Origin: Candidatus Latescibacterota bacterium
GTDB lineage: Bacteria; Latescibacterota; UBA2968
Length of the DNA stretch: 64,000 bases
Assembly: GCA_965208125.1 (NCBI GenBank)
Contig: OZ242320.1
Location: 4,736,001 to 4,800,000, forward strand
Direction of reading: 5' to 3'
Shown one piece after another: positions 1 through 64,000 of this stretch. Position numbers and translations under genes: made by a program. The notes under the pieces were generated by a model. That model ran no database searches, was not told where the DNA came from, and was given only the letters and a program-made list of their open reading frames with translations. Position 1 is the first letter of the stretch, and every line of letters begins with the position of its first letter.

Positions 1-1
1 C

Positions 2-898
2 TCCCTTGGACTGGGGGTTCAGCAGGTGACTTTCGGATTAAATTATCTGTTTGATATTCCCGCGAATAATACCACTATGGTGGTGCTGATTGTTGCGATC
101 ACGTCCATCGCGCTCATATCGGTGCTGACGGGTATTAATGTCGGTATTAAGCGTTTGAGTCAGTTCAATATCATTATCGCGTTTTTGTTGTTATTGACTG
201 TTATCTCGCTCGGTCCAACACTCTACATTTTTCGCAGTATCTTCGCTGGTCTCGGCAGTTATTTCGCGCAGGTTGTACCGCTCAGCAATTGGATTGGACG
301 AGAGGATGTCGCCTTCGTGCGAGACTGGACGACTTTCTACTGGGCATGGTGGTTTGCCTGGGCACCGTTTGTCGGTACGTTCATCGCCCGCATTTCAAAG
401 GGGCGCACAGTGCGCGAATTTGTCGTTTCTGTGCTTCTGCTGCCAACGCTTTTATGCCTGTTGTGGTTTGGCACTTTTAGCGGTACGGCATTCCACCAGT
501 ACATCGTTGATGGCTATACCGGTGTAACAGAAAATGTCGAGGCGTGGAAGCTCGAAATCGCATTGTTCAAAATGTTTGACAAATTGCCGATGGCGACACT
601 GCTTTCATCTGTGGCGATGCTTCTGACCGTCGTGTTTTTCGTTACTTCGTCGGACTCCGGATCGTTGATTCTCGATACTATCGCAGCGGGCGGCAAGGTT
701 GATGCGCCAGTCGCGCAACGCGTTTTCTGGTGTACTATTGAGGGATTAGTCGCCATAGCGCTTCTGCTGGGCGGAGGTTTGAGTGCGTTGCAAGCTGCCT
801 CGCTCACTACTGGTTTTCCATTTGCTATAGTGCTATTGGGAATGGCTGTGTGCGTTTGGATGGGGCTTCGCAGCGAAGTGCGCGAATCGCGCGAATGA
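2..898 (+). CDS. BCCT family (betaine/carnitine/choline) transporter, 5'-truncated by window edge
   Basis: Frame open from position 2 (SLGLGVQQV...); signature WTTFYWAWWFAWAPFVGTFIARISKGRTVREF and FFVTSSDSG. Confidence 0.93.
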   Translation, partial: SLGLGVQQVTFGLNYLFDIPANNTTMVVLIVAITSIALISVLTGINVGIKRLSQFNIIIAFLLLLTVISLGPTLYIFRSIFAGLGSYFAQVVPLSNWIGREDVAFVRDWTTFYWAWWFAWAPFVGTFIARISKGRTVREFVVSVLLLPTLLCLLWFGTFSGTAFHQYIVDGYTGVTENVEAWKLEIALFKMFDKLPMATLLSSVAMLLTVVFFVTSSDSGSLILDTIAAGGKVDAPVAQRVFWCTIEGLVAIALLLGGGLSALQAASLTTGFPFAIVLLGMAVCVWMGLRSEVRESRE

Positions 899-1043
899 GA
901 GTCCTAAACAGCTCAACATTTCCGGACAAGAATTTGACATTGGGAGAGTTCCAACATATTTTTTAGGGGAATTTAAAAGAGTTCCTGCCCCCAAAAACTC
1001 CGAAGTATTGCGGTACAGTTGAAATAACAGAAAGGGAGGACCA

Positions 1044-4000
1044 ATGGTATTTTTGAGCAGATTTATTCCGATTCTGGTATGTGTGGGATTGCTTTCTGGC
1101 GTGGTACAGGCGCAATCTGTTGGAACTGTTACCGGCACAGTGACCGATGCTGCAAGCGGCGAGAGATTAGAAGTGGTACAGGTCTATATTCCGACTTTGA
1201 AACTGAGCGCAGTGTCGGACGCGCAAGGCCGTTTTACCATCCCAAATGTGCCTTCTGGCACGCACGAACTGAGGGCTGACTTGATTGGTTATGCGAGCGC
1301 GACAGCGGTTATTACTGTGACGGCTGGAGAAACAGTAACGGTTGCGTTGCAGATAAATCCCTCCGCGCTTTATCTGGATGAAGTGGTGGTGACGGGTACG
1401 GCATTTAAGGAGGCGCCCATCAGCATGACGTATGCGGTCGCTGTGGTTGGGCGAGAGAAGATGGCAGAGCAAGGGTCTCCGCAGGCGGTTGATTTTTTCA
1501 AGAATCTGGGTGCGAGCCACGGTGTGATCGGCGAGCGGAGTAGTTGGTACAATGCAGGCCAGGCTGCCACGCTTACAGAGAGCATTGCCAATGTGAACCT
1601 GCGTGGACTGGGAGCTTCGCGGACGCTGGTTTTGATTAACAGTCGCCGTCAGACTTATGTTCCGGCGCGCTTGATCGGTGGGCGCTTTGTCGATGTAAAT
1701 GTTATTCCCTCTATCGCCCTTGACCGGATTGAGGTGCTCAAGGAGGGAGCCTCGGCTATCTATGGATCGGATGCAGTGGCTGGCGTTGCCAATTTTTTGA
1801 CCCGATCCGATTTTGAGGGTTTTGAAATCTCAGGTGCCTACGAGCATTTTGTCGGTGCTGGCGATACAAATATAGGCGCGATATGGGGTAAAAAACTCGC
1901 CGATGGCACTCATGCGGTTATTTCTGCGGAATGGATGGGACGCCAGGAGCTACCATCTAAGGATAGGGATTACCTGTTGCAGCCGTGGCACGGTGGCGGG
2001 CAACGCCTCGGATGGTCGAGTTTGGGGAACCCCGGCACCTTTGCCATTGGTGCTCCCGCTCCGTGGACCGCTGCCATCCACGCCCCCCGATGTGAGGAAT
2101 TTGGCGGTTTTCGGGAATCCTGGACATGCCGCTTCCGCTATCAGCAGTATGAGAATCTGGTCGAGAAAATGAGCCATATCCGTGTTTTTTCTGAGCTCAA
2201 TGGCACTCTGGACAATGGTATGGATTATCACGTGGAGTACCTGTGGGCCGAGGCCGAGATCCCCAATTGGTACACGACGCCTTCGTATCCGCCGTTCCCA
2301 CTGACAGACACGAGTATTATGGAAGTCGCGCCCGATCATCCGGGGCGGCAGGCATTTTGCGAGGACTACGGTGCAAATCCCGGCGATCTGTATTACGACG
2401 CCTGCCATGGCGGCGAGAACTGGTATTTCAATGGGCGGCCATTCGGAAACTCGGGGCCAGGGCGCACGTTGAGTCGTCAATCGAATACTATGCGCATGGC
2501 GGCTTCGGCAAATGGCGATTTTAAGGCGTTCGGCGGTCGAGATGCCCATTTTGACGCGGGTCTCTCTTATTCGCGCACATCGGGCAATTACAATTTGCCG
2601 GGGGTGTACATTGAGCGGTTATTCCTCGGCTTCCGCGGTTTTGGGGGACCAGATTGCGGCGTTGGCGTGGAGGCAGATCCGACGTCTCTTGCGGGGATGC
2701 GACTCGGACGGATCTACGATCAGGTAGCAGGACAGGGCAACTGTCATTACTACAACCCCTTCGGCAATGCCATCGAGTTCACGGATCAATATGGCTCGAA
2801 TTTTGAGAACTCGCCAAATCCCGATTACCGTCCCGATCTTGCGAATAGTCCCGAATTGCGGGAGTGGCTCGCCAATCAGGAAGTTGATCTACAGAGCACG
2901 GCGGATATGCTCGTTGCCGATGCGACGCTGACGGGCACGTGGACAGAGAATGTCTGGCTCAATGCGAGTTATGCAGCCGGGTATCAGTTCCGAAAGCTCA
3001 GTGCGACTGGCGATCCAAACGATCCGGGCGATGTGACCATCAATCCCTGTCCGGTTCCGGGGGATAAGGGTTGCTCAGAGGAAGATAAGTTCGGTCCCTA
3101 TGCGTTCACGAATGTGAACCGGCCGTACTCCGAAGACCAGACGGTACATCGCTTTTTTGGCGAAATACCTCTGAGCCTGGGAGAGCGCGTTGATGTGCAA
3201 CTCGCCGCGAACTACGAGTTCCACGATGTGGCGAGCAGTTTCGACCCCAAGGTCGGCTGGCGCGTGCAGCTTTTGGAATCCCCGACCCATTCTCTGTTTA
3301 TGCGAGGCTCGGTGCAGACGACATTTCGCACGCCATCGCTGGATGATGTAAATGAAAGTCCGTTATCGACGCTCGAGTGGATTAACCAGACGGGGGCGTA
3401 TCAGACGGTCGATAGAATCGGAAGCAAGGACCTCAAACCCGAACAGGCATTTACCTATAATGCGGGTCTCGCGCTGGTCACAGAGGCCGGAGCAGAAGCG
3501 ACTTTTGACTATTGGAGCTACGATTTTAGCGATGTCATAGGCGCTATGCCCTACGGTGCCATTACCGGCCTTTACGCATCCGAAGATCAGCGCGTGCGGG
3601 ATGCGGTGAAGCGGTTTATTGTCTGTCCGGATGGAGTGGGCACGGGTACGTGCGCGGCCTCAGCACTCGAGCGGGTGCGGGTTGATATTGTCAATTGGCC
3701 GGGGGTCAAGACTTCGGGAATCGATGTACATCTGGGAACGCGGATTCCTGCGGGTACAGGACAATTCGCGGCGAGCCTGGATGGCACTTATACGCTGGCT
3801 TATGAGACAAAGGCTTTGATGCTGGGCGGTAGCGATCTGGTGCTCCAGGAGGCGGCAGACGCCGCGGGGTACTTGAATTTTGGCAATCCGATTGCGACTT
3901 CGCTTCCCAAGTTGAAAGGGCGAGTATCGGCGGGCTATCACTGGAAAACCTACAGCCTTGTGAGTTATCTGAACTATATTTCGTCTTATGAAGACCGCGG

Positions 4001-4244
4001 CTCAATGGGCTCCGATAACCCGAGTATTAAAAATTTATTCGGTACTATTGACGCGTTTGTCACATGGGATGTGAGTTTTCTGTGGAACGTGTCCAGAGAT
4101 GTAAATATCGCGTTCTCTGGAATGAATCTGCTCGGCACCAGGCCACCGCTGGTGAATATCGAGCAAGCTTATGATGGCTTCACGCACGACCCCAAAGAGC
4201 GACGGTTGAAGCTGGGCCTCACATATCAATTCGGGGGTTTATAA
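1044..4244 (+). CDS. TonB-dependent outer-membrane receptor with N-terminal carboxypeptidase-regulatory-like domain
   Basis: Signal peptide; GTVTGTVTDA..G domain; LDEVVVTG; plug motifs NLRGLGASRTLVLINSRR and IEVLKEGASAIYGSDAVAGVANF; C-terminal LTYQF; RBS GGGAGG. Confidence 0.93.
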   Translation: MVFLSRFIPILVCVGLLSGVVQAQSVGTVTGTVTDAASGERLEVVQVYIPTLKLSAVSDAQGRFTIPNVPSGTHELRADLIGYASATAVITVTAGETVTVALQINPSALYLDEVVVTGTAFKEAPISMTYAVAVVGREKMAEQGSPQAVDFFKNLGASHGVIGERSSWYNAGQAATLTESIANVNLRGLGASRTLVLINSRRQTYVPARLIGGRFVDVNVIPSIALDRIEVLKEGASAIYGSDAVAGVANFLTRSDFEGFEISGAYEHFVGAGDTNIGAIWGKKLADGTHAVISAEWMGRQELPSKDRDYLLQPWHGGGQRLGWSSLGNPGTFAIGAPAPWTAAIHAPRCEEFGGFRESWTCRFRYQQYENLVEKMSHIRVFSELNGTLDNGMDYHVEYLWAEAEIPNWYTTPSYPPFPLTDTSIMEVAPDHPGRQAFCEDYGANPGDLYYDACHGGENWYFNGRPFGNSGPGRTLSRQSNTMRMAASANGDFKAFGGRDAHFDAGLSYSRTSGNYNLPGVYIERLFLGFRGFGGPDCGVGVEADPTSLAGMRLGRIYDQVAGQGNCHYYNPFGNAIEFTDQYGSNFENSPNPDYRPDLANSPELREWLANQEVDLQSTADMLVADATLTGTWTENVWLNASYAAGYQFRKLSATGDPNDPGDVTINPCPVPGDKGCSEEDKFGPYAFTNVNRPYSEDQTVHRFFGEIPLSLGERVDVQLAANYEFHDVASSFDPKVGWRVQLLESPTHSLFMRGSVQTTFRTPSLDDVNESPLSTLEWINQTGAYQTVDRIGSKDLKPEQAFTYNAGLALVTEAGAEATFDYWSYDFSDVIGAMPYGAITGLYASEDQRVRDAVKRFIVCPDGVGTGTCAASALERVRVDIVNWPGVKTSGIDVHLGTRIPAGTGQFAASLDGTYTLAYETKALMLGGSDLVLQEAADAAGYLNFGNPIATSLPKLKGRVSAGYHWKTYSLVSYLNYISSYEDRGSMGSDNPSIKNLFGTIDAFVTWDVSFLWNVSRDVNIAFSGMNLLGTRPPLVNIEQAYDGFTHDPKERRLKLGLTYQFGGL

Positions 4245-4273
4245 TATCCGAGAGGCATCCTCGAGTACAATAC

Positions 4274-4307
4274 AAAAGCCCGTCAGGTCGTGATGACGGG
4301 CTTTTTT
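4274..4307. terminator. Bidirectional intrinsic terminator
   Basis: AAAAGCCCGTCA-loop-TGACGGGCTTTTTT between convergent genes. Confidence 0.85.
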
Positions 4308-4337
4308 GTTTATATATACACAACATGTGAGGTGATT

Positions 4338-5594
4338 TCACGCCTCTTGTGTTTTTTTTCGCACGGGCGAATTTTTCGATTCGCTGTACAATTTGTCAAA
4401 TGCTTCTGTGCCGTCGTCTTCAATTACATCGAGTGATGAGTCGGGTTCTGATATGGGCTGAGAATCTTCGGGATAGACGTGGTGCATGTCCTGTTTCGTG
4501 CAGGCATAATAGGTGACTTCACCGCTTTTGCGGCGGTACGCGTATAGGTGGCGAGGGGGATCGACCCAGGTATAGTCTGCGGTGTATTGTTCTATTGCTG
4601 CAGGGTCAATTTCTACGCCGAGACCAGGCGTTTCAGTGACGCAGTAAAAGCCGCCTCGAACTTCAATCGCGGGTTTTATAAGTTGATGCTCCCAGATGTT
4701 CATACACGTAATGGCCGGCCATTTGGCCTGGGGAAGGACCGCACCCAAATGCGCTGCCCAGGCTGTTGTGATGCCAGAGCCGACGAGTTGCAGCCAGAAG
4801 GGCTTGTTCCATTGCTCGCATACGGATGCTTGTTTGAGAAGGCGCGAAGCCCCTGCACAGATGACAAAACCATCGGTGACATCTTCTTTCAGGGTCGTTT
4901 CAATGGGCGGGTTGTTGTAGTGCATGGCAATGGGCCGCGCAATCAAATTTCTAATTTGCTTGTTGCCCGCCACGTCGTTTTGCGGAATCGGCGTTTCGAT
5001 CATCGCCACTTCGGGATAGGCTTCCAATTCTCTAAGATGCGGGATTGCATTGGCGGAATTGGCGAGGGTGCCGTTGTAGTCGAGGTCGAGGTGAAAGCCG
5101 GGTGGAACTACTTTTTGAACGGCCTGAATAGCCGCGTGCAGGTCAAACCAGGGGCGGGCTTTTAGTTTTGAACTGGTATATCCCGCCTGGGCGGCCTGCC
5201 GGCACTCTTCTGCCCATCCTTCAGGCGGCATGTCCATATTCCACCAGGATATGGGACACCAGTCGCGTACTTTTGTGCCCAGCAGACGGTATATGGGTAC
5301 GCCTTGCGCTTTTGCTATGGCATCAAACAAGGCCATCTGAACGCCAGCACCGAGACTGTCGTCCCACATCAATTCGGCGGCGGGTCTGCCGACGATTCTG
5401 TCTTCGATATCGCTCGGTACTTTGGCCCAGGTGTAGTTGGGTATGGTTTCTCCCCATCCCTCAATGCCATTTTCGAGCGTGATATGACAAATCTGGTGTA
5501 TCCGCCAGTGGGGAAGCCAGTAGCCGAGGTGTTTCTGGCTGTGTGGCGTGAAGGGGACGTCGAGATTGATGAGTTCAATGGTTTTGATTTTCAT
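4338..5594 (-). CDS. Mandelate racemase/muconate lactonizing enzyme (enolase superfamily)
   Basis: GWGE, MALFDAIAKAQGVPIYRLLG, KLK, LDYN, IETP, PGLGVEID motifs. Confidence 0.88.
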   Translation of the reverse strand: MKIKTIELINLDVPFTPHSQKHLGYWLPHWRIHQICHITLENGIEGWGETIPNYTWAKVPSDIEDRIVGRPAAELMWDDSLGAGVQMALFDAIAKAQGVPIYRLLGTKVRDWCPISWWNMDMPPEGWAEECRQAAQAGYTSSKLKARPWFDLHAAIQAVQKVVPPGFHLDLDYNGTLANSANAIPHLRELEAYPEVAMIETPIPQNDVAGNKQIRNLIARPIAMHYNNPPIETTLKEDVTDGFVICAGASRLLKQASVCEQWNKPFWLQLVGSGITTAWAAHLGAVLPQAKWPAITCMNIWEHQLIKPAIEVRGGFYCVTETPGLGVEIDPAAIEQYTADYTWVDPPRHLYAYRRKSGEVTYYACTKQDMHHVYPEDSQPISEPDSSLDVIEDDGTEAFDKLYSESKNSPVRKKTQEA

Positions 5595-5854
5595 GGCTTA
5601 CCTCCTGAAAAGTTGATATAGCGCACGATATGACACCTAAAGCGCGATGTCAAGCAGAACGGCGAGAAAGAAAACGTGCATGGGGTAAAAAGTTGGTTAT
5701 ATTGGGGGCCTAATAAGCGAATCTACGAAGTTCGCACTGATTTTGGGTAGTAGGGTGGGGTTCGTCTATTCGTCTATGAACTGGTCTGAGAAACGACCAG
5801 TTTTACCCCGCTCCGTCTATTCGTCAGGCATTAACAATTTTAAGGAGGCGATGT

Positions 5855-6844
5855 ATGGCAGTGCAGTGTATTCATCTGGGTGTTGGCGGCAGGGGAAAGT
5901 GGCCGGTTGCTATGTTTGCCGAGCGAGATGATGTGGAGAGTGTGGCATTTGTCGATGTTCACGAAGGCAATATGAATGCCGCTATGGAAGTGTCGGGTTT
6001 GCCCGAGTCGCGGTGTTTTAGAACGCTTGAGCAAGCCATGAATAATGTGGAATCGGATTGTGTGATCGTTATCACCCCTCCAGACTCCCACGCGGATATG
6101 ATTTTGGAAGCGGTTAGGGCGGGGAAGCACGTTCTGGTTGAAAAGCCATTTACAAAGACCCTGGCTTCGGCAAAGCATGTTGTGGAGGAGGCCGACCGCA
6201 TGGGGGTCAAAGTGGGGGTGAGTCAAAATGCCAAATACAATGCGGCGACGATGACCCTATCGCGCCACTTGCGGGAAGAGACGTATGGCAAGGCGAGTTT
6301 TGGGCTTTTTACCAAGGTGGGCTGGCGCAGCAAGGGGGTACACCATTCGGGTCACGACGATCATTCCTATTTATGGGAGCGCGGGATTCACGATTTGGAT
6401 ACTATGCGATATATTTTGGGCGCGTTGCCCGTGCGGATGTGGGCACATAGCTTTAATCCGCCATGGAGTCCGTATAAGGGTGGGGCTGGTGTTTCCGGGT
6501 GGGTGGAATTTGATGGGGGAGCGACGGCGACCTATTTTGCGACTTTTGAGCCGCATAAATCGGGTGGCGAAACCCGGGTGGATGTGGATGAAGGCACGCT
6601 TTCTCTTGAGGGTGGCAATCTCGTTTTGACGCGCCGCAAAGCCGATCCCGAAATATTGCCTCTGGACGCTGGTCCTACTTCGACAGATCTGATTGTCAAT
6701 CAATTTGTCGCCTGGATAAATGGCGGTGAAGAACCCGAGTTTTCTGGGCGCAATAATCTGGTGACTATGGCAATGGTTGAGGGGATGGGTATTTCCTCGG
6801 AATCCGGACGGATTGTGTCGCTCAAGGAGTTTGTGAATGTGTGA
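5855..6844 (+). CDS. Gfo/Idh/MocA family oxidoreductase
   Basis: GVGGRG Rossmann motif, GKHVLVEKP, GIHDLD; RBS AAGGAGG. Confidence 0.9.
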   Translation: MAVQCIHLGVGGRGKWPVAMFAERDDVESVAFVDVHEGNMNAAMEVSGLPESRCFRTLEQAMNNVESDCVIVITPPDSHADMILEAVRAGKHVLVEKPFTKTLASAKHVVEEADRMGVKVGVSQNAKYNAATMTLSRHLREETYGKASFGLFTKVGWRSKGVHHSGHDDHSYLWERGIHDLDTMRYILGALPVRMWAHSFNPPWSPYKGGAGVSGWVEFDGGATATYFATFEPHKSGGETRVDVDEGTLSLEGGNLVLTRRKADPEILPLDAGPTSTDLIVNQFVAWINGGEEPEFSGRNNLVTMAMVEGMGISSESGRIVSLKEFVNV

Positions 6845-6877
6845 GCAGGGCGTTGCCATCATGCGGATGAGAGATAC

Positions 6878-7939
6878 ATGAACTATATCGGAAGCAAGTA
6901 TTCTCTGCGTGACTTTCTCGAAGAGGGTATCACAAAAAATGCAAATTCAGATTGTAAGGTGTTCTGCGATGTGTTTGCAGGGACTGGCGTTGTAGGGGCG
7001 CATTTTAAGCAGAAGGGTTTTAAGGTTATCTCTAACGACATTCAGTACTATGCCTATTGCCTCAACCGCGCACTTGTAGGCATTAATCAGGAACCTGCAT
7101 TCGCTGGGGTTCTGGATAACCTGATACCAGCAACACGATTCTGCGATGCAACTGACACTATATTGGAATATCTCAATACCCTGAATGGAAAATCTGGATT
7201 CATCTATCGCAATTATTGTCCGGGTGGGACAGAGGGGACAGAGTTTAAGAGACAGTATTTCTCTAATGAGAATGGCAGGCGGTGTGATGCAATTCGGATG
7301 CAGATTGAGGAGTGGTGGCAGGCGGGCAAGCTGATGGAGGATGAGTACTTTTATCTTTTGGCGAGTTTGATCGATGCAGCGGATCGGGTTGCAAATACGG
7401 CGTCGGTCTATGGTGCGTTTTTGAAGCATATCAAGAAGAGCGCGCTGAAGCCCTTGCAGTTGAAGCGACTTGTCATTGTTGAGAGCGATGAGGAGCACGA
7501 AGTCCACAATGTGAATGGGCAAGAGTTGGTTGAGAGACTGTCTTGCGATGTGTTGTATATGGATCCGCCCTATAATCATCGCCAGTACTGTGCGAATTAC
7601 CATGTGCTGGAGACGATTGCGCGGTACGATGATCCGGATTTAAAAGGCGTGACTGGGCTGCGTCCACAGGACGATCAAAAATCGGATTTCTGTATGAAGA
7701 GACGGGCGTTGCCTGCTTTTGATGAGATGGTTAGAAAGACATCGGCGCAGTATGTATTTCTCAGCTATAATAGCGAGGGGATTATGGGTAAGGATGAGAT
7801 TTTGCAGACGATGGGGCAATATGGGAAGGTGAACCTGGCGACGCGGGATTACCAGCGTTTTCGAGCGGATGTAGATCGAGAGAACCGGGTTTATAAAGCA
7901 GATCAGGTGGAGGAGTATCTGTTCTGTTTGAACAAGTAG
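6878..7939 (+). CDS. N6-adenine DNA methyltransferase (D12 class), M.NlaIII/M.HpyI-like, probably CATG-specific; orphan
   Basis: MNYIGSK start, DVFAGTG (SAM binding), DPPY catalytic motif, ADRVANTASVYGAFLK and FLSYNSEG as recalled for the M.NlaIII/M.HpyI group. Confidence 0.88.
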   Translation: MNYIGSKYSLRDFLEEGITKNANSDCKVFCDVFAGTGVVGAHFKQKGFKVISNDIQYYAYCLNRALVGINQEPAFAGVLDNLIPATRFCDATDTILEYLNTLNGKSGFIYRNYCPGGTEGTEFKRQYFSNENGRRCDAIRMQIEEWWQAGKLMEDEYFYLLASLIDAADRVANTASVYGAFLKHIKKSALKPLQLKRLVIVESDEEHEVHNVNGQELVERLSCDVLYMDPPYNHRQYCANYHVLETIARYDDPDLKGVTGLRPQDDQKSDFCMKRRALPAFDEMVRKTSAQYVFLSYNSEGIMGKDEILQTMGQYGKVNLATRDYQRFRADVDRENRVYKADQVEEYLFCLNK

Positions 7940-7954
7940 TGAGGTACAGGACAG

Positions 7955-9085
7955 TTGATAGATCGGATCACATATATTGCGTTGGTGCTATCCTTCGCTA
8001 CTTACTTTCCATCTCAAATACAGGGTAGAACAATGATTGTTGCAACGCAGAGTTCATCGGAAAAGTCAAAAGACGCAGCCGATTTAGTGGGCGATGGGGT
8101 GGGTGATCAGGAGGAGATTTACACGGCGATTCACGCGCTGCCAGCATCTGGCGGGATGGTGACGCTGATGGAGGGGACGTATGATATTCGCAAGGTGGAG
8201 GGTAAGCTCGGGGGAGTGATTATTGATCGCAGCAATGTGACGATCGTGGGGCAGGGGGCGGCCACGCAGCTGATTCTGGCGCCGGATCAGAATACCAATG
8301 TGATCCGCATTATCGGGAGTGGTGTGGGAAATATTGTGATTCGGGATCTCTGGGTGGATCAGAACCGGGATCAGAACCCGTATAATGGAGCGGAGTTTGT
8401 GAATATTTCGCACGGGCGGTTTGAGTATAACGGCATTAAAGCGTTTTGTGCAGAGCCGGGTGGGTCCTGTCCAGAGCCGACGCACAATATTACGATAGAG
8501 AATTGTACGGTGCTGAACGCGCAGAGGTTGGGCATTATGCTGGATGGTCCCAATATGCGGGTGGTGAATAACCGCCTGGGCAATGCCCATTCCGATGCGG
8601 TGGAGCTTCTGGAGGGTCCGGGCTTTGTGATGGGAAATTTTGTAGAGATTACCGGGCGCACGCATGTGGCGGTGGGTTCTGATCGCGGAAATTCGATCAT
8701 TATGGCAAATAATGTCGTGCATGTGCGAGAGGGGGGCGACCTGGATATTGCTTTTCGGTCCTGGGCAGATTCCGAGCGGCATGTGATTTCCAATAATATT
8801 GTTATGGTGGATAAAGGCGGAAAGCTGGGGCTGGCGATGGATGTGCGTGGGTTTGATACGTCTATTACGGGAAATGTGATTCGGGGGCGGGACGAGGCGG
8901 AGCGCCTACCGCTGTGGCTTACCGGCGCTGGTATGGCGGTTACTGGCAATCATTTTCAGAATGTGGAACTAATGGTGAATGACCAGACCGGCACGAATCG
9001 CCCGATTTTGATTCAGGGTAATGTGATGGAAAATTCTGGGGTCTCGCATGAAGTGGGAAACCTGATTCGCCCGGAGGGAGATTAA
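7955..9085 (+). CDS. Secreted right-handed parallel beta-helix protein (pectin-lyase-like fold)
   Basis: DQEEIYTAIHALPASGGMVTLMEGTY opening and repeated NITIENC/ISNNIV/ITGNVI/VTGNHF coils; start uncertain. Confidence 0.75.
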   Translation: MIDRITYIALVLSFATYFPSQIQGRTMIVATQSSSEKSKDAADLVGDGVGDQEEIYTAIHALPASGGMVTLMEGTYDIRKVEGKLGGVIIDRSNVTIVGQGAATQLILAPDQNTNVIRIIGSGVGNIVIRDLWVDQNRDQNPYNGAEFVNISHGRFEYNGIKAFCAEPGGSCPEPTHNITIENCTVLNAQRLGIMLDGPNMRVVNNRLGNAHSDAVELLEGPGFVMGNFVEITGRTHVAVGSDRGNSIIMANNVVHVREGGDLDIAFRSWADSERHVISNNIVMVDKGGKLGLAMDVRGFDTSITGNVIRGRDEAERLPLWLTGAGMAVTGNHFQNVELMVNDQTGTNRPILIQGNVMENSGVSHEVGNLIRPEGD

Positions 9086-9087
9086 GC

Positions 9088-9522
9088 ATGGGAGAAAACG
9101 AGCTATCGTTTGATCACATCCATATTATCAGCGAAGATCCGCGAGCTTCGGCAGCGTGGTACGTCCATAAACTGGGCGCGACGATCAATAGCGAGATCGA
9201 GCTTCGCGCTGCGCCGCAGATCAAGGTGAGTCTGGGAGGGGCGACGCTTCTGATCCGCGGAAGACGCTCCGGTGAAGATCCGTCCAGGCCCGCGCCAATG
9301 CGAGATTTCGAGAATTATTCGAGCCATAATGAATACGGTACCGATCATTTCGGTTTCACATATCGAGGCGACTTGCGGGCGTATTGCGAAGTGTTGCGCG
9401 GTAGGGGGGTGGAGTTCGTGGTTGAGCCCTGGGAATTTATACCCGGCAGCGGTGGTGTGATATGTTATATCGCCGCACCCGATGGCGTTAGTATTGAGCT
9501 TGTTCAGGCGAGGGTGCGTTGA
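9088..9522 (+). CDS. VOC/glyoxalase family protein
   Basis: FDHIHI, DHFGF, APDGVSIELVQ. Confidence 0.88.
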   Translation: MGENELSFDHIHIISEDPRASAAWYVHKLGATINSEIELRAAPQIKVSLGGATLLIRGRRSGEDPSRPAPMRDFENYSSHNEYGTDHFGFTYRGDLRAYCEVLRGRGVEFVVEPWEFIPGSGGVICYIAAPDGVSIELVQARVR

Positions 9523-9607
9523 CTGGTACGTGATTCTGCATTATGTTTAAGATAGGTTATGAAACCCATTATTGATTATTTATGTCGGATAATAGAGGAG
9601 ATTTGAC

Positions 9608-10504
9608 ATGTCAGAAAAAAACTATCGCGTGGCTCCGCCGGGGTTTTCGCGTGATCAGTGGGACGAATTTCAAGAGGATGGCATGCTCGTTGTGGAAGAC
9701 GCGCTGACAGATGAGGAATGCGATCGCTATATCGAGATGGTTGATGCCGCGGCTGCCCGCAGTGAAAAATACGATCCCGGTAAGTTTTTTGGTCCAAACA
9801 ATATCGTGGAGCGGTATCCCGAATTTGCCGAGTTGATCGATCATCCCCGGCATATCGGATTTATGCACGATGTGTATGGCGAATTGTTAAAGCTCCATAT
9901 TTCTCAATTTTTCTTACGTCCTCGTGATACCAGTCGCAACAAATGGCATCCCGATGGCGCGCGCGCTTTGCCTTATGGCGTTTTTTCACCGGTCTTGCCC
10001 ATGCAAATCAAAGTGGCTTATTGGCTGACCGATCTTCCAGAGCCGGATATGGGGAATTTTGTCTATATGCCCGGCAGCCATAAGGGGCAGTATTTTGATT
10101 TTTACGATACCCATGATGAAGTTCCCGGCGAAAAAGCAATTTGTCCAAAGCGCGGCACGATGACATTTATGCACTGCAATACCTGGCATCGCGTGGCACC
10201 GAATAATACGGATGTCGTAAGAAAGAATATCTTTTTGGCTTATTGTCCATCTTGGGTTTGCGAAGCAGACCGGCACCAATGCGATCCCGATTGGCTCGCT
10301 ACACTGAACCGCGAACAGCGCATTATTATGCGTAGCTACAATAGTGGCTATGCGAGAACCAAGCCCGCAGCCAGTGAATTTCCGCTCTTTCTGGATCGGG
10401 AAACGGGTTCTGATCGAGACTATGGCGTTTGGCCCGATCACGTTGAGTTGCATCGGCGCAAACGCATGACCACAGTTGAAAAATTTGAGTTGGCATCCGC
10501 TTGA
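9608..10504 (+). CDS. Phytanoyl-CoA dioxygenase (PhyH) family Fe(II)/2OG dioxygenase
   Basis: WHPD, MPGSHK, TWHR motifs; RBS GAGGAG. Confidence 0.88.
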   Translation: MSEKNYRVAPPGFSRDQWDEFQEDGMLVVEDALTDEECDRYIEMVDAAAARSEKYDPGKFFGPNNIVERYPEFAELIDHPRHIGFMHDVYGELLKLHISQFFLRPRDTSRNKWHPDGARALPYGVFSPVLPMQIKVAYWLTDLPEPDMGNFVYMPGSHKGQYFDFYDTHDEVPGEKAICPKRGTMTFMHCNTWHRVAPNNTDVVRKNIFLAYCPSWVCEADRHQCDPDWLATLNREQRIIMRSYNSGYARTKPAASEFPLFLDRETGSDRDYGVWPDHVELHRRKRMTTVEKFELASA

Positions 10505-11463
10505 TGCAGGAGGCTATTGTGAAGGTATTGATTAATGATCGCCTGGACGATCACCACCTGGTGCAGATTCAGTCGTCGGTTGAGGATATCGACCTGATTA
10601 TCCCCGAGTCAAGTGATGATGCGCTGGAAATTATGCCCGAAATTGACATCATTTTTGGGGGTATGAGCCGCGATATGTTCAAACGCGCCGAACGCTTGAA
10701 GTGGGTGCAGACCTGGGGCGCGGGCGTCGATGGAATGATGTATGCAGAGTTTGTCCACAGTGAGGTGATTTTGACGAGTGCAAAGGGCACTGTGGGCGTT
10801 CATTTGTCGGAACACGCGATGGCCCTTTTGCTCGGTTTGACCCGGGGTATTGCGCGCGCGATCAGAACGGCTGATTGGAATGAACGTATGCCCATTCGCC
10901 ACGCATCGTGGGAATTGATCGATAAAACAATGGGGATTGTGGGGTTGGGGGGCACTGGATGCGATGTGGCAATCCGAGCGCATGCGTTTGGCATGAAAAT
11001 TATAGCTGTTGATCCCGAAGGCGTCGAGGTGCCAGACTGTGTAGAGGCCTGCTGGAAGATGGATCGTTTTTACGATCTTTTATCTGCGTCTGATGTCGTG
11101 GTGGTCTGCTGTCCGTTGACAGAGGAAACGCGCGGGATTTTTGACCGCATGGCATTTGAGAAGATGCAGAATCACGCGCTTCTGGTCAATGTCACGCGGG
11201 GTAGAATTATGGATGAAGCATCTCTGGTTGAGGCATTGGAAACCGGACAGATTGCCGGAGCGGGGTTAGATGTGACGCCACAAGAGCCATTGCCGGACGA
11301 TCATCCGTTGTGGCATATGCCCAATGTTATTATCACACCGCATACTGCGGGAGGGTCTCCCAATAGGCAGGACCGCATTGTGAATCTGTTCTGCGAAAAC
11401 TTGCGGCGTTTTCTGAATGGGGAAGATATGCTGAGTGTGATCGATAAAAATAAGGGATATTGA
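10504..11463 (+). CDS. D-isomer specific 2-hydroxyacid dehydrogenase
   Basis: GIVGLGGTG, LVNVTRG, GAGLDV..EPLP, TPHTAG; start could be GTG at 10519. Confidence 0.9.
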   Translation: MQEAIVKVLINDRLDDHHLVQIQSSVEDIDLIIPESSDDALEIMPEIDIIFGGMSRDMFKRAERLKWVQTWGAGVDGMMYAEFVHSEVILTSAKGTVGVHLSEHAMALLLGLTRGIARAIRTADWNERMPIRHASWELIDKTMGIVGLGGTGCDVAIRAHAFGMKIIAVDPEGVEVPDCVEACWKMDRFYDLLSASDVVVVCCPLTEETRGIFDRMAFEKMQNHALLVNVTRGRIMDEASLVEALETGQIAGAGLDVTPQEPLPDDHPLWHMPNVIITPHTAGGSPNRQDRIVNLFCENLRRFLNGEDMLSVIDKNKGY

Positions 11464-11475
11464 ATACGTTTTCTC

Positions 11476-11507
11476 TTGACACAATGTTACAAATATATTG
11501 ATATTTA
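11476..11507 (+). promoter_or_regulatory. Probable sigma70-type promoter
   Basis: Perfect TTGACA at 11476 followed by an AT-rich, imperfect -10 region (GATATT/TATTTA) just upstream of the leader ORF. Confidence 0.5.
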
Positions 11508-11518
11508 CAACGAAACTG

Positions 11519-11611
11519 ATGCAGGAACGGAGTACAACTGGCCGTATCTCAGGCCAGTTCACTGTATTACTCAGTATAATTCTATTATTTAATGGTCTCG
11601 GGCAAGGGTGA
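11519..11611 (+). CDS. Putative attenuator leader peptide (30 aa, Val/Leu/Ile run)
   Basis: MQERSTTGRISGQFTVLLSIILLFNGLGQG*; run GTA TTA CTC AGT ATA ATT CTA TTA uses mostly rare codons; directly followed by alternative hairpins and a terminator. Confidence 0.6.
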   Translation: MQERSTTGRISGQFTVLLSIILLFNGLGQG

Positions 11612-11623
11612 CTCGAGGTCATG

Positions 11624-11686
11624 TGCCCTTCTCTCAAGTAGGAATCCCTGTGTTGGGATCACCGAATCGGGAGAAGGGCGTTTTTT
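11624..11686 (+). terminator. Leader (attenuator) terminator upstream of membrane-protein operon
   Basis: TGCCCTTCTC...GAGAAGGGCG + TTTTTT, 65 bp before the next start codon. Confidence 0.7.
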
Positions 11687-11750
11687 GTGTGGCAGCACCC
11701 TCGTAAGGCGTTATATTAGGCGGTCAGAAAGGTAAGAAGGAGGTTTTTGA

Positions 11751-13697
11751 GTGGCTTTAGCAAGAGAAACTGTTGTTCCTGAATCTGCCAGACCCGCCGT
11801 GACATTCCGCGCACTCGTTTTGGGTACTTTTCTTACGGTGATGGCGACGAATGCCGGATCTTATGCGAGATTTATTCTTCACACTACGAGGTTGGATCAA
11901 AATCATCTTTCAGTCGCTGCTGTTTTTCCCATTGTTGTGATCGCGCTCGTGCTTTTGCGCCCGCTCAAGCTGAGTCGGGGCGAGCTTATTGTCATGTTTA
12001 CTATGGCATTGATTGGCGCGACTATGCCCACGTATTTTGTCGGTAAATTGATCGCCAATTTTACGGTGCCGTACTATCTGGCAACCCCCGAGAATCAGTG
12101 GGCTACCTATTACGAACCCTATTTGCAAGAGTGGTCTATCCTGCCTGCGGGCGAACCCCTGCGATGGTTTTTTGAAGGGCTGCCGCGCGGGGTTTCCGTG
12201 CCGTGGGATGCGTGGATTGTGCCCGTGTTCTGGTGGATGACTGTGATTGTGGCTTTTTATGGTTGCTGCCTTTTTCTAATGGTCATTCTGCGAAAGCAGT
12301 GGATAGAGCACGAGCGCATTGACTACCCGTTGATGGAAATGCCTTTAGCTGTGATGGAGGAGGACAATCGGCAGGGTTTTTTCCCAATTCCCATTATGAA
12401 TAACCCGTTGTTCTGGGCGGGTTTCAGTCTCACGTTGTGTATTATCCTGTGGAATGTCATTTCCTATTTTAGTCCGACTTTTCCGACGATTCCATGGCGC
12501 TTTGCGAGTATTCAGTTTGGGCGCGAATTTCCCCCCATTCCCGTACGGCTATATTTGATGGTTGTGGGCTTTGGGTATTTTATAAATCTGGATATTTCGC
12601 TGAGCCTGTGGGTGTTCAATGTGCTGACCAATCTGGAAAATGGCTTTTTTAATCGCTTTGGTCTAAAGGCCGGTACAGATGAAGAGTATTCCACAGGGCC
12701 GCTGGCGATGGGCGCGCAATCCATGGGGGCATTTATCGTAGTGGTGCTCGTGGGATTCTGGATGGCGCGCGGGCACTTGCGCGGGGTTTTTCGCAAGGCA
12801 TTTTATCGCGATGATTCGGTTGATGATTCCGATGAGATCGTTTCTTATCGCACGGCGGTTTTTGGCATTATAGCCTGTTCTGCCTATCTGGTCGTCTGGC
12901 ATTTGGCAACGGGCATGGCGTTTAAGTATATCCCGATTTTTCTGTTTGGTGCTCTGGTCATGTATCTGGGGATTACGCGGGTTATTGCAGAGACCGGTCT
13001 GATTTCTATTCGCGCCCCCCTGATGCCGCAGCCTTTTGCCATGTTTGTGATGGGGTCAGATGTGCTTTCGCAGCAGACGCAGGTTTCTATCGCGCTTTCG
13101 TATTCCTGGTGTAGCGATACCAAAACCACAATCATGCCCGCGCTTGCCCATTCTGTAAAGCTTTACGATACTGTTCGGGTCAATCAGCGCAGGTTGATCA
13201 TTCCCATTGTACTGGCGATGGTCGCAGGGGTGGTAGCTACATTTATCTATACGATTTACATGGGTTATTTGAATGGTGCTGCGAATTACGGCGGTATTTT
13301 TCACGGGGGTCTCGCGCGGTTTCCCTGGGATAATCTGGTCAAGAAGTCGAAAGATCCATTTTCTGTGCAGTGGTTGCCCATTATGTATATGGGTATTGGC
13401 GCTGTGGTGACACTGCTTTTTATGATTTTGCGCTATCGGGTTTCGTGGTGGCCGCTGCATCCGATTGGATTTGCTGCTGGGCCAGTTTATCCGGTTAATA
13501 ATGTCATTTTTGCAATTTTTCTCGCCTGGGCGATTAAGTCTATTGTTTTGCGGATTGGAGGTATTCGCGCCTATCGGGCTGGTCGGCCGTTTTTTATCGG
13601 GCTTATTATGGGGCATTTTGTCGGGGCTGGTATTTCGTTTGTCGTCGATATGATCTGGTTTCCGGGGCAAGGGCATAGCATTCCGTTTTCAGATTAG
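11751..13697 (+). CDS. Large polytopic membrane protein, DUF6785/DUF6784-type putative peptide transporter
   Basis: Many TM segments; ILRKQWIEHERIDYPL, WWPLHPIGF, GRPFFIGLIMG motifs; RBS AGGAGG, GTG start. Confidence 0.75.
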   Translation: MALARETVVPESARPAVTFRALVLGTFLTVMATNAGSYARFILHTTRLDQNHLSVAAVFPIVVIALVLLRPLKLSRGELIVMFTMALIGATMPTYFVGKLIANFTVPYYLATPENQWATYYEPYLQEWSILPAGEPLRWFFEGLPRGVSVPWDAWIVPVFWWMTVIVAFYGCCLFLMVILRKQWIEHERIDYPLMEMPLAVMEEDNRQGFFPIPIMNNPLFWAGFSLTLCIILWNVISYFSPTFPTIPWRFASIQFGREFPPIPVRLYLMVVGFGYFINLDISLSLWVFNVLTNLENGFFNRFGLKAGTDEEYSTGPLAMGAQSMGAFIVVVLVGFWMARGHLRGVFRKAFYRDDSVDDSDEIVSYRTAVFGIIACSAYLVVWHLATGMAFKYIPIFLFGALVMYLGITRVIAETGLISIRAPLMPQPFAMFVMGSDVLSQQTQVSIALSYSWCSDTKTTIMPALAHSVKLYDTVRVNQRRLIIPIVLAMVAGVVATFIYTIYMGYLNGAANYGGIFHGGLARFPWDNLVKKSKDPFSVQWLPIMYMGIGAVVTLLFMILRYRVSWWPLHPIGFAAGPVYPVNNVIFAIFLAWAIKSIVLRIGGIRAYRAGRPFFIGLIMGHFVGAGISFVVDMIWFPGQGHSIPFSD

Positions 13698-13724
13698 AAT
13701 TAATCATTTTTTAGGAGCTTCGAA

Positions 13725-14816
13725 ATGCAAATTACAGGTATTGAACTCGACGTCGTGCATGTCAATCACCGCGGGGATTGGGTGTTTGTACATGTGCTTA
13801 CGGATGAGGGTATCCAGGGGATAGGGGAGATGCGCTCGGGCAGCAATTATGCGGCGCAACTATCGGCTTTGCGCGATTTGGGCGAAGCGGCCAAAGGGTG
13901 CGATCCGAGAAAGATTGAGGCTTTTGTGTCGCGCTATACAAGCACGGAACGCACAAAGGTGGAATTGTTCGCCTTGAGTGCATTTGAACAAGCGCTATGG
14001 GATATTTTGGGCAAATCGCTCAATGCGCCTGTTCACGCGCTTTTGGGGGGCGCCTGTCGAGACGAGATCCGCCTGTATGCGAATATCAATCGGGCGACGA
14101 CAGACCGTTCGCCTGAGGGATTTGCCAAAAATGCTGCTGCTGCGGTGGCCGAGGGATTTGATGCGGTCAAGCTGGACCCTTTTGACGGGGTACGCGGTGC
14201 CGATAATGCCAGAGACGCTGCAAGGGGAATTGCGTGTATGCGTGCAGTTCGGGAAGCTATCGGGACAGAGGTCGATTTGCTCGTGGATTGTCACAGTAAG
14301 TTCACGGTTCGCGGCGCGATTGAGGTCGCGGATGCGTTGCGCGATGTCAATCTGTTCTGGTTTGAGCAACCCACACCCGAATCGAGTCTCGACAATTGTC
14401 TTGCCGTAAAAGAAGGGTGTGGGTTGACCATTGCGGGAGGCGAGCAGCGGGGCTTGCGACGGGATTGGGTTGAGGTGGTGGAGAATCTCAGCATGCATAT
14501 TCCCATGCCCGACGTGACGGTTGTGGGCGGTATCGGCGAGTTAAAAAAAATAGGGGATATGCTCCACGCCTGGGGGCTGCCCACCGCACCACATGGTCCC
14601 TTTGGTCCGGTGGTGATCGCGGCTGGCGTGCATGCGATGGCTTCTTTACCCGGATTTCTCATTCTGGAATACGGATGGGGAGAGATTCCCTGGCGAAAAG
14701 ATCTGACCATTCCCGGCGAGAAGATTGTGAATGGACGCATTCGCATCAATGATCGGCCGGGCCTCGGCGTTGAATTAAATCCCGAGATGGTTGAGAAGCA
14801 CAGAGTTCAGGTGTGA
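13725..14816 (+). CDS. Mandelate racemase/galactonate dehydratase-like enolase-superfamily enzyme
   Basis: ALWDILGKSLNAPVHALLGG, KLDPF, VDCH, WFEQP, GGE, PGLGVELN. Confidence 0.88.
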   Translation: MQITGIELDVVHVNHRGDWVFVHVLTDEGIQGIGEMRSGSNYAAQLSALRDLGEAAKGCDPRKIEAFVSRYTSTERTKVELFALSAFEQALWDILGKSLNAPVHALLGGACRDEIRLYANINRATTDRSPEGFAKNAAAAVAEGFDAVKLDPFDGVRGADNARDAARGIACMRAVREAIGTEVDLLVDCHSKFTVRGAIEVADALRDVNLFWFEQPTPESSLDNCLAVKEGCGLTIAGGEQRGLRRDWVEVVENLSMHIPMPDVTVVGGIGELKKIGDMLHAWGLPTAPHGPFGPVVIAAGVHAMASLPGFLILEYGWGEIPWRKDLTIPGEKIVNGRIRINDRPGLGVELNPEMVEKHRVQV

Positions 14817-14842
14817 TGTCCCAAAAAACAAAGGAGTATTCG

Positions 14843-15700
14843 ATGTTTAAAAGTCTCAATGCAGGTGCAATTGGCGTAAGAGGAAGCGTTGATGAGTTGA
14901 TCGGCTATGCAAAACGCGCTGGATTTCAGGGGGTTGATCCCAATATTCAGGAGATTGCTTCTCTGGTCAATGCACATGGTGCAGAACATGTGAAGGGACT
15001 GTTTGCCGATGCCGGTTTGAGAATAGGGGCGTGGGGATTGCCCGTGAATTGGCGGGGAGATGAAGCCGAGTACAAAGCCGGTCTGTCAAGGTTGGGAGAG
15101 TTTGCCGCTACTGGTGCTGCTGTGGGGGCTACGCGGGTTGCTCAATGGGTGCCTGCGGCTTCTGAAGATCGCAAATTTGGCGATAATTTGAGGTGGCATA
15201 TTGATCGCTTTAAGCCGATTGCCGAAATTTTGGGCGAGCATGGATGCAGTCTGGGGCTGGAATTTATTGGGCCACGCACCCTGCGGGTTGATAAATCTTA
15301 TGGGTTTATTCACTCTATGGATGGCATGCTCGCGCTTGGCCATGCTATTGGCACCGGCAATGTGGGGTTGCTTCTCGATTGCTGGCATTGGTACACTGGA
15401 TTGGGGACTATATCAGACCTGATGGCATTGACTGCTGAAGATGTGGTGCACGTTCACGTCAATGACGCTCCTGATGGCGTTTATGTGGGCGATCAGATTG
15501 ACAACAAACGCGCTTTGCCGGGTGAGACGGGTGTAATCGATCTGGTGGGTTTTTTGAGCGCGCTGCAAAAAATTGGCTATGACGGCCCGGTGTCGCCCGA
15601 GCCTTTTAGTCAGTCAGTGCGGGAAATGGCGGCACAAGATGCCGTGCAAACAACACACGACGCACTGGATAAGAGTTGGCAAGCCGCTCAGTTATCGTGA
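14843..15700 (+). CDS. Sugar phosphate isomerase/epimerase (xylose-isomerase-like TIM barrel)
   Basis: LGLEF, LLDCWHW, HVHVND, PGETGVIDL, GYDGPVSPEPF; RBS AAGGAG before ATG 14843. Confidence 0.85.
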   Translation: MFKSLNAGAIGVRGSVDELIGYAKRAGFQGVDPNIQEIASLVNAHGAEHVKGLFADAGLRIGAWGLPVNWRGDEAEYKAGLSRLGEFAATGAAVGATRVAQWVPAASEDRKFGDNLRWHIDRFKPIAEILGEHGCSLGLEFIGPRTLRVDKSYGFIHSMDGMLALGHAIGTGNVGLLLDCWHWYTGLGTISDLMALTAEDVVHVHVNDAPDGVYVGDQIDNKRALPGETGVIDLVGFLSALQKIGYDGPVSPEPFSQSVREMAAQDAVQTTHDALDKSWQAAQLS

Positions 15701-15711
15701 GGAGGACTGCG

Positions 15712-16266
15712 ATGGAGGCTTTTGTCGAGAATTACATCGCGCAAAATTTGACCTTGCTCAAAGCGCTGGATGCCAGGGCGATAGCCCGTATTATTGCTGA
15801 GTTTGGCAAGGCGAGAGATGCGCGCAAGAGAATTTATGCCATCGGCAATGGGGGCAGCGCGAGTACGGCATCGCATTTTGTGAACGATATGGGCAAGGGC
15901 GCGTCAATTGGGCGCGAAACGCGCTTTAAGACGATTCCGCTGACGGATAATGTGGAGTGGATGACGGCGTTGAGCAATGATTTGTGTTACGAAGATGTGT
16001 ATGTCGAGCAATTGAAAAATTTTGCAGAACCCGGCGATGTTTTGCTGGCGATAAGCGGGAGTGGAAATTCCGAAAATGTGTTGCGGGCGGTGCGATATGC
16101 CAACGAGGTGGGTTGTGTTACTATTGGGTTTACGGGATTTGAAGGGGGAAAACTTAGAGAACTCGTTCAATATTGCGTGGTGATTCCCTCTGACCACATG
16201 GGGCGCATCGAAGATATGCATCTTATTTTGCAACACATGATCTGTTATTATTTTATCGAACAGTGA
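15712..16266 (+). CDS. SIS-domain protein, phosphoheptose isomerase (GmhA)-like
   Basis: IGNGGSASTASH, ISGSGNSENV, IEDMH. Confidence 0.85.
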   Translation: MEAFVENYIAQNLTLLKALDARAIARIIAEFGKARDARKRIYAIGNGGSASTASHFVNDMGKGASIGRETRFKTIPLTDNVEWMTALSNDLCYEDVYVEQLKNFAEPGDVLLAISGSGNSENVLRAVRYANEVGCVTIGFTGFEGGKLRELVQYCVVIPSDHMGRIEDMHLILQHMICYYFIEQ

Positions 16267-17301
16267 GTGTCATGCATGGTGCGACTATTTGGGTTTCTGC
16301 TCATTCTCGCGCTCGGATCCGAGATTGGGTATCTCTATCAGTTGCTCAAAGGTCAGGTCGCGCTTCTGTGGAAAGCAGAATCCATTGAAAAAGTGCTTGA
16401 AGCGGGAAAACTCTCGCCCGATCAGCGCGCAAAATTGGAACTCGTGCAGGCTATTCGCGCGTTTGCCCAACGCGAAATTGGTCTGAATACCTCGAAAAAT
16501 TACACCGCGTATGTCGATATCGGGCGCGGGCCTGTGTCGTGGAATCTCGTTGTTTGTCCCAAAGATCGTCTCGAACCGCTCAAGTGGTCTTACCCTATCG
16601 TGGGCGCGGTTCCCTACCGGGGATATTTTGATCGCGCAAAAGCCGAGGAAGCGCGCGATCGATATGTGGCTGAGGGGTATGATATTTATTTGCGACCGGT
16701 GAGCGCGTATAGCACGCTGGGGTGGTTTTCCGATCCGGTATTGAGCACGATGTTGCGCTATTCCGAAGGCGATCTGGCCGATCTCATTATTCACGAGTTG
16801 ACGCATGCAACTGTGTGGATTGAAGGGGATGTTACCTTTAATGAAAGTCTGGCGAGTTTTGTCGGTGAAACCGGGGCGTTGATGTGGTTGCAGCGCAAAT
16901 ACGGCACTGATTCCGAAGCGGTGCATCGGGTGCTTGCCGAGCGTGCAGATGGTGTTGTTTTTCGAAAATTTATGCGCGATATTGCTTCCCGCCTTGATTC
17001 GCTTTACCAGTCCAATTCTCCCCATAAAATAACGCTGCGTCAGCAGATTTTCGATTCCGCACGCGCAAAATTTCACACTCTCCCTCTTAAGACTGAGCTA
17101 TATGTCCGCTTTCCTTTGTGGGAACTCAACAACGCGCGAATGGCTCTTTACCTGGTTTATCGGGAGCGCACGGATGTGTTTGCGCGTGTGTATCTGGCGT
17201 GTGGTAATGATTTGAAAGCTACGGTTGAGGTTTTGCGCCAATGTGCAAGTGCAGAGGATCCGGCATTGTGGCTGGAGGAATGGTTGCATAAAACAGGATA
17301 A
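16267..17301 (+). CDS. Putative zinc aminopeptidase (DUF2265/Aminopep family)
   Basis: VPYRGYF, AYSTLGWFSDP, HELTH, FNESLASFVG. Confidence 0.85.
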   Translation: MSCMVRLFGFLLILALGSEIGYLYQLLKGQVALLWKAESIEKVLEAGKLSPDQRAKLELVQAIRAFAQREIGLNTSKNYTAYVDIGRGPVSWNLVVCPKDRLEPLKWSYPIVGAVPYRGYFDRAKAEEARDRYVAEGYDIYLRPVSAYSTLGWFSDPVLSTMLRYSEGDLADLIIHELTHATVWIEGDVTFNESLASFVGETGALMWLQRKYGTDSEAVHRVLAERADGVVFRKFMRDIASRLDSLYQSNSPHKITLRQQIFDSARAKFHTLPLKTELYVRFPLWELNNARMALYLVYRERTDVFARVYLACGNDLKATVEVLRQCASAEDPALWLEEWLHKTG

Positions 17302-17310
17302 GGATTGGTT

Positions 17311-18459
17311 ATGACTTACAGAGTTGGTATTATTGGATGCGGTTCCATTGCGCGCAGTCACGCCGATGGGTATTTGCGCGTTGCCAATGCAGAGATGGTG
17401 GCGGTTGCCGATCCCCATCCGGTTGCGCGAGAACAATTTTGTGAGGAGTTTGGCATTCCCAAAGCCTATGCTTCACTTGAGGAGATGGTAGCAAACGAAG
17501 GACTCGATATCGTCAGTGTTTGCACATGGCATCTTCTCCATCCGGATTGCACGATTGGCGCGGCGAATGGCGGTGTGCCAGGTGTTATTTGCGAAAAGCC
17601 TATGGCGATTGGTCTTGGTGAGGCAAATCGCATGCTGGATGCGTGTGAAAAAAATGGGACGAAGCTGGTGGTCAGTCATCAGCGGCGTTTTACTCCCGGT
17701 TGGGAAAAAGCGCGGGCGTTGATGCGCGAGAAGATTATTGGCGATGCTGTGATGGTGCAGGGACAGGTCGCGCAGGGGTTGATTAACTGGGCGACGCATA
17801 CTATTGACGGCATTCGGTTTGTCCTGGATGATCCGGAGACTGAGTGGGTGATGGGTGCTGTCGAGCGGCAGACCGATCGCTTTGAGCGCGATACGCCGAT
17901 TGAGGATGCGTGTATGGGCCTGATAGCGTTTGCCAATGGCGCTCAGGCTTTGATCCAGGCGGATTTGAACCGCCCGGGTGAACAGGCAGGGCATTTTCAG
18001 ATTCGAGGGTCAGAGGGATTGATGGAGGTGACCGAAAACTCGGTTCGCGTGTTCAATACAGGTGGATGGAAGGATGTGGAAATTGTAGCTGGCGAAGATT
18101 ATCGCGCAATTGGCGGCGAGACCAATGCCGCTTCTGTGCGCGAGTTGATTGCGTGGTTAGAAGGAGGCGAGGAACACCGCGCTTCGGGACGCAAGGCGCG
18201 TGCGACCGTCGAGATTATGATGGCGCTTTTTGAATCGGCGCGGCAACATCGGGTTGTGCATCTGCCGCTTGGGGAAATGGGCTATCCGCTGCAATTGATG
18301 ATCGAAGAGGGCAAGCTGCCCGTTGAAGTGCCCGGGCGATACGATATTCGCGCTTTTCTCAATCCCGAGGGGATGGATGAAGCGGCTTACAGACGGCTGC
18401 GTGCTGAAGGTGTGAGCCATTCTGCGGCGATGCGTCAGCTTGCGGACGAAAAGCGATGA
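17311..18459 (+). CDS. Gfo/Idh/MocA family oxidoreductase
   Basis: GIIGCGSIA, CEKPMA, HQRRF. Confidence 0.9.
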   Translation: MTYRVGIIGCGSIARSHADGYLRVANAEMVAVADPHPVAREQFCEEFGIPKAYASLEEMVANEGLDIVSVCTWHLLHPDCTIGAANGGVPGVICEKPMAIGLGEANRMLDACEKNGTKLVVSHQRRFTPGWEKARALMREKIIGDAVMVQGQVAQGLINWATHTIDGIRFVLDDPETEWVMGAVERQTDRFERDTPIEDACMGLIAFANGAQALIQADLNRPGEQAGHFQIRGSEGLMEVTENSVRVFNTGGWKDVEIVAGEDYRAIGGETNAASVRELIAWLEGGEEHRASGRKARATVEIMMALFESARQHRVVHLPLGEMGYPLQLMIEEGKLPVEVPGRYDIRAFLNPEGMDEAAYRRLRAEGVSHSAAMRQLADEKR

Positions 18460-20870
18460 GCAATACTATGAACGCAAACCGCAAATTTCTGCCTTTTCTG
18501 ATTATCCTCTTTGTGGGAAGTGGATGCGCCGCACTCATTTACGAAATTGTCTGGTTTCAGATGCTGCAACTGATTATCGGGTCTTCGGCAATTTCTCTCG
18601 GCATCTTGCTGGGTACGTTTATGGGCGGAATGTGCGTTGGTAGTGTGATGCTCTCGCGCATTATTTCAACGCGCTATCATCCGTTAAAGGTCTATGCGCT
18701 TTTGGAGTTGGGCATTGGCGTCGCGGGTCTAATTTTGCTTTTCGTCCTGCCTTTGATCGGCACGATTTATATCGGTGTGGCAGCCTATGGATTATGGGGG
18801 CATTTCCTGCGGGGGATTGTCTGTGCGATCTGTCTTTTTTTTCCCACGGTGCTGATGGGCGCGACTCTGCCTGCGATAGCGCGGTGGACAGAGTCAACGC
18901 CGCGCGGTGTTTCGTGGCTCGGTTTTTTTTACGGGGGAAATATTGCCGGTGCTGTTTGCGGGTGTTTGTTCGCGGGTTTTTATCTGCTACGCCTGTACGA
19001 TGTGGTTACGGCGACTTATGTGGCGGTCGCGCTTAATTTAGCTGTGGCACTTGTCGGGTACGGGTTGGCACAATGGGCTGAGTACGATGCGTCAATGGCA
19101 AAAACGACCACGCGCAGTTTGTGGATTTCAGAAGCTCGATCAGTTTATGTGACCATTGCAATTTCCGGCGCGTGCGCGCTGGGTGCTCAGGTGATTTGGA
19201 CGCGGTTGTTGTCGCTAATGATGGGGGCGACGGTTTACGCTTTTTCAATTATCCTGGGGGTTTTTCTAATCGGGCTGGGTGTGGGGAGTAGTGTGGGGGC
19301 GTATTTTGCACGCACCAAAGTAAATCCCAAAATCGCGCTCGGGTGGTGCCAACTGCTTCTTGTTGGCGCGATTGCCTGGGCGGCTTATGCGCTTTCTCAG
19401 TTGCTTCCTTACTGGACATCGGGCGGAACAACCACGGTGCGTTTTCAACTGGATTTGCTGCGTTGCTTTGTGGCTATTTTTCCCGCGACCGTGCTGTGGG
19501 GCATGAGTTTTCCACTGGCACTTGCTGCGGCGCGTTTACAGGGGCGCGACCCCGGCGTTCTGGCTGGCAGTGTGTATGCGGCCAATACGGCAGGTGCAAT
19601 TGTGGGTGCACTCGGTTTTAGTGTGGTTTTAATCGCGCTTTTGGGGACGCAGATAGCGCAACAGGTGCTACTCATCCTTTCTGCATTTGGGGCTGTTTTG
19701 ATGTTTGGGCGAAGTTTGTGGCAGGTGAGAGATGAAGGCAGAACTGTCAGGTCGGATCGGTGGGTTGGCATTGCTGTGGGTGTTGCCTTGCTGGTGTGGA
19801 GTGTACAGGGACCGCCGCCGTCGCTGATTGCTTATGGCCGTTCGCTTCTCGATTGGGGAGAGGACGCGACATATATTTACGCGGGTGAAGGGATGAATGC
19901 ATCGGTTGCGGTGTCTGAGTTGGACAATGGCGTGCGAAATTTTCACGTTAGTGGAAAAATTGTGGCATCGAGCGAGCCACAGGATATGCGTTTGCAGCGC
20001 CTGTTGGGGCATCTCTCTGCATTGATGCACAGGGAACCGCGTTCTGTACTCGTGGTTGGATGTGGTGCTGGGGTGACGGCGGGAATCTATGTGTTGTATC
20101 CAAGTGTTGAACGCATTGTTATCTGCGAAATCGAGCCGTTGATTCCACCTGCGGCTGAGGTGTATTTTGGACCAGAGAACTACGATGTATTAAAAGATCC
20201 CCGCGTAGAGATCATTATTGACGATGCGCGACATTATCTGCTGGCAACAGATGAGAAATTCGATATCATTACGTCTGATCCGATTCACCCCTGGGTTAAG
20301 GGTGCTGGCGCGCTGTATTCAAAAGAGTATTTTGAATTGTGCAAAAAGCGTTTGAACCCCGAAGGTGTTGTGACGCAGTGGGTTCCGCTTTACGAGTCGC
20401 GGTTGGATGCGGTGAAGAGCGAGATCGCGACTTTTTTTCAGGTGTTTCCATACGGGACAATTTGGGGCAATCAGAATGAAGGCGAGGGGTATGATGTTGT
20501 GCTATTGGGACAGAAAGATTCTCGCGTCGTCGATGTGGATGCCTTGCAGGCGCGTTTGGATCGCGAGGATTACACGGAGGTGTGGTACTCGCTTGATGAT
20601 GTGTCTTTGGGATCATCTGTCGCGCTGCTTTCGACGTATGCCGGGCGTGCATCTGATCTGGGCGAATGGCTCGCAGATGCCGAGATCAATCTGGATCGCA
20701 ATATGCGGCTCCAGTATTTGGCGGGATTGGGTTTAAATACCTATGAAGCAGATGCGATTTATACGGTGCTTTTGGAACAGGCGCGTTATCCCGATAATTT
20801 TTTTGTTGCGACCGAAGCGATGGAAACCGCATTGAAGGCGCAACTTAATCGGCAGCATACGGGAAGATGA
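18456..20870 (+). CDS. Fused MFS-like/spermidine synthase family membrane protein
   Basis: SGCAALIYEIVW, YAANTAGAIVG TM domain plus VLVVGCGAG, DARHYL, FDIITSDP. Confidence 0.9.
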   Translation: MSNTMNANRKFLPFLIILFVGSGCAALIYEIVWFQMLQLIIGSSAISLGILLGTFMGGMCVGSVMLSRIISTRYHPLKVYALLELGIGVAGLILLFVLPLIGTIYIGVAAYGLWGHFLRGIVCAICLFFPTVLMGATLPAIARWTESTPRGVSWLGFFYGGNIAGAVCGCLFAGFYLLRLYDVVTATYVAVALNLAVALVGYGLAQWAEYDASMAKTTTRSLWISEARSVYVTIAISGACALGAQVIWTRLLSLMMGATVYAFSIILGVFLIGLGVGSSVGAYFARTKVNPKIALGWCQLLLVGAIAWAAYALSQLLPYWTSGGTTTVRFQLDLLRCFVAIFPATVLWGMSFPLALAAARLQGRDPGVLAGSVYAANTAGAIVGALGFSVVLIALLGTQIAQQVLLILSAFGAVLMFGRSLWQVRDEGRTVRSDRWVGIAVGVALLVWSVQGPPPSLIAYGRSLLDWGEDATYIYAGEGMNASVAVSELDNGVRNFHVSGKIVASSEPQDMRLQRLLGHLSALMHREPRSVLVVGCGAGVTAGIYVLYPSVERIVICEIEPLIPPAAEVYFGPENYDVLKDPRVEIIIDDARHYLLATDEKFDIITSDPIHPWVKGAGALYSKEYFELCKKRLNPEGVVTQWVPLYESRLDAVKSEIATFFQVFPYGTIWGNQNEGEGYDVVLLGQKDSRVVDVDALQARLDREDYTEVWYSLDDVSLGSSVALLSTYAGRASDLGEWLADAEINLDRNMRLQYLAGLGLNTYEADAIYTVLLEQARYPDNFFVATEAMETALKAQLNRQHTGR

Positions 20871-20962
20871 TGAAACTGGCGTGTTGCTGGCTTGTCAAAT
20901 TTGGAAGAAGGCCACTATTGGCGCACAATAGGGTTATGCCGTTCTTGAAAGGAGGAGAAAAT

Positions 20963-21220
20963 ATGTTCTTTGAAGTAACATGTGTCCTTGGTGTTCCTGG
21001 CAATGATCCCCAATTTATATGGGTGATACGAGATAAAGAACTAGGTGACACTAGAATTGCAAGGTCTATGATTGTGTTTGATACAAGGGAGGCTTGCGAT
21101 AGAGAAATGCAAACCGTTAAGCAGAGAATGTGGAGTTACCCCGCTTTAGTGGATAATGTAGAACTTTCAACCCCCTCATCCTTTGCCCGTTTGGATAAAG
21201 GGCGATGGCACCAGGCATAA
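20963..21220 (+). pseudogene. Small DUF1508/YegP-like ORF whose 3' end is interrupted by the IS3 derivative
   Basis: RBS GGAGGAG; F.W.IR...IARS..FDTREACDREMQTVK pattern; IS terminal repeat begins at 21131 inside the ORF. Confidence 0.45.
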
Positions 21221-21654
21221 TACCCGCTCTTTGAGACACCCAGCACTTGGCATAGCATGGTGATCGGATAGATGGCCTGATGCGCCTTTATATATCTGAA
21301 GATTTTGGGGGTATCGCATCGGTCTCCGCTGCGAACCAGGCCGCGGCTTTTGCAAGGATCTCGCGCTCTTGTCGTAAGCGTTTATTTTCTCTGCGAAGCC
21401 TTTGAAGCTCTACGCGCTCACGGCTTGTCAACCCATCGTCTCGACGGCCTTCATCGCGGTCGGCTTGACGTACCCAGGCACTGATCGTCTGCGCTGTCGG
21501 CTCAAACTCTTTGGCTAAATCGTTGGCACTACGACCCGATCTGACCAGATCGACCATTTGCTGGCGAAATGCTGCTGGATATGATCTTTTTCTTCCCATT
21601 GTGGACTCCTTTCTCTGAAAGAGATAAGTTGTCCACTAAAACGGGTCAAGTCCA
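21131..21654 (-). mobile_element. Internally deleted (non-autonomous) IS3-family element, 524 bp
   Basis: Terminal inverted repeats TGGAGTTACCCCGCTTTAGTGGATA (21131-21155) and TGTCCACTAAAACGGGTCAAGTCCA (21630-21654); intact orfA plus only the first ~45 codons of orfB (YPITMLCQVLGVSKSGYYAW). Confidence 0.88.
21288..21599 (-). CDS. IS3-family transposase OrfA (HTH)
   Basis: RSYPAAFRQQMVDLV...LRRENKRLRQEREILAKAAAWFA; RBS AAGGAG. Confidence 0.9.
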   Translation of the reverse strand: MGRKRSYPAAFRQQMVDLVRSGRSANDLAKEFEPTAQTISAWVRQADRDEGRRDDGLTSRERVELQRLRRENKRLRQEREILAKAAAWFAAETDAIPPKSSDI

Positions 21655-21758
21655 GTCTCGCATACAAACTTGATCTGGGGATAGTTCATACAGTATTTTT
21701 CTCGTTGTCATCACATTTATCACAATATAACTGACTATTCATCTTCAACTTCACACAG

Positions 21759-23351
21759 CTACATTCCCCACACGGTGACCTTCGCATCTCCTATGCCCTC
21801 CTCTCGGCGGAATATCTTGTCGTTCCACGACTTGCCAGTGGTGCGGTCAAAGACCACGAGATGGCCTTCAGTCGCGGCGCAGCGATCCATGTAGGCGCGG
21901 GTCTGTTCAAGGCCCTCGCGCACTGTCTGATCTAAGCTCTTGTAAAGCAATTTGCATTCGATCACCACCCGCTGTACCGATTGAAAAGGTTGAGCATCCC
22001 CGGGTGCTGGCCACAGAATCAGCAGGTCTGTACGCATGCGTCCCAATCCATACTCCCGCTCAATCCGTCCGCCACTGTTGACAATGCGCTGGAGGAACGC
22101 CTGTAGCAGTAACTGAGGACCGGCTTCTTTGTACTGAAAACGTTCGACCCAGTGTTCTGAGTGTTCGCGGAAGAATGACTGAAATGCGGTCAGCAGTTTG
22201 TCCACTTGAAGACGTCTACCCTTATCCACATACCAGGCAGGATCGTGGTGAAGACCCGCCTCCGTCGCATACGTGAGGTCGCGTGGGATCACTTCCTGGT
22301 AAATGGGATTAGCTATGCTGAGAGGATTTTGTTGGCGCACCAGACCCAGATCCCGAACATACTCAATATCCCGCGCCGAAAAATCGCGTTCATCTCTGCC
22401 GCTCAGCAGTGGCTCAATAACGCGCCGAACACGTTCCTCCTGGAGCTTGTCGGTGAGTTGGTCAAGGTGGGTCTCGCGGCGTAGGATGAGTTCCTCCCGC
22501 GCATCGCATATCGCGTTGGCTGTAACAGGCTGGCTGCGATCCCGCCTGGCCTTGTTCTTAAAGCAGGCTTCGTACGCCAGAGCATTCACCAGCCAAGGCT
22601 GACCTTGGGTAAGTTTCCATACTTCGTCCAGGGCATCCTCAGTCCAAGCTTGTCCGGTCTCCTCGGTATGTTGCGTCAGCAGATTTTGCACATCGTCCGC
22701 TGTGAAATCACCGAGTCGCAGGGACTCCGCTTTGATGTTAAACGCGCTACCGCCAGCGATGATGGCGTTTTCTGCGGTGGAGTGAATGCGATAGTCGCGC
22801 ACATCTCGCACACCGCACAGGATGACACTTTGCGGGAAACGCTGTGGTCGTTGCGGGTACCCTGCACGAAGTTGCCGCAGCACGGATAGGAGCGTGTCTC
22901 CGACCAGTGCGTCAATCTCGTCAATCATCAGTACGAGCGGCGTGGTATCGTTCGCGGCCCAAAGCATTAGCACATCCTGAAGTGCATCGTGTGGACCTAC
23001 CTCTTCGAGGGTATCTCGCCACACCTTCTTCACGAAGTGGTCACCTAAAATATATTCCGCCTCACGAGCCAGTTGGCTGAGTATGGCCCGCATGGCTGCT
23101 TCCACATCTTCGCGAGCCGGTTGGGCAGTCTCGACGTTTATGTAAGCACAACGATACTGCCCGCTTTCGTTTAGTTCTTCCATCAGTGCCAGCATTGCGG
23201 ATGTCTTACCCGTCTGCCGGGGAGCGTGTAGCACGAAGTATTTTTCTTGATGAATCAGAGGTAGGACTTCATCAATGTCGATTCGTTCCAATGGCGGGAC
23301 ATAGTAGTGAATATCTGGCTTGATAGGACCGGCTGTGTTGAAAAAACGCAT
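21759..23351 (-). CDS. AAA-like ATPase with C-terminal PD-(D/E)XK-like domain
   Basis: MRFFNTAGP start, Walker A APRQTGKT, Walker B LMIDEID, EREYGLGRMRTDL..VIECK. Confidence 0.85.
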   Translation of the reverse strand: MRFFNTAGPIKPDIHYYVPPLERIDIDEVLPLIHQEKYFVLHAPRQTGKTSAMLALMEELNESGQYRCAYINVETAQPAREDVEAAMRAILSQLAREAEYILGDHFVKKVWRDTLEEVGPHDALQDVLMLWAANDTTPLVLMIDEIDALVGDTLLSVLRQLRAGYPQRPQRFPQSVILCGVRDVRDYRIHSTAENAIIAGGSAFNIKAESLRLGDFTADDVQNLLTQHTEETGQAWTEDALDEVWKLTQGQPWLVNALAYEACFKNKARRDRSQPVTANAICDAREELILRRETHLDQLTDKLQEERVRRVIEPLLSGRDERDFSARDIEYVRDLGLVRQQNPLSIANPIYQEVIPRDLTYATEAGLHHDPAWYVDKGRRLQVDKLLTAFQSFFREHSEHWVERFQYKEAGPQLLLQAFLQRIVNSGGRIEREYGLGRMRTDLLILWPAPGDAQPFQSVQRVVIECKLLYKSLDQTVREGLEQTRAYMDRCAATEGHLVVFDRTTGKSWNDKIFRREEGIGDAKVTVWGM

Positions 23352-23611
23352 TGCTTGCACCTTAGTGATTGAACTTCGCAATACAGGTGAATCGCAAAAT
23401 GGGTTGATCTGAGCATTGTATTTCTTTTGTCCTGTGGCAAGATAACCCAAATTCAAAAGGGTGTCAATAAACCGCCTTTAATCACAAGGCGATATACAAC
23501 AAAAACCCTCGCCACTTAAACTCCTTGACAGTCAAGAGCATATCTCAGAATTTTAATCTCTATGCAAGACCGAGATTAAAGAAGACAATTTGTAGAGGAG
23601 GCGTTTACAGT

Positions 23612-24730
23612 ATGGAAAAGGTGAGAGTTGGTATTATTGGCATTGGCGGGAGAGGGAGCGGTCACGCGAAGTATTTTGCGGAGGGGGATATTCCGCATGG
23701 AGAATTGACTGCGGTCTGCGATGTCGATCCGGATAGGATTCAGTGGGCGCGTGAAACCCTCGGGGAAAATGTGCGTACATTCGACAATGGCGATGATCTG
23801 ATCACGTCGGGAGCTGTTGATGCGATTATTGTGGCGACACCGCATTACGATCATCCGACTTATGCAATAAAGGGATTTGAGAACGATTTGCATGTTTTGA
23901 TCGAGAAACCCGCAGGTGTATATACGAGGCAAGTCTATGAGATGAATGAGGCCGCTGAAAAAAGTGGCAAAGTATTTGCCCTGATGTTCAATCAGAGAAC
24001 CCGCCCACACCATCAAAAATTGCGAGAATTGGTGGCTTCTGGCGAATTGGGAGATATTCAGCGCACGAATTATCTCGTCACAAACTGGTTTCGCGCTCAA
24101 AGTTATTACGATAAGGGCGAATGGCGCGCGACCTGGTCGGGTGAAGGGGGCGGTGTGTTGATGAATCAGTGTCCTCATAATTTGGATCTGTGGCAGTGGA
24201 TCTGCGGGATGCCCTCGCGCGTACGCGCTTTTATTAGCTATGGCAAATATCACGATATTGAGGTGGATGACGATGTCACTGCGTATGTGGAGTACGACAG
24301 CGGTGCGACGGGCGTGTTCATTACCACAACCGGAGAGTTTCCCGGAAGCAATCGCCTGGAGATAGCGACGGATCGCGGCAAGGTGGTTATGGAAGGCAAT
24401 AAAATTGTGTGGTGGCGTTCAAATGTTTCTCTGAGCGAGTTTTCTCGGGGATATACGGGCGGCTTTGGAAAGCCGAAAGCGGAAAAACTCGATATCCCTC
24501 TCGGCGAAGATGGCGGGGCGCACCGCGGTATCATTAACAATTGGTGTGATGCCATATTGAACGGGAGTCCACTGCTCGCGCCCGGGGTTGAGGGAATTCA
24601 CGGGGTTGAATTGTCAAATGCGATGCTTTTGTCATCATGGCTGGACGATTGGGTCGATATTCCCGTTGATCGGGATCTGTATTTTGAAAGATTACAAGAA
24701 AAAATTCAAAATTCGCAGCAGGGGACTTAA
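23612..24730 (+). CDS. Gfo/Idh/MocA family oxidoreductase
   Basis: GIIGIGGRG, HVLIEKP, GGGVLMNQCPHNLD; RBS GGAGG. Confidence 0.9.
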   Translation: MEKVRVGIIGIGGRGSGHAKYFAEGDIPHGELTAVCDVDPDRIQWARETLGENVRTFDNGDDLITSGAVDAIIVATPHYDHPTYAIKGFENDLHVLIEKPAGVYTRQVYEMNEAAEKSGKVFALMFNQRTRPHHQKLRELVASGELGDIQRTNYLVTNWFRAQSYYDKGEWRATWSGEGGGVLMNQCPHNLDLWQWICGMPSRVRAFISYGKYHDIEVDDDVTAYVEYDSGATGVFITTTGEFPGSNRLEIATDRGKVVMEGNKIVWWRSNVSLSEFSRGYTGGFGKPKAEKLDIPLGEDGGAHRGIINNWCDAILNGSPLLAPGVEGIHGVELSNAMLLSSWLDDWVDIPVDRDLYFERLQEKIQNSQQGT

Positions 24731-24731
24731 A

Positions 24732-25883
24732 ATGGTACCGAGTATTGCGGCATTGGATGAAGCGGCTGAAAAACCCGTTCTGGTCTTGAGTGGGCTGAAT
24801 GAGCCGGTTGTGATCGAATCCATTCAGTTGCTCAAAGATGAGCGGGAGTATTACTTGCATGTGCGTTCTATAGATGGCGCGGAAGGTCTGGCATTTACGA
24901 ATGGGCGGGCGCAATACGTGTATCCGATTCTCAATAAATTGGTGATTCCCTATTTTATTGGCAAAGATGCCCGCGATCTCGAAGACCATCTGTGGGGCGT
25001 GTATCGCCACAGCAGCAATTACAAATTGCAGGGATTGGCTTTCTGGTGTTGTGTGGCGTGGGTCGAGATGGCGCTGTTGGATTTGCTCGGTCGGATTGCG
25101 CAAAAATCTATTCCCGAACTCCTGGGCGGCGTTGTGCGCGAGTGGGTTCCCTTTTATGTTGCGAGTGGGCGGCGGGATAGCACGCCGGAAGAAGAGGTGG
25201 TTTATTTGCAGAGTCTGATAGATGAGACGGGTGCGCCAGCCGTGAAGTTTAGAATCGGCGGGCGCATGAGTAAAAACGCAGATGCCATGCCCGGTCGAAC
25301 ACCAGATTTGATCGCGTTGTCTCGCAAGGTGCTCGGTGATGAGATCGATATTCACGCGGATTCCAATAGTTCTTACGATTCGCCGCAGGCGATTGAAGTG
25401 GGACGTATGCTCGAAGATATTGGAGCTGTTTATTTTGAAGAACCATGCCCGTTTGATCACCTCGAAGATACAAAGATCGTTGCCGATGCGCTGGACATTC
25501 CCGTTTCTGGGGGCGAACAGGAGTTCAGCGACCGGCGGTTCCGATGGATGATTGCCAATCGCGGTGTGGATATTGTACAGCCCGACCTGCATTATTACGG
25601 AGGGCTTATTCGCTCGACGCGCGTTGCCCGAATGGCTGCTCTGGCCGAGATGCCGACGACCGTACATATTTCTGGTGGTTTTGGGTTTATCTATATGCTT
25701 CACTTTGCCGCCTGTACACCGGATATCGGCCAATATCAGGAATACAAAAGAGGAATTGAGAAATACCGCGAGTGGTTTGATCCTCCACTCGAGATTCGAG
25801 ATGGGCAGATGAGCATTCCCAGGGGGCCAGGGTGTGGGATTGTGGATATTCAGTCTATTATTGACGGTGCGGATCGCTTATAG
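24732..25883 (+). CDS. Mandelate racemase/muconate lactonizing enzyme family protein
   Basis: EMALLDLLGR, KFR, ADSN, FEEP, GGEQ, QPDL. Confidence 0.87.
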   Translation: MVPSIAALDEAAEKPVLVLSGLNEPVVIESIQLLKDEREYYLHVRSIDGAEGLAFTNGRAQYVYPILNKLVIPYFIGKDARDLEDHLWGVYRHSSNYKLQGLAFWCCVAWVEMALLDLLGRIAQKSIPELLGGVVREWVPFYVASGRRDSTPEEEVVYLQSLIDETGAPAVKFRIGGRMSKNADAMPGRTPDLIALSRKVLGDEIDIHADSNSSYDSPQAIEVGRMLEDIGAVYFEEPCPFDHLEDTKIVADALDIPVSGGEQEFSDRRFRWMIANRGVDIVQPDLHYYGGLIRSTRVARMAALAEMPTTVHISGGFGFIYMLHFAACTPDIGQYQEYKRGIEKYREWFDPPLEIRDGQMSIPRGPGCGIVDIQSIIDGADRL

Positions 25884-25896
25884 GACATAACAAATC

Positions 25897-27237
25897 ATGG
25901 AAATGGCACAGCATGGGGGACCGCCGTTGCGCGATGTGGTAGCGGCGAGGCGCTCGCAGAGGGAGACGCGCCGAAATAGCTGGTTGCTGGTGATCAACGG
26001 CGGCATGGTGATGATGGCCTACACGTTTATCAGCGCTGATCTGGTGATGCCAGCATTTGTACAAACGCTGACCACGTCCAGTATTCTGGTCGGGATGGCT
26101 GGCGCACTCATGAGAATGGGGTGGGCCTGGCCGCAAGTTTTTATTTCCCGGGTTATCGAACCTAAACCCCGAAAGATGCCCTTGCTGATCGGCGCGGGCA
26201 TGGCCCGAAGTGCGATGTGGATTCTGGTAGGCGTGATGACCATTTTTTTGGGCGGGTCGAATCCCGCAATTTTTTTGTCTTTGTTTATGGTATTTTACGC
26301 TTTGGGAACGTCGCTGATGGGCGTGATGAATGTGCCGTGGATGGATTTGATGGGCAAGGCGATTCCAGCGTCGCATCGGGCAAAGGTTTTTGCTCTGCGG
26401 CGATTTTCGGGCGGTGTGATGTCGATGGCTGCGGGCGTTCTGATCTCCTATATTTTGAGCGCACAAAGCGGCCTCTCTTTTCCAAATAATTACGCGGTAT
26501 TATTTATGCTCTCTGGTTTGGGCACTGCGCTGGCTGTACTGACATTTGGCAGGATTCACGAACCCATTGAAAAGCGCACACGCGCACAGCTTTCCCTGAA
26601 AAATTATTTGATCAGTGGCCTGAGCCTGATGAAGGAAGATGTGAATTTCAGGCGTTTGTGCATGGTGCAATTTTTGTGGGGCTTTAGCATGATGGGCGGG
26701 CCGTTTTACGTGCCTTATGCGATTTCCGGTCTGGGCATTGGAGCGGTTTATATTGGGTTTTATGTGATTGCGATGCAGTTTAGCTCGGTTTTTTCAAATG
26801 TGGCGTGGGCATGGGTGGGCCGTTATAAAGGCAATCAAGCGTTGTTTTTATATGGAACCTGTCTACTTGCACTGTCTATTCTGGTTCCGATATGTATCGT
26901 GTATGTGCCCAATCACCTCCTCAATTTCTGGGGTACAGAGGTGGATTTAAGAGTTGGGGTGTATGCGTTTACGTTCATTTTTTCTGGCGCGGCACAAAGC
27001 GGCATGTATTCGGGGCGCATGACGTATGTTCTCGATATCGCGCCTGCTGACCGAAGGCCGACTTATACCAGCTTTATGAATATGTTTATGTTTCCGCAGG
27101 GGTTATTGCCCATGCTGGCCGGAGTGCTGGTCGCGTGGATTTCCTACCAGAATTTGTTTCGCATTTCCCTGTTGTTCATTCCATTTGCCGCAATGCTCGC
27201 CTATCAGTTAAAACCCGTTATTCACAGTGAGGAATGA
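25897..27237 (+). CDS. MFS transporter
   Basis: ~12 hydrophobic segments, WMDLMGKAIP..RAK, DIAPADRRPTY. Confidence 0.85.
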   Translation: MEMAQHGGPPLRDVVAARRSQRETRRNSWLLVINGGMVMMAYTFISADLVMPAFVQTLTTSSILVGMAGALMRMGWAWPQVFISRVIEPKPRKMPLLIGAGMARSAMWILVGVMTIFLGGSNPAIFLSLFMVFYALGTSLMGVMNVPWMDLMGKAIPASHRAKVFALRRFSGGVMSMAAGVLISYILSAQSGLSFPNNYAVLFMLSGLGTALAVLTFGRIHEPIEKRTRAQLSLKNYLISGLSLMKEDVNFRRLCMVQFLWGFSMMGGPFYVPYAISGLGIGAVYIGFYVIAMQFSSVFSNVAWAWVGRYKGNQALFLYGTCLLALSILVPICIVYVPNHLLNFWGTEVDLRVGVYAFTFIFSGAAQSGMYSGRMTYVLDIAPADRRPTYTSFMNMFMFPQGLLPMLAGVLVAWISYQNLFRISLLFIPFAAMLAYQLKPVIHSEE

Positions 27238-28601
27238 ATTTCCTCAACGAGGTCTTCTGCCGGATAGGTGAGTATTTCCGATAGTGTGGGGTGGTAATGC
27301 GGGATGCTCATGAGGTCGTGTACTGTGCCGCGAAAGTGCATGATGGCGATGAGTTCGTGAAAGAGTTCGCCCGCTTCTGGGCCGACGATATGCCCACCGA
27401 TGATTTCGCCTGTTTCGGGATGGCAGAGGATTTTGACAAATCCATGGGTTTCCCCCAGGACCATGGATTTGCCGTGGTCGTCAAAGGGATAGGACGCAAC
27501 GCGATAGGGGATGTTTTGCTCGCGGCATTCTTTTTCGGTGAGGCCCACAGACGCAAATTGCGGATCGGTGAAGACCACTTCGGCTTTGAGCCTGTAGTCA
27601 ATGCATTGCTTTTGGGTTCCATCAACGGCGTTGTGACCGGCTATCTCGCCTTGCTGAACGGCGATGTGTACAATTTCGTATAGTCCTGTGCAATCGCCCG
27701 CGGCGTAAATATTGGGCGCGTTGGTACGCATGTGGTGATCCACGAGAATGCGTCCGCGCTCGACGCGTACGCCGGCATTTTCAAGTGCGAGCGATTGGAT
27801 GTCGGGCACGCGCCCCAAAGCATGGAGAATTATGTCTGCTGAAACGCGACGGAGTTTGCCTTTGTGGTGAAAATGGGCGATTTTGGCGTTGTTTTGGGTC
27901 GTGAATTTCTGCAATTGCGTGTCGGTAAAGACTTTCATGCCTTCTTCTCTGAAGCGCGCCTCTACCGGACGTGCGAGGTCTTCGTCCGTGCTGCTGAAAA
28001 TGTGATGGCTGCGTTGAATGAGTGTGGTGCGTGTTCCCAGACGGCAAAAGAATTGTGCAAATTCCGTTGCGACAGGTCCACCGCCTAAGACGATCATCGA
28101 TTCAGGCAATTCCCGCAGTTCAAGTGCTTCATCACTGGTGATATAACCGACTTCTTTCAAGCCGGGAATGGCGATATCGGCAACGGTTGATCCCGTGCTG
28201 ATGATAAAACTTCGCGCGGTGATATTTTGTTTTTCCACTGTGATGGTGTTGCGATTGACGAACTGCGCCGTGCCGTTGACGAGAGTGAATCGCGGATTGC
28301 GCAGTTGCTCGATGCGATAATCTGCAAATTCGCTGACGAGTGCGCGTTTGCGGTCGTTGATTTCGTCGAGATTTGCGCGCAAATTAGAAGCGCGCAGACC
28401 AAATTCTCTGGCGCGACGCATTAAGGACATAATCTCGGATGAGCGCAGAATGGTTTTGGTGGGCATGCAACCGCGCAAGATGCACAGACCACCGAGAGGT
28501 CCTTTGTCAATAATGGCAACTTTTGCGCCGAGTTCTTGTGCCGTACGTGCTGCGGCGTATCCCGCACTCCCGCCGCCTATAACGATAACATCGTAATCCA
28601 T
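27222..28601 (-). CDS. Class I pyridine nucleotide-disulfide oxidoreductase (dihydrolipoamide dehydrogenase/mercuric reductase-like)
   Basis: GGGSAG, GGLCILRGCMPTK redox pair, IYAAGD, HYHPTLSE. Confidence 0.88.
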   Translation of the reverse strand: MDYDVIVIGGGSAGYAAARTAQELGAKVAIIDKGPLGGLCILRGCMPTKTILRSSEIMSLMRRAREFGLRASNLRANLDEINDRKRALVSEFADYRIEQLRNPRFTLVNGTAQFVNRNTITVEKQNITARSFIISTGSTVADIAIPGLKEVGYITSDEALELRELPESMIVLGGGPVATEFAQFFCRLGTRTTLIQRSHHIFSSTDEDLARPVEARFREEGMKVFTDTQLQKFTTQNNAKIAHFHHKGKLRRVSADIILHALGRVPDIQSLALENAGVRVERGRILVDHHMRTNAPNIYAAGDCTGLYEIVHIAVQQGEIAGHNAVDGTQKQCIDYRLKAEVVFTDPQFASVGLTEKECREQNIPYRVASYPFDDHGKSMVLGETHGFVKILCHPETGEIIGGHIVGPEAGELFHELIAIMHFRGTVHDLMSIPHYHPTLSEILTYPAEDLVEEIHSSL

Positions 28602-28790
28602 GGTGATTTCCTTTATGCGTTAGAAGTAAGACGTAAGAGGGCCACCCAACACCACCCAAAAGACGGATGCTTCATCTAACATCCTATGGGGCAGGAACTT
28701 TCACGTCTTACCTCGGGGGAGGTGGGACGGGCTGATTAACTGACAACTTAAAATGTCTCTTTGATTTGAGCAAGGAATTTGGAGGTTTTT

Positions 28791-29867
28791 ATGCATGAAC
28801 TCGTGAATGGTATTGTGCCGATAGAGGCGGGAGAGCAGGAGCGGTTGATTCAGGTTGGTGATTTGAGGGAGACGGCGCAGCGGCTTTATGAAGCGGTTGG
28901 CGTGCCGAGGGCAGATGCGCGGCTGATGGCTGATTTGCAAGTTGAGACAGATGTACGCGGGGTTCACTCACACGGTACGCGGGCTGTGCCGAACTACTTA
29001 AAGCGCATTCAGACTGGTCACACAAACCCAAAACCCGAAATTCGCGTTGTCCGCGAAGGACCCGCGTCGGCAACGGTAGATGGCGATGGGTGTTTGGGAC
29101 ATCTGGCATCGTATCGAGCGATGCAATTGGCAATCGCAAAAGCGAATGATCTGGGGATTGCCGCGACAACGGTTATAAATAGCCGTCACTACGGCGCAGC
29201 GGCTTGTTATGCGACAATGGCATTGGACTGGGATATGATCGGTTTTTGCGTGTCGAGCAGCAGCCGAGGGGTGGCACCTTACGGAGGGATTGATCGGTTG
29301 ATGGGGAATCACGCGCTGGCTTATGCAATTCCGGCGGGTCGAGAATATCCCATTGTTCTGGATATGGCGACGGGACGGTCCGCCTGGGGGCGAGTGGGCA
29401 CTATGCGTTTGTACGGACGAAAATTAGATGGCGAGTGGGTGTTAGATGAGGATGGGCAGGTGACAGACGATCCGGCGCGCGCGCATGCGCTGGTAGCTCC
29501 CGGTGGCGCGAAGGGATCGGGGCTAAATGTGGTGATGGATGTTTTGAGCGGTATTCTGCCTTTTGGCCTGGCAACGGTGAATCGGGAAGATGAATATCAA
29601 GGACAGCGACGGGCCAGTCATTTTTTTCAGGCGATCAAAATTGAGACATTTTGCGATGTGTCGGATTTCAAACGGGAAGTTGATCGGATGATTCAGACGA
29701 TTCGAGCGTCTCGCCCCAAAGAAGGTGTGGATCGCATTTACGTGCCCGGCGAGATTGAGTGGTTAAAAAAGGCGGCCTGGGAAAAGACTGGGATTCCGCT
29801 ACATGAAACCCATGTGGGAGGTTTGGAAAAAGCGGCCGAGGAATTGGGTGTAGAGGTGGCTTTTTAA
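28791..29867 (+). CDS. Ldh_2 family (malate/lactate/ureidoglycolate-type) dehydrogenase
   Basis: RGVHSHG, SRHYGAA, LDMAT, GGAKGSGL, IYVPGEIE. Confidence 0.9.
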   Translation: MHELVNGIVPIEAGEQERLIQVGDLRETAQRLYEAVGVPRADARLMADLQVETDVRGVHSHGTRAVPNYLKRIQTGHTNPKPEIRVVREGPASATVDGDGCLGHLASYRAMQLAIAKANDLGIAATTVINSRHYGAAACYATMALDWDMIGFCVSSSSRGVAPYGGIDRLMGNHALAYAIPAGREYPIVLDMATGRSAWGRVGTMRLYGRKLDGEWVLDEDGQVTDDPARAHALVAPGGAKGSGLNVVMDVLSGILPFGLATVNREDEYQGQRRASHFFQAIKIETFCDVSDFKREVDRMIQTIRASRPKEGVDRIYVPGEIEWLKKAAWEKTGIPLHETHVGGLEKAAEELGVEVAF

Positions 29868-29902
29868 TAGGGGAAGGCAGTCGAGAAGCCCGAGATTCCG
29901 AG

Positions 29903-30961
29903 ATGGATAAAAATAATAAACCGCTGGTCTCAATTATTATTCCCCATTATTTGGGAGATATTCTTTCCGAGTGTCTGGCATTTGTCTATGCGCGGACATT
30001 GGATGTTCCCTTTGAAGTTATTGTGGCAGATGACCAGCCTTATCCCGACGGCAGTCTGGATCGGGCATTGGAGAAGTTTCCAGATATTCGCATTGTGAAG
30101 ACGGGTGGTGGAAATGGGAAGCCGAGCAAGGGGATGGGCGCCGGGTGCAACCGGGGGTTGGAGATTGCAAAGGGCGCGTATGCGATGTTGTTGAATTCGG
30201 ATGTGGAGGTGGGTGAAGGGTGGTTGCCACCGCTGATTGATGCCCTGAAATCCGATCCTGTGATTGGGGCGTGTCAGTCCAGGGTGCGGTCGTTGCAAAA
30301 TCGCAAAATGTTTGATTATGGCGGGGCTGCAGGCGGGCTGATGGACAGATGGGGATTTACGTTTTGTCAGGGCAGGATATTTGAGTTTGTCGAAGAAGAT
30401 GTGGGGCAATACAATCACCCCCGCGATATTTTTTGGGCTATTGGGGGGGCTATGTTTTTGCGTATGGATTGTCTCGATAAAACGGGATTGATCGATGAGG
30501 ACTTTGTGATGTATATGGAAGAGATCGATTTGTCCTGGCGGTTTCACCTCGCGGGATATCGCATCGTCTATGTGCCCGATTCTCTGGTATATCACTACGG
30601 CGGATTTACGCTGGGTGCAGAGAGTTATAAGAAAGCGTATTTGAATCACCGCAATCAGCTCGTGATGTTGTTGAAAAATTTTTCCCTTTTGCGGTTGTTG
30701 TATAAATTTCCGGTTCGCGTCGCTATGGAACTGGCAAATTTGGGTTTGTTGCTAAAGGGCAATTGGAAACATCCCGTTGCGGCGATAGCCGGGCTTTTAT
30801 GGGTGTTGCTGCATCCGTTCAATATCTTGCGGCGGCGGCGAGAATCACAGCGGTTCAGAAGTGTGGGAGATGGCGAGATTGAACGGCGTCTTTTCAAGGG
30901 ATCAGTAGTTTATCACTATTTTATTCGCGGTGCCAAAACGGTGCGTGAGATAGGAGCGTGA
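29903..30961 (+). CDS. Glycosyltransferase family 2
   Basis: VSIIIP, LLNSD, FVMYMEEIDLSWR, VYHYGG. Confidence 0.9.
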   Translation: MDKNNKPLVSIIIPHYLGDILSECLAFVYARTLDVPFEVIVADDQPYPDGSLDRALEKFPDIRIVKTGGGNGKPSKGMGAGCNRGLEIAKGAYAMLLNSDVEVGEGWLPPLIDALKSDPVIGACQSRVRSLQNRKMFDYGGAAGGLMDRWGFTFCQGRIFEFVEEDVGQYNHPRDIFWAIGGAMFLRMDCLDKTGLIDEDFVMYMEEIDLSWRFHLAGYRIVYVPDSLVYHYGGFTLGAESYKKAYLNHRNQLVMLLKNFSLLRLLYKFPVRVAMELANLGLLLKGNWKHPVAAIAGLLWVLLHPFNILRRRRESQRFRSVGDGEIERRLFKGSVVYHYFIRGAKTVREIGA

Positions 30962-30962
30962 A

Positions 30963-32096
30963 GTGAAAGCAATCGGTCTCATGTCTGGAACTTCTGCCGA
31001 TGGGGTGGATGCCGCGCTTGTGGAGATCGATGAATCTGGTCTGTCTCTGCTCGGATATGTCGAGGTGCCTTTTCCCAAAGATGTCAGAAGGGCGATTTTG
31101 TCGCTTTGCGAAAATGGGCAGGTCGATGCAATATGCCGCATGGATGCCGCACTTGGAGAGTGGTTTGCAGAGGCTGCATTGCGCGTATGCGAGAAGGCCA
31201 ATGTCAGTGCTGGAGAAGTCGATGTGATTGGATCGCACGGGCAGACGATTCACCATTTGCCCGCGCTTGCTGTTGTTGCTGATAAAAAGGTGAGATCAAC
31301 GCTGCAAATTGGCAATTCCTCGGTAATTGCAGAGCGCACGGGAATCACGACGGTATCGGATTTTCGGTCGCGGGATATGGCTGTGGGCGGACAGGGAGCA
31401 CCTCTCGTCCCTCTGGTGGATTATCTGTTGTTTCGGTCCGAATACGCTGGACGCGCGATGCTCAATATCGGTGGTATCGCCAACGTCAATATATTGCCTG
31501 CAAACTGTGAAGTGTCAGATATTTTCGCGTTTGATACGGGGCCTGGCAATATGATTATCGATGGGGTTGTGCAGGCAATAACGGACGGCAAACAGAGTTT
31601 CGATAGGGATGGAGTGCTTGCGGACAAAGGTCAGGTGTGTGAGGATCTGTTGGAGGTGCTTATGGCGCATCCTTTTTTCGATATGGAACCGCCCAAATCA
31701 ACGGGGCGCGAGGATTTTGGAGCCGATATGGTTCAGAAAATTCTCGATTGGAAGGAAAAAGAGGAAGATCTCGTGCGTACGGCAGTGCAGTTCACGGTGG
31801 AAAGCATTGTGCAGGGATTGAAACGATTTGTTTTGCCCAGATGTAAAATCCACGAGGTGATTGCAAGTGGGGGCGGCACCAGGAATCCCGTTATGATGGA
31901 TCTTTTGGATCAGGCGTTGGAAAATATCACATTCAAGCGATTAGATGATCTGGGAATAGCATCAGACGCAAAAGAGGCCATTGCGTTTGCGATTCTTGCT
32001 TATCATACTGTGAATGGGCGCCCGGGCAATGTGCCGAGTGTAACCGGTGCTGATAAACAGGTGGTGTTAGGCTCTATTACACCAGGTGAAATGTAG
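30963..32096 (+). CDS. anmK: Anhydro-N-acetylmuramic acid kinase
   Basis: IGLMSGTSADGVD, GSHGQT, DFRSRDMAVGGQGAPL, NIGGIAN, FDTGPGN, KEAIAFA. Confidence 0.95.
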   Translation: MKAIGLMSGTSADGVDAALVEIDESGLSLLGYVEVPFPKDVRRAILSLCENGQVDAICRMDAALGEWFAEAALRVCEKANVSAGEVDVIGSHGQTIHHLPALAVVADKKVRSTLQIGNSSVIAERTGITTVSDFRSRDMAVGGQGAPLVPLVDYLLFRSEYAGRAMLNIGGIANVNILPANCEVSDIFAFDTGPGNMIIDGVVQAITDGKQSFDRDGVLADKGQVCEDLLEVLMAHPFFDMEPPKSTGREDFGADMVQKILDWKEKEEDLVRTAVQFTVESIVQGLKRFVLPRCKIHEVIASGGGTRNPVMMDLLDQALENITFKRLDDLGIASDAKEAIAFAILAYHTVNGRPGNVPSVTGADKQVVLGSITPGEM

Positions 32097-32221
32097 CCCA
32101 ACTATCCACCACAGAGTCGTTATGAGCGTTGTTGAATTGATGATACTGGCGCAGTTGTACCCTGTTCCGTATATTTCTTTGTTACATTGCCGATTGTACG
32201 CGGATGATTCGAGGAAAGGCT

Positions 32222-33045
32222 ATGGTTTTTGACATCTTACTCATTGCAACAGGCGTGGCATACATCACCAGTGCGCTGAGTTATGCGTTGCACTTTCACC
32301 AGCCCAAAGCGCACTGGCGCGTTCTCAGCACCTGGGGAATATGGGGGGCCTGGTGTATGCACACTGTGCTTTTGGTCTTTATTACAATTTCTGCTGGTGA
32401 GGTGCCTTTGACCAGTCAGGTTTTGCCGTCGCTGTGTGCCTGGCTGGTCACAGTTGTTTATATTTATCTCGAAGTGAGTACGCGAGACCGGTCTTTGGGC
32501 GTGCTGATTGTGCCTATTGTGGTGGTTTTGCACGTTTTGACGCTTACAAAATTACTGGGTACTGAGGATATTCAGGTCACGGGATATAGCGGCGGATGGT
32601 TTGAACTGCATGTGCTGGCTTATGGCCTTGCGTACACGGCTTTTGCGATTTCCTGTGTTGGAGGCGTGATGTATCTGATGCTTTTAAGCGAAATTCAGGC
32701 CAAGCATTTTGGTTTTTTTTATTCCCGTCTGCCTTCACTCGAGGTGCTGAATCAGATTACTAACCGCGCTGCCACCTTTGGATTTGTATTTTTGACGGGT
32801 GGGACTGTTGCCAGTTCGGTGTGGGCATTTCAACATCTTTCGCAGTTTTCTATATGGCGCGAGCCGGTATTTTTACCCGTTTTGATTGCGTGGGTCATCT
32901 ATGCGGGCAATCTCGCAGCGCGGTGGTGGGGCGGCTGGCAGGGCAAGCGGGCGGCGTTTTTGTCTATCATGGGTTTTGTTCTCGTTATTCTGGCATTTCC
33001 GTGGTGGGCGTTCTCTTTTCTGGTCCCCACAATTTAGGGCCTTAA
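32222..33045 (+). CDS. Cytochrome c assembly (CcsA/HemX-like) membrane protein; probable frameshift near the 3' end
   Basis: LHVLAY, LPSLEVL, GWQGKRAA motifs. Annotated frame stops at 33037; a shifted frame gives VVGVLFSGPHNLGP* ending 33045. Confidence 0.78.
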
Positions 33046-33048
33046 GCC

Positions 33049-33672
33049 ATGCGCTATCCCGTGTTTTTAAAATTGGAAGATAAATTGTGTGTTGTGGTTG
33101 GCGCGGGTCGCATTGCCGAACGCAGAGTGCGCGGGCTGTGCGATGCAAAGGCACAGGTTCGAGTTGTGGGTATAACCGCGACCGAGGGCATTCTGAAATT
33201 GGCCGATGAAGGTACAGTCCATCTCTGTCAACGGGCATTTGAGCCGAGCGATTTGGACGGTAGCACGCTCGTGATTGCCGCTACTGATCAGGCAGATGTC
33301 AATCGGGCGGTACAGGCGGCGGCGAAATGCCGAGCGACTTTGTTTTGCGGTGCGGATCGACATACAGATAGCGATTTTATTGTGCCCGCGGTTGTGCGGC
33401 GTGGCGACTTACAGGTAGCGATTTCCACCGGGGGCAAAAGTCCTGCTTATGCCAGGCTGTTGAGCCGGGAAATTGAGGCTTTTTTGGATGATGGACAGTT
33501 ACTGGATTTGATGGCGGATTTGAGGCGTAGAGTTTATGCGCGATTCCCCAACGCGCCAGAGCGTCGGCAAGCGTTCTGGCAACAGTTGGTGACAGATGAT
33601 ACGCTTGCCCTGGCGCGCAAGGGCAAGTGGGCTGAAATTGAGGAGCGGATTGAAGTATGTCTATCGTCGTAA
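33049..33672 (+). CDS. Precorrin-2 dehydrogenase/sirohydrochlorin ferrochelatase (CysG N-terminal/Met8-like)
   Basis: YPVFLKL, VVGAGRIAERR, DFIVPAVVRRGDLQVAISTGGKSP. Confidence 0.9.
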   Translation: MRYPVFLKLEDKLCVVVGAGRIAERRVRGLCDAKAQVRVVGITATEGILKLADEGTVHLCQRAFEPSDLDGSTLVIAATDQADVNRAVQAAAKCRATLFCGADRHTDSDFIVPAVVRRGDLQVAISTGGKSPAYARLLSREIEAFLDDGQLLDLMADLRRRVYARFPNAPERRQAFWQQLVTDDTLALARKGKWAEIEERIEVCLSS

Positions 33673-34949
33673 TTGGGCTGAGTTACCGCACGGCACCTGT
33701 TGAAATTCGAGATGGGGTCGCGGTATTGCCCCAGGCTCTGGATGCGGTTCTCCAATACTTTTCCAGCGTGCCCGAAATTGTCGAATGCGCGGTTTTATCG
33801 ACGTGCAATCGCTCGGAAGTCTATTGCATTGCGACGGATATTCACGCTGCTCGTGCGGCTGTGATCGCGGGTTGGAGCGAGCAAAGTGGATTGGATGCCG
33901 ACGCGCTGGGACAGCATACGTTTGTCTATCGCGATGCGGAAGCCGTGTGCCATCTTTTCAGGGTCGCCTGTGGGCTGGATTCTATGATAATGGGCGAGCC
34001 GCAAATTGCCGGTCAGGTGAAAGAGGCCGGGGCTGCAGCACTATCTATGGGAACGAGCAAAGCCGTGCTGAATCGATTATTTCGCGCTGCGACTGAGGTT
34101 TCAAAGCGAGCGCGTACGGAAACGGAGATTGCAACGGGTGCCGTTTCCGTCAGTTTTGCAGCAGTGGAACTCGCAAAGAAAATTTTCGGCAATCTCGAAG
34201 GGCGTACAGCCCTGGTGCTCGGCGCTGGCGAGATGAGTGAATTGACGGCGCGACACCTCGCCGATAATGGGGTGAAGTCTTTGTTGGTGACGAGTCGCAC
34301 GTTAGCACGGGCACAAAATTTGGCAATGCGCGTAGGCGGTCGCGCCATTTCCTGGGACGATGGGATAGGCAATTTACATGGAGCAGATGTTGTTATCAGT
34401 TCTACGAGCGCGGAAACTTATGTTCTGGAACGCCACCATGTGGCAGCCGCGATGCAAAGGCGCAATAATCGCTCGATGTTTTTGATTGATATTGCCATGC
34501 CGCGCGATATCGATCCGGTAGTTGGCGATTTGTACAATGTGTTTTTGTATGACCTCGACGATCTGGAGTCTGTTGTTGGTGCGAATTTGGAGAAGCGAAA
34601 AATTGAAGCAGATAAAGTCAGTGTAATTATAGAAGAAGAGGTGGCGAACTTCTCTGCGTGGATAAATTCCCTATCGGTTGTTCCTGCAATTGTGGCTCTG
34701 CGTGGGCATTTTCAATCTTTTATGGATTCGGAACTCGCACAGGCCAGGCTCAGTGAGTTTTCAGACGAGCAACGCGCTCAAGTTGCCAATTTGATGCGTC
34801 GATTTATGAATAAGGTGCTGCACAAACCGGTGACGCGTCTCAGAGAGGCTGGCGAGGAAGAAGATGGTGGGGCTTATGTGGCGGCGCTTTCATATTTGTT
34901 TGATCTGGTGGTTGAGGACATAGAGACTGAAAAGGTACACGACTCATGA
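33657..34949 (+). CDS. hemA: Glutamyl-tRNA reductase
   Basis: LSTCNRSE, GLDSMIMGEPQIAGQVK, GAGEMS, DIAMPRDID. Confidence 0.96.
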   Translation: MSIVVIGLSYRTAPVEIRDGVAVLPQALDAVLQYFSSVPEIVECAVLSTCNRSEVYCIATDIHAARAAVIAGWSEQSGLDADALGQHTFVYRDAEAVCHLFRVACGLDSMIMGEPQIAGQVKEAGAAALSMGTSKAVLNRLFRAATEVSKRARTETEIATGAVSVSFAAVELAKKIFGNLEGRTALVLGAGEMSELTARHLADNGVKSLLVTSRTLARAQNLAMRVGGRAISWDDGIGNLHGADVVISSTSAETYVLERHHVAAAMQRRNNRSMFLIDIAMPRDIDPVVGDLYNVFLYDLDDLESVVGANLEKRKIEADKVSVIIEEEVANFSAWINSLSVVPAIVALRGHFQSFMDSELAQARLSEFSDEQRAQVANLMRRFMNKVLHKPVTRLREAGEEEDGGAYVAALSYLFDLVVEDIETEKVHDS

Positions 34950-35878
34950 AGGTGGTTATTGGCAGTCGGGGCAGTGCGCTGGCTTTGTGGCAGGCCAATT
35001 GGGCAAAGAGAAAACTGGCGAGCGCATATCCCGATCTCAGTATTGAGATTGAAGTGATTAAAACGGAGGGAGACCGCCTGTCGGAAACACCTGTGTCTCA
35101 AATTGGTGGCAAAGAGGTATGGACAAAGGAGATTGAGCACGCGCTGCTGTCGGGCAGCATTGATCTGGCGGTTCACAGTTTGAAAGATTTGCCGACCAGG
35201 TTGCCAGAGGGATTGGTTTTGGGCGCGGTGAGTGCGCGCGAAGATGTGCGCGATGTGCTGGTCAGCAAAAATAATCGGGCGTTTTGGGATTTGCCAGAGG
35301 GTGCGACGGTTGCAACAGGCAGTTTGCGGAGACAGGCACAGTTGAAACACGCGCGCCCTGATTTGAATTTTGTGGCGATTCGGGGAAATGTAGATACGCG
35401 CGTCAAAAAGCTCGAAACGGAAAATTTGGATGGTATTATTTTAGCCGCAGCGGGTTTGAAGCGGTTGGGATTGGGAGATCGCATTGCGGATTTTATCGAT
35501 CCGGATATCTGTTTGCCCGCGCCCGGGCAGGCCGCGCTGGGGATAGAAATACGAGAAGGGGATGAGCGGATTACAGATCTCGTCGGCGTTTTGAATTGCG
35601 TTGAAACGCAGCAAGCCGTTACGGCAGAGCGCGCGATGCTGGCGGCATTGGGAGGAGACTGTAGCGTTCCAATTGGTGGATACGCAGCCGTTGACAAGGT
35701 TTCTGTGGTCGTTCTAATGCTGTCGGGCGTCGTTGCAACACCGGATGGCCGTCAGGTAATATCAAAGAAGATAGAAGGACAGGCATCATCTGCCGAGCAG
35801 TTGGGCGTGCGCGTTGCAAAGGGGTTGATCGAGCAGGGTGCGGGGGAGATTTTGGATCGGGATGGGAGGATGCGGTGA
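34946..35878 (+). CDS. hemC: Hydroxymethylbilane synthase (porphobilinogen deaminase)
   Basis: GSRGSALALWQ, AVHSLKDLP, IRGNVDTR, GGDCSVP. Confidence 0.96.
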   Translation: MKVVIGSRGSALALWQANWAKRKLASAYPDLSIEIEVIKTEGDRLSETPVSQIGGKEVWTKEIEHALLSGSIDLAVHSLKDLPTRLPEGLVLGAVSAREDVRDVLVSKNNRAFWDLPEGATVATGSLRRQAQLKHARPDLNFVAIRGNVDTRVKKLETENLDGIILAAAGLKRLGLGDRIADFIDPDICLPAPGQAALGIEIREGDERITDLVGVLNCVETQQAVTAERAMLAALGGDCSVPIGGYAAVDKVSVVVLMLSGVVATPDGRQVISKKIEGQASSAEQLGVRVAKGLIEQGAGEILDRDGRMR

Positions 35879-37959
35879 GCGAATTTGAACCGCCTGCCTA
35901 CGATGCCAGGGCATTCTGGAGGCAGGTGAAACGCGACATTTCGGGGCTGGTGTTGCCGGAGAATGTGTCGGATCCAAAGCGTGAGGCGGCCGCCTGGCAT
36001 GCGTGGCATGCCTATCTGGCAGGCAGGACCCAACCGACGTGGCATTTCGATTCGGAACGGTTCGGTGACGCCATGCGAACGCACTGGCCGGGGTTGGCAC
36101 GGGTCTGGATTGAAGAGTCGGATCGGCTGATTGATGGAAAAATGGTGTACGGGGAATCCACGGTGCCTTATGTGCCGGGGGTCGGACTGGATTGGAGCGC
36201 GAATCCAGATCGGACGATGAACTGGGGTGGGTTGCATTATATGTTTTTTCTCAGATGGCCGATTCGGGCGGCGATGTTGACCGGCGAGGGGAAATATGTG
36301 CGGGCGGTTGCGGACTGCGTGCAGAGCTATCTCGACCAGATCGATGATATTCGCGACGAGGCGATGGTGTTGAACCGGGGGATGAAGGCGGGGGGAATTT
36401 ATGCGGTTTGGAATACGTTGTCCGTCGGGTTGAAGCTGAAGGCTCTGGGCGAGGCGCTGTATGCGTTGCGTACCCATCCAGCGTGGTCAGTGGCGGATTG
36501 TCGGGCCGCGTCCATTCTGATCTGGCGCCTGGCGCAGCATCTGCATGGGCAGGTGGCTTCACAGACCGCAGTAGAGTGGCAACAGCAGCTAAATTTCATT
36601 GCTTCGGGCAGCGGTGGAATGGGCGGTGTCGGCGCGTTGCTCCCGGAATGGGATGCTGCAGAGGGTTGGCTGGAGACGGGGCGGCAGATTCAGGAAGTGT
36701 TGCTTTTGAACCAGGTGTATCCGGATGGTTTTCAGAAGGAAATCTGCACGCAATATCACAAGACGGTCATCCGGTCATTTGCAACTCTGCAGATGATTCT
36801 GGCCCGTCGCGGGCTACCCAGCTTCTACGATACCGAGCCTTTTCGAACGCGGTTTCTGGCGATGCACCGGTTTCTGGCTGAGATTCTGACGCCGGATGGT
36901 TTTACGCCAGCTATTAATTCGGCGGTGTACGCGCAGGATTGGTCCGCATTCCTGGCTTCTGGAAATACCTTCTTCAAAGACCCGGTGCTTCAGTGGCACA
37001 TCGACCGCGGGTACCATCCCCAGTTTGTGCCGGTACAGAAGGGGGGCGTGGGTTGGGGCAATACGATATTGAACGATCTGTGCGTTCCGAATCCGACAGG
37101 TGTGCAGCAAAGGGCACCTGCATCGGCTTCACACCTGTTTCCCGATTCGGGTATCGCCGTGCTTCGCGACGGATGGGACCGCGAGGCGAACGTGCTGGTT
37201 CTGGATTTCGGGCATCCGGAAGGCGGACATGCTTACGGGGCGCAGGCTTCGTTTTCAGCCTGGGTAAAGGGTCGTCCGGCGGCCCTGTCTCCGGGATCGC
37301 CATTTGCATATAGCGATCCGGATTACCGTACCTGGTATCACAGCACGCGGGGGCAGAATACGGTCTGGATTGACGAAGATGACCAGGACCTCTGGCGCCC
37401 GGGTGAAAAACGAAGAATCTGGGGGCGGTTGCTCGATTGGCGAGAGGAAGAAGGGGAGACGTATGTACGCATCTCCCACGATGGATACCTGCGCTCGAAA
37501 GGGGTGCTGCACGAACGTACGGTGCTGCTGAAAAAGGGGAGATATTTTCTGATTTACGATCTATTGGATGCCGCGGAAAGTGATGTTGGGCATACCCTCC
37601 GCTGGACGCTGCGCTGCCCAAACGAGTTGCGCGAGATAGAAAATCGCACGGTTGTAAGTACCGGTGATCCGGGTATCAGGCTGGCACCTGCGTGGTCGGC
37701 CGCGATTCGCGATGTGGAGATCGGTTGGGGACCGAGCATGGTCCCGTTGACCTATCAACCGGATATGTCGGCACAACAGGCGCAGACCTACCATGTCCGG
37801 TTCGTGCAGAAGATTGATGCCGGGGCGCAGGCGCGGTTTCTGGTGTTGGTGATCTCAGGAGAATGTCAAGACGGAGCGGTTCAAGGCGAGGTCGCTGACG
37901 GTAGAATTGAGGCCACCGTCACGGCGTGGGGAGAAACAGAGCGCATTGTTCTGAAATAA
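35875..37959 (+). CDS. Heparinase II/III-like polysaccharide lyase
   Basis: QVYPDGFQKE..QYH, FPDSGIAVLR.GW, GHAY, HSTRGQNTVWID. Confidence 0.75.
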   Translation: MSEFEPPAYDARAFWRQVKRDISGLVLPENVSDPKREAAAWHAWHAYLAGRTQPTWHFDSERFGDAMRTHWPGLARVWIEESDRLIDGKMVYGESTVPYVPGVGLDWSANPDRTMNWGGLHYMFFLRWPIRAAMLTGEGKYVRAVADCVQSYLDQIDDIRDEAMVLNRGMKAGGIYAVWNTLSVGLKLKALGEALYALRTHPAWSVADCRAASILIWRLAQHLHGQVASQTAVEWQQQLNFIASGSGGMGGVGALLPEWDAAEGWLETGRQIQEVLLLNQVYPDGFQKEICTQYHKTVIRSFATLQMILARRGLPSFYDTEPFRTRFLAMHRFLAEILTPDGFTPAINSAVYAQDWSAFLASGNTFFKDPVLQWHIDRGYHPQFVPVQKGGVGWGNTILNDLCVPNPTGVQQRAPASASHLFPDSGIAVLRDGWDREANVLVLDFGHPEGGHAYGAQASFSAWVKGRPAALSPGSPFAYSDPDYRTWYHSTRGQNTVWIDEDDQDLWRPGEKRRIWGRLLDWREEEGETYVRISHDGYLRSKGVLHERTVLLKKGRYFLIYDLLDAAESDVGHTLRWTLRCPNELREIENRTVVSTGDPGIRLAPAWSAAIRDVEIGWGPSMVPLTYQPDMSAQQAQTYHVRFVQKIDAGAQARFLVLVISGECQDGAVQGEVADGRIEATVTAWGETERIVLK

Positions 37960-37987
37960 TACCCATTAGATGCCCTTGTATTTTTCT

Positions 37988-38016
37988 TTGACTCTCAAAT
38001 TTACCAACATTATATT
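37988..38016 (+). promoter_or_regulatory. Sigma70-type promoter at the head of the modular-protein array
   Basis: TTGACT-17 bp-TATATT. Confidence 0.65.
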
Positions 38017-38091
38017 CTCTGCAAACGTTTCTGTCAGATTATATTCTATGTATTGCAAACGTTGCTACCAAATTATATTCTATGCATTGCA
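38009..38091. repeat. Three degenerate direct repeats ATTATATTCT...TGCA overlapping the promoter
   Basis: Copies start at 38009, 38038, 38072. Confidence 0.75.
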
Positions 38092-38159
38092 GGGGGCATC
38101 GTCCCCATCATCCGCAACGCTACGTTGTCGCTGTATCCTACAAGGGAGGGATACAGAAC

Positions 38160-38519
38160 ATGATACACAGGCCAACACCGAATCTGTCCATCCTCATAAA
38201 TTGTCTTAAGTTTTACAAAAACAGTACTTTACCCCCCCCCCCCCCCCCCCCGAATTTTTCAAAATCGACATCACAGTTAGATACGCCCGCCGTACTCGCT
38301 TTCCCAGTCGTTCCTTTCCTCACAGACAAACTTCCTTTCTTTTCCAAATTCTTTTCGATACTCGCCCTGACATTGCTTGTATTTGCAGGGCAGGTGTCTG
38401 CACAGCGTTTGTCGCTCACGCATGATGTTACGGACGGCACAGCAGGTATCAAACTCTATCAAGGAGGAATCCATGTGGTTCATGAAGTCTATAAATTGGA
38501 GCGTGATAACCGCTCTTAA
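38160..38519 (+). pseudogene. 5' remnant of a secreted-protein gene with a poly-C tract, fused to the head of gene A
   Basis: RBS GGGAGGG; poly-Pro from C20, then signal peptide FSILALTLLVFAGQVSA|QRL...; sequence switches to the shared AACTCTATCAAGGAGGAATCC module at ~38451. Confidence 0.55.
38232..38251. repeat. C20 homopolymer tract
   Basis: 20 consecutive C residues. Confidence 0.95.
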
Positions 38520-41500
38520 AACAGCTCTTGCCATTGTCGTATGGCTGGCGATTGGTACGGCGAAAGCAACGCCGATTATGGATCAAGTGTCGGGGCGCGT
38601 GCTGCACTTTGGTGGAACGCCTGTGGTGGATGCCCAGGTGTCCCTGTTCGATTTGACAAATCTGCGTCAGGGACCTGTAGCGCAAGCCACGACAGACGGT
38701 GCGGGTTATTTCACGCTTTCACTGGCCGGGTTGCAAAATCAGGCCGTGTTTCCCGACGGCATTGGACTGGGACAGAACTATCCCAATCCCTTTAATCCTG
38801 CCACGATCATTCCCTACCAGTTGGCAGAGGCATCGCATGTGCGGATTGAGGTGTTCAATGTGTTGGGACAACTCGTTGCGACGCTGGTGGATGCGGAGCA
38901 GGCGGCGGGGTCTCATATTGTGCGGTGGGATGCTCGGGATGCTTCGGGACGAGGTGTGGCTGCGGGGGTGTATCTCTATCGGTTTACGGTTGGTGACATA
39001 ACGCAAGTTCGCCGAATGGTTTTGCTGGACGGCAAAAAGACCCCTGCGCCAATAGGTGGGAGACAGGTTGAAGCAGTGTCCGGTGTGGTGGATGGCCTGC
39101 CCAATCCTATTTATGGTCTGGTGATTTCGGGGCAGAATATGGTCTCCCATGTGGTGTCGGATTTCCAGTTATCTGACAGCTTCATCCCGATGGATATTGT
39201 GATTGACGGGATGGAGAGCGAAAAAAGTACAAAAGTCGTAGCACAGAGCGGAATTTTAGGCGACGCAGACCTCGATGATCAAGTTAATATCGTTGATGCG
39301 TTGCTCGTAGCGGTGTACAGTGCCAATCCCACCGCGATTTCAATTTCCAGTGACGCACATGTTGATGTAAACTGCGACGGTCAAGTCGATATTGTGGATG
39401 CTTTGCTGATCGGTAAGTACAGCATCAATCAGAACGATCCTGATGTACGTCGTGACGCACCGAATATCGGCACATCTAACATTTGTTCTCCCGCGTCCCT
39501 ATCGCCTGATCCATCGACAGTGACGTTTGATACCAACGGCACATGGCATCGGTTTACGATTCAATCGAGTGAGCGGGTTATTGTGGTGGCGAATCCGAGT
39601 GGCACAACCCCGCTTGTGGAGATCAGCACCAGCGGAGGGAGCAACAATTGCCCACCCGAACAAGAGGACGATTATAGCGGCAACAACGGCGAATCCATCT
39701 ACTTGTCTGGTTGTGGTTCAGGGACAGGCACAGTGGAACTGCGTCGGGCTTCGGACAACACAGTTCTTAACACCTATACCTTTGCTATCGGTGTTCAGGC
39801 GTCCCTATCGCCTGATCCATCGACAGTGACGTTTGATACCAACGGCACATGGCATCGGTTTACGATTCAATCGAGCGAGCGGGTTATTGTGGTGGCGAAT
39901 CCGAGTGGCACGACCCCGCTTGTGGAGATCACCACCACCAGCGGAGCGCGCAACCTTTGCCCAGCCGAACAGGATGACGATTATAGCGGCAACAACGGCG
40001 AATCCATCTACTTGTCTGGTTGTGGTTCAGGGACAGGCACAGTGGAACTGCGTCGGGCTTCGGACAACACGGTTCTTAACACCTATACCTTTGCTATCGG
40101 TACTGATTCTCGTGCTTCTCAGCCGCGGGGTATCACATACGCCAACAACCGGTTCTATGTGGTTGATAGGCAGGATGATAAGGTGTATGTGTACACGAGT
40201 TCTGGCGGGCGTGTTTCGAGTGCAGACTTCAATCTGGATAGCAACAACGGTAATCCGCAGGGTATCACATACGCCAATAACAGATTCTATGTGGTTGATT
40301 GGACAGATATAAAGGTGTATGTGTACACGAGTTCTGGCGGGCGTGTTTCGAGTGCAGACTTCAATCTGGATAGCAATAACACTAATCCATCGGGTATCAC
40401 ATACGCCAACAACCGATTCTATGTGGTTGATTACGATGATGCTAAGGTGTATGTGTACAACAGTTCTGGCGGGCGTGTTTCGAGTGCAGACTTCAATCTG
40501 GCCAGTGCCAACACTACTCCGGGTGGTATCACATACGCCAACAACCGATTCTATGTGGTTGATATAGGTGATGCTAAGGTGTATGTGTACAACAGTTCTG
40601 GTCAGCGTGTTTCAAGTGCAGACTTCAATCTGGATAGCAATAACACTGATCCGAATGGTATCACTTATACCAACGACCGACTCTATGTGGCTGATAGGGA
40701 CGATGATCAGATCTATAGTTACGATGTCAGTGGAGGAGGTGGTGGTGGTGGCAGTCCAGACCTGATCGTTGAATCGCCTTCGGTCAGCGATAACACCTTG
40801 ACGACAGGACAATCCTTCACCCTACAGACAACTGTCCGTAACCAGGGCTCAGGATCGTCCGCCTCGACCACGCTATATTATTATCGCTCGTCAAACTCGA
40901 CGATTTCGCCCAGCGATACACAAGTAGGCACAGATTCGGTGAGTGGACTTTCAGCTTCTGGCACGAGTTCTGAGTCTATAAGCTTGAATGCGCCATCCAG
41001 TGCGGGTACGTATTACTACGGTGCATGTGTGGCAAGCGTCAGTGGCGAGAGCGATACAGGAAATAATTGTTCAGATGGCGTTCAGGTAACGGTCAGCAGT
41101 AGCAGTGATGATCACGGGAATAGTCGTTCTACGGCGACACAGGTATCGTCAAATAGTACGACGAATGGGCAGATTTCTCCTGTGGGCGATGTGGACTATT
41201 TTCGGGTTGACGTAAGTGGTTCTGGGACACTAACAGCTTATACGACGGGAAGTACGGATACCGAGGGCCAATTGCAGGATAGCTCAGGCAACCTCCTTGA
41301 TTCCGATGATGATACAGGCGACCTCAACTTCCGGGTTTCAGCATCGGTGAGTGCAGGGACGTACTACATCCGGGTAATCGAACATGCTAATAACGATACA
41401 GGAAGCTACACCCTGCATGTCTCTGTTACTACCTCCACTCCCTCCTCCTTCAATCTGGATAGCTCCAACGGTAATTCGAGTGGTATCACATACGCCAACA

Positions 41501-42072
41501 ACAGATTCTATGTGGTTGATTGGTCGGATGACAAGGTGTATGCGTACACCAGTAGTGGTCAGCGTGTTTCGAGTGCAGACTTCAATCTGGATAGCAACAA
41601 CAGTTATCCGTTGGGTATCACATACGCCAACAACCGCTTCTATGTGCTTGATCACGATGATAGAAAGGTGTATGCGTACACCAGTAGTGGTCAGCGTGTT
41701 TCGAGTGCTGACTTCAATCTGGATAGCTCGGGTGGTGGTATCACATACACCAACAACCGCTTCTATATGGTTGCTCCCTCAGATGCCAAGGTGTATGCGT
41801 ACACCAGTAGTGGTCAGCGTGATGCGAGTGCAGACTTCAATCTGGATAGCAACAACAGTACAGGATCGGGTATCACATACGCCAACAACCGCTTCTATGT
41901 GCTTGATTTTGAGGATTACAAGGTGTATGCGTACACCAGTAGTGGTCAGCGTGTTTCGAGTGCAGACTTCAATCTGGATAGCAATAACGCTGGTGCGAAT
42001 GGTATCACGTATGCCAACAACAGATTCTATGTGGTTGATCAGCGGTATGACAAGGTGTATGTGTACGAGTAG
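38473..42072 (+). CDS. Modular secreted protein A: signal/FlgD-Ig/dockerin head + 2x102-aa domain + 5 NHL-like + CARDB + PPC + 5 NHL-like
   Basis: RBS AAGGAGG; LGQNYPNPFNP..GVYLYRF; GDADLDDQVNIVDA/DVNCDGQVDIVDA; GITYANNRFYVVD repeats; PDLIVES..VRNQG; DDHGN..DVDYFRV. Confidence 0.88.
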   Translation: MWFMKSINWSVITALKTALAIVVWLAIGTAKATPIMDQVSGRVLHFGGTPVVDAQVSLFDLTNLRQGPVAQATTDGAGYFTLSLAGLQNQAVFPDGIGLGQNYPNPFNPATIIPYQLAEASHVRIEVFNVLGQLVATLVDAEQAAGSHIVRWDARDASGRGVAAGVYLYRFTVGDITQVRRMVLLDGKKTPAPIGGRQVEAVSGVVDGLPNPIYGLVISGQNMVSHVVSDFQLSDSFIPMDIVIDGMESEKSTKVVAQSGILGDADLDDQVNIVDALLVAVYSANPTAISISSDAHVDVNCDGQVDIVDALLIGKYSINQNDPDVRRDAPNIGTSNICSPASLSPDPSTVTFDTNGTWHRFTIQSSERVIVVANPSGTTPLVEISTSGGSNNCPPEQEDDYSGNNGESIYLSGCGSGTGTVELRRASDNTVLNTYTFAIGVQASLSPDPSTVTFDTNGTWHRFTIQSSERVIVVANPSGTTPLVEITTTSGARNLCPAEQDDDYSGNNGESIYLSGCGSGTGTVELRRASDNTVLNTYTFAIGTDSRASQPRGITYANNRFYVVDRQDDKVYVYTSSGGRVSSADFNLDSNNGNPQGITYANNRFYVVDWTDIKVYVYTSSGGRVSSADFNLDSNNTNPSGITYANNRFYVVDYDDAKVYVYNSSGGRVSSADFNLASANTTPGGITYANNRFYVVDIGDAKVYVYNSSGQRVSSADFNLDSNNTDPNGITYTNDRLYVADRDDDQIYSYDVSGGGGGGGSPDLIVESPSVSDNTLTTGQSFTLQTTVRNQGSGSSASTTLYYYRSSNSTISPSDTQVGTDSVSGLSASGTSSESISLNAPSSAGTYYYGACVASVSGESDTGNNCSDGVQVTVSSSSDDHGNSRSTATQVSSNSTTNGQISPVGDVDYFRVDVSGSGTLTAYTTGSTDTEGQLQDSSGNLLDSDDDTGDLNFRVSASVSAGTYYIRVIEHANNDTGSYTLHVSVTTSTPSSFNLDSSNGNSSGITYANNRFYVVDWSDDKVYAYTSSGQRVSSADFNLDSNNSYPLGITYANNRFYVLDHDDRKVYAYTSSGQRVSSADFNLDSSGGGITYTNNRFYMVAPSDAKVYAYTSSGQRDASADFNLDSNNSTGSGITYANNRFYVLDFEDYKVYAYTSSGQRVSSADFNLDSNNAGANGITYANNRFYVVDQRYDKVYVYE

Positions 42073-42080
42073 TGGGCAAT

Positions 42081-42322
42081 AAGGAAGTGGTGGAGGTAGT
42101 TCGACAAGCGCAACCTTGAGGGATGAAAAAACGGTCTGAAGCGGTGTACAACTGATCGATTTTCAGACCCGTTCATCAGGATGAAAGGCAATGCGCGGTG
42201 GAGGGCTTTCGCGGTTGGCAAGCCTGTCAGCCCTCCGCCGCTTTGACAACAGAGACAGGTCGTCGCCTGCTCTGTTTCTCAATCTAAAACGCCAAAACCG
42301 CAGAATCAAGTTGCTTTTTTTT
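42081..42322 (+). repeat. Structured intergenic element, copy 1
   Basis: Starts AAGGAAGTGGTGG; hairpins at 42122-42177, 42195-42241, 42248-42276; ends in T-run. Confidence 0.9.
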
Positions 42323-42383
42323 ATGCGGATGGATCAGTCCCATGATCAAGGTGGCTTCCATAAACTCCATCAAGGAGGAATCC

Positions 42384-45300
42384 ATGTGGTTCATGAAGTC
42401 TATAAATTGGAGCGTGATAACCGCTCTTAAAACAGCTCTTGCCATTGTCGTATGGCTGGCGATTGGTACGGCGAAAGCAACGCCGATTATGGATCAAGTG
42501 TCGGGGCGCGTGCTGCACTTTGGTGGAACGCCTGTGGTGGATGCCCAGGTGTCCCTGTTCGATTTGACAAATCTGCGTCAGGGACCTGTAGCGCAAGCCA
42601 CGACAGACGGTGCAGGTTATTTCACGCTTTCACTGGCCGGGTTGCAAAATCAGGCCGTGTTTCCCGACGGCATTGGACTGGGGCAGAACTATCCCAATCC
42701 CTTTAATCCAGCCACGATCATACCCTACCAGTTGGCAGAGGCATCGCATGTGCGGATCGAGGTGTTCAATGTGTTGGGGCAACTCGTTGCGACGCTGGTG
42801 GATGCGGAGCAGGCGGCGGGTTCTCATATTGTGCGGTGGGATGCTCGGGATGCTTCGGGACGAGGTGTGGCTGCGGGGGTGTATCTCTATCGGTTTACAG
42901 TTGGTGACATAACGCAAGTTCGCCGAATGGTTTTGCTGGACGGCAAAAAGACCCCTGCGCCAATAGGTGGGAGACAGGTTGAAGCAGTGTCCGGTATGGT
43001 GGATGGCCTGCCCAATCCTATTTATGGTCTGGTGATTTCGGGGCAGAATATGGTCTCCCATGTGGTGTCGGATTTCCAGTTATCTGACAGCTTCATCCCG
43101 GTGGATATTGTGATCGATGGGGTGGAGAGCGAAAAAAGTACAAAAGTCGTAGCACAGAGCGGAATTTTAGGCGACGCAGACCTCGATGGTCAAGTTAATA
43201 TCGTTGATGCGTTGCTCGTAGCCGTGTACAGTGCCAATCCCACCGCGATTTCAATTTCCAGTGACGCACATGTTGATGTAAACTGCGACGGTCAAGTCGA
43301 TATTGTGGATGCCTGGCTGATCGGTAAGTACAGCATCAATCCGAACGATCCTGATGTACGTCGTGACGCCCCGAATATCGGCACATCTAACATTTGTTCT
43401 CCCGCGTCCCTATCGCCTGATCCATCGACCGTGACGTTTGACACCAACGGCACCTGGCATCGGTTTACGATTCAATCGAGTGAGCGGGTTATTGTGGTGG
43501 CGAATCCGAGTGGCACGACCCCGCTTGTGGAGATCAGCGCCAGCAGCGGAGAGAGCAACCTTTGTCCACCCGAACAGAATGATGAGATAACCCGCAACAA
43601 CGGCGAATCCATCTACTTGTCTGGTTGTGGTTCAGGGACAGGCACAGTGGAACTGCGTCGGGCTTCGGACAATACGGTTCTTAACACCTATACCTTTGCT
43701 ATCGGTGTCCAGGCGTCCCTATCGCCTGATCCATCGACCGTGACGTTTGATACCAATGGCACCTGGCATCGGTTTACGATTCAATCGAGCGAGCCGGTTA
43801 TTGTGGTGGCGAATCCGAGTGGCACAACCCCGCTTGTGGAGATTACCGACACCAGCGGAGAGGACAATTTTTGCCCACCCGAACAGGAGGACGATTATAG
43901 CGGCAACAACGGCGAATCCATCTACTTGTCTGGTTGTGGTTCAGGGACAGGCACAGTGGAACTGCGTCGGGCTTCGGACAACACGGTTCTTAACACCTAT
44001 ACCTTTGCTATCGGTACTGATTCTCATGCCCCTCAGCCGCGTGGTATCACGTATGCCAACAACCGCTTCTATGAGGTTGATCACGATGATGATAAGGTGT
44101 ATGTGTACAACAGTTCTGGTCAGCGTGATGCGAGTGCAGACTTCAATCTGGATAGCAATAACGGTAATCCGAATGGTATCACATACGCCAACAACCGCTT
44201 CTATGTGGTTGATCACAATGATGATAAGGTGTATGTGTACAACAGTTCTGGTCAGCGTGTTTCGAGTGCAGACTTCAATCTGGATAGCAATAACGGTAAT
44301 CCGGAAGGTATCACCTACGCCAACAACCGCTTCTATGTGGTTGATTGGATAGATGCCAAGGTGTATGTGTACACCAGTAGTGGACAGCGTGTTTCGAGTG
44401 CAGACTTCAATCTGGATAGCAATAACGGTACTGCAACGGGTATCACGTATGCCAACAACCGCTTCTATGTGGTTGATTACGATGATGCTAAGGTGTATGT
44501 GTACACCAGTAGTGGTCAGCGTGTTTCGAGTGCAGACTTCAATCTGGATAGCAATAACGGTAATCCGCTGGGTATCACTTATACCAACGACCGGCTCTAT
44601 GTGGCTGATAGGGACGATGATCAGATCTATAGTTACGATGTCAGTGGAGGAGGTGGTGGTGGCAGTCCAGACCTGATCGTAGAATCACCTTCGGTCAGCG
44701 ATAACACCTTGACAGCGGGACAATCCTTCACCCTACAGGCAACTGTCCGCAATCAGGGCACTGGTCAATCTGCTGCAACGACCTTGCGGTATTACCAATC
44801 TGCCAATGCGACCATATCTGCCAGCGACACACGGGTAGGCAGTGGTGCGGTAGGCAGCCTGAATGCTTCGAGCAGCAGTGTGGAATCAATCAGTTTGAAT
44901 GCGCCATCCAGTGCGGGTACGTATTACTACGGTGCGTGTGTTACGTCTGTGTCTGGTGAATCGAAGACGAATAACAACTGCTCTGTTGGTGTGCGCGTCA
45001 CGGTCAGCAGTAGCGGTGATGATCACGGGAATAGTCGTTCTACGGCGACACAGGTATCGTCAGGTAGTATGACGAATGGGCAGATTTCTCCTGTGGGCGA
45101 TGTGGACTATTTTCGGGTTGACGTAAGTGGTTCTGGGACACTAACAGCTTATACGACGGGAAGTACGGATACCGAGGGCCAATTGCAGGATAGCTCAGGC
45201 AACCTCCTTGATTCCGATGATGATACAGGCGACCTCAACTTCCGGGTTTCAGCATCGGTGAGTGCAGGGACGTACTACATCCGGGTAATCGAACATGCTA

Positions 45301-45995
45301 ATAACGATACAGGAAGCTACACCCTGCATGTCTCTGTTACTACCTCTACTCCCTCCTCCTTCAATCTGGATAGCAATAACGGTGATGCGTATGGTATCAC
45401 ATACGCCAACAACCGCTTCTATGTGACTGATTATTGGGGTGATGATAAGGTGTATGTGTACAACAGTTCTGGGCAGCGTGTTTCGAGTGCAGACTTCAAT
45501 CTGGATAGCGACAACACTCGTCCGACTGGTATCACGTATGCCAACAACAGATTCTATGTGCTTGATCTTGATGATGACAAGGTGTATGTGTACAACAGTT
45601 CTGGGCAGCGTGTTTCGAGTGCAGACTTCAATCTGGATAGCAATAACGGTGATGCGTTTGGTATCACATACGCCAACAACCGCTTCTATGTGACTGATTA
45701 TCAGGATGCAAAGGTGTATGTGTACAACAGTTCTGGCGGGCGTGTTTCGAGTGCAGACTTCAATCTGGATAGCAATAACGGTGGTCCAACGGGTATCACA
45801 TACGCCAACAACCGCCTCTATGTGGTTGATTACGGGGATGACAAGGTGTATGTGTACAACAGTTCTGGCGGGCGTGTTTCGAGTGCAGACTTCAATCTGG
45901 ATAGCGACAACAGTAATCCAACGAGTATGACATACGCCAACAACCGCTTCTATGTGGTTGATGAGGGGGCTGACAAGGTGTATGTGTACGAGTAG
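42384..45995 (+). CDS. Modular secreted protein B, same architecture as A with different variable windows
   Basis: Near-identical head module; 5+5 NHL-like repeats; CARDB allele differs from A. Confidence 0.88.
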   Translation: MWFMKSINWSVITALKTALAIVVWLAIGTAKATPIMDQVSGRVLHFGGTPVVDAQVSLFDLTNLRQGPVAQATTDGAGYFTLSLAGLQNQAVFPDGIGLGQNYPNPFNPATIIPYQLAEASHVRIEVFNVLGQLVATLVDAEQAAGSHIVRWDARDASGRGVAAGVYLYRFTVGDITQVRRMVLLDGKKTPAPIGGRQVEAVSGMVDGLPNPIYGLVISGQNMVSHVVSDFQLSDSFIPVDIVIDGVESEKSTKVVAQSGILGDADLDGQVNIVDALLVAVYSANPTAISISSDAHVDVNCDGQVDIVDAWLIGKYSINPNDPDVRRDAPNIGTSNICSPASLSPDPSTVTFDTNGTWHRFTIQSSERVIVVANPSGTTPLVEISASSGESNLCPPEQNDEITRNNGESIYLSGCGSGTGTVELRRASDNTVLNTYTFAIGVQASLSPDPSTVTFDTNGTWHRFTIQSSEPVIVVANPSGTTPLVEITDTSGEDNFCPPEQEDDYSGNNGESIYLSGCGSGTGTVELRRASDNTVLNTYTFAIGTDSHAPQPRGITYANNRFYEVDHDDDKVYVYNSSGQRDASADFNLDSNNGNPNGITYANNRFYVVDHNDDKVYVYNSSGQRVSSADFNLDSNNGNPEGITYANNRFYVVDWIDAKVYVYTSSGQRVSSADFNLDSNNGTATGITYANNRFYVVDYDDAKVYVYTSSGQRVSSADFNLDSNNGNPLGITYTNDRLYVADRDDDQIYSYDVSGGGGGGSPDLIVESPSVSDNTLTAGQSFTLQATVRNQGTGQSAATTLRYYQSANATISASDTRVGSGAVGSLNASSSSVESISLNAPSSAGTYYYGACVTSVSGESKTNNNCSVGVRVTVSSSGDDHGNSRSTATQVSSGSMTNGQISPVGDVDYFRVDVSGSGTLTAYTTGSTDTEGQLQDSSGNLLDSDDDTGDLNFRVSASVSAGTYYIRVIEHANNDTGSYTLHVSVTTSTPSSFNLDSNNGDAYGITYANNRFYVTDYWGDDKVYVYNSSGQRVSSADFNLDSDNTRPTGITYANNRFYVLDLDDDKVYVYNSSGQRVSSADFNLDSNNGDAFGITYANNRFYVTDYQDAKVYVYNSSGGRVSSADFNLDSNNGGPTGITYANNRLYVVDYGDDKVYVYNSSGGRVSSADFNLDSDNSNPTSMTYANNRFYVVDEGADKVYVYE

Positions 45996-46003
45996 TGGGT
46001 AAT

Positions 46004-46182
46004 AAGGAAGTGGTGGGGGTAGTTCGGCAAGCGCAACCTTGAGGGATGAAAAAACGGGATGAATGGGATGAAAAGATGAACAGGATGAAAGGCGATGCGC
46101 GGTGGAGGGCTTTCGCGGTTGGCAAGCCTGTCAGCCCTCCGCCGCTTTGACAACAGAGACAGGTCGTCACCTGCTCTGTTTC
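46004..46182 (+). repeat. Structured intergenic element, copy 2 (lacks first hairpin core, 3'-truncated)
   Basis: Shares AAGGAAGTGGTGG start and the GCGGTGGAGGGCT..AGCCCTCCGCCGC and ACAGAGACAGG..CCTGCTCTGT hairpins. Confidence 0.88.
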
Positions 46183-46282
46183 GCAACAACACAGGCGACG
46201 ATTGCGGTTTGGGTAAAATGGATTTGAATACGATGCGGGTCAAGTCCAGATAGGACTTAACCGAAAAAGAAGGAGAAAGAAA

Positions 46283-47842
46283 ATGTGTAAGCACTTGACA
46301 CTTGTCGCACTCATTGGACTCTTTTTCGCAGATCAAGTCTCTGCTACTTCTCATACAGATCCAGACTTTAACGACGATGGAATCGTCAATGAATTGGACT
46401 TAAGGCTCCTTATTTCCAATTGGGGAACGCGAGCAGGTGGACCAAATTGGGATGCGAAGATCGATCTGAATAGTGATGGGATCGTCAATGAATTGGACTT
46501 AAGGCTCCTTATTTCCAATTGGGGCAAGACATTTCCAGTGATACTGAGCGAGCGCGATGTACTGGTGGCGCTATACAATGCGACGGGTGGCGCCAATTGG
46601 ACAAATAACACCAATTGGCTCACGAACAACGACATTTCCACCTGGCATGGTGTCAGCGTTTCTAACGGTTTGGTTACAGGCCTGGACCTTAGTAATAATA
46701 ATCTGATGGGGGAGATTCCCGCGGAATTAGGCAACTTGACCAACCTGACAAGGCTGTATCTTTCCGACAACAGTATTTCGGATGTGTCAGCCCTGTCTAA
46801 CCTGACAAACCTGACAAACCTGACAAGGCTGTATCTTTCCGGCAACAGTATTTCGGATGTGTCAGCCCTGTCTAACCTGACTAATCTGACAGAGCTGTGG
46901 CTTTCCTCCAACAGCATCTCGGATGTGTCAGCCCTGTCTAACCTGACAAACCTGACAGAGCTGAGGCTTTACAACAACAGCATCTCGGATGTGTCAGCCC
47001 TGTCTAACCTGACTAATCTGACAGAGCTGTGGCTTCGCAACAACAGCATCTCGGATGTGTCAGCCCTGTCTAACCTGACAAACCTGACATGGCTGTCTCT
47101 TGGAGGCAACAGCATCTCGGATGTGTCAGCCCTGTCTAACCTGACTAATCTGACAGAGCTGTGGCTTCGCAACAACAGCATCTCGGATGTGTCAGCCCTG
47201 TCTAACCTGACAAACCTGACATGGCTGTCTCTTGGAGGCAACAGCATCTCGGATGTGTCAGCCCTGTCTAACCTGACTAATCTGACAGAGCTGTGGCTTT
47301 CCTCCAACAGCATCTCGGATGTGTCAGCCCTGTCTAACCTGACCAATCTGACAACGCTGGGGCTTCAGAATAACAGCATCTCGGATGTGTCAGCCCTGTC
47401 TAACCTGACAAACCTGACATGGCTGTCTCTTGGAGGCAACAGCATCTCGGATGTGTCAGCCCTGTCTAACCTGACTAATCTGACAGAGCTGTGGCTTTCC
47501 TCCAACAGCATCTCGGATGTGTCAGCCCTGTCTAACCTGACCAATCTGACAACGCTGGATCTTTACAACAACAGCATCTCGAACCTTTCGCCTTTGGTCG
47601 CAAATACGGGTTTGGGCAGTGGGGACTATGTTGATGTGAGGAACAACCCCCTGAGTGCTACATCACTCAACACGCACATTCCAGCCCTTCAGGCAAGAGG
47701 GGTTAATGTGCAGTTTGGCGCAGGGAAGCCTGCGGTGGAGGAGATAGAGCGGGGCATGATACCTGAGGAATGGGAGACAAGAACCCCGATCCACCACCCA
47801 ACGGACGGGCACAGGGGCACCGCTCCTTCAATTCAGCGATGA
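46283..47842 (+). CDS. Secreted protein C: dockerin/EF-hand-like pair + LRR N-cap + 13 internalin-like 22-aa LRRs
   Basis: Signal peptide; DFNDDGIVNELDL twice; ERDVLVALYNATGGANW cap; (xLxLxx NSISDVSALSNLTNLT)n. Confidence 0.9.
   Translation: MCKHLTLVALIGLFFADQVSATSHTDPDFNDDGIVNELDLRLLISNWGTRAGGPNWDAKIDLNSDGIVNELDLRLLISNWGKTFPVILSERDVLVALYNATGGANWTNNTNWLTNNDISTWHGVSVSNGLVTGLDLSNNNLMGEIPAELGNLTNLTRLYLSDNSISDVSALSNLTNLTNLTRLYLSGNSISDVSALSNLTNLTELWLSSNSISDVSALSNLTNLTELRLYNNSISDVSALSNLTNLTELWLRNNSISDVSALSNLTNLTWLSLGGNSISDVSALSNLTNLTELWLRNNSISDVSALSNLTNLTWLSLGGNSISDVSALSNLTNLTELWLSSNSISDVSALSNLTNLTTLGLQNNSISDVSALSNLTNLTWLSLGGNSISDVSALSNLTNLTELWLSSNSISDVSALSNLTNLTTLDLYNNSISNLSPLVANTGLGSGDYVDVRNNPLSATSLNTHIPALQARGVNVQFGAGKPAVEEIERGMIPEEWETRTPIHHPTDGHRGTAPSIQR
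46745..47590 (+). repeat. 66-bp LRR tandem repeat (48-bp constant + 18-bp variable), 13 units
   Basis: Constant AACAGCATCTCGGATGTGTCAGCCCTGTCTAACCTGAC(A/T/C)AA(C/T)CTGACA. Confidence 0.92.
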
Positions 47843-47931
47843 CGGGATGGGAACCGTCCCGATAGTATGAATGGGTATCTCACATGATCTGAGATGCCGT
47901 CCGTTGAACACCATTTACATAGGAGAATCCA

Positions 47932-48378
47932 ATGCGGAATCTAATTCTGTCAACGTTATCTATACTCACACTTCTGATATACCCGCTGTCTCTTTCGGCA
48001 CAGAACAGTTTTTCCCTCTCGTTGGATGTGGATGGTGCAACGGGCGATCAGGCCGTCACATCTTTGAATACTGATCCGAATCAAGTTGTCGCCATTCAGA
48101 TCTTCGGTAGAGACATTCAGAATGCGAATGGTCTTTCTGTGCGTTTTGAATACGATGCGGGTCAAGTGACTTATGACGGCTTTGATACAGGCAATGTCTT
48201 GCCCAATGCCCAGGCGCTCTCACAACAGGGTACAGGTTTTGTTGAAATCGGCATTGGGTCTTTGGGTGGGCAGGCGACGGCTAACAATGGTCTGATCGGC
48301 ACAATACGCTTTTGCACAAAAGGAAGTGGTGGGGGTAGTTCGGCAAGTGCAACCTTGAGAGATGAAAAAACGGTCTGA
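47932..48378 (+). CDS. Secreted cohesin-like domain protein D, apparently truncated by the intergenic element
   Basis: Signal peptide; VAIQIFGRDIQNANGLSVRFEYDAGQVTY..GLIGTIRF; the final ~19 codons are read from repeat copy 3. Confidence 0.65.
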   Translation: MRNLILSTLSILTLLIYPLSLSAQNSFSLSLDVDGATGDQAVTSLNTDPNQVVAIQIFGRDIQNANGLSVRFEYDAGQVTYDGFDTGNVLPNAQALSQQGTGFVEIGIGSLGGQATANNGLIGTIRFCTKGSGGGSSASATLRDEKTV

Positions 48379-48586
48379 AGCGTTGTACAATTGGTCGATT
48401 TTCAGACCCGTTCATCAGGAGGAATGGGATGAAAGGATGGACAGGATGAAAGGCGATGCGCGGTGGAGGGCTTTCGCGGTTGGCAAGCCTGTCAGCCCTC
48501 CGCCGCTTTGACAACAGAGACAGGTCATCACCTGCTCTGTTTTTCAATCTAAAACGCCAAAACCGCAGAATCAAGTTGCTTTTTTT
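48320..48586 (+). repeat. Structured intergenic element, copy 3
   Basis: Full-length copy with all three hairpins. Confidence 0.9.
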
Positions 48587-48816
48587 CAGGCGGTGGGATG
48601 TTGTTTTCTCTATCAGGGGTAGGGGATGAAACCAGCACCCACCGCGCCAATGTCTTCGGAATCAAGGAAAGGAGGTATGCGAAGCCTATCTCTCTGTATT
48701 TGGAACGATAGACTTCGGCGAGAATGTCAAGACTACTGACTTTGGCCTTGCCGGGGGGATCGGTGCCGAGATACCGATCTCCGATCTGCACATTTTTCAA
48801 TAAAGGAGAATTTCAA

Positions 48817-50529
48817 ATGTCATCCTTCTACCGTCTTTTAGCTGCGATAGCACTTTGCTCTATCCTCACCACACCAAATGCTTCCTGTGCTGAAGATAGG
48901 CCGGTCCTTTTCCTGGATGGTCGATCTCATGTTGAATTGCCGAGAAATTTTTTTTACCGAACAACACAGGCGACTACACCAGACTTCAATGGCGATGGTG
49001 TGGTCAATTTTGCCGACTTTTTGGCATTTGCAGGTCAGTTTGGGTCTCGTCAGGGCGATGGGCGGTATGAGGCGAAGTATGACTTAGACGGCGATGGCGC
49101 AATAGGCTTTGGTGATTTTCTCATCTTTGGCAAAAGCTATGGTCAACAAGTGCCACCCTCTGGTGGCGGTGGGACGCCTGCCATCTACAAGGAGACCCTC
49201 GATCTGTATGCTTTCAACGGTGATCCGAGGGGTATCACGTATGCCAACAACAGATTCTATGTGGTTGATTGGAGAGATAACAAGGTGTATGTGTACACCA
49301 GTAGTGGTCAGCGAGTAGAAAACGCTGACTTCGACCTGGATAGAGACAACGGTTCTCCGACAGGTATCACGTATGCCAACAACAGATTCTATGTGGTTGA
49401 TTGGTGGGATGACAAGGTGTATGTGTACAATAGTAGTGGTCAGCGAGTAGAAAACGCTGACTTCGACCTATATAGCGACAACAGTGATCCGAGTGGTATC
49501 ACGTATGCCAATAACAGATTCTATGTGGTTGATTGGCGGGATGACAAGGTGTATGTGTACAATAGTAGTGGTCAGCGAGTAGAAAGCGCTGACTTCGACC
49601 TATATAGCGACAACAGTTCTCCGGAGCGTATCACGTATGCCAACAACCGCTTCTATGTGGTTGATCGGGTGGATGACAAGGTGTATGTGTACAATAGTAG
49701 TGGTCAGCGAGTAGAAAACGCTGACTTCGACCTAGATTTGGATAGCGACAATAGTCGTCCGGAGGGTATCACGTATGCCAACAACAGATTCTATGTGGTT
49801 GATATTGATTATGACAAGGTGTATGTGTACACCAGTAGTGGTCAGCGAGTAGAAAGCGCTGACTTCGAGCTGTATGCTTTCAACAGTTCTCCTTTGGGTA
49901 TCACGTATGCCAACAACAGATTCTATGTGGTTGACTACAGGTGGATTGGGGGGGCTGATAAGGTGTATGTGTACAATAGTAGTGGTCAGCGAGTAAGAAG
50001 CGCTGACTTCGACCTGCATAGCGACAACAGTGAGCCGAGGGGTATCACGTATGCCAACAACAGATTCTATGTGGTTGATGATGACTTTTTTGGTGTTCAA
50101 AAGGTGTATGTGTACACCAGTAGTGGTCAGCGAGTAGAAAACGCTGACTTCGACCTGGATGCTTTCAACATTGATCCGAGGGGTATCACGTATGCCAACA
50201 ACCGCTTCTATGTGGTTGACTACAGGTGGATTGGGGGGGCTGATAAGGTGTATGTGTACAATAGTAGTGGTCAGCGAGTAGCAAGTGCTGACTTCGACCT
50301 GCATAGCGACAACATTGATCCGGAGGGTATCACGTATGCCAACAACAGATTCTATGTGGTTGATGAGGAGGATGACAAGGTGTATGTGTACAATAGTAGT
50401 GGTCAGCGAGTAGCAAGTGCTGACTTCGACCTGCATAGCGACAACAGTACTCCGAGGGGTATCACGTATGCCAACAACAGATTCTATGTGGTTGATATTG
50501 GGAATGACAAGATATATGTGTACGAGTAG
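48817..50529 (+). CDS. Chimeric secreted protein E: K-derived leader + EF-hand/dockerin-like + 10 NHL-like repeats
   Basis: RBS AAGGAG; first ~52 codons nearly identical to gene K; PDFNGDGVVNFADF/DLDGDGAIGFGDF; ten ITYANNRFYVVD units. Confidence 0.87.
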   Translation: MSSFYRLLAAIALCSILTTPNASCAEDRPVLFLDGRSHVELPRNFFYRTTQATTPDFNGDGVVNFADFLAFAGQFGSRQGDGRYEAKYDLDGDGAIGFGDFLIFGKSYGQQVPPSGGGGTPAIYKETLDLYAFNGDPRGITYANNRFYVVDWRDNKVYVYTSSGQRVENADFDLDRDNGSPTGITYANNRFYVVDWWDDKVYVYNSSGQRVENADFDLYSDNSDPSGITYANNRFYVVDWRDDKVYVYNSSGQRVESADFDLYSDNSSPERITYANNRFYVVDRVDDKVYVYNSSGQRVENADFDLDLDSDNSRPEGITYANNRFYVVDIDYDKVYVYTSSGQRVESADFELYAFNSSPLGITYANNRFYVVDYRWIGGADKVYVYNSSGQRVRSADFDLHSDNSEPRGITYANNRFYVVDDDFFGVQKVYVYTSSGQRVENADFDLDAFNIDPRGITYANNRFYVVDYRWIGGADKVYVYNSSGQRVASADFDLHSDNIDPEGITYANNRFYVVDEEDDKVYVYNSSGQRVASADFDLHSDNSTPRGITYANNRFYVVDIGNDKIYVYE

Positions 50530-50537
50530 GAGCCAAT

Positions 50538-50795
50538 AAGGAAGTGGTGGGGGTAGTTCGGCAAGCGCGATCTTGAGGGATGTAAAAACGGTCTGAAGCG
50601 GTGTACAACGGGTCGATTTTCAGACCCGTTCATCAGGATGAAAGGATGGCCAGGATGAAAGGCGATGCGCGGTGGCGGGCTTTCGCGGTTGGCAAGCCTG
50701 TCAGCCCTCCGCCGCTTTGACAACAGAGACAGGTCGTCACCTGCTCTGTTTCTCAATCTAAAACGCCAAAACCGCAGAATCAAGTTGCTTTTTTT
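50538..50795 (+). repeat. Structured intergenic element, copy 4
   Basis: Same hairpin set; followed by the same ~60-bp linker to the head module as copy 1. Confidence 0.9.
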
Positions 50796-50857
50796 CATGC
50801 GGACGGATCAGTCCCATGATCAAGGTGGCTTCCATAAACTCCATCAAGGAGGAATCC

Positions 50858-53800
50858 ATGTGGTTCATGAAGTCTATAAATTGGAGCGTGATAACCGCTC
50901 TTAAAACCGCTCTTAAAACAGCTCTTGCCATTGTCGTATGGCTGGCGATTGGTACGGCGAAAGCAACGCCGATTATGGATCAAGTGTCGGGGCGCGTGCT
51001 GCACTTTGGCGGAACGCCTGTGGTGGATGCCCAGGTGTCCCTGTTCGATTTGACAAATCTGCGTCAGGGACCTGTAGCGCAAGCCACGACAGACGGTGCA
51101 GGTTATTTCACGCTTTCACTGGCCGGGTTGCAAAATCAGGCCGTGTTTCCCGACGGCATTGGACTGGGGCAGAACTATCCCAATCCCTTTAATCCAGCCA
51201 CGATCATTCCCTACCAGTTGGCAGAGGCATCGCATGTGCGGATCGAGGTGTTCAATGTGTTGGGACAACTCGTTGCGACGCTGGTGGATGCGGAGCAGGC
51301 GACGGGTTCTCATATTGTGCGGTGGGATGCTCGGGATGCTTCGGGACGAGGTGTGGCTGCGGGGGTGTATCTCTATCGGTTTACAGTTGGTGACATAACG
51401 CAAGTTCGCCGAATGGTTTTGCTGGACGGCAAAAAGACCACTGCGCCAATAGGTGGGACACAGGTTGAAGCAGTGCCGGGTATGGTGGATGGCCTGCCCA
51501 ATCCTATTTATGGTCTGGTGATTTCGGGACAGAATATGGTTTCCCATGTGGTGTCGGATTTCCAGTTATCTGACAGCTTCATCCCGATGGATATTGTGAT
51601 CGATGGGGTAGATATTTTGTTTGATGGGATGGAGAGCGAAAAAAGTACAAAAGTCGTAGCACAGAGCGGAATTTTAGGCGACGCAGACCTCGATGGTCAA
51701 GTTACTATCGTTGATGCGTTGCTCGTAGCCGTGTACAGTGCCAATCCCACCGCGATTTCAATTTCCAGTGACGCACATGTTGATGTAAACTGCGACGGTC
51801 AAGTCGATATTGTGGATGCCTGGCTGATAGGTAAGTACAGCGTCAATCCGAACGATCCTGATGTACGTCGTGACGCACCGAATATCGGCACATCTAACAT
51901 TTGTTCTCCTTCTGATGAGCACGGGAATAGTCGTTCTACAGCGACACAGGTATCGTCAAATAGTACGACGAATGGGCAGATTTCTCCTGTGGGCGATGTG
52001 GACTATTTTCGGGTTGACGTAGGTCGTTCTGGGACACTAATAGCTTATACGATGGGCAGTACGGATACCGAGGGCCAATTGCAGGATAGCTCAGGCAACC
52101 CCCTTAATTCCAATGATGATCATGGTGGTACAGTCAACTTCCGGGTTTCAGCATCGGTGAGTGCAGGGACATACTACATTCGGGTCCGTGGATTCAATAA
52201 TAACGAGACAGGAAGCTACACCCTGCATGTCTCTTTTAGCAGCGGCACGCCAAAGATGTATTGGGCGGACGCGGGGACGGACAAGATTCAGCGGGCGAAC
52301 CTGGATGGCAGCAGGGTGGAAGACCTCGTCACCTCTGGGTTGAACCATGTACTCAATTTGGCCCTGGACGTGGGCGGCGGCAAGATGTACTGGGCAGACC
52401 AGGGAGCGTCCAAGATTCAGCGGGCGAACTTGGACGGCAGCGGCGTGGAGGACCTCCTCACCGGATTGGACGGTCCGTACGGTCTGGCGCTGGACCTGGC
52501 CGCTGGCAAGATGTACTGGACGCAGGCGTCCAAGATTCAGCGGGCGAACCTGGACGGCAGCAGGGTGGAAGACCTCGTCACCTCCGGATTATCCCGTCCC
52601 AGCGGTTTGGCGTTGGACCTGGTCGCTGGCAAGATGTACTGGACGCAATGGAACAAGATTCAGCGGGCGAACCTGGACGGCAGCAGGGTGGAAGACCTCG
52701 TCACCTCTGGGTTGAATACTTATCGATATGGTCTGGCGTTGGACCTGGCCGCTGGCAAGATGTACTGGACGGCCTTCAACACGGGCAAGATTCAGCGGGC
52801 GAACTTAGACGGCAGCGGGGTGGAAGACCTCGTCACGGGATTGGACACACCGAACGGTCTGGCACTGGACCGAGGTGCCGGCAAGATGTACTGGACGCAA
52901 TGGGAAGGGCGAAAGATCCAGCGGGCGAACCTGGACGGCAGCAGGGTGGAGGACCTCGTCACCTCCGGATTATCCCGTCCCAACGGTTTGGTGCTGGATA
53001 CATCAGGGCGTACTTCGACTTTGGTTTTTGATAAGGCTTTCGCAGCACCAACGCGCAGCGAGAGGGTTGTTGTCAATGGCATTCAGATCGAAGCGGCCGA
53101 AAATGAAATCCTGGTGTTTCTGGATGAAGATATATCGAGTGAAGAGATAAGTGCCACACGGGCTGAAATCCTGGCTCAAGGGGGTAGGGTCAAATCGCTG
53201 AACTTCGACCTGAGGACCATTCAGGTTGGCATTACGGACGCCATTGTGGAGCAAGATTTCATCAATGAATTGTCTCGACGAGCTGGCGTATCGGGGGCAA
53301 ATGTAAATGAAGTGGTCACACCCGGTCAGGCATTCATCACGTCAAACGACCAGGGCTATCGGCAGCGGCGCACCAAGCTCGTTGATACCCACCCTTTGTT
53401 GGTGCCGCCGCCGAGTCCTGTTTCGTTTGCTGGTGATTTCTGGATTAACCAGATTGACGCCACGTCCGCTTGGGCGGCGCTATCCGATCCAGGTGTAAGG
53501 CTGGTACCAAACGCGATAGGCATTATCGATACAGGTGTTCCGAGTTCTCAGGATGTCCTGAATAGCTCGCGAATTAGTCGATATTCAGAAGAAGGCGTCA
53601 GTATGTCCGGCGACGACACATCGGATCCGCACGGATACAATGTGACGGGGTACGCGGCAGGCTACGGCAATGGACCCGACAGGCGGGGCGTGAATCCACA
53701 CAGTGACGTGGTCTTTGTTGATGTACTCGATCCTACTGGTAATGTTTATAATACGACTCTGATGTTAGGCATAAAGACCGCTATCGATAAGAGCGCGGGT

Positions 53801-55312
53801 GTTGTCAACATTTCTTGGGAATCCGGTGCTCTGCACCAGAGTCAACCCCCCTCTGTAAGGCAAGCCGTGATGCAGAAATGGCGGCGAAGCTACAATGGCG
53901 TCGTCCATTACGCACGCAGGCGAGATGTCCTTCTCGTTTGGGCATCAGGCAACCAGAGGGAAAAGCAATATGATCGCCTGCTCCCTCTCAAAAACGGTGC
54001 GATAGATGTTGCCAATACGGATTCCTGGCTCAGCCATTCACTCATTGTCGGGGCATCAACAGAATCGCAGATGGATGCGTGTTTTTCCCTCATGGGTGCG
54101 GCTGTAAATATCATGGCACCCGGAAAAGACGTGGGATTCGGCGTCAAAATCGGAGACGGGACGTCGTATGCAGCACCTATGGTAACAGGCGCAGCAGGCC
54201 TCATAAGGGCTATTGAAAGCACGATCTCGGCGGAGGAGACGCGTTCGATCCTGATTAACTCTGCGAGGAATGCGATAAGTTTCAACACAGATTGCATAGG
54301 GGAGCCTGTCGCAAGTTCACCAGCGGGCCTTTTGAACCTCGGTAGTGCGATTCAGTCGTCGCTGGTGGCCGATGGCATCGGCCTGAACATCGCGGGTAAC
54401 GTCCACCTGGCCAGAGGGCAGATGGCAAACGTGTCGATCGATGTTACAGTACCTGCGGGCGGTGTGCATGCGATTGATGTGGGGTTTGTCATTGACCAGA
54501 GCGGGAGTTATGAGGATGACATCCAAACACTCCAGAATCGGGCAACGGAGATCGTCAATAACTTCAAAGCACGTACAGATGTCGATGTGCAGTTCGGTGT
54601 CGCAGGATTTGCCGATTTTCCTCAGCCCCCTTATGGTGGTTCAGGGGATGTGCCATATCGCCTGTACCAAAGCATAACGGACGACCAGAATGCGCTCGTT
54701 GCGGCAATAGACAAACTGAATAAGCCGTTAATGTGGGGGGATGATAGTCCAGAATCACAGTACGAAGCACTATTTCGTACGGCGCGAGAAATCGGTTGGC
54801 GAGATGGTGCGTTGAGAATCCTGTTGTTGGCAACCGATGCAGACTTCCATGACTCGGATACAGAGTCGGGTTATCCTGGAACAGGGCGGACAGCCGCGCT
54901 TGCAACGCTCGAGGCGGAAAATGTCATTGTCATTGGTCTGCAAAGCGGCGATAACAGTGCGGCGGCTCAGCGCTTGCAGGAACTCGCGGATGCTACGGGG
55001 GGAAGTGTGTTGTCCCTTGATGCAGCGAGTTCGCAAATCGTCGATGCCATCGTGCGTGGCGTCGATGCCGCGCTGGCCAAGGTGGATATAACGCTTGACG
55101 TACTGGCGGGACAAAGTTGGGTCACAGGCATTACCCCGATAGTGCATCAAGACATTCGTCCGGGTGCTACGGTGAGCTTCACCGTTTCATTGCAGGGTCA
55201 ACGAGATCCATCAATAGAAGACCTCCCATACAATGTGTACCTTTGGGCACGAGGCGATGGCTCCGCGCTGTTGTCGCGCACGAAGATCCCTATCATTGTG
55301 CCTAAGGAATAG
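50858..55312 (+). CDS. Modular secreted protein F: head + PPC + 6 YWTD/LDLR-B-like repeats + S8 subtilase + vWA
   Basis: KMYW(A/T) x6; catalytic IIDTG, HGYNV, GTSYAAPMVTG; vWA DQSGSY, LLLATDA. Confidence 0.88.
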   Translation: MWFMKSINWSVITALKTALKTALAIVVWLAIGTAKATPIMDQVSGRVLHFGGTPVVDAQVSLFDLTNLRQGPVAQATTDGAGYFTLSLAGLQNQAVFPDGIGLGQNYPNPFNPATIIPYQLAEASHVRIEVFNVLGQLVATLVDAEQATGSHIVRWDARDASGRGVAAGVYLYRFTVGDITQVRRMVLLDGKKTTAPIGGTQVEAVPGMVDGLPNPIYGLVISGQNMVSHVVSDFQLSDSFIPMDIVIDGVDILFDGMESEKSTKVVAQSGILGDADLDGQVTIVDALLVAVYSANPTAISISSDAHVDVNCDGQVDIVDAWLIGKYSVNPNDPDVRRDAPNIGTSNICSPSDEHGNSRSTATQVSSNSTTNGQISPVGDVDYFRVDVGRSGTLIAYTMGSTDTEGQLQDSSGNPLNSNDDHGGTVNFRVSASVSAGTYYIRVRGFNNNETGSYTLHVSFSSGTPKMYWADAGTDKIQRANLDGSRVEDLVTSGLNHVLNLALDVGGGKMYWADQGASKIQRANLDGSGVEDLLTGLDGPYGLALDLAAGKMYWTQASKIQRANLDGSRVEDLVTSGLSRPSGLALDLVAGKMYWTQWNKIQRANLDGSRVEDLVTSGLNTYRYGLALDLAAGKMYWTAFNTGKIQRANLDGSGVEDLVTGLDTPNGLALDRGAGKMYWTQWEGRKIQRANLDGSRVEDLVTSGLSRPNGLVLDTSGRTSTLVFDKAFAAPTRSERVVVNGIQIEAAENEILVFLDEDISSEEISATRAEILAQGGRVKSLNFDLRTIQVGITDAIVEQDFINELSRRAGVSGANVNEVVTPGQAFITSNDQGYRQRRTKLVDTHPLLVPPPSPVSFAGDFWINQIDATSAWAALSDPGVRLVPNAIGIIDTGVPSSQDVLNSSRISRYSEEGVSMSGDDTSDPHGYNVTGYAAGYGNGPDRRGVNPHSDVVFVDVLDPTGNVYNTTLMLGIKTAIDKSAGVVNISWESGALHQSQPPSVRQAVMQKWRRSYNGVVHYARRRDVLLVWASGNQREKQYDRLLPLKNGAIDVANTDSWLSHSLIVGASTESQMDACFSLMGAAVNIMAPGKDVGFGVKIGDGTSYAAPMVTGAAGLIRAIESTISAEETRSILINSARNAISFNTDCIGEPVASSPAGLLNLGSAIQSSLVADGIGLNIAGNVHLARGQMANVSIDVTVPAGGVHAIDVGFVIDQSGSYEDDIQTLQNRATEIVNNFKARTDVDVQFGVAGFADFPQPPYGGSGDVPYRLYQSITDDQNALVAAIDKLNKPLMWGDDSPESQYEALFRTAREIGWRDGALRILLLATDADFHDSDTESGYPGTGRTAALATLEAENVIVIGLQSGDNSAAAQRLQELADATGGSVLSLDAASSQIVDAIVRGVDAALAKVDITLDVLAGQSWVTGITPIVHQDIRPGATVSFTVSLQGQRDPSIEDLPYNVYLWARGDGSALLSRTKIPIIVPKE

Positions 55313-55323
55313 GAATCTACGGA

Positions 55324-55692
55324 ATGAAATGGGTCATTGCTGCTGTTGTAGTGCTCGTGATCGCTTGTGCGGGCTGTTTTTTGCACACACAAGCAGAAGA
55401 ATGTGAGTACGATGGGTTGCCTGCCAAATGCGGGGAACTCATTATACACCTGAACAAAAACTATCGAACAGGTGAGTTACATCCGCTGACCGGTGATTTG
55501 CGAGACCTGATAGCAAAGGATGGAGGTAGCATCCTCTTGGACGATGTCGATCTTGGGATCTTGGTCGCAAAATTTGATAGCGACGAAGAAAAGCTGGCAC
55601 CTATTCTCGATCGCTTGCACAAACACCCGGCCGTGCGCAGTGCGGACTACAACTGGCTTTCGGTTCCATATGGAGGATTGCGCGTTGATTAG
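55324..55692 (+). CDS. Small exported protein G, subtilase propeptide-like
   Basis: Hydrophobic N-terminus with Cys; GELIIHL...LHKHPAVRSADYN resembles S8 pro-domains. Confidence 0.55.
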   Translation: MKWVIAAVVVLVIACAGCFLHTQAEECEYDGLPAKCGELIIHLNKNYRTGELHPLTGDLRDLIAKDGGSILLDDVDLGILVAKFDSDEEKLAPILDRLHKHPAVRSADYNWLSVPYGGLRVD

Positions 55693-55868
55693 AAAGATAG
55701 GGGACGCCGTATGTTCTTCCATAGCTGGAGTTTGCGCCGCGCTGTTAACTTCTTTGAGTCGATATAAGCAAGGAGACTAATAAAATGAATTGCTCTGAAT
55801 TCACTGGCTTGATTTTGCAAATTGTTGAAAGTATCTGCAGATTCTTAAGCTCTATCAAGGAGGAATCC

Positions 55869-58800
55869 ATGTGGTTCATGAAGTCTATAAATTGGAGCGT
55901 GATAACCGCTCTTAAAACAGCTCTTAAAACAGCTCTTGCCATTGTCGTATGGCTGGCGATTGGTACGGCGAAAGCAACGCCGATTATGGATCAAGTGTCG
56001 GGTCGCGTGCTGCACTTTGGCGGAACGCCTGTGGTGGATGCTCAGGTGTCCCTGTTCGATTTGAACGATCTGCGTCAGGGACCTGTAGCGCAAGCCACAA
56101 CAGACGGTGCGGGTTATTTCACGCTTTCACTGGCCGGGTTGCAAAATCAGGCCGTGTTTCCCGACGGCATTGGACTGGGGCAGAACTATCCCAATCCCTT
56201 TAATCCAGCTACGATCATTCCCTACCAGTTAGCAGAGGCATCGCATGTGCGGATCGAGGTGTTCAATGTGTTGGGACAACTCGTTGCGACGTTGGTGGAT
56301 GCGGAGCAGGCAGCGGGTTCTCATATTGTGCGGTGGGATGCTCGAGATGCTTCGGGACGAGGTGTGGCTGCGGGGGTGTATCTGTATCGGTTTACAGTTG
56401 GTGACATAACGCAAGTTCGTCGAATGGTTTTGCTGGACGGCAAAAAGACCCCTGCGCCAATAGGTGGGAGACAGGTTGAAGCAGTGTCCGGTGTGGTGGA
56501 TGGCCTGCCCAATCCTATTTATGGTCTGGTGATTTCGGGGCAGAATATGGTCTCCCATGTGGTGTCGGATTTCCAGTTATCTGACAGCTTCATCCCGATG
56601 GATATTGTGATCGATGGGGTGGATATTTTGTTTGATGGGATGGAGAGTGAAAAAAGTACAAAAGTCGTAGCACAGAGCGGAATTTTAGGTGACGCAGACC
56701 TCGATGGTCAAGTTACTATCGTTGATGCGTTGCTCGTAGCCATGTACAGTGCCAATCCCACCGCGATTTCAATTTCCAGTGACGCACATGTTGATGTAAA
56801 CTGCGACGGTCAAGTCGATATTGTGGATGCCTGGCTGATAGGTAAGTACAGCATCAATCCGAACGATTCTGATGTACGTCGTGACGCCCCGAATATCGGC
56901 ACATCTAACATTTGTTCTCCCGCGTCCCTATCGCCTGATCCATCGACAGTGACGTTTGATACCAATGGCACATGGCATCGGTTTACGATTCAATCGAGTG
57001 AGCGGGTTATTGTGGTGGCGAATCCGAGTGGCACAACCCCGCTTGTGGAGATCAGCGCCAGCAGCGGAGAGAGCAACCTTTGTCCACCCGAACAGAATGA
57101 TGAGATAACCCGCAACAACGGCGAATCCATCTACTTGTCTGGTTGTGGTTCAGGGACAGGCACAGTGGAACTGCGTCGGGCTTCGGACAATACGCTTCTC
57201 AACACCTATACCTTTTCTATCGGTGTCCAGGCGTCCCTATCGCCTGATCCATCGACAGTGATGTTTGATACCAACGGCACCTGGCATCGGTTCACGATTC
57301 AATCGAGTGAGCGGGTTATTGTGGTGGCGAATCCGAGTGGCACGACCCCGCTTGTGGAGATTACCACCACCAGCGGAGCGCGCAACCTTTGCCCAGCCGA
57401 ACAGGATGACGATTATAGCGGCAACAACGGCGAGTTCATCTACTTGTCTGGTTGTGGTTCAGGGACAGGCACAGTGGAACTGCGTCGGGCTTCGGACAAC
57501 ACAGTTCTTAATACCTATACCTTTTCTATCGGTACTGATTCTCGTGCCCCTCTTCCGACTGGTATCACATACGTCAACAACCGCTTCTATGAGGTTGATC
57601 ACGATGATGATAAGGTGTATGTGTACAACAGTTCTGGTCAGCGAGTAGCAAGTGCTGACTTCAATCTGGATAGCAATAACGGTAATCCGCAGGGTATCAC
57701 GTATGCCAACAACCGCTTCTATGTGGTTGATCACGATGATGATAAGGTGTATGTGTACAACAGTTCTGGTCAGCGAGTAGCAAGTGCTGACTTCGACCTG
57801 GATAGCAACAACGGGGATCCGATTGGTATCACATACGCCAACAACCGATTCTATGTGGTTGATTGGATAGATGATAAGGTGTATGTGTACAACAGTTCTG
57901 GGCAGCGTGTTTCAAGTGCAGACTTCAATCTGGATAGCAATAACGGTAATCCGGAGGGTATCACATACGCCAACAACAGGTTCTATGTGGTTGATTGGAT
58001 AGATGATAAGGTGTATGTGTACAACAGTTCTGGTCAGCGTGATGCGAGTGCAGACTTCAATCTGGATAGCAACAACGATATTCCGACTGGTATCACTTAT
58101 ACCAACGGCCGACTCTATGTGGCTGATAGAGACGATGATCAGATCTATAGTTACGATGTCAGTGGAGGAGGAGGTGGTGGTGGCAGTCCAGACCTGATCG
58201 TAGAATCACCCTCAGTGAGCAATAGCACCCTGACGACGGGGCAATCATTCACCCTACAAGCAACTGTCCGCAATCAGGGCACTGGTCAATCTGCTGCAAC
58301 GACCTTGCGGTATTACCAATCTGTCAATGCGACCATATCTGTAAGCGACACACGGGTAGGCAGTGCTGCGGTAGGCAGCCTGAATGCTTCGAGCAGCAGT
58401 GTGGAATCAATCAGCTTGAATGCGCCATCGAGTTCGGGTACGTATTACTACGGTGCGTGTGTTTCGTCTGTGTCTGGCGAATCGAAGACGAATAACAACT
58501 GCTCTGTTGGTGTGCGTGTCACGGTCAGTAGTGGTGGTGGAACGACCGTTACCATTCCTGATGTGAATCTTCGCGCGGTGATTACGGATAGTCTGGGCAA
58601 GGCGCGTGGTGCGCCGATCACGCGGGCTGAGATGGCGAGTTTGACGCGCCTTTCGGCACCGAACTCGAACATCAGCGATTTGACCGGACTTGAGGTTGCA
58701 ACTGGTCTGACAAGGCTGGAGCTTGGTAGAGAGTTTGTGTCTGGTAGCTGGGTCAACAGCAACGAAATATCCGACCTCTCGCCCCTATCTGGTCTAACCA

Positions 58801-59594
58801 ACTTGACATACCTCGATCTTACCTCCAACAGCATCTCGGATATATCTGCTCTGTCCAATCTGACTAATCTGACAGGGCTGTTTCTTTTCAGCAACAGTAT
58901 CTCGGATGTGTCAGCCCTGTCTAACCTGACCAACCTGACATACCTCAGTCTTAGCCGGAACAGCATCTCGGATGTGTCAGCCCTGTCTAACCTGACAAAC
59001 CTGACAGTGCTGTATCTTTACAACAACAGCATCTCGGATGTGTCAGCCCTGTCTAACCTGACAAACCTGACAGTGCTGTATCTTGACAACAACAGCATCT
59101 CGGATGTGTCAGCCCTGTCTAACCTGACTAATCTGACAGAGCTGGGGCTTCGGAACAACAGCATCTCGGATGTGTCAGCCCTGTCTAACCTGACAAACCT
59201 GACAGTGCTGTATCTTGACAACAACAGCATCTCGGATGTGTCAGCCCTGTCTAACCTGACAAACCTGACAGTGCTGTATCTTTACAACAACAGCATCTCG
59301 GATGTGTCAGCCCTGTCTAACCTGACAAACCTGACAAGGCTGTATCTTGACAACAACAACATCTCGAACATTGCACCTCTGGCCGCAAATACGGGTTTGG
59401 GCAGTGGCGATGAGGTTGATGTGAGAAACAACCCGCTGAGTGCTACATCACTCAACACGCACATTCCAACCCTTCAGGGCAGAGGAGTTAATGTGAGATT
59501 TGGATCAGGGAAGCCTGCGGTTGTTGATGAGCAAAAGCCGCGTATGGAGGGTATGCTACCGGAGGAAAGAGAATACAATCCTTTCAGGCGGTGA
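55869..59594 (+). CDS. Modular secreted protein H: head + 2x102-aa + 5 NHL-like + CARDB + internalin-like LRR
   Basis: Head module, then TIPDVNLRAVITDSLGK cap and 9 regular LRR units sharing the DNA framework of gene C. Confidence 0.88.
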   Translation: MWFMKSINWSVITALKTALKTALAIVVWLAIGTAKATPIMDQVSGRVLHFGGTPVVDAQVSLFDLNDLRQGPVAQATTDGAGYFTLSLAGLQNQAVFPDGIGLGQNYPNPFNPATIIPYQLAEASHVRIEVFNVLGQLVATLVDAEQAAGSHIVRWDARDASGRGVAAGVYLYRFTVGDITQVRRMVLLDGKKTPAPIGGRQVEAVSGVVDGLPNPIYGLVISGQNMVSHVVSDFQLSDSFIPMDIVIDGVDILFDGMESEKSTKVVAQSGILGDADLDGQVTIVDALLVAMYSANPTAISISSDAHVDVNCDGQVDIVDAWLIGKYSINPNDSDVRRDAPNIGTSNICSPASLSPDPSTVTFDTNGTWHRFTIQSSERVIVVANPSGTTPLVEISASSGESNLCPPEQNDEITRNNGESIYLSGCGSGTGTVELRRASDNTLLNTYTFSIGVQASLSPDPSTVMFDTNGTWHRFTIQSSERVIVVANPSGTTPLVEITTTSGARNLCPAEQDDDYSGNNGEFIYLSGCGSGTGTVELRRASDNTVLNTYTFSIGTDSRAPLPTGITYVNNRFYEVDHDDDKVYVYNSSGQRVASADFNLDSNNGNPQGITYANNRFYVVDHDDDKVYVYNSSGQRVASADFDLDSNNGDPIGITYANNRFYVVDWIDDKVYVYNSSGQRVSSADFNLDSNNGNPEGITYANNRFYVVDWIDDKVYVYNSSGQRDASADFNLDSNNDIPTGITYTNGRLYVADRDDDQIYSYDVSGGGGGGGSPDLIVESPSVSNSTLTTGQSFTLQATVRNQGTGQSAATTLRYYQSVNATISVSDTRVGSAAVGSLNASSSSVESISLNAPSSSGTYYYGACVSSVSGESKTNNNCSVGVRVTVSSGGGTTVTIPDVNLRAVITDSLGKARGAPITRAEMASLTRLSAPNSNISDLTGLEVATGLTRLELGREFVSGSWVNSNEISDLSPLSGLTNLTYLDLTSNSISDISALSNLTNLTGLFLFSNSISDVSALSNLTNLTYLSLSRNSISDVSALSNLTNLTVLYLYNNSISDVSALSNLTNLTVLYLDNNSISDVSALSNLTNLTELGLRNNSISDVSALSNLTNLTVLYLDNNSISDVSALSNLTNLTVLYLYNNSISDVSALSNLTNLTRLYLDNNNISNIAPLAANTGLGSGDEVDVRNNPLSATSLNTHIPTLQGRGVNVRFGSGKPAVVDEQKPRMEGMLPEEREYNPFRR
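58800..59370 (+). repeat. 66-bp LRR tandem repeat, 9 units
   Basis: Same 48-bp framework as in gene C. Confidence 0.9.
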
Positions 59595-59698
59595 AGGTAG
59601 AACTGGCGGGGTTATATTTGAGGCGTCAGGAAGCGAAGTACGCCATTGGGAAGTTGAAAGACCATTAAGTGGTTGAAATGCCTGCGTTTTTGGTTTTT

Positions 59699-59728
59699 CT
59701 GACTGCTGACTGCTGACTGCTGAGAGCT
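59699..59728. repeat. Heptamer tandem (CTGACTG)x3
   Basis: CTGACTGCTGACTGCTGACTGCTGAGAGCT next to the nuclease fragment. Confidence 0.8.
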
Positions 59729-59738
59729 AAGATGCGGT

Positions 59739-60225
59739 TCATGCGCGTGCGACTTCAAAGGCCGTGATGTTGCGGGTATTTTTGCTGAATTCTACGCCTA
59801 TAAGATGGATTGGCTGGTCAAGGCCGCGATATTTGTCTGCGTAACGCTTTTCCTGCAATTGTGCCATTGCAGCGCCTTCAGATGCCATTTCGACGACTTT
59901 GAACTCGAACAGGTAGATGTTATCGTTGAAGTGAACGGCCATGTCCAGACGACCATGGCTACTGCTGTCTTCTACGGTGATATTTAGTCCCAATCCCGCG
60001 AAATAGGAGTAGAACACGCTGGCGTAGTAGCCTTCGAAATTGGCGATGTCGTTGTTGGTGTACCATTCGTAGGGGATGCTGGCGAAGAAGGCGTGGAATA
60101 AGGTTTCCATGCCAGCAAAGTCGTTGGCTTCCAGCAAACGATACAGGCGCACAGTGTTCGCCATAAGGCGAGTTGAGTCTTTCACCAGATAGCGCAACAG
60201 GCTCTCGTTGAGGCGCGGAAGGTCT
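59739..60225 (-). pseudogene. C-terminal fragment of an AAA-ATPase/PD-(D/E)XK nuclease (PDDEXK_9-like)
   Basis: FFASIPY, EGYYASVFYSYF, GRLDM, FEFK, AMAQLQEKRYADKY, IGVEFS; no ATPase part upstream; 5' limit approximate. Confidence 0.75.
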
Positions 60226-60526
60226 GAATGCCGATGGGCAGTCTGCGTCTGGTCATGGTTTCCCTGTATTCAAAAGGTTCTACTTTGCCAGGCATTTTTC
60301 AGCGTCTTTTGCAGAAAGTATCATAAGGATGGCACTTTTGCACAACTATTTTTTTTCTTGATGTTACGCCTGTCTCGCGTTTGGGCAGAAAGCGGAAGCC
60401 TTTGCCCCTTCGCAATCGCGGTTGGATGTCCAAAAGTGCGGTTTTTAACCAGCGTGCTGTTGATTTGAATTTGTCCATCGCTTCACATTTCTGGTCCGTT
60501 GAACACTATTTACATAGGAGAATCCA

Positions 60527-60969
60527 ATGCGGAACCTGATACTGTCATTGTTATCAACCATTGCACTTCTGATATATCCGCTGTCTCTTTCGGCGCAGAA
60601 CAGTTTTTCTCTTTCGCTGGATGTGGATGGCGCAACGGGCGATCAGGCCGTCACATCTTTGAATACTGATCCAGATCAAGTTGTCGTCAGATCTTCGGTG
60701 GAGACATTCAGAATGCGAATGGTCTTTCTGTGCGTTTTGAATACGATGCGGGTCAAGTGACTTATGACGGCTTTGATACAGGCAATGTCTTGTCCAATGC
60801 CCAGGCGCTCTCACAACAGGGTACAGGTTTTGTTGAAATCGGCATTGGGTCTTTGGGTGGGCAGGCGACGGCTAACAATGGTCTGATCGGCACAATACGC
60901 TTTCGCACAAAAGGAAGTGGTGGGGGTAGTTCGGCAAGTGCAACCTTGAGAGATGAAAAAACGGTCTGA
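60527..60969 (+). pseudogene. Frameshifted copy (J) of cohesin-like gene D
   Basis: Matches 47932-48378 but lacks 4 bp (CCAT) at ~60686. Confidence 0.85.
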
Positions 60970-61176
60970 AGCGGTGTACAACGGGTCGATTTTCAGACCC
61001 GTTCATCAGGAGGAATGGGATGAAAGGATGGACAGGATGAAAGGCGATGCGCGGTGGAGGGCTTTCTCGGTTGGCAAGCCTGTCAGCCCTCCGCCGCTTT
61101 GACAACAGAGACAGGTCATCACCTGCTCTTTTCTCAATCTAAAACGCCTAAACCGCAGAATCAAGTTGCTTTTTTT
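60911..61176 (+). repeat. Structured intergenic element, copy 5
   Basis: Near-identical to copy 3. Confidence 0.9.
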
Positions 61177-61406
61177 CAGGCGGTGGGATGTTGTTTTCTC
61201 TATCAGGGGTAGGGGATGAAACCAGCACCCACCGCGCCAATGTCTTCGGAATCAAGGAAAGGAGGTATGCGAAGCCCATCTCTCTGTGTTTGGAACGATA
61301 GACTTCGGCGAGAATGTCAAGACTACTGACTTTGGCCTTGCCGGGGGGATCGGTGCCGAGATACCGATCTCCGATCTGCACATTTTTCAATAAAGGAGAA
61401 TTTCAA

Positions 61407-63161
61407 ATGTCATCCTTCTACCGTCTTTTAGCTGCGATAGCACTTTGCTCTATCCTCACCACACCAAATGCTTACTGTGCTGAAGAGATGCCGGTCCTTT
61501 TCCTGGATGGTCGATCTCATGTTGAATTGCCGAGAAATCTTTTTGACCGAACAACACAGGCGACGATTGAGGTTTGGGTAAAATGGAATCGTTTCAACCA
61601 GTGGTCTCGGGTCTTTGATTTTGGTCATGAAGGTAATGCAGTCGTTCTACAGAATGAGAAATCCTCCAACACGCTCAATTATAGAATTTGGGATAGATCT
61701 GGCAAGCGGCATGGCACCCAGGCCAAAAAGGCTGTCAATACGGGTGCCTGGTATCATATGGCTGTTGTAAGCGGATTTGATGGAATGAAATTTTACATCA
61801 ATGGTCAGCTTGTAGATCGAGACGATTTCAGGGGGTCTCTGAGTGAAGCGGCTGGGGGAACCAATTTTATTGGAAAATCAAACTGGCCCAAGGACAAACT
61901 GTTCGAGGGCTACATTTCAGAACTGCGAATCTGGTCAAAAGTGCGGTCACAATCAGAAATCCGTTCTGCAATGGAGACAGCCCTTGCAGGAACCGAAGAT
62001 GGCCTGCTCGCTTATTACAGATTTACGGAAGCGGCTGATGGCCTCATTCCAAATGTTGTAGATCCAGGTTTCCCAGCGCGGATGGTGGGGACCGCAAGAC
62101 TCGAAAACGTTCGAGCCATCGCCCCTTTGCTGGTACCTGATGCACTTGAAAAAGCGGCTGTCGCCAGTTATGAAAAAGCGAAAGCCGCCCTTGATGCCAA
62201 ACAGTTTGCCACAGCGATTGATGAATTTGAGCGGCTCAACGGCCTTTACCCACAATATATGGACTCTGATAACTTACTTGCCCAGGCGCGTCAACTTGAG
62301 GCAGAACGACAAGCCGAAAATTTCTACCAGACAGGCATGCAACATATTCAACAAGGCAAATTTCGGGAGGCATATTTCGAATTTGAGTCTGCATTAAGCC
62401 AGGTCCCTGCATTTAAGGATGCACAAATGCACATGAAAAACGCGCTTGAAAAGGCCACCTATCGCGTTGCGATTTACCCTTTCAAGACAGCGACTATGAG
62501 TGCCAATATCATGCTTTTGCAACAGGCATTGACAACCAATTTGATGCAAGACAAGTCGGTATTTGTCGAATATGTAGATCAGCAGGTTCTCAATCAGCTT
62601 TCTACACGTCAGGGGACTCATTTTGGCGTGATTGACCCCATGCAAACTTTATCTGCTGCAAAAAATGAAAATATTCGCGTTGTGGTGTTTGGTGATTTGT
62701 TGGCTGCCACAGCTATCCCATCGAATCCTTATATGCGACCTGAAACAGCCTATACAGCACTGACTGTCGGCAGGAAGGTTGTCGGAAAAGGGCCACAGCA
62801 AACGTACTATATCATATCACAAAACGTGCAGGTTCATTGTGAAGCGGTTTACAGAATTCTGGATACACAGACAGGCGCTGTTCTCCACTTTGGCACCGTG
62901 CGTGAAAATTTGAGCGATCAGGTAGAATACGCAGAGTATCATGGAAATAAAAATGCACTTGTGAGTAATGTATATAGGGATGAGAATGCAAAGACGACAA
63001 GATGGATAGTTATACCGCTCCGTGAGTCAAGATTCAATGCTCGAAGAGATCTCAGAAATCCTGGAGAAATGATGAATGAAGCCCTGAGGGGATTGGGAGA
63101 GAAAATCGCTCGAGAAATCAATGGTTTCCTGTCATCACACCTGGCCACGAGTTCACAATAA
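61407..63161 (+). CDS. Secreted protein K: LamG-like jellyroll + TPR-like helices + C-terminal domain
   Basis: TIEVWVKW, WYHMAVV, FYINGQL, FEGYISELRIWS, LLAYYRF; helical repeats (YQTGMQHIQQGKFREAY). Confidence 0.85.
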   Translation: MSSFYRLLAAIALCSILTTPNAYCAEEMPVLFLDGRSHVELPRNLFDRTTQATIEVWVKWNRFNQWSRVFDFGHEGNAVVLQNEKSSNTLNYRIWDRSGKRHGTQAKKAVNTGAWYHMAVVSGFDGMKFYINGQLVDRDDFRGSLSEAAGGTNFIGKSNWPKDKLFEGYISELRIWSKVRSQSEIRSAMETALAGTEDGLLAYYRFTEAADGLIPNVVDPGFPARMVGTARLENVRAIAPLLVPDALEKAAVASYEKAKAALDAKQFATAIDEFERLNGLYPQYMDSDNLLAQARQLEAERQAENFYQTGMQHIQQGKFREAYFEFESALSQVPAFKDAQMHMKNALEKATYRVAIYPFKTATMSANIMLLQQALTTNLMQDKSVFVEYVDQQVLNQLSTRQGTHFGVIDPMQTLSAAKNENIRVVVFGDLLAATAIPSNPYMRPETAYTALTVGRKVVGKGPQQTYYIISQNVQVHCEAVYRILDTQTGAVLHFGTVRENLSDQVEYAEYHGNKNALVSNVYRDENAKTTRWIVIPLRESRFNARRDLRNPGEMMNEALRGLGEKIAREINGFLSSHLATSSQ

Positions 63162-63183
63162 ATGCCAACAAGGAGAAATTTCC

Positions 63184-63831
63184 ATGAAAAAGCTGATGCC
63201 TCTATTGATGTTTGTTGTCCTCATTCAGCTTGGCTGTGCCTCTGTCAAGCGTCTTCATGACAAGTTGACCCTTACCTACCACCCTGAGTTGATGCGGGAG
63301 CAGGAGCACTTTGGTATCCTGGAGATGGGTTTTCCCAAGGCGTGTATGCCCGTACCCGATAGCCTGCGACAGGAGATGGCGTCCCGGGCCGAACAATTCA
63401 ATCTGCTCGGGTTTCAATACGATATCAAGCACATGTGCAGTTTTGAGGATGGACACGCCCTGGTCCTCAAGCATATTGTCAATCAATGGCCGCGTACAAA
63501 TTTTGCCTACTTGGACGGGTACACGCCTTGGGAATCAGACCCTGGGCAAATCAAAGACCCACAAATCAAGCAGTTGAAGGCTTTTGGGAGTGAACGTACG
63601 ACAAAGGGTACTCGGCAGGCGTATAGTTCGTCCAAACAGATGCATGTGCGGGTATATACGTTTATGCGTTCGGGCTTTATGGTTCAGCAAGCCTTTGCCC
63701 AGTCCGTTGTCCCCATAGAATTCTCGGTGTATCAGTTGGACTTAATCACCGAGAACGTAGAGTTGACAGATATGATGGGTAAGACGTTTGAGTCCGTGGT
63801 CGCTTCAATGAGGAGATCAACTGCGCGTTGA
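63184..63831 (+). CDS. Hypothetical lipoprotein
   Basis: RBS AAGGAG; MKKLMPLLMFVVLIQLG-C lipobox. Confidence 0.7.
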   Translation: MKKLMPLLMFVVLIQLGCASVKRLHDKLTLTYHPELMREQEHFGILEMGFPKACMPVPDSLRQEMASRAEQFNLLGFQYDIKHMCSFEDGHALVLKHIVNQWPRTNFAYLDGYTPWESDPGQIKDPQIKQLKAFGSERTTKGTRQAYSSSKQMHVRVYTFMRSGFMVQQAFAQSVVPIEFSVYQLDLITENVELTDMMGKTFESVVASMRRSTAR

Positions 63832-63896
63832 GTGTCTTTATCAAGTCAACAGTCTTAAAACGGCTTCTTAACAGGCATGTAAACAAGGAGTTTGCT

Positions 63897-64000
63897 ATGA
63901 TGAAATGGATAAAGATGTTCACACTGATCGTTGGTGTTGTCATGATGGGTTTTTTAGCATGCGGTAATGATAATCCAGCGTCTTCTGAAACAATTACCCT
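63897..64000 (+). CDS. Lipoprotein, 3'-truncated by window edge
   Basis: RBS AAGGAG; MMKWIKMFTLIVGVVMMGFLA-CGND. Confidence 0.65.
   Translation, partial: MMKWIKMFTLIVGVVMMGFLACGNDNPASSETIT

Follow-up and report, generated by a model that had tools for sequence, protein, structure and literature searches.

A tandem array of dockerin-tagged, eukaryote-like binding proteins in a Latescibacterota genome, probably grown by duplication and recombination

Introduction

Rhs, CDI and other polymorphic-toxin loci combine a constant N-terminal part with swapped C-terminal tips and carry displaced orphan cassettes, and antigenic variation by gene conversion is known from Neisseria pilE/pilS, Borrelia vlsE and Treponema tprK. 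The general spread of cohesin-dockerin modules was reportedly described by Peer et al. in 2009. With regard to sponge symbionts, parts of three publications describe proteins that have leaders or membrane helices and contain YWTD repeats in tandem (PMC3909097), the enrichment of eukaryote-like repeats (ELRs) in sponge-associated lineages (PMC8163846), and single eukaryote-like proteins (ELPs) that let bacteria escape sponge phagocytosis (PMC13747020).

Here, we analyse a window, i.e. a whole stretch of 64,000 nucleotides, from a Latescibacterota bacterium that is probably sponge-associated. A sequence-only reading had proposed that its tandem genes, whose eukaryote-like domain kinds match those described as enriched in sponge-associated lineages in the parts of PMC8163846 considered, form a diversity-generating system.

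Results

Locus and chromosomal site

The genome is closed (one contig, 5,747,750 bases, no N). Named relatives of its hemC, at 90-92% identity, carry the label Gemmatimonadetes. Between 38.4 and 63.2 kb of the window, + strand genes share DNA blocks of 74-99% identity, fused in frame, and the array ends at about genome position 4,828,000, ~28 kb beyond the window. It spans 56.5 kb between a heparinase II/III-like gene on the left flank (35875..37959, + strand; assigned by Pfam and synteny) and cobA/hemD. In six of the nine same-genus genomes that carry both flank genes on one contig, these genes adjoin with a gap of 6-25 bp, and in the other three the distance is 2.1, 3.5 and 6.9 kb. According to Pfam, the three small inserts comprise a dockerin-LRR-YWTD gene, an LRR-YWTD gene and a small CTD-type gene, respectively; LRR/YWTD genes occupy the same site in two sibling species.

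Genes of the array

The previously claimed in-frame assembly of tandem + strand genes from reusable blocks was borne out by the ORFs and by the architectures of A, B, C, E, F and H. All coordinates below refer to the + strand unless stated otherwise. Gene A (38473..42072; ORFs, Pfam and self-comparison) runs from a module termed Head through two T2 units (39493-40101), NHL5 (40093-40734), CARDB (~40735-41100) and PPC (41106-41428) to a second NHL5 (41446-42069). Behind it lies IG1 (42077..42332), a structured intergenic repeat of ~250 nt with six copies in the genome, all within the array. Gene B (42384..45995) shows an A-like architecture of Head, two T2 units, five NHL-type units, CARDB, PPC and five further NHL-type units, and is followed by a partial IG1 copy (45998..46186). 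In gene C (46283..47842), by Pfam, the leader is followed by a C-type dockerin and this by 22-aa LRR units; the leader-plus-dockerin block recurs in two further genes of the genome at 95-96% identity. D (47932..48378) is a 3'-truncated cohesin-fold gene, recognised by a weak Pfam match and its predicted fold, whose similarity to its own family stops at about residue 128, at the start of the IG1 copy behind it (48317..48596). Gene E (48724..50529) is a chimera in which a K-type leader is joined to an E-type dockerin with ten NHL-type units behind it; its leader includes the first strands of the LamG domain of K (up to 48974), a LamG stub, and another IG1 copy follows (50534..50802).

Gene F (50858..55312) encodes Head, PPC, six YWTD units (Ldl_recept_b, 123 bits), Peptidase_S8 (101 bits) and vWA by Pfam, and its Head-to-PPC junction (...SNICSP / SDEHGN) reads as had been claimed. 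It is followed by an ORF of 122 aa (55324..55692) that has a hydrophobic N terminus, is unique in the genome and gave no Pfam match, and by gene H (55869..59594) with Head, two T2 units, five NHL units, CARDB and LRR. On the - strand, Pfam identifies the 3' remnant of an AAA-ATPase_like/PDDEXK_9 (PD-(D/E)XK_9) gene (59739..60197), which is 91% identical to a full gene 13 kb downstream. J (60527..60969) is a 3'-truncated copy of D, frameshifted into two ORFs, with an IG1 copy behind it (60908..61186). The suspected cohesin-like nature of D and J is in line with the predicted fold of the D family and with Pfam matches that are weak (18.5 and 20.6 bits, respectively, at a cut-off of 24.1), but both genes are truncated. 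Similarly, the proposed LamG-TPR architecture of gene K (61314..63161) held for its Laminin_G_3 domain (105 bits), which follows a leader, while the matches of its TPR-like region stay below the Pfam cut-offs. PPC reaches 25.7 bits in F at a cut-off of 25.9 and is additionally supported by a precomputed PF04151 assignment on B, and T2 has no Pfam match. The seven large genes remain open for 519-1498 codons across all junctions.

The Head module

Head (1.04-1.07 kb) is present in four copies in the whole genome, all inside the window, at 38451..39492, 42362-43403 (gene B), 50836-51910 (gene F) and 55847-56921 (gene H), as had been noted for Head with its RBS. The 27-nt string of RBS and start occurs four times exactly, with zero occurrences expected by chance, and the copies are 93.9-98.1% identical to that of A over 1041 nt. 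A search of the genome for further modules yielded no additional Head, but relatives of the NHL, LRR and dockerin blocks elsewhere. In Head, a leader and a CarboxypepD_reg-like domain, the latter below cut-off, precede an internal T9SS-type CTD/FlgD_ig-like domain, which a linker connects to a type I dockerin. Since the leader, as judged by eye, resembles a signal peptide and a dockerin is present, a role in export and anchoring is plausible from the sequence; the CTD-like domain is internal, and hence a role as T9SS signal should not be assumed.

The dN/dS of Head is 0.10-0.29, and its dS is 0.04-0.11 compared to 0.17-0.39 for the downstream modules. Homogenised Heads of this kind would also be compatible with gene conversion that is frequent and possibly under selection.

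None of the 20 same-genus genomes contains Head, an absence that we count against an expansion in place. Head is present at 43-47% identity in three genomes of other families of the class. In total, seven full-length relatives occur in 3 of 60 related genomes; Head is N-terminal in all seven, the payloads differ, and one relative carries none. One of the three genomes likewise has its Head genes in a cluster, next to an AAA-ATPase_like/PDDEXK_9 gene. The Head-specific half had no close relative in a metagenome scan, nor among proteins of 659-2099 aa in a search of 5.8 billion proteins. As proposed earlier, modules are reused in frame, and the constant N-terminal Head has thereby come to carry a repertoire of different payloads.

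Duplication, debris and mosaicism

At 38.4-52 and 56-61 kb, almost the entire sequence has a match elsewhere in the genome, and units of duplication extend over gene borders: the stretch 41482-43402 is 88% identical to 49897-51909, and 96% identity links 47899-48974 to 60494-61564. All units are complete genes that have their own starts, silent cassettes were not found in the array, and at the sharp junctions no more than a few bases are shared. Debris consists of the two truncated cohesin genes, one of them frameshifted, the LamG stub inside E and nuclease-gene remnants; the latter measure 459, 87 and 54 nt behind three large genes, and the full gene stands behind a fourth.

Within one gene pair, module divergence ranges from 1.9% to 27%: A and B differ at 19 of 1020 nt in Head (1.9%), by 7.8% in T2a, by 14% in NHL5 and by 27% in CARDB. 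Moreover, the nearest paralogue switches between adjacent modules, as T2a shows 24 differences between A and H and 8 between B and H, compared to 10 and 21, respectively, for T2b (Fisher p = 0.001). For four modules and three gene pairs, the chi-square value is 41.3 (p = 2.5e-7).

Besides whole modules, a few positions per repeat vary, which upholds the two-level variation suggested earlier. In the NHL units (28 of 43 used), 7 of 44 codons are hypervariable with a pN/pS of 0.91 versus 0.27 for the scaffold, and in the LRR units (17 used) 4 of 22 codons with 1.87 versus 0.03. The predicted NHL5 model (pLDDT 92.3) places the variable codons in two loops, one connecting strands 2 and 3 and the other leading into the next blade; those of the LRR units lie on the LRR strand face. 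The pN/pS of the variable NHL codons stays at or below 1, an observation that we weigh against our main reading.

Dockerins and cohesins

With the exception of K, the large proteins of the array carry dockerins, which are of three types (Head-type, C-type and E-type) and precede the binder domains, namely five-bladed NHL-type propellers, a YWTD propeller, LRR solenoids and CARDB/PPC sandwiches; one protein adds an S8 protease and vWA. Genome-wide, 58 of 71 dockerin matches and 5 of 7 cohesin matches exceed the cut-off, and multi-cohesin proteins as well as proteins with both cohesin and dockerin exist. Among its best ~30 matches, the predicted fold of the D family hits solved cohesins only. 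Outside the array, 12 of 24 dockerin-first ORFs have LRR and one has GH5. The genome encodes a homologue of the T9SS translocon SprA (641 bits), and beside cobA/hemD a cohesin protein of 268 aa with a C-terminal CTD is found in 21 of 21 genus genomes (81-97% identity).

Search for a shuffling machine

In agreement with the earlier remark that no recombinase or reverse transcriptase is in the window, the genome has no RVT_1 and no Resolvase match, i.e. neither a reverse transcriptase nor a serine recombinase, and the closest tyrosine recombinase (five Phage_integrase matches genome-wide) lies ~406 kb from the array. Same-sample contigs, which are short, break at repeats and have little power, contained no credible alternative joint; the only odd one leads from 52133 back to 45235 (depth 4, 37 shared letters in the PPC repeat) and fits a graph artefact. 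A contig from a sponge metagenome of another study fuses a C-type dockerin with the S8 block, which is 96% identical, and has no Head, YWTD or vWA. Programmed shuffling is not supported, nor is the claim of a diversity-generating system in view of the missing linked recombinase or reverse transcriptase and silent cassettes, the border-crossing units, the debris and the sharp junctions.

Discussion

Taking the observed anatomy, mosaic pattern and synteny together with the observed absence of a recombinase or reverse transcriptase, we consider the locus a likely case of lineage-specific paralogue expansion, in which segmental duplications, illegitimate recombination in frame and gene conversion yield dockerin-tagged eukaryote-like binders. 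The order of events is inferred from the anatomy. The tandem array would have grown at a single hot spot of the chromosome, within the row of heme genes, by segmental duplications, probably through unequal crossing-over between repeats of 66 and 132 nt, the 250-nt IG1 and the 1-kb Heads; occasional illegitimate joins at domain linkers may have followed, only in-frame products being kept as genes, and paralogues would then exchange sequence by gene conversion, none of which should need a dedicated enzyme. The multidomain proteins are predicted to be exported, and their dockerins may plug into cohesin proteins that carry a sorting domain for type IX secretion at the C terminus, one candidate partner being encoded just past the array. 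The cell surface would as such display varied eukaryote-like binders, presumably towards the sponge host or particles.

One could also imagine an active contingency locus, in which Heads, leaders and IG1 act as anchors for frequent swaps of the expressed payloads by unequal exchange or RecA-type gene conversion, giving repertoires that differ from cell to cell or strain to strain, similar to antigenic variation but without silent cassettes. This would account for Heads that are kept at 94-98% identity including the RBS while downstream modules differ by up to 27%, for the change of the closest paralogue between adjacent modules, for the location of hypervariable positions in loops at the surface and on the strand face of the LRR units, and for the S8 block occurring in another architecture in a related population. 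We nevertheless regard it as unlikely, given the recombinase inventory described above, the lack of silent cassettes with every copy having its own start, the tolerated pseudogene debris, the junctions without extended homology, and a single odd contig joint that fits a graph artefact. That the mosaics are chimeric joins from collapsed or mis-threaded repeats is suggested by the almost wholly repetitive region and by short-read contigs of the likely source sample, which break at every repeat border, but is most improbable: the assembly is one contig without N, the seven large genes stay open through all junctions, and the paralogues differ by 2-27% and are therefore not collapsed copies. In addition, zero-difference contigs bridge the leader-to-dockerin joint of E, the CARDB-to-LRR joint of H and the stretch from the YWTD end of F to the start of H. 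These contigs come from three runs of one sample, probably the source sample, and are thus not independent; the Head-to-PPC joint of F, with only 30 letters on one side, was left out of the count.

Quite unlikely, too, is the arrival of the array or its Head-bearing core as a block from another lineage. The lack of Head in the same genus and its presence in other families, in one case likewise clustered beside an AAA-ATPase_like/PDDEXK_9 gene, point in this direction. However, the GC content per 2 kb of the array (47-57%) resembles that of the genome (51.2%), the borders showed no integrase, tRNA gene or transposase, with Pfam applied to 20 upstream ORFs and the array ORFs, and with the best Head relatives just 43-47% identical no donor is in sight. 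Other LRR/YWTD genes at the same site in the two sibling species and the relatives of NHL, LRR and dockerin blocks elsewhere in the genome also speak against it. Most likely, the array is a varied set of surface-attached binding proteins that arose via ordinary duplication and recombination.

Compared to known systems, the locus shares with the ELPs/ELRs of sponge symbionts (Poribacteria, sponge-associated Latescibacterota) the LRR, YWTD/LDL-receptor class B, NHL, TPR, cadherin and fn3 kinds, predicted export and many copies per genome, but differs by its single 56-kb tandem array, its reordered near-identical DNA blocks and the dockerins on its large genes; in the text portions of PMC8163846 and PMC3909097 considered, the terms dockerin and cohesin are absent. 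As in cellulosomes and non-cellulosomal cohesin-dockerin systems of Clostridia, Ruminococcus and Bacteroidota, there are type I dockerins with two calcium-loop repeats, multi-cohesin proteins and proteins with both modules. Unlike in cellulosomes, the payloads are mostly binding repeats (a single GH5 among the dockerin-first ORFs), the array dockerins lie near the N terminus, and the cohesin proteins have a T9SS-type sorting domain at their C terminus instead of SLH or sortase signals. With Rhs, CDI and other polymorphic toxins the array has in common a constant head, variable C-terminal payloads, tandem paralogues, truncated orphans and homology of the constant part, whereas its payloads are binders, a protease and vWA instead of toxins, immunity genes are missing, and several modules are rearranged rather than one tip. 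Lastly, in contrast to gene-conversion antigenic variation, shufflons and diversity-generating retroelements, it lacks an expression site fed by silent cassettes, an invertase and a reverse transcriptase, yet it shares with them mosaic paralogues and hypervariability at exposed positions.

Organisation of the array and its genomic site

Long blocks of DNA are shared among the + strand genes between 38.4 and 63.2 kb of the window, as the sequence-only reading had described, and a listing of ORFs, a repeat search and a BLAST of the window against itself bear that description out at its coordinates, including the blocks, the Pfam architectures and the four copies of the Head, the shared N-terminal block. 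Genes A and B each encode a Head, two T2 modules, five NHL-type units, CARDB, PPC and a further five NHL-type units; H encodes a Head, two T2 modules, five NHL units, CARDB and an LRR region; and F encodes a Head, PPC, six YWTD units, an S8 peptidase and a vWA domain. The remaining genes encode a dockerin and an LRR region (C), a leader, a dockerin and ten NHL-type units (E), and Laminin_G_3 with a sub-threshold TPR match (K); D and J give weak cohesin matches. Between F and H lies a unique + strand ORF of 122 aa (55324-55692), which has no Pfam match and a hydrophobic, lipoprotein-like N terminus. The T2 module likewise has no Pfam match, and its Atlas matches of 0.76-0.79 (BACON, Big_2) are leads only.

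The repeated DNA reaches about 28 kb beyond the window end in a genome that is a single contig of 5,747,750 bases with no N. The further array genes found there encode dockerin-NHL, dockerin-LRR-YWTD-LRR and LRR-YWTD-LRR-FG-GAP proteins, an LRR protein with an M66-like region, an LRR protein, a full AAA-ATPase_like/PDDEXK_9 protein and a sigma-54 activator. The activator carries a Reg_prop/Y_Y_Y sensor propeller and lies inside the array (12327-15512 of L001, a downstream stretch); the sigma-54 promoter consensus occurs nowhere in the window's array part and twice in the whole window, against 3.2 expected.

On one side the array is flanked by a heparinase II/III-like gene, ahead of which lie hemA and hemC, and on the other by cobA/hemD. 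As proposed by the sequence-only reading, the locus was compared with related genomes, and in six of the nine same-genus genomes that have both flanks on one contig the flank genes are 6-25 bp apart, as against 56,454 bp in the present genome (the rest of the genus genomes gave no same-contig heparinase match). The other three of the nine have small inserts of 2.1, 3.5 and 6.9 kb, whose contents are a CTD-type fragment (CTD, T9SS-type C-terminal sorting domain), an LRR-YWTD gene and a dockerin-LRR-YWTD-LRR gene. The site is a hot spot, and the array is a recent, private expansion.

With respect to the surroundings, both the heparinase-like gene and the 56-kb array stand between hemA and hemC on one side and cobA/hemD on the other (window 33657-37959; 10411-11970 of L002, a second downstream stretch), where most sibling species have the heparinase-like gene alone. 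The public labels of relatives conflict: among the named relatives of HemC, the closest (90-92% identity) carry the label Gemmatimonadetes bacterium and one with 61% identity that of Candidatus Latescibacterota; proteins of the D family are publicly labelled Latescibacteria or Latescibacterota. Elsewhere in the window are a D12-class adenine methyltransferase gene (6878-7939), for which the scanned ORFs offer no obvious restriction partner, and a gene for a 648-aa DUF6785/DUF6784 membrane protein (11751-13697).

Duplication units and debris

The units that have been duplicated span gene borders and hence do not respect genes. The unit at 41482-43402, which comprises the end of A, the intergenic repeat IG1 and the Head of B, matches 49897-51909 (end of E, IG1 and Head of F), and the unit at 47899-48974, which comprises D, IG1 and the first 83 codons of E, is 96% identical to J, IG1 and the start of K. 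Since the LamG match of K begins at residue 66, within the part common to E, E has a LamG stub ahead of its dockerin. D is likewise debris: its 85 homologues are typically about 215-257 aa long and run on into a second cohesin-like module, an E-type dockerin or, in one case, an LRR cap, and the similarity of D to this family ends at about residue 128, exactly where IG1 starts. J is frameshifted as well, and an intact gene with cohesin-like module, dockerin and LRR is present elsewhere in the genome. Lastly, three large genes are each followed by a convergent remnant of a PDDEXK_9 gene (459, 87 and 54 nt), and the full gene is convergent with a large array gene too. The AAA-ATPase_like/PDDEXK_9 genes and 3' remnants concerned are located at 59739-60197 (-) of the window, 9517-11298 (-) of L001, 1312-1398 and 6139-6192 of L002, and 6-1619 of the stretch L098; only two full copies exist in the genome, and a homologue adjoins the Head gene cluster of a distant Head-bearing genome (G057).

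IG1 itself is about 250 nt long and occurs in six copies, all in the array, at 42077-42332, 45998-46186, 48317-48596, 50534-50802 and 60908-61186 of the window and at 3017-3252 of L001. It has three strong hairpins with a T-rich run after the last, and it may represent a shared terminator and promoter region that doubles as recombination homology. A role as an RNA is not established: IG1 has no Rfam match at E <= 1, and RNAalifold returned the three hairpins with no compensatory pairs from five near-identical copies, which are too alike for covariation.

The junctions are abrupt, with few bases in common. Together with the cross-border units, the stubs, the remnants and IG1, this anatomy bears the marks of unequal and illegitimate recombination, with out-of-frame products lost, and not those of enzymatic cassette exchange. 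As such, the proposal of the sequence-only reading that the locus works as a shuffling system does not agree with its breakpoints and debris.

A third copy (95%) of the leader-plus-dockerin block of C lies 4.6 Mb from the array, at 191270-192090 in genome coordinates (stretch L128), where a 273-aa protein begins with it and carries an LRR of a different, plant type. The reuse of leader cassettes consequently extends across the genome, beyond the array.

Module histories and repeat-level variation

The modules of A, B and H differ in their divergence. A and B differ at 19 of 1020 positions (1.9%) in the Head, by 7.8% and 5.0% in the two T2 modules (T2a and T2b), by 14% in the NHL5 module and by 27% in CARDB. 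H stands closer to B in T2a (8 differences, 24 to A) and closer to A in T2b (10 differences, 21 to B), so that the nearest paralogue switches from T2a to T2b (Fisher p = 0.001); in the NHL module and in CARDB it differs from A by 15.8% and 30.5% and from B by 10.6% and 6.3%, respectively. Over four modules and three pairs, the chi-square is 41.3 (p = 2.5e-7). Synonymous divergence (dS) is 0.04-0.11 in the Head and 0.17-0.39 downstream of it, with a Head dN/dS of 0.10-0.29. The unequal module divergences and the switch of paralogue show that gene conversion or block replacement has occurred among the paralogues; they speak to its occurrence and not to its rate.

The sequence-only reading had also postulated a second level of diversification within the repeats, and this part is supported by the variable codons of the NHL and LRR units, in the form of selection on binding surfaces over a homogenised scaffold. 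In the NHL-type units, seven codons show an entropy of 1.7-3.2 bits and a pN/pS of 0.91, as against 0.27 for the rest, and many scaffold codons are invariant, silent sites included (28 of 43 units; the 15 dropped units were terminal or not spaced at exactly 44 aa). In the 17 LRR units with exact core motif and 22-aa spacing, all variation falls on the four x positions of the strand motif, with a pN/pS of 1.87 vs 0.03.

The NHL-type units of B, H and a downstream gene score 54, 29 and 72 bits, respectively, with PF01436. The NHL propeller classically has six blades, and the array modules have five units each. The model of a five-unit module (pLDDT 92.3, pTM 0.91) finds NHL domains at the best E-values (6fpt_B, 5e-12) and five-bladed glutaminyl cyclases at the best TM score (0.83). 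Judged from the strand pattern of the model, the variable codons occupy two loops, one linking strands 2 and 3 and the other preceding the next blade, and in propeller topology in general both loops face the same side. A five-blade propeller and a 22-residue LRR with few variable positions on a near-invariant scaffold would both represent natural binder libraries.

The Head block and its relatives

The Head block comprises 1041-1074 nt, its copies are 93.9-98.1% identical to each other, and the 27-nt string of ribosome binding site and start occurs four times exactly against 0 expected. The genome-wide search for more Heads that the sequence-only reading had suggested was carried out and found the block confined to the four array copies. 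The Head begins with a hydrophobic leader that by eye resembles a signal peptide; after it come a sub-threshold CarboxypepD_reg-like stretch, a FlgD_ig/Por_Secre_tail domain, a linker and a type I dockerin. Three Heads score 32.1-33.9 bits with Por_Secre_tail (PF18962) and that of F 27.2, with a cut-off of 27, and the FlgD_ig match is also above its cut-off. This CTD-like domain shares 51-52% identity with the terminal domain of a 268-aa cohesin protein and with genuine C-terminal copies. Its end, however, lies near residue 186 in chains of 1199-1498 residues that run on beyond it, whereas the true terminal copies in the same genome end at the stop codon. Being internal, the Head domain lacks a defining feature of a T9SS signal.

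Although the CTD-type domain is present in all 60 related genomes searched, full-length relatives of the Head (43-47% identity) occur at only seven places in three of the 60, all of other families, and the Head is absent from 20 of 20 same-genus genomes. In each of the seven relatives the Head is N-terminal, and what follows it ranges from giant YWTD-PKD-cadherin-fn3-LRR-M8 peptidase chains (4059, 3808 and about 2134 aa) through YWTD alone (569 aa), YWTD plus CARDB (1200 aa) and CarboxypepD_reg repeats (1021 aa) to no payload at all (345 aa). The combination of one head with many payloads is therefore an old trait of a small family. Searches in larger collections were less telling: a genome-collection scan with the Head alignment keyed on CTD-type motifs, returned that domain only, from many FCB-group MAGs, and is thus uninformative on the whole Head; the Head-specific half gave four dockerin-level matches in a metagenome scan; and residues 186-339 of A, compared with proteins of 659-2099 aa, found only paralogues from this same genome and three weak dockerin matches.

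Within the Head, three substitutions and two indels group A with B and F with H, two sites group A with H and B with F, and one groups A with F and B with H, which is too few informative sites to show conversion. The two indels set A and B apart from F and H, and the fewest substitutions separate B and F (17).

Dockerins, cohesins and a possible surface display

The dockerins of the array score above the PF00404 cut-off of 22.9 bits (Heads 26.0-29.5, C 36.5, E 25.7), and each translation contains two calcium-loop segments of the D-x-D-x-D-G type. Genome-wide, there are 71 dockerin matches (58 above cut-off) and seven cohesin matches (five above). D and J themselves remain below the cohesin cut-off (PF00963, 24.1 bits), with 18.5 bits for D and 20.6 for J, the latter with one TGA. 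For P0014, a full-length member of the D family modelled from a 21-row alignment, the core has a pLDDT of 70-88, and the Foldseek matches are cohesins (1g1k_A, E 1.9e-4; 2jh2_A, TM 0.69); D is a shortened and J a frameshifted version.

A homologue of SprA is encoded in one 2094-aa frame (TIGR04189, 641 bits), so that the T9SS translocon is represented in the genome. In this context, the 268-aa protein encoded at 12074-12880 of L002 (genome coordinates 4832074-4832877) is a candidate surface anchor for the dockerin proteins: it has a leader, a cohesin domain scoring at the cut-off (23.9 bits) and, at its end, a T9SS sorting domain, and all 21 genus genomes encode it beside cobA/hemD, with 81-97% identity. 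A second copy of its gene lies at genome position 1729284. Two adjacent giant ORFs of 1606 and 2154 aa (2947-7767 and 7846-14310 of stretch L116, at 2.267-2.278 Mb of the genome) have three Pfam cohesin matches between them, each end in a cohesin-plus-CTD pair and look like scaffoldins. A complex prediction for the cohesin of the 268-aa protein (residues 21-178) and a Head dockerin (248-339) scored 0.09 vs a mark of 0.32 and carries no weight either way.

In a census of 44 dockerin ORFs from outside the array, the dockerin is close to the N terminus in 24 (12 with LRR, 3 with CARDB, 2 each with fn3, cadherin and NHL, and 1 with GH5) and C-terminal in the other 20, with WD40-type propellers, cadherin-like and Ig-like domains among the families listed (25 of 112). 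This census left out 13 dockerin rows below cut-off, three passing only with neighbours and 11 in the array. From these architectures we infer a non-cellulosomal cohesin-dockerin system that would display binder domains, a plausible display logic that appears to be undescribed. The dockerin binders and the cohesin and type IX sorting-domain proteins suggest how binders might be held at the surface and offer pairs that are directly testable.

Mode of diversification and comparison with known systems

The question arises whether the array is still being rearranged. Contigs from three runs of a single sample, which is probably the source, show no differences across the leader-dockerin joint of E and the CARDB-LRR joint of H, nor from the YWTD end of F to the start of H; the Head-PPC joint of F was left out, as it had 30 letters on one side. 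No credible alternative joint was found in these short same-sample contigs, and array parts without contig cover carry no weight. The single joint that goes back within the array, with 37 shared letters inside PPC and a depth of 4, is taken to be a graph artefact. Another study's run (X5), labelled sponge metagenome, contains a 2484-nt contig (depth 61) with a C-type dockerin, 501 unmatched letters, an S8 block, 168 unmatched letters and the end of a PDDEXK_9 remnant. The S8 block is 96% identical to that of the array (51 differences in 1355), so that a related population has this block in another architecture; cover of Head, T2, CARDB or vWA at at least 95% was not found in this run. The 96%-identical parts in this run also hint at a possible sponge association.

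From our point of view, the array represents real and well-preserved domain shuffling, most likely by ordinary recombination within a private gene-family expansion. An active, programmed diversification is improbable. The sequence-only reading had noted that no reverse transcriptase or recombinase is in the window, and this holds more widely: RVT_1 and Resolvase have no match in the genome (96.4% complete; control genomes did match RVT_1), and the nearest of five Phage_integrase matches is about 406 kb from the array. Transposases are likewise missing by Pfam from the 20 upstream ORFs, which encode ordinary metabolism, and from the array ORFs, and the GC composition of the array resembles that of the genome. 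One could speculate that the array is nevertheless a working contingency locus, in which the Heads, leaders and IG1 copies stay alike because they serve as recombination anchors and payloads pass between expressed genes at a measurable rate within the host. The X5 architecture could be accommodated by this idea. We consider it a long shot. If it were true, each cell lineage would show different dockerin-mounted eukaryote-like binders on a T9SS-anchored cohesin scaffold, as a modular counterpart of antigenic variation that relies on general recombination alone.

The array also differs from known diversification systems. A diversity-generating retroelement needs a reverse transcriptase, which this genome is without, and a shufflon has a site-specific recombinase beside its segments, whereas no such gene is near the array. 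Antigenic variation by gene conversion employs one expression site and donor cassettes; the array, in contrast, has no startless donor cassettes, as the four Head genes share ribosome binding site and start, C, E and K each possess a separate leader and all genes have their own start.

Among the genomic marks of sponge symbionts, expanded sets of eukaryote-like proteins are the best known; to our knowledge, the origin of such repertoires and their attachment to the surface are little described. The present closed genome provides an unusually clear record of how a repertoire arises, with an empty site in siblings, breakpoints, leftovers and modules of mixed history. Enrichment of eukaryote-like repeats (ELR) in sponge symbionts (PMC8163846) and exported YWTD proteins of such symbionts (PMC3909097) have been described. 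The terms dockerin and cohesin are absent from the text of both articles, whose supplements may list such genes, and these terms and cellulosome are absent from PMC4454575; no paper tying dockerins to sponge symbionts was found in the literature searched. In the array, eukaryote-type repeat domains recognised by Pfam stand behind leaders predicted by eye, and its putatively exported proteins thus carry the same kind of repeat domains as the eukaryote-like proteins of sponge symbionts.
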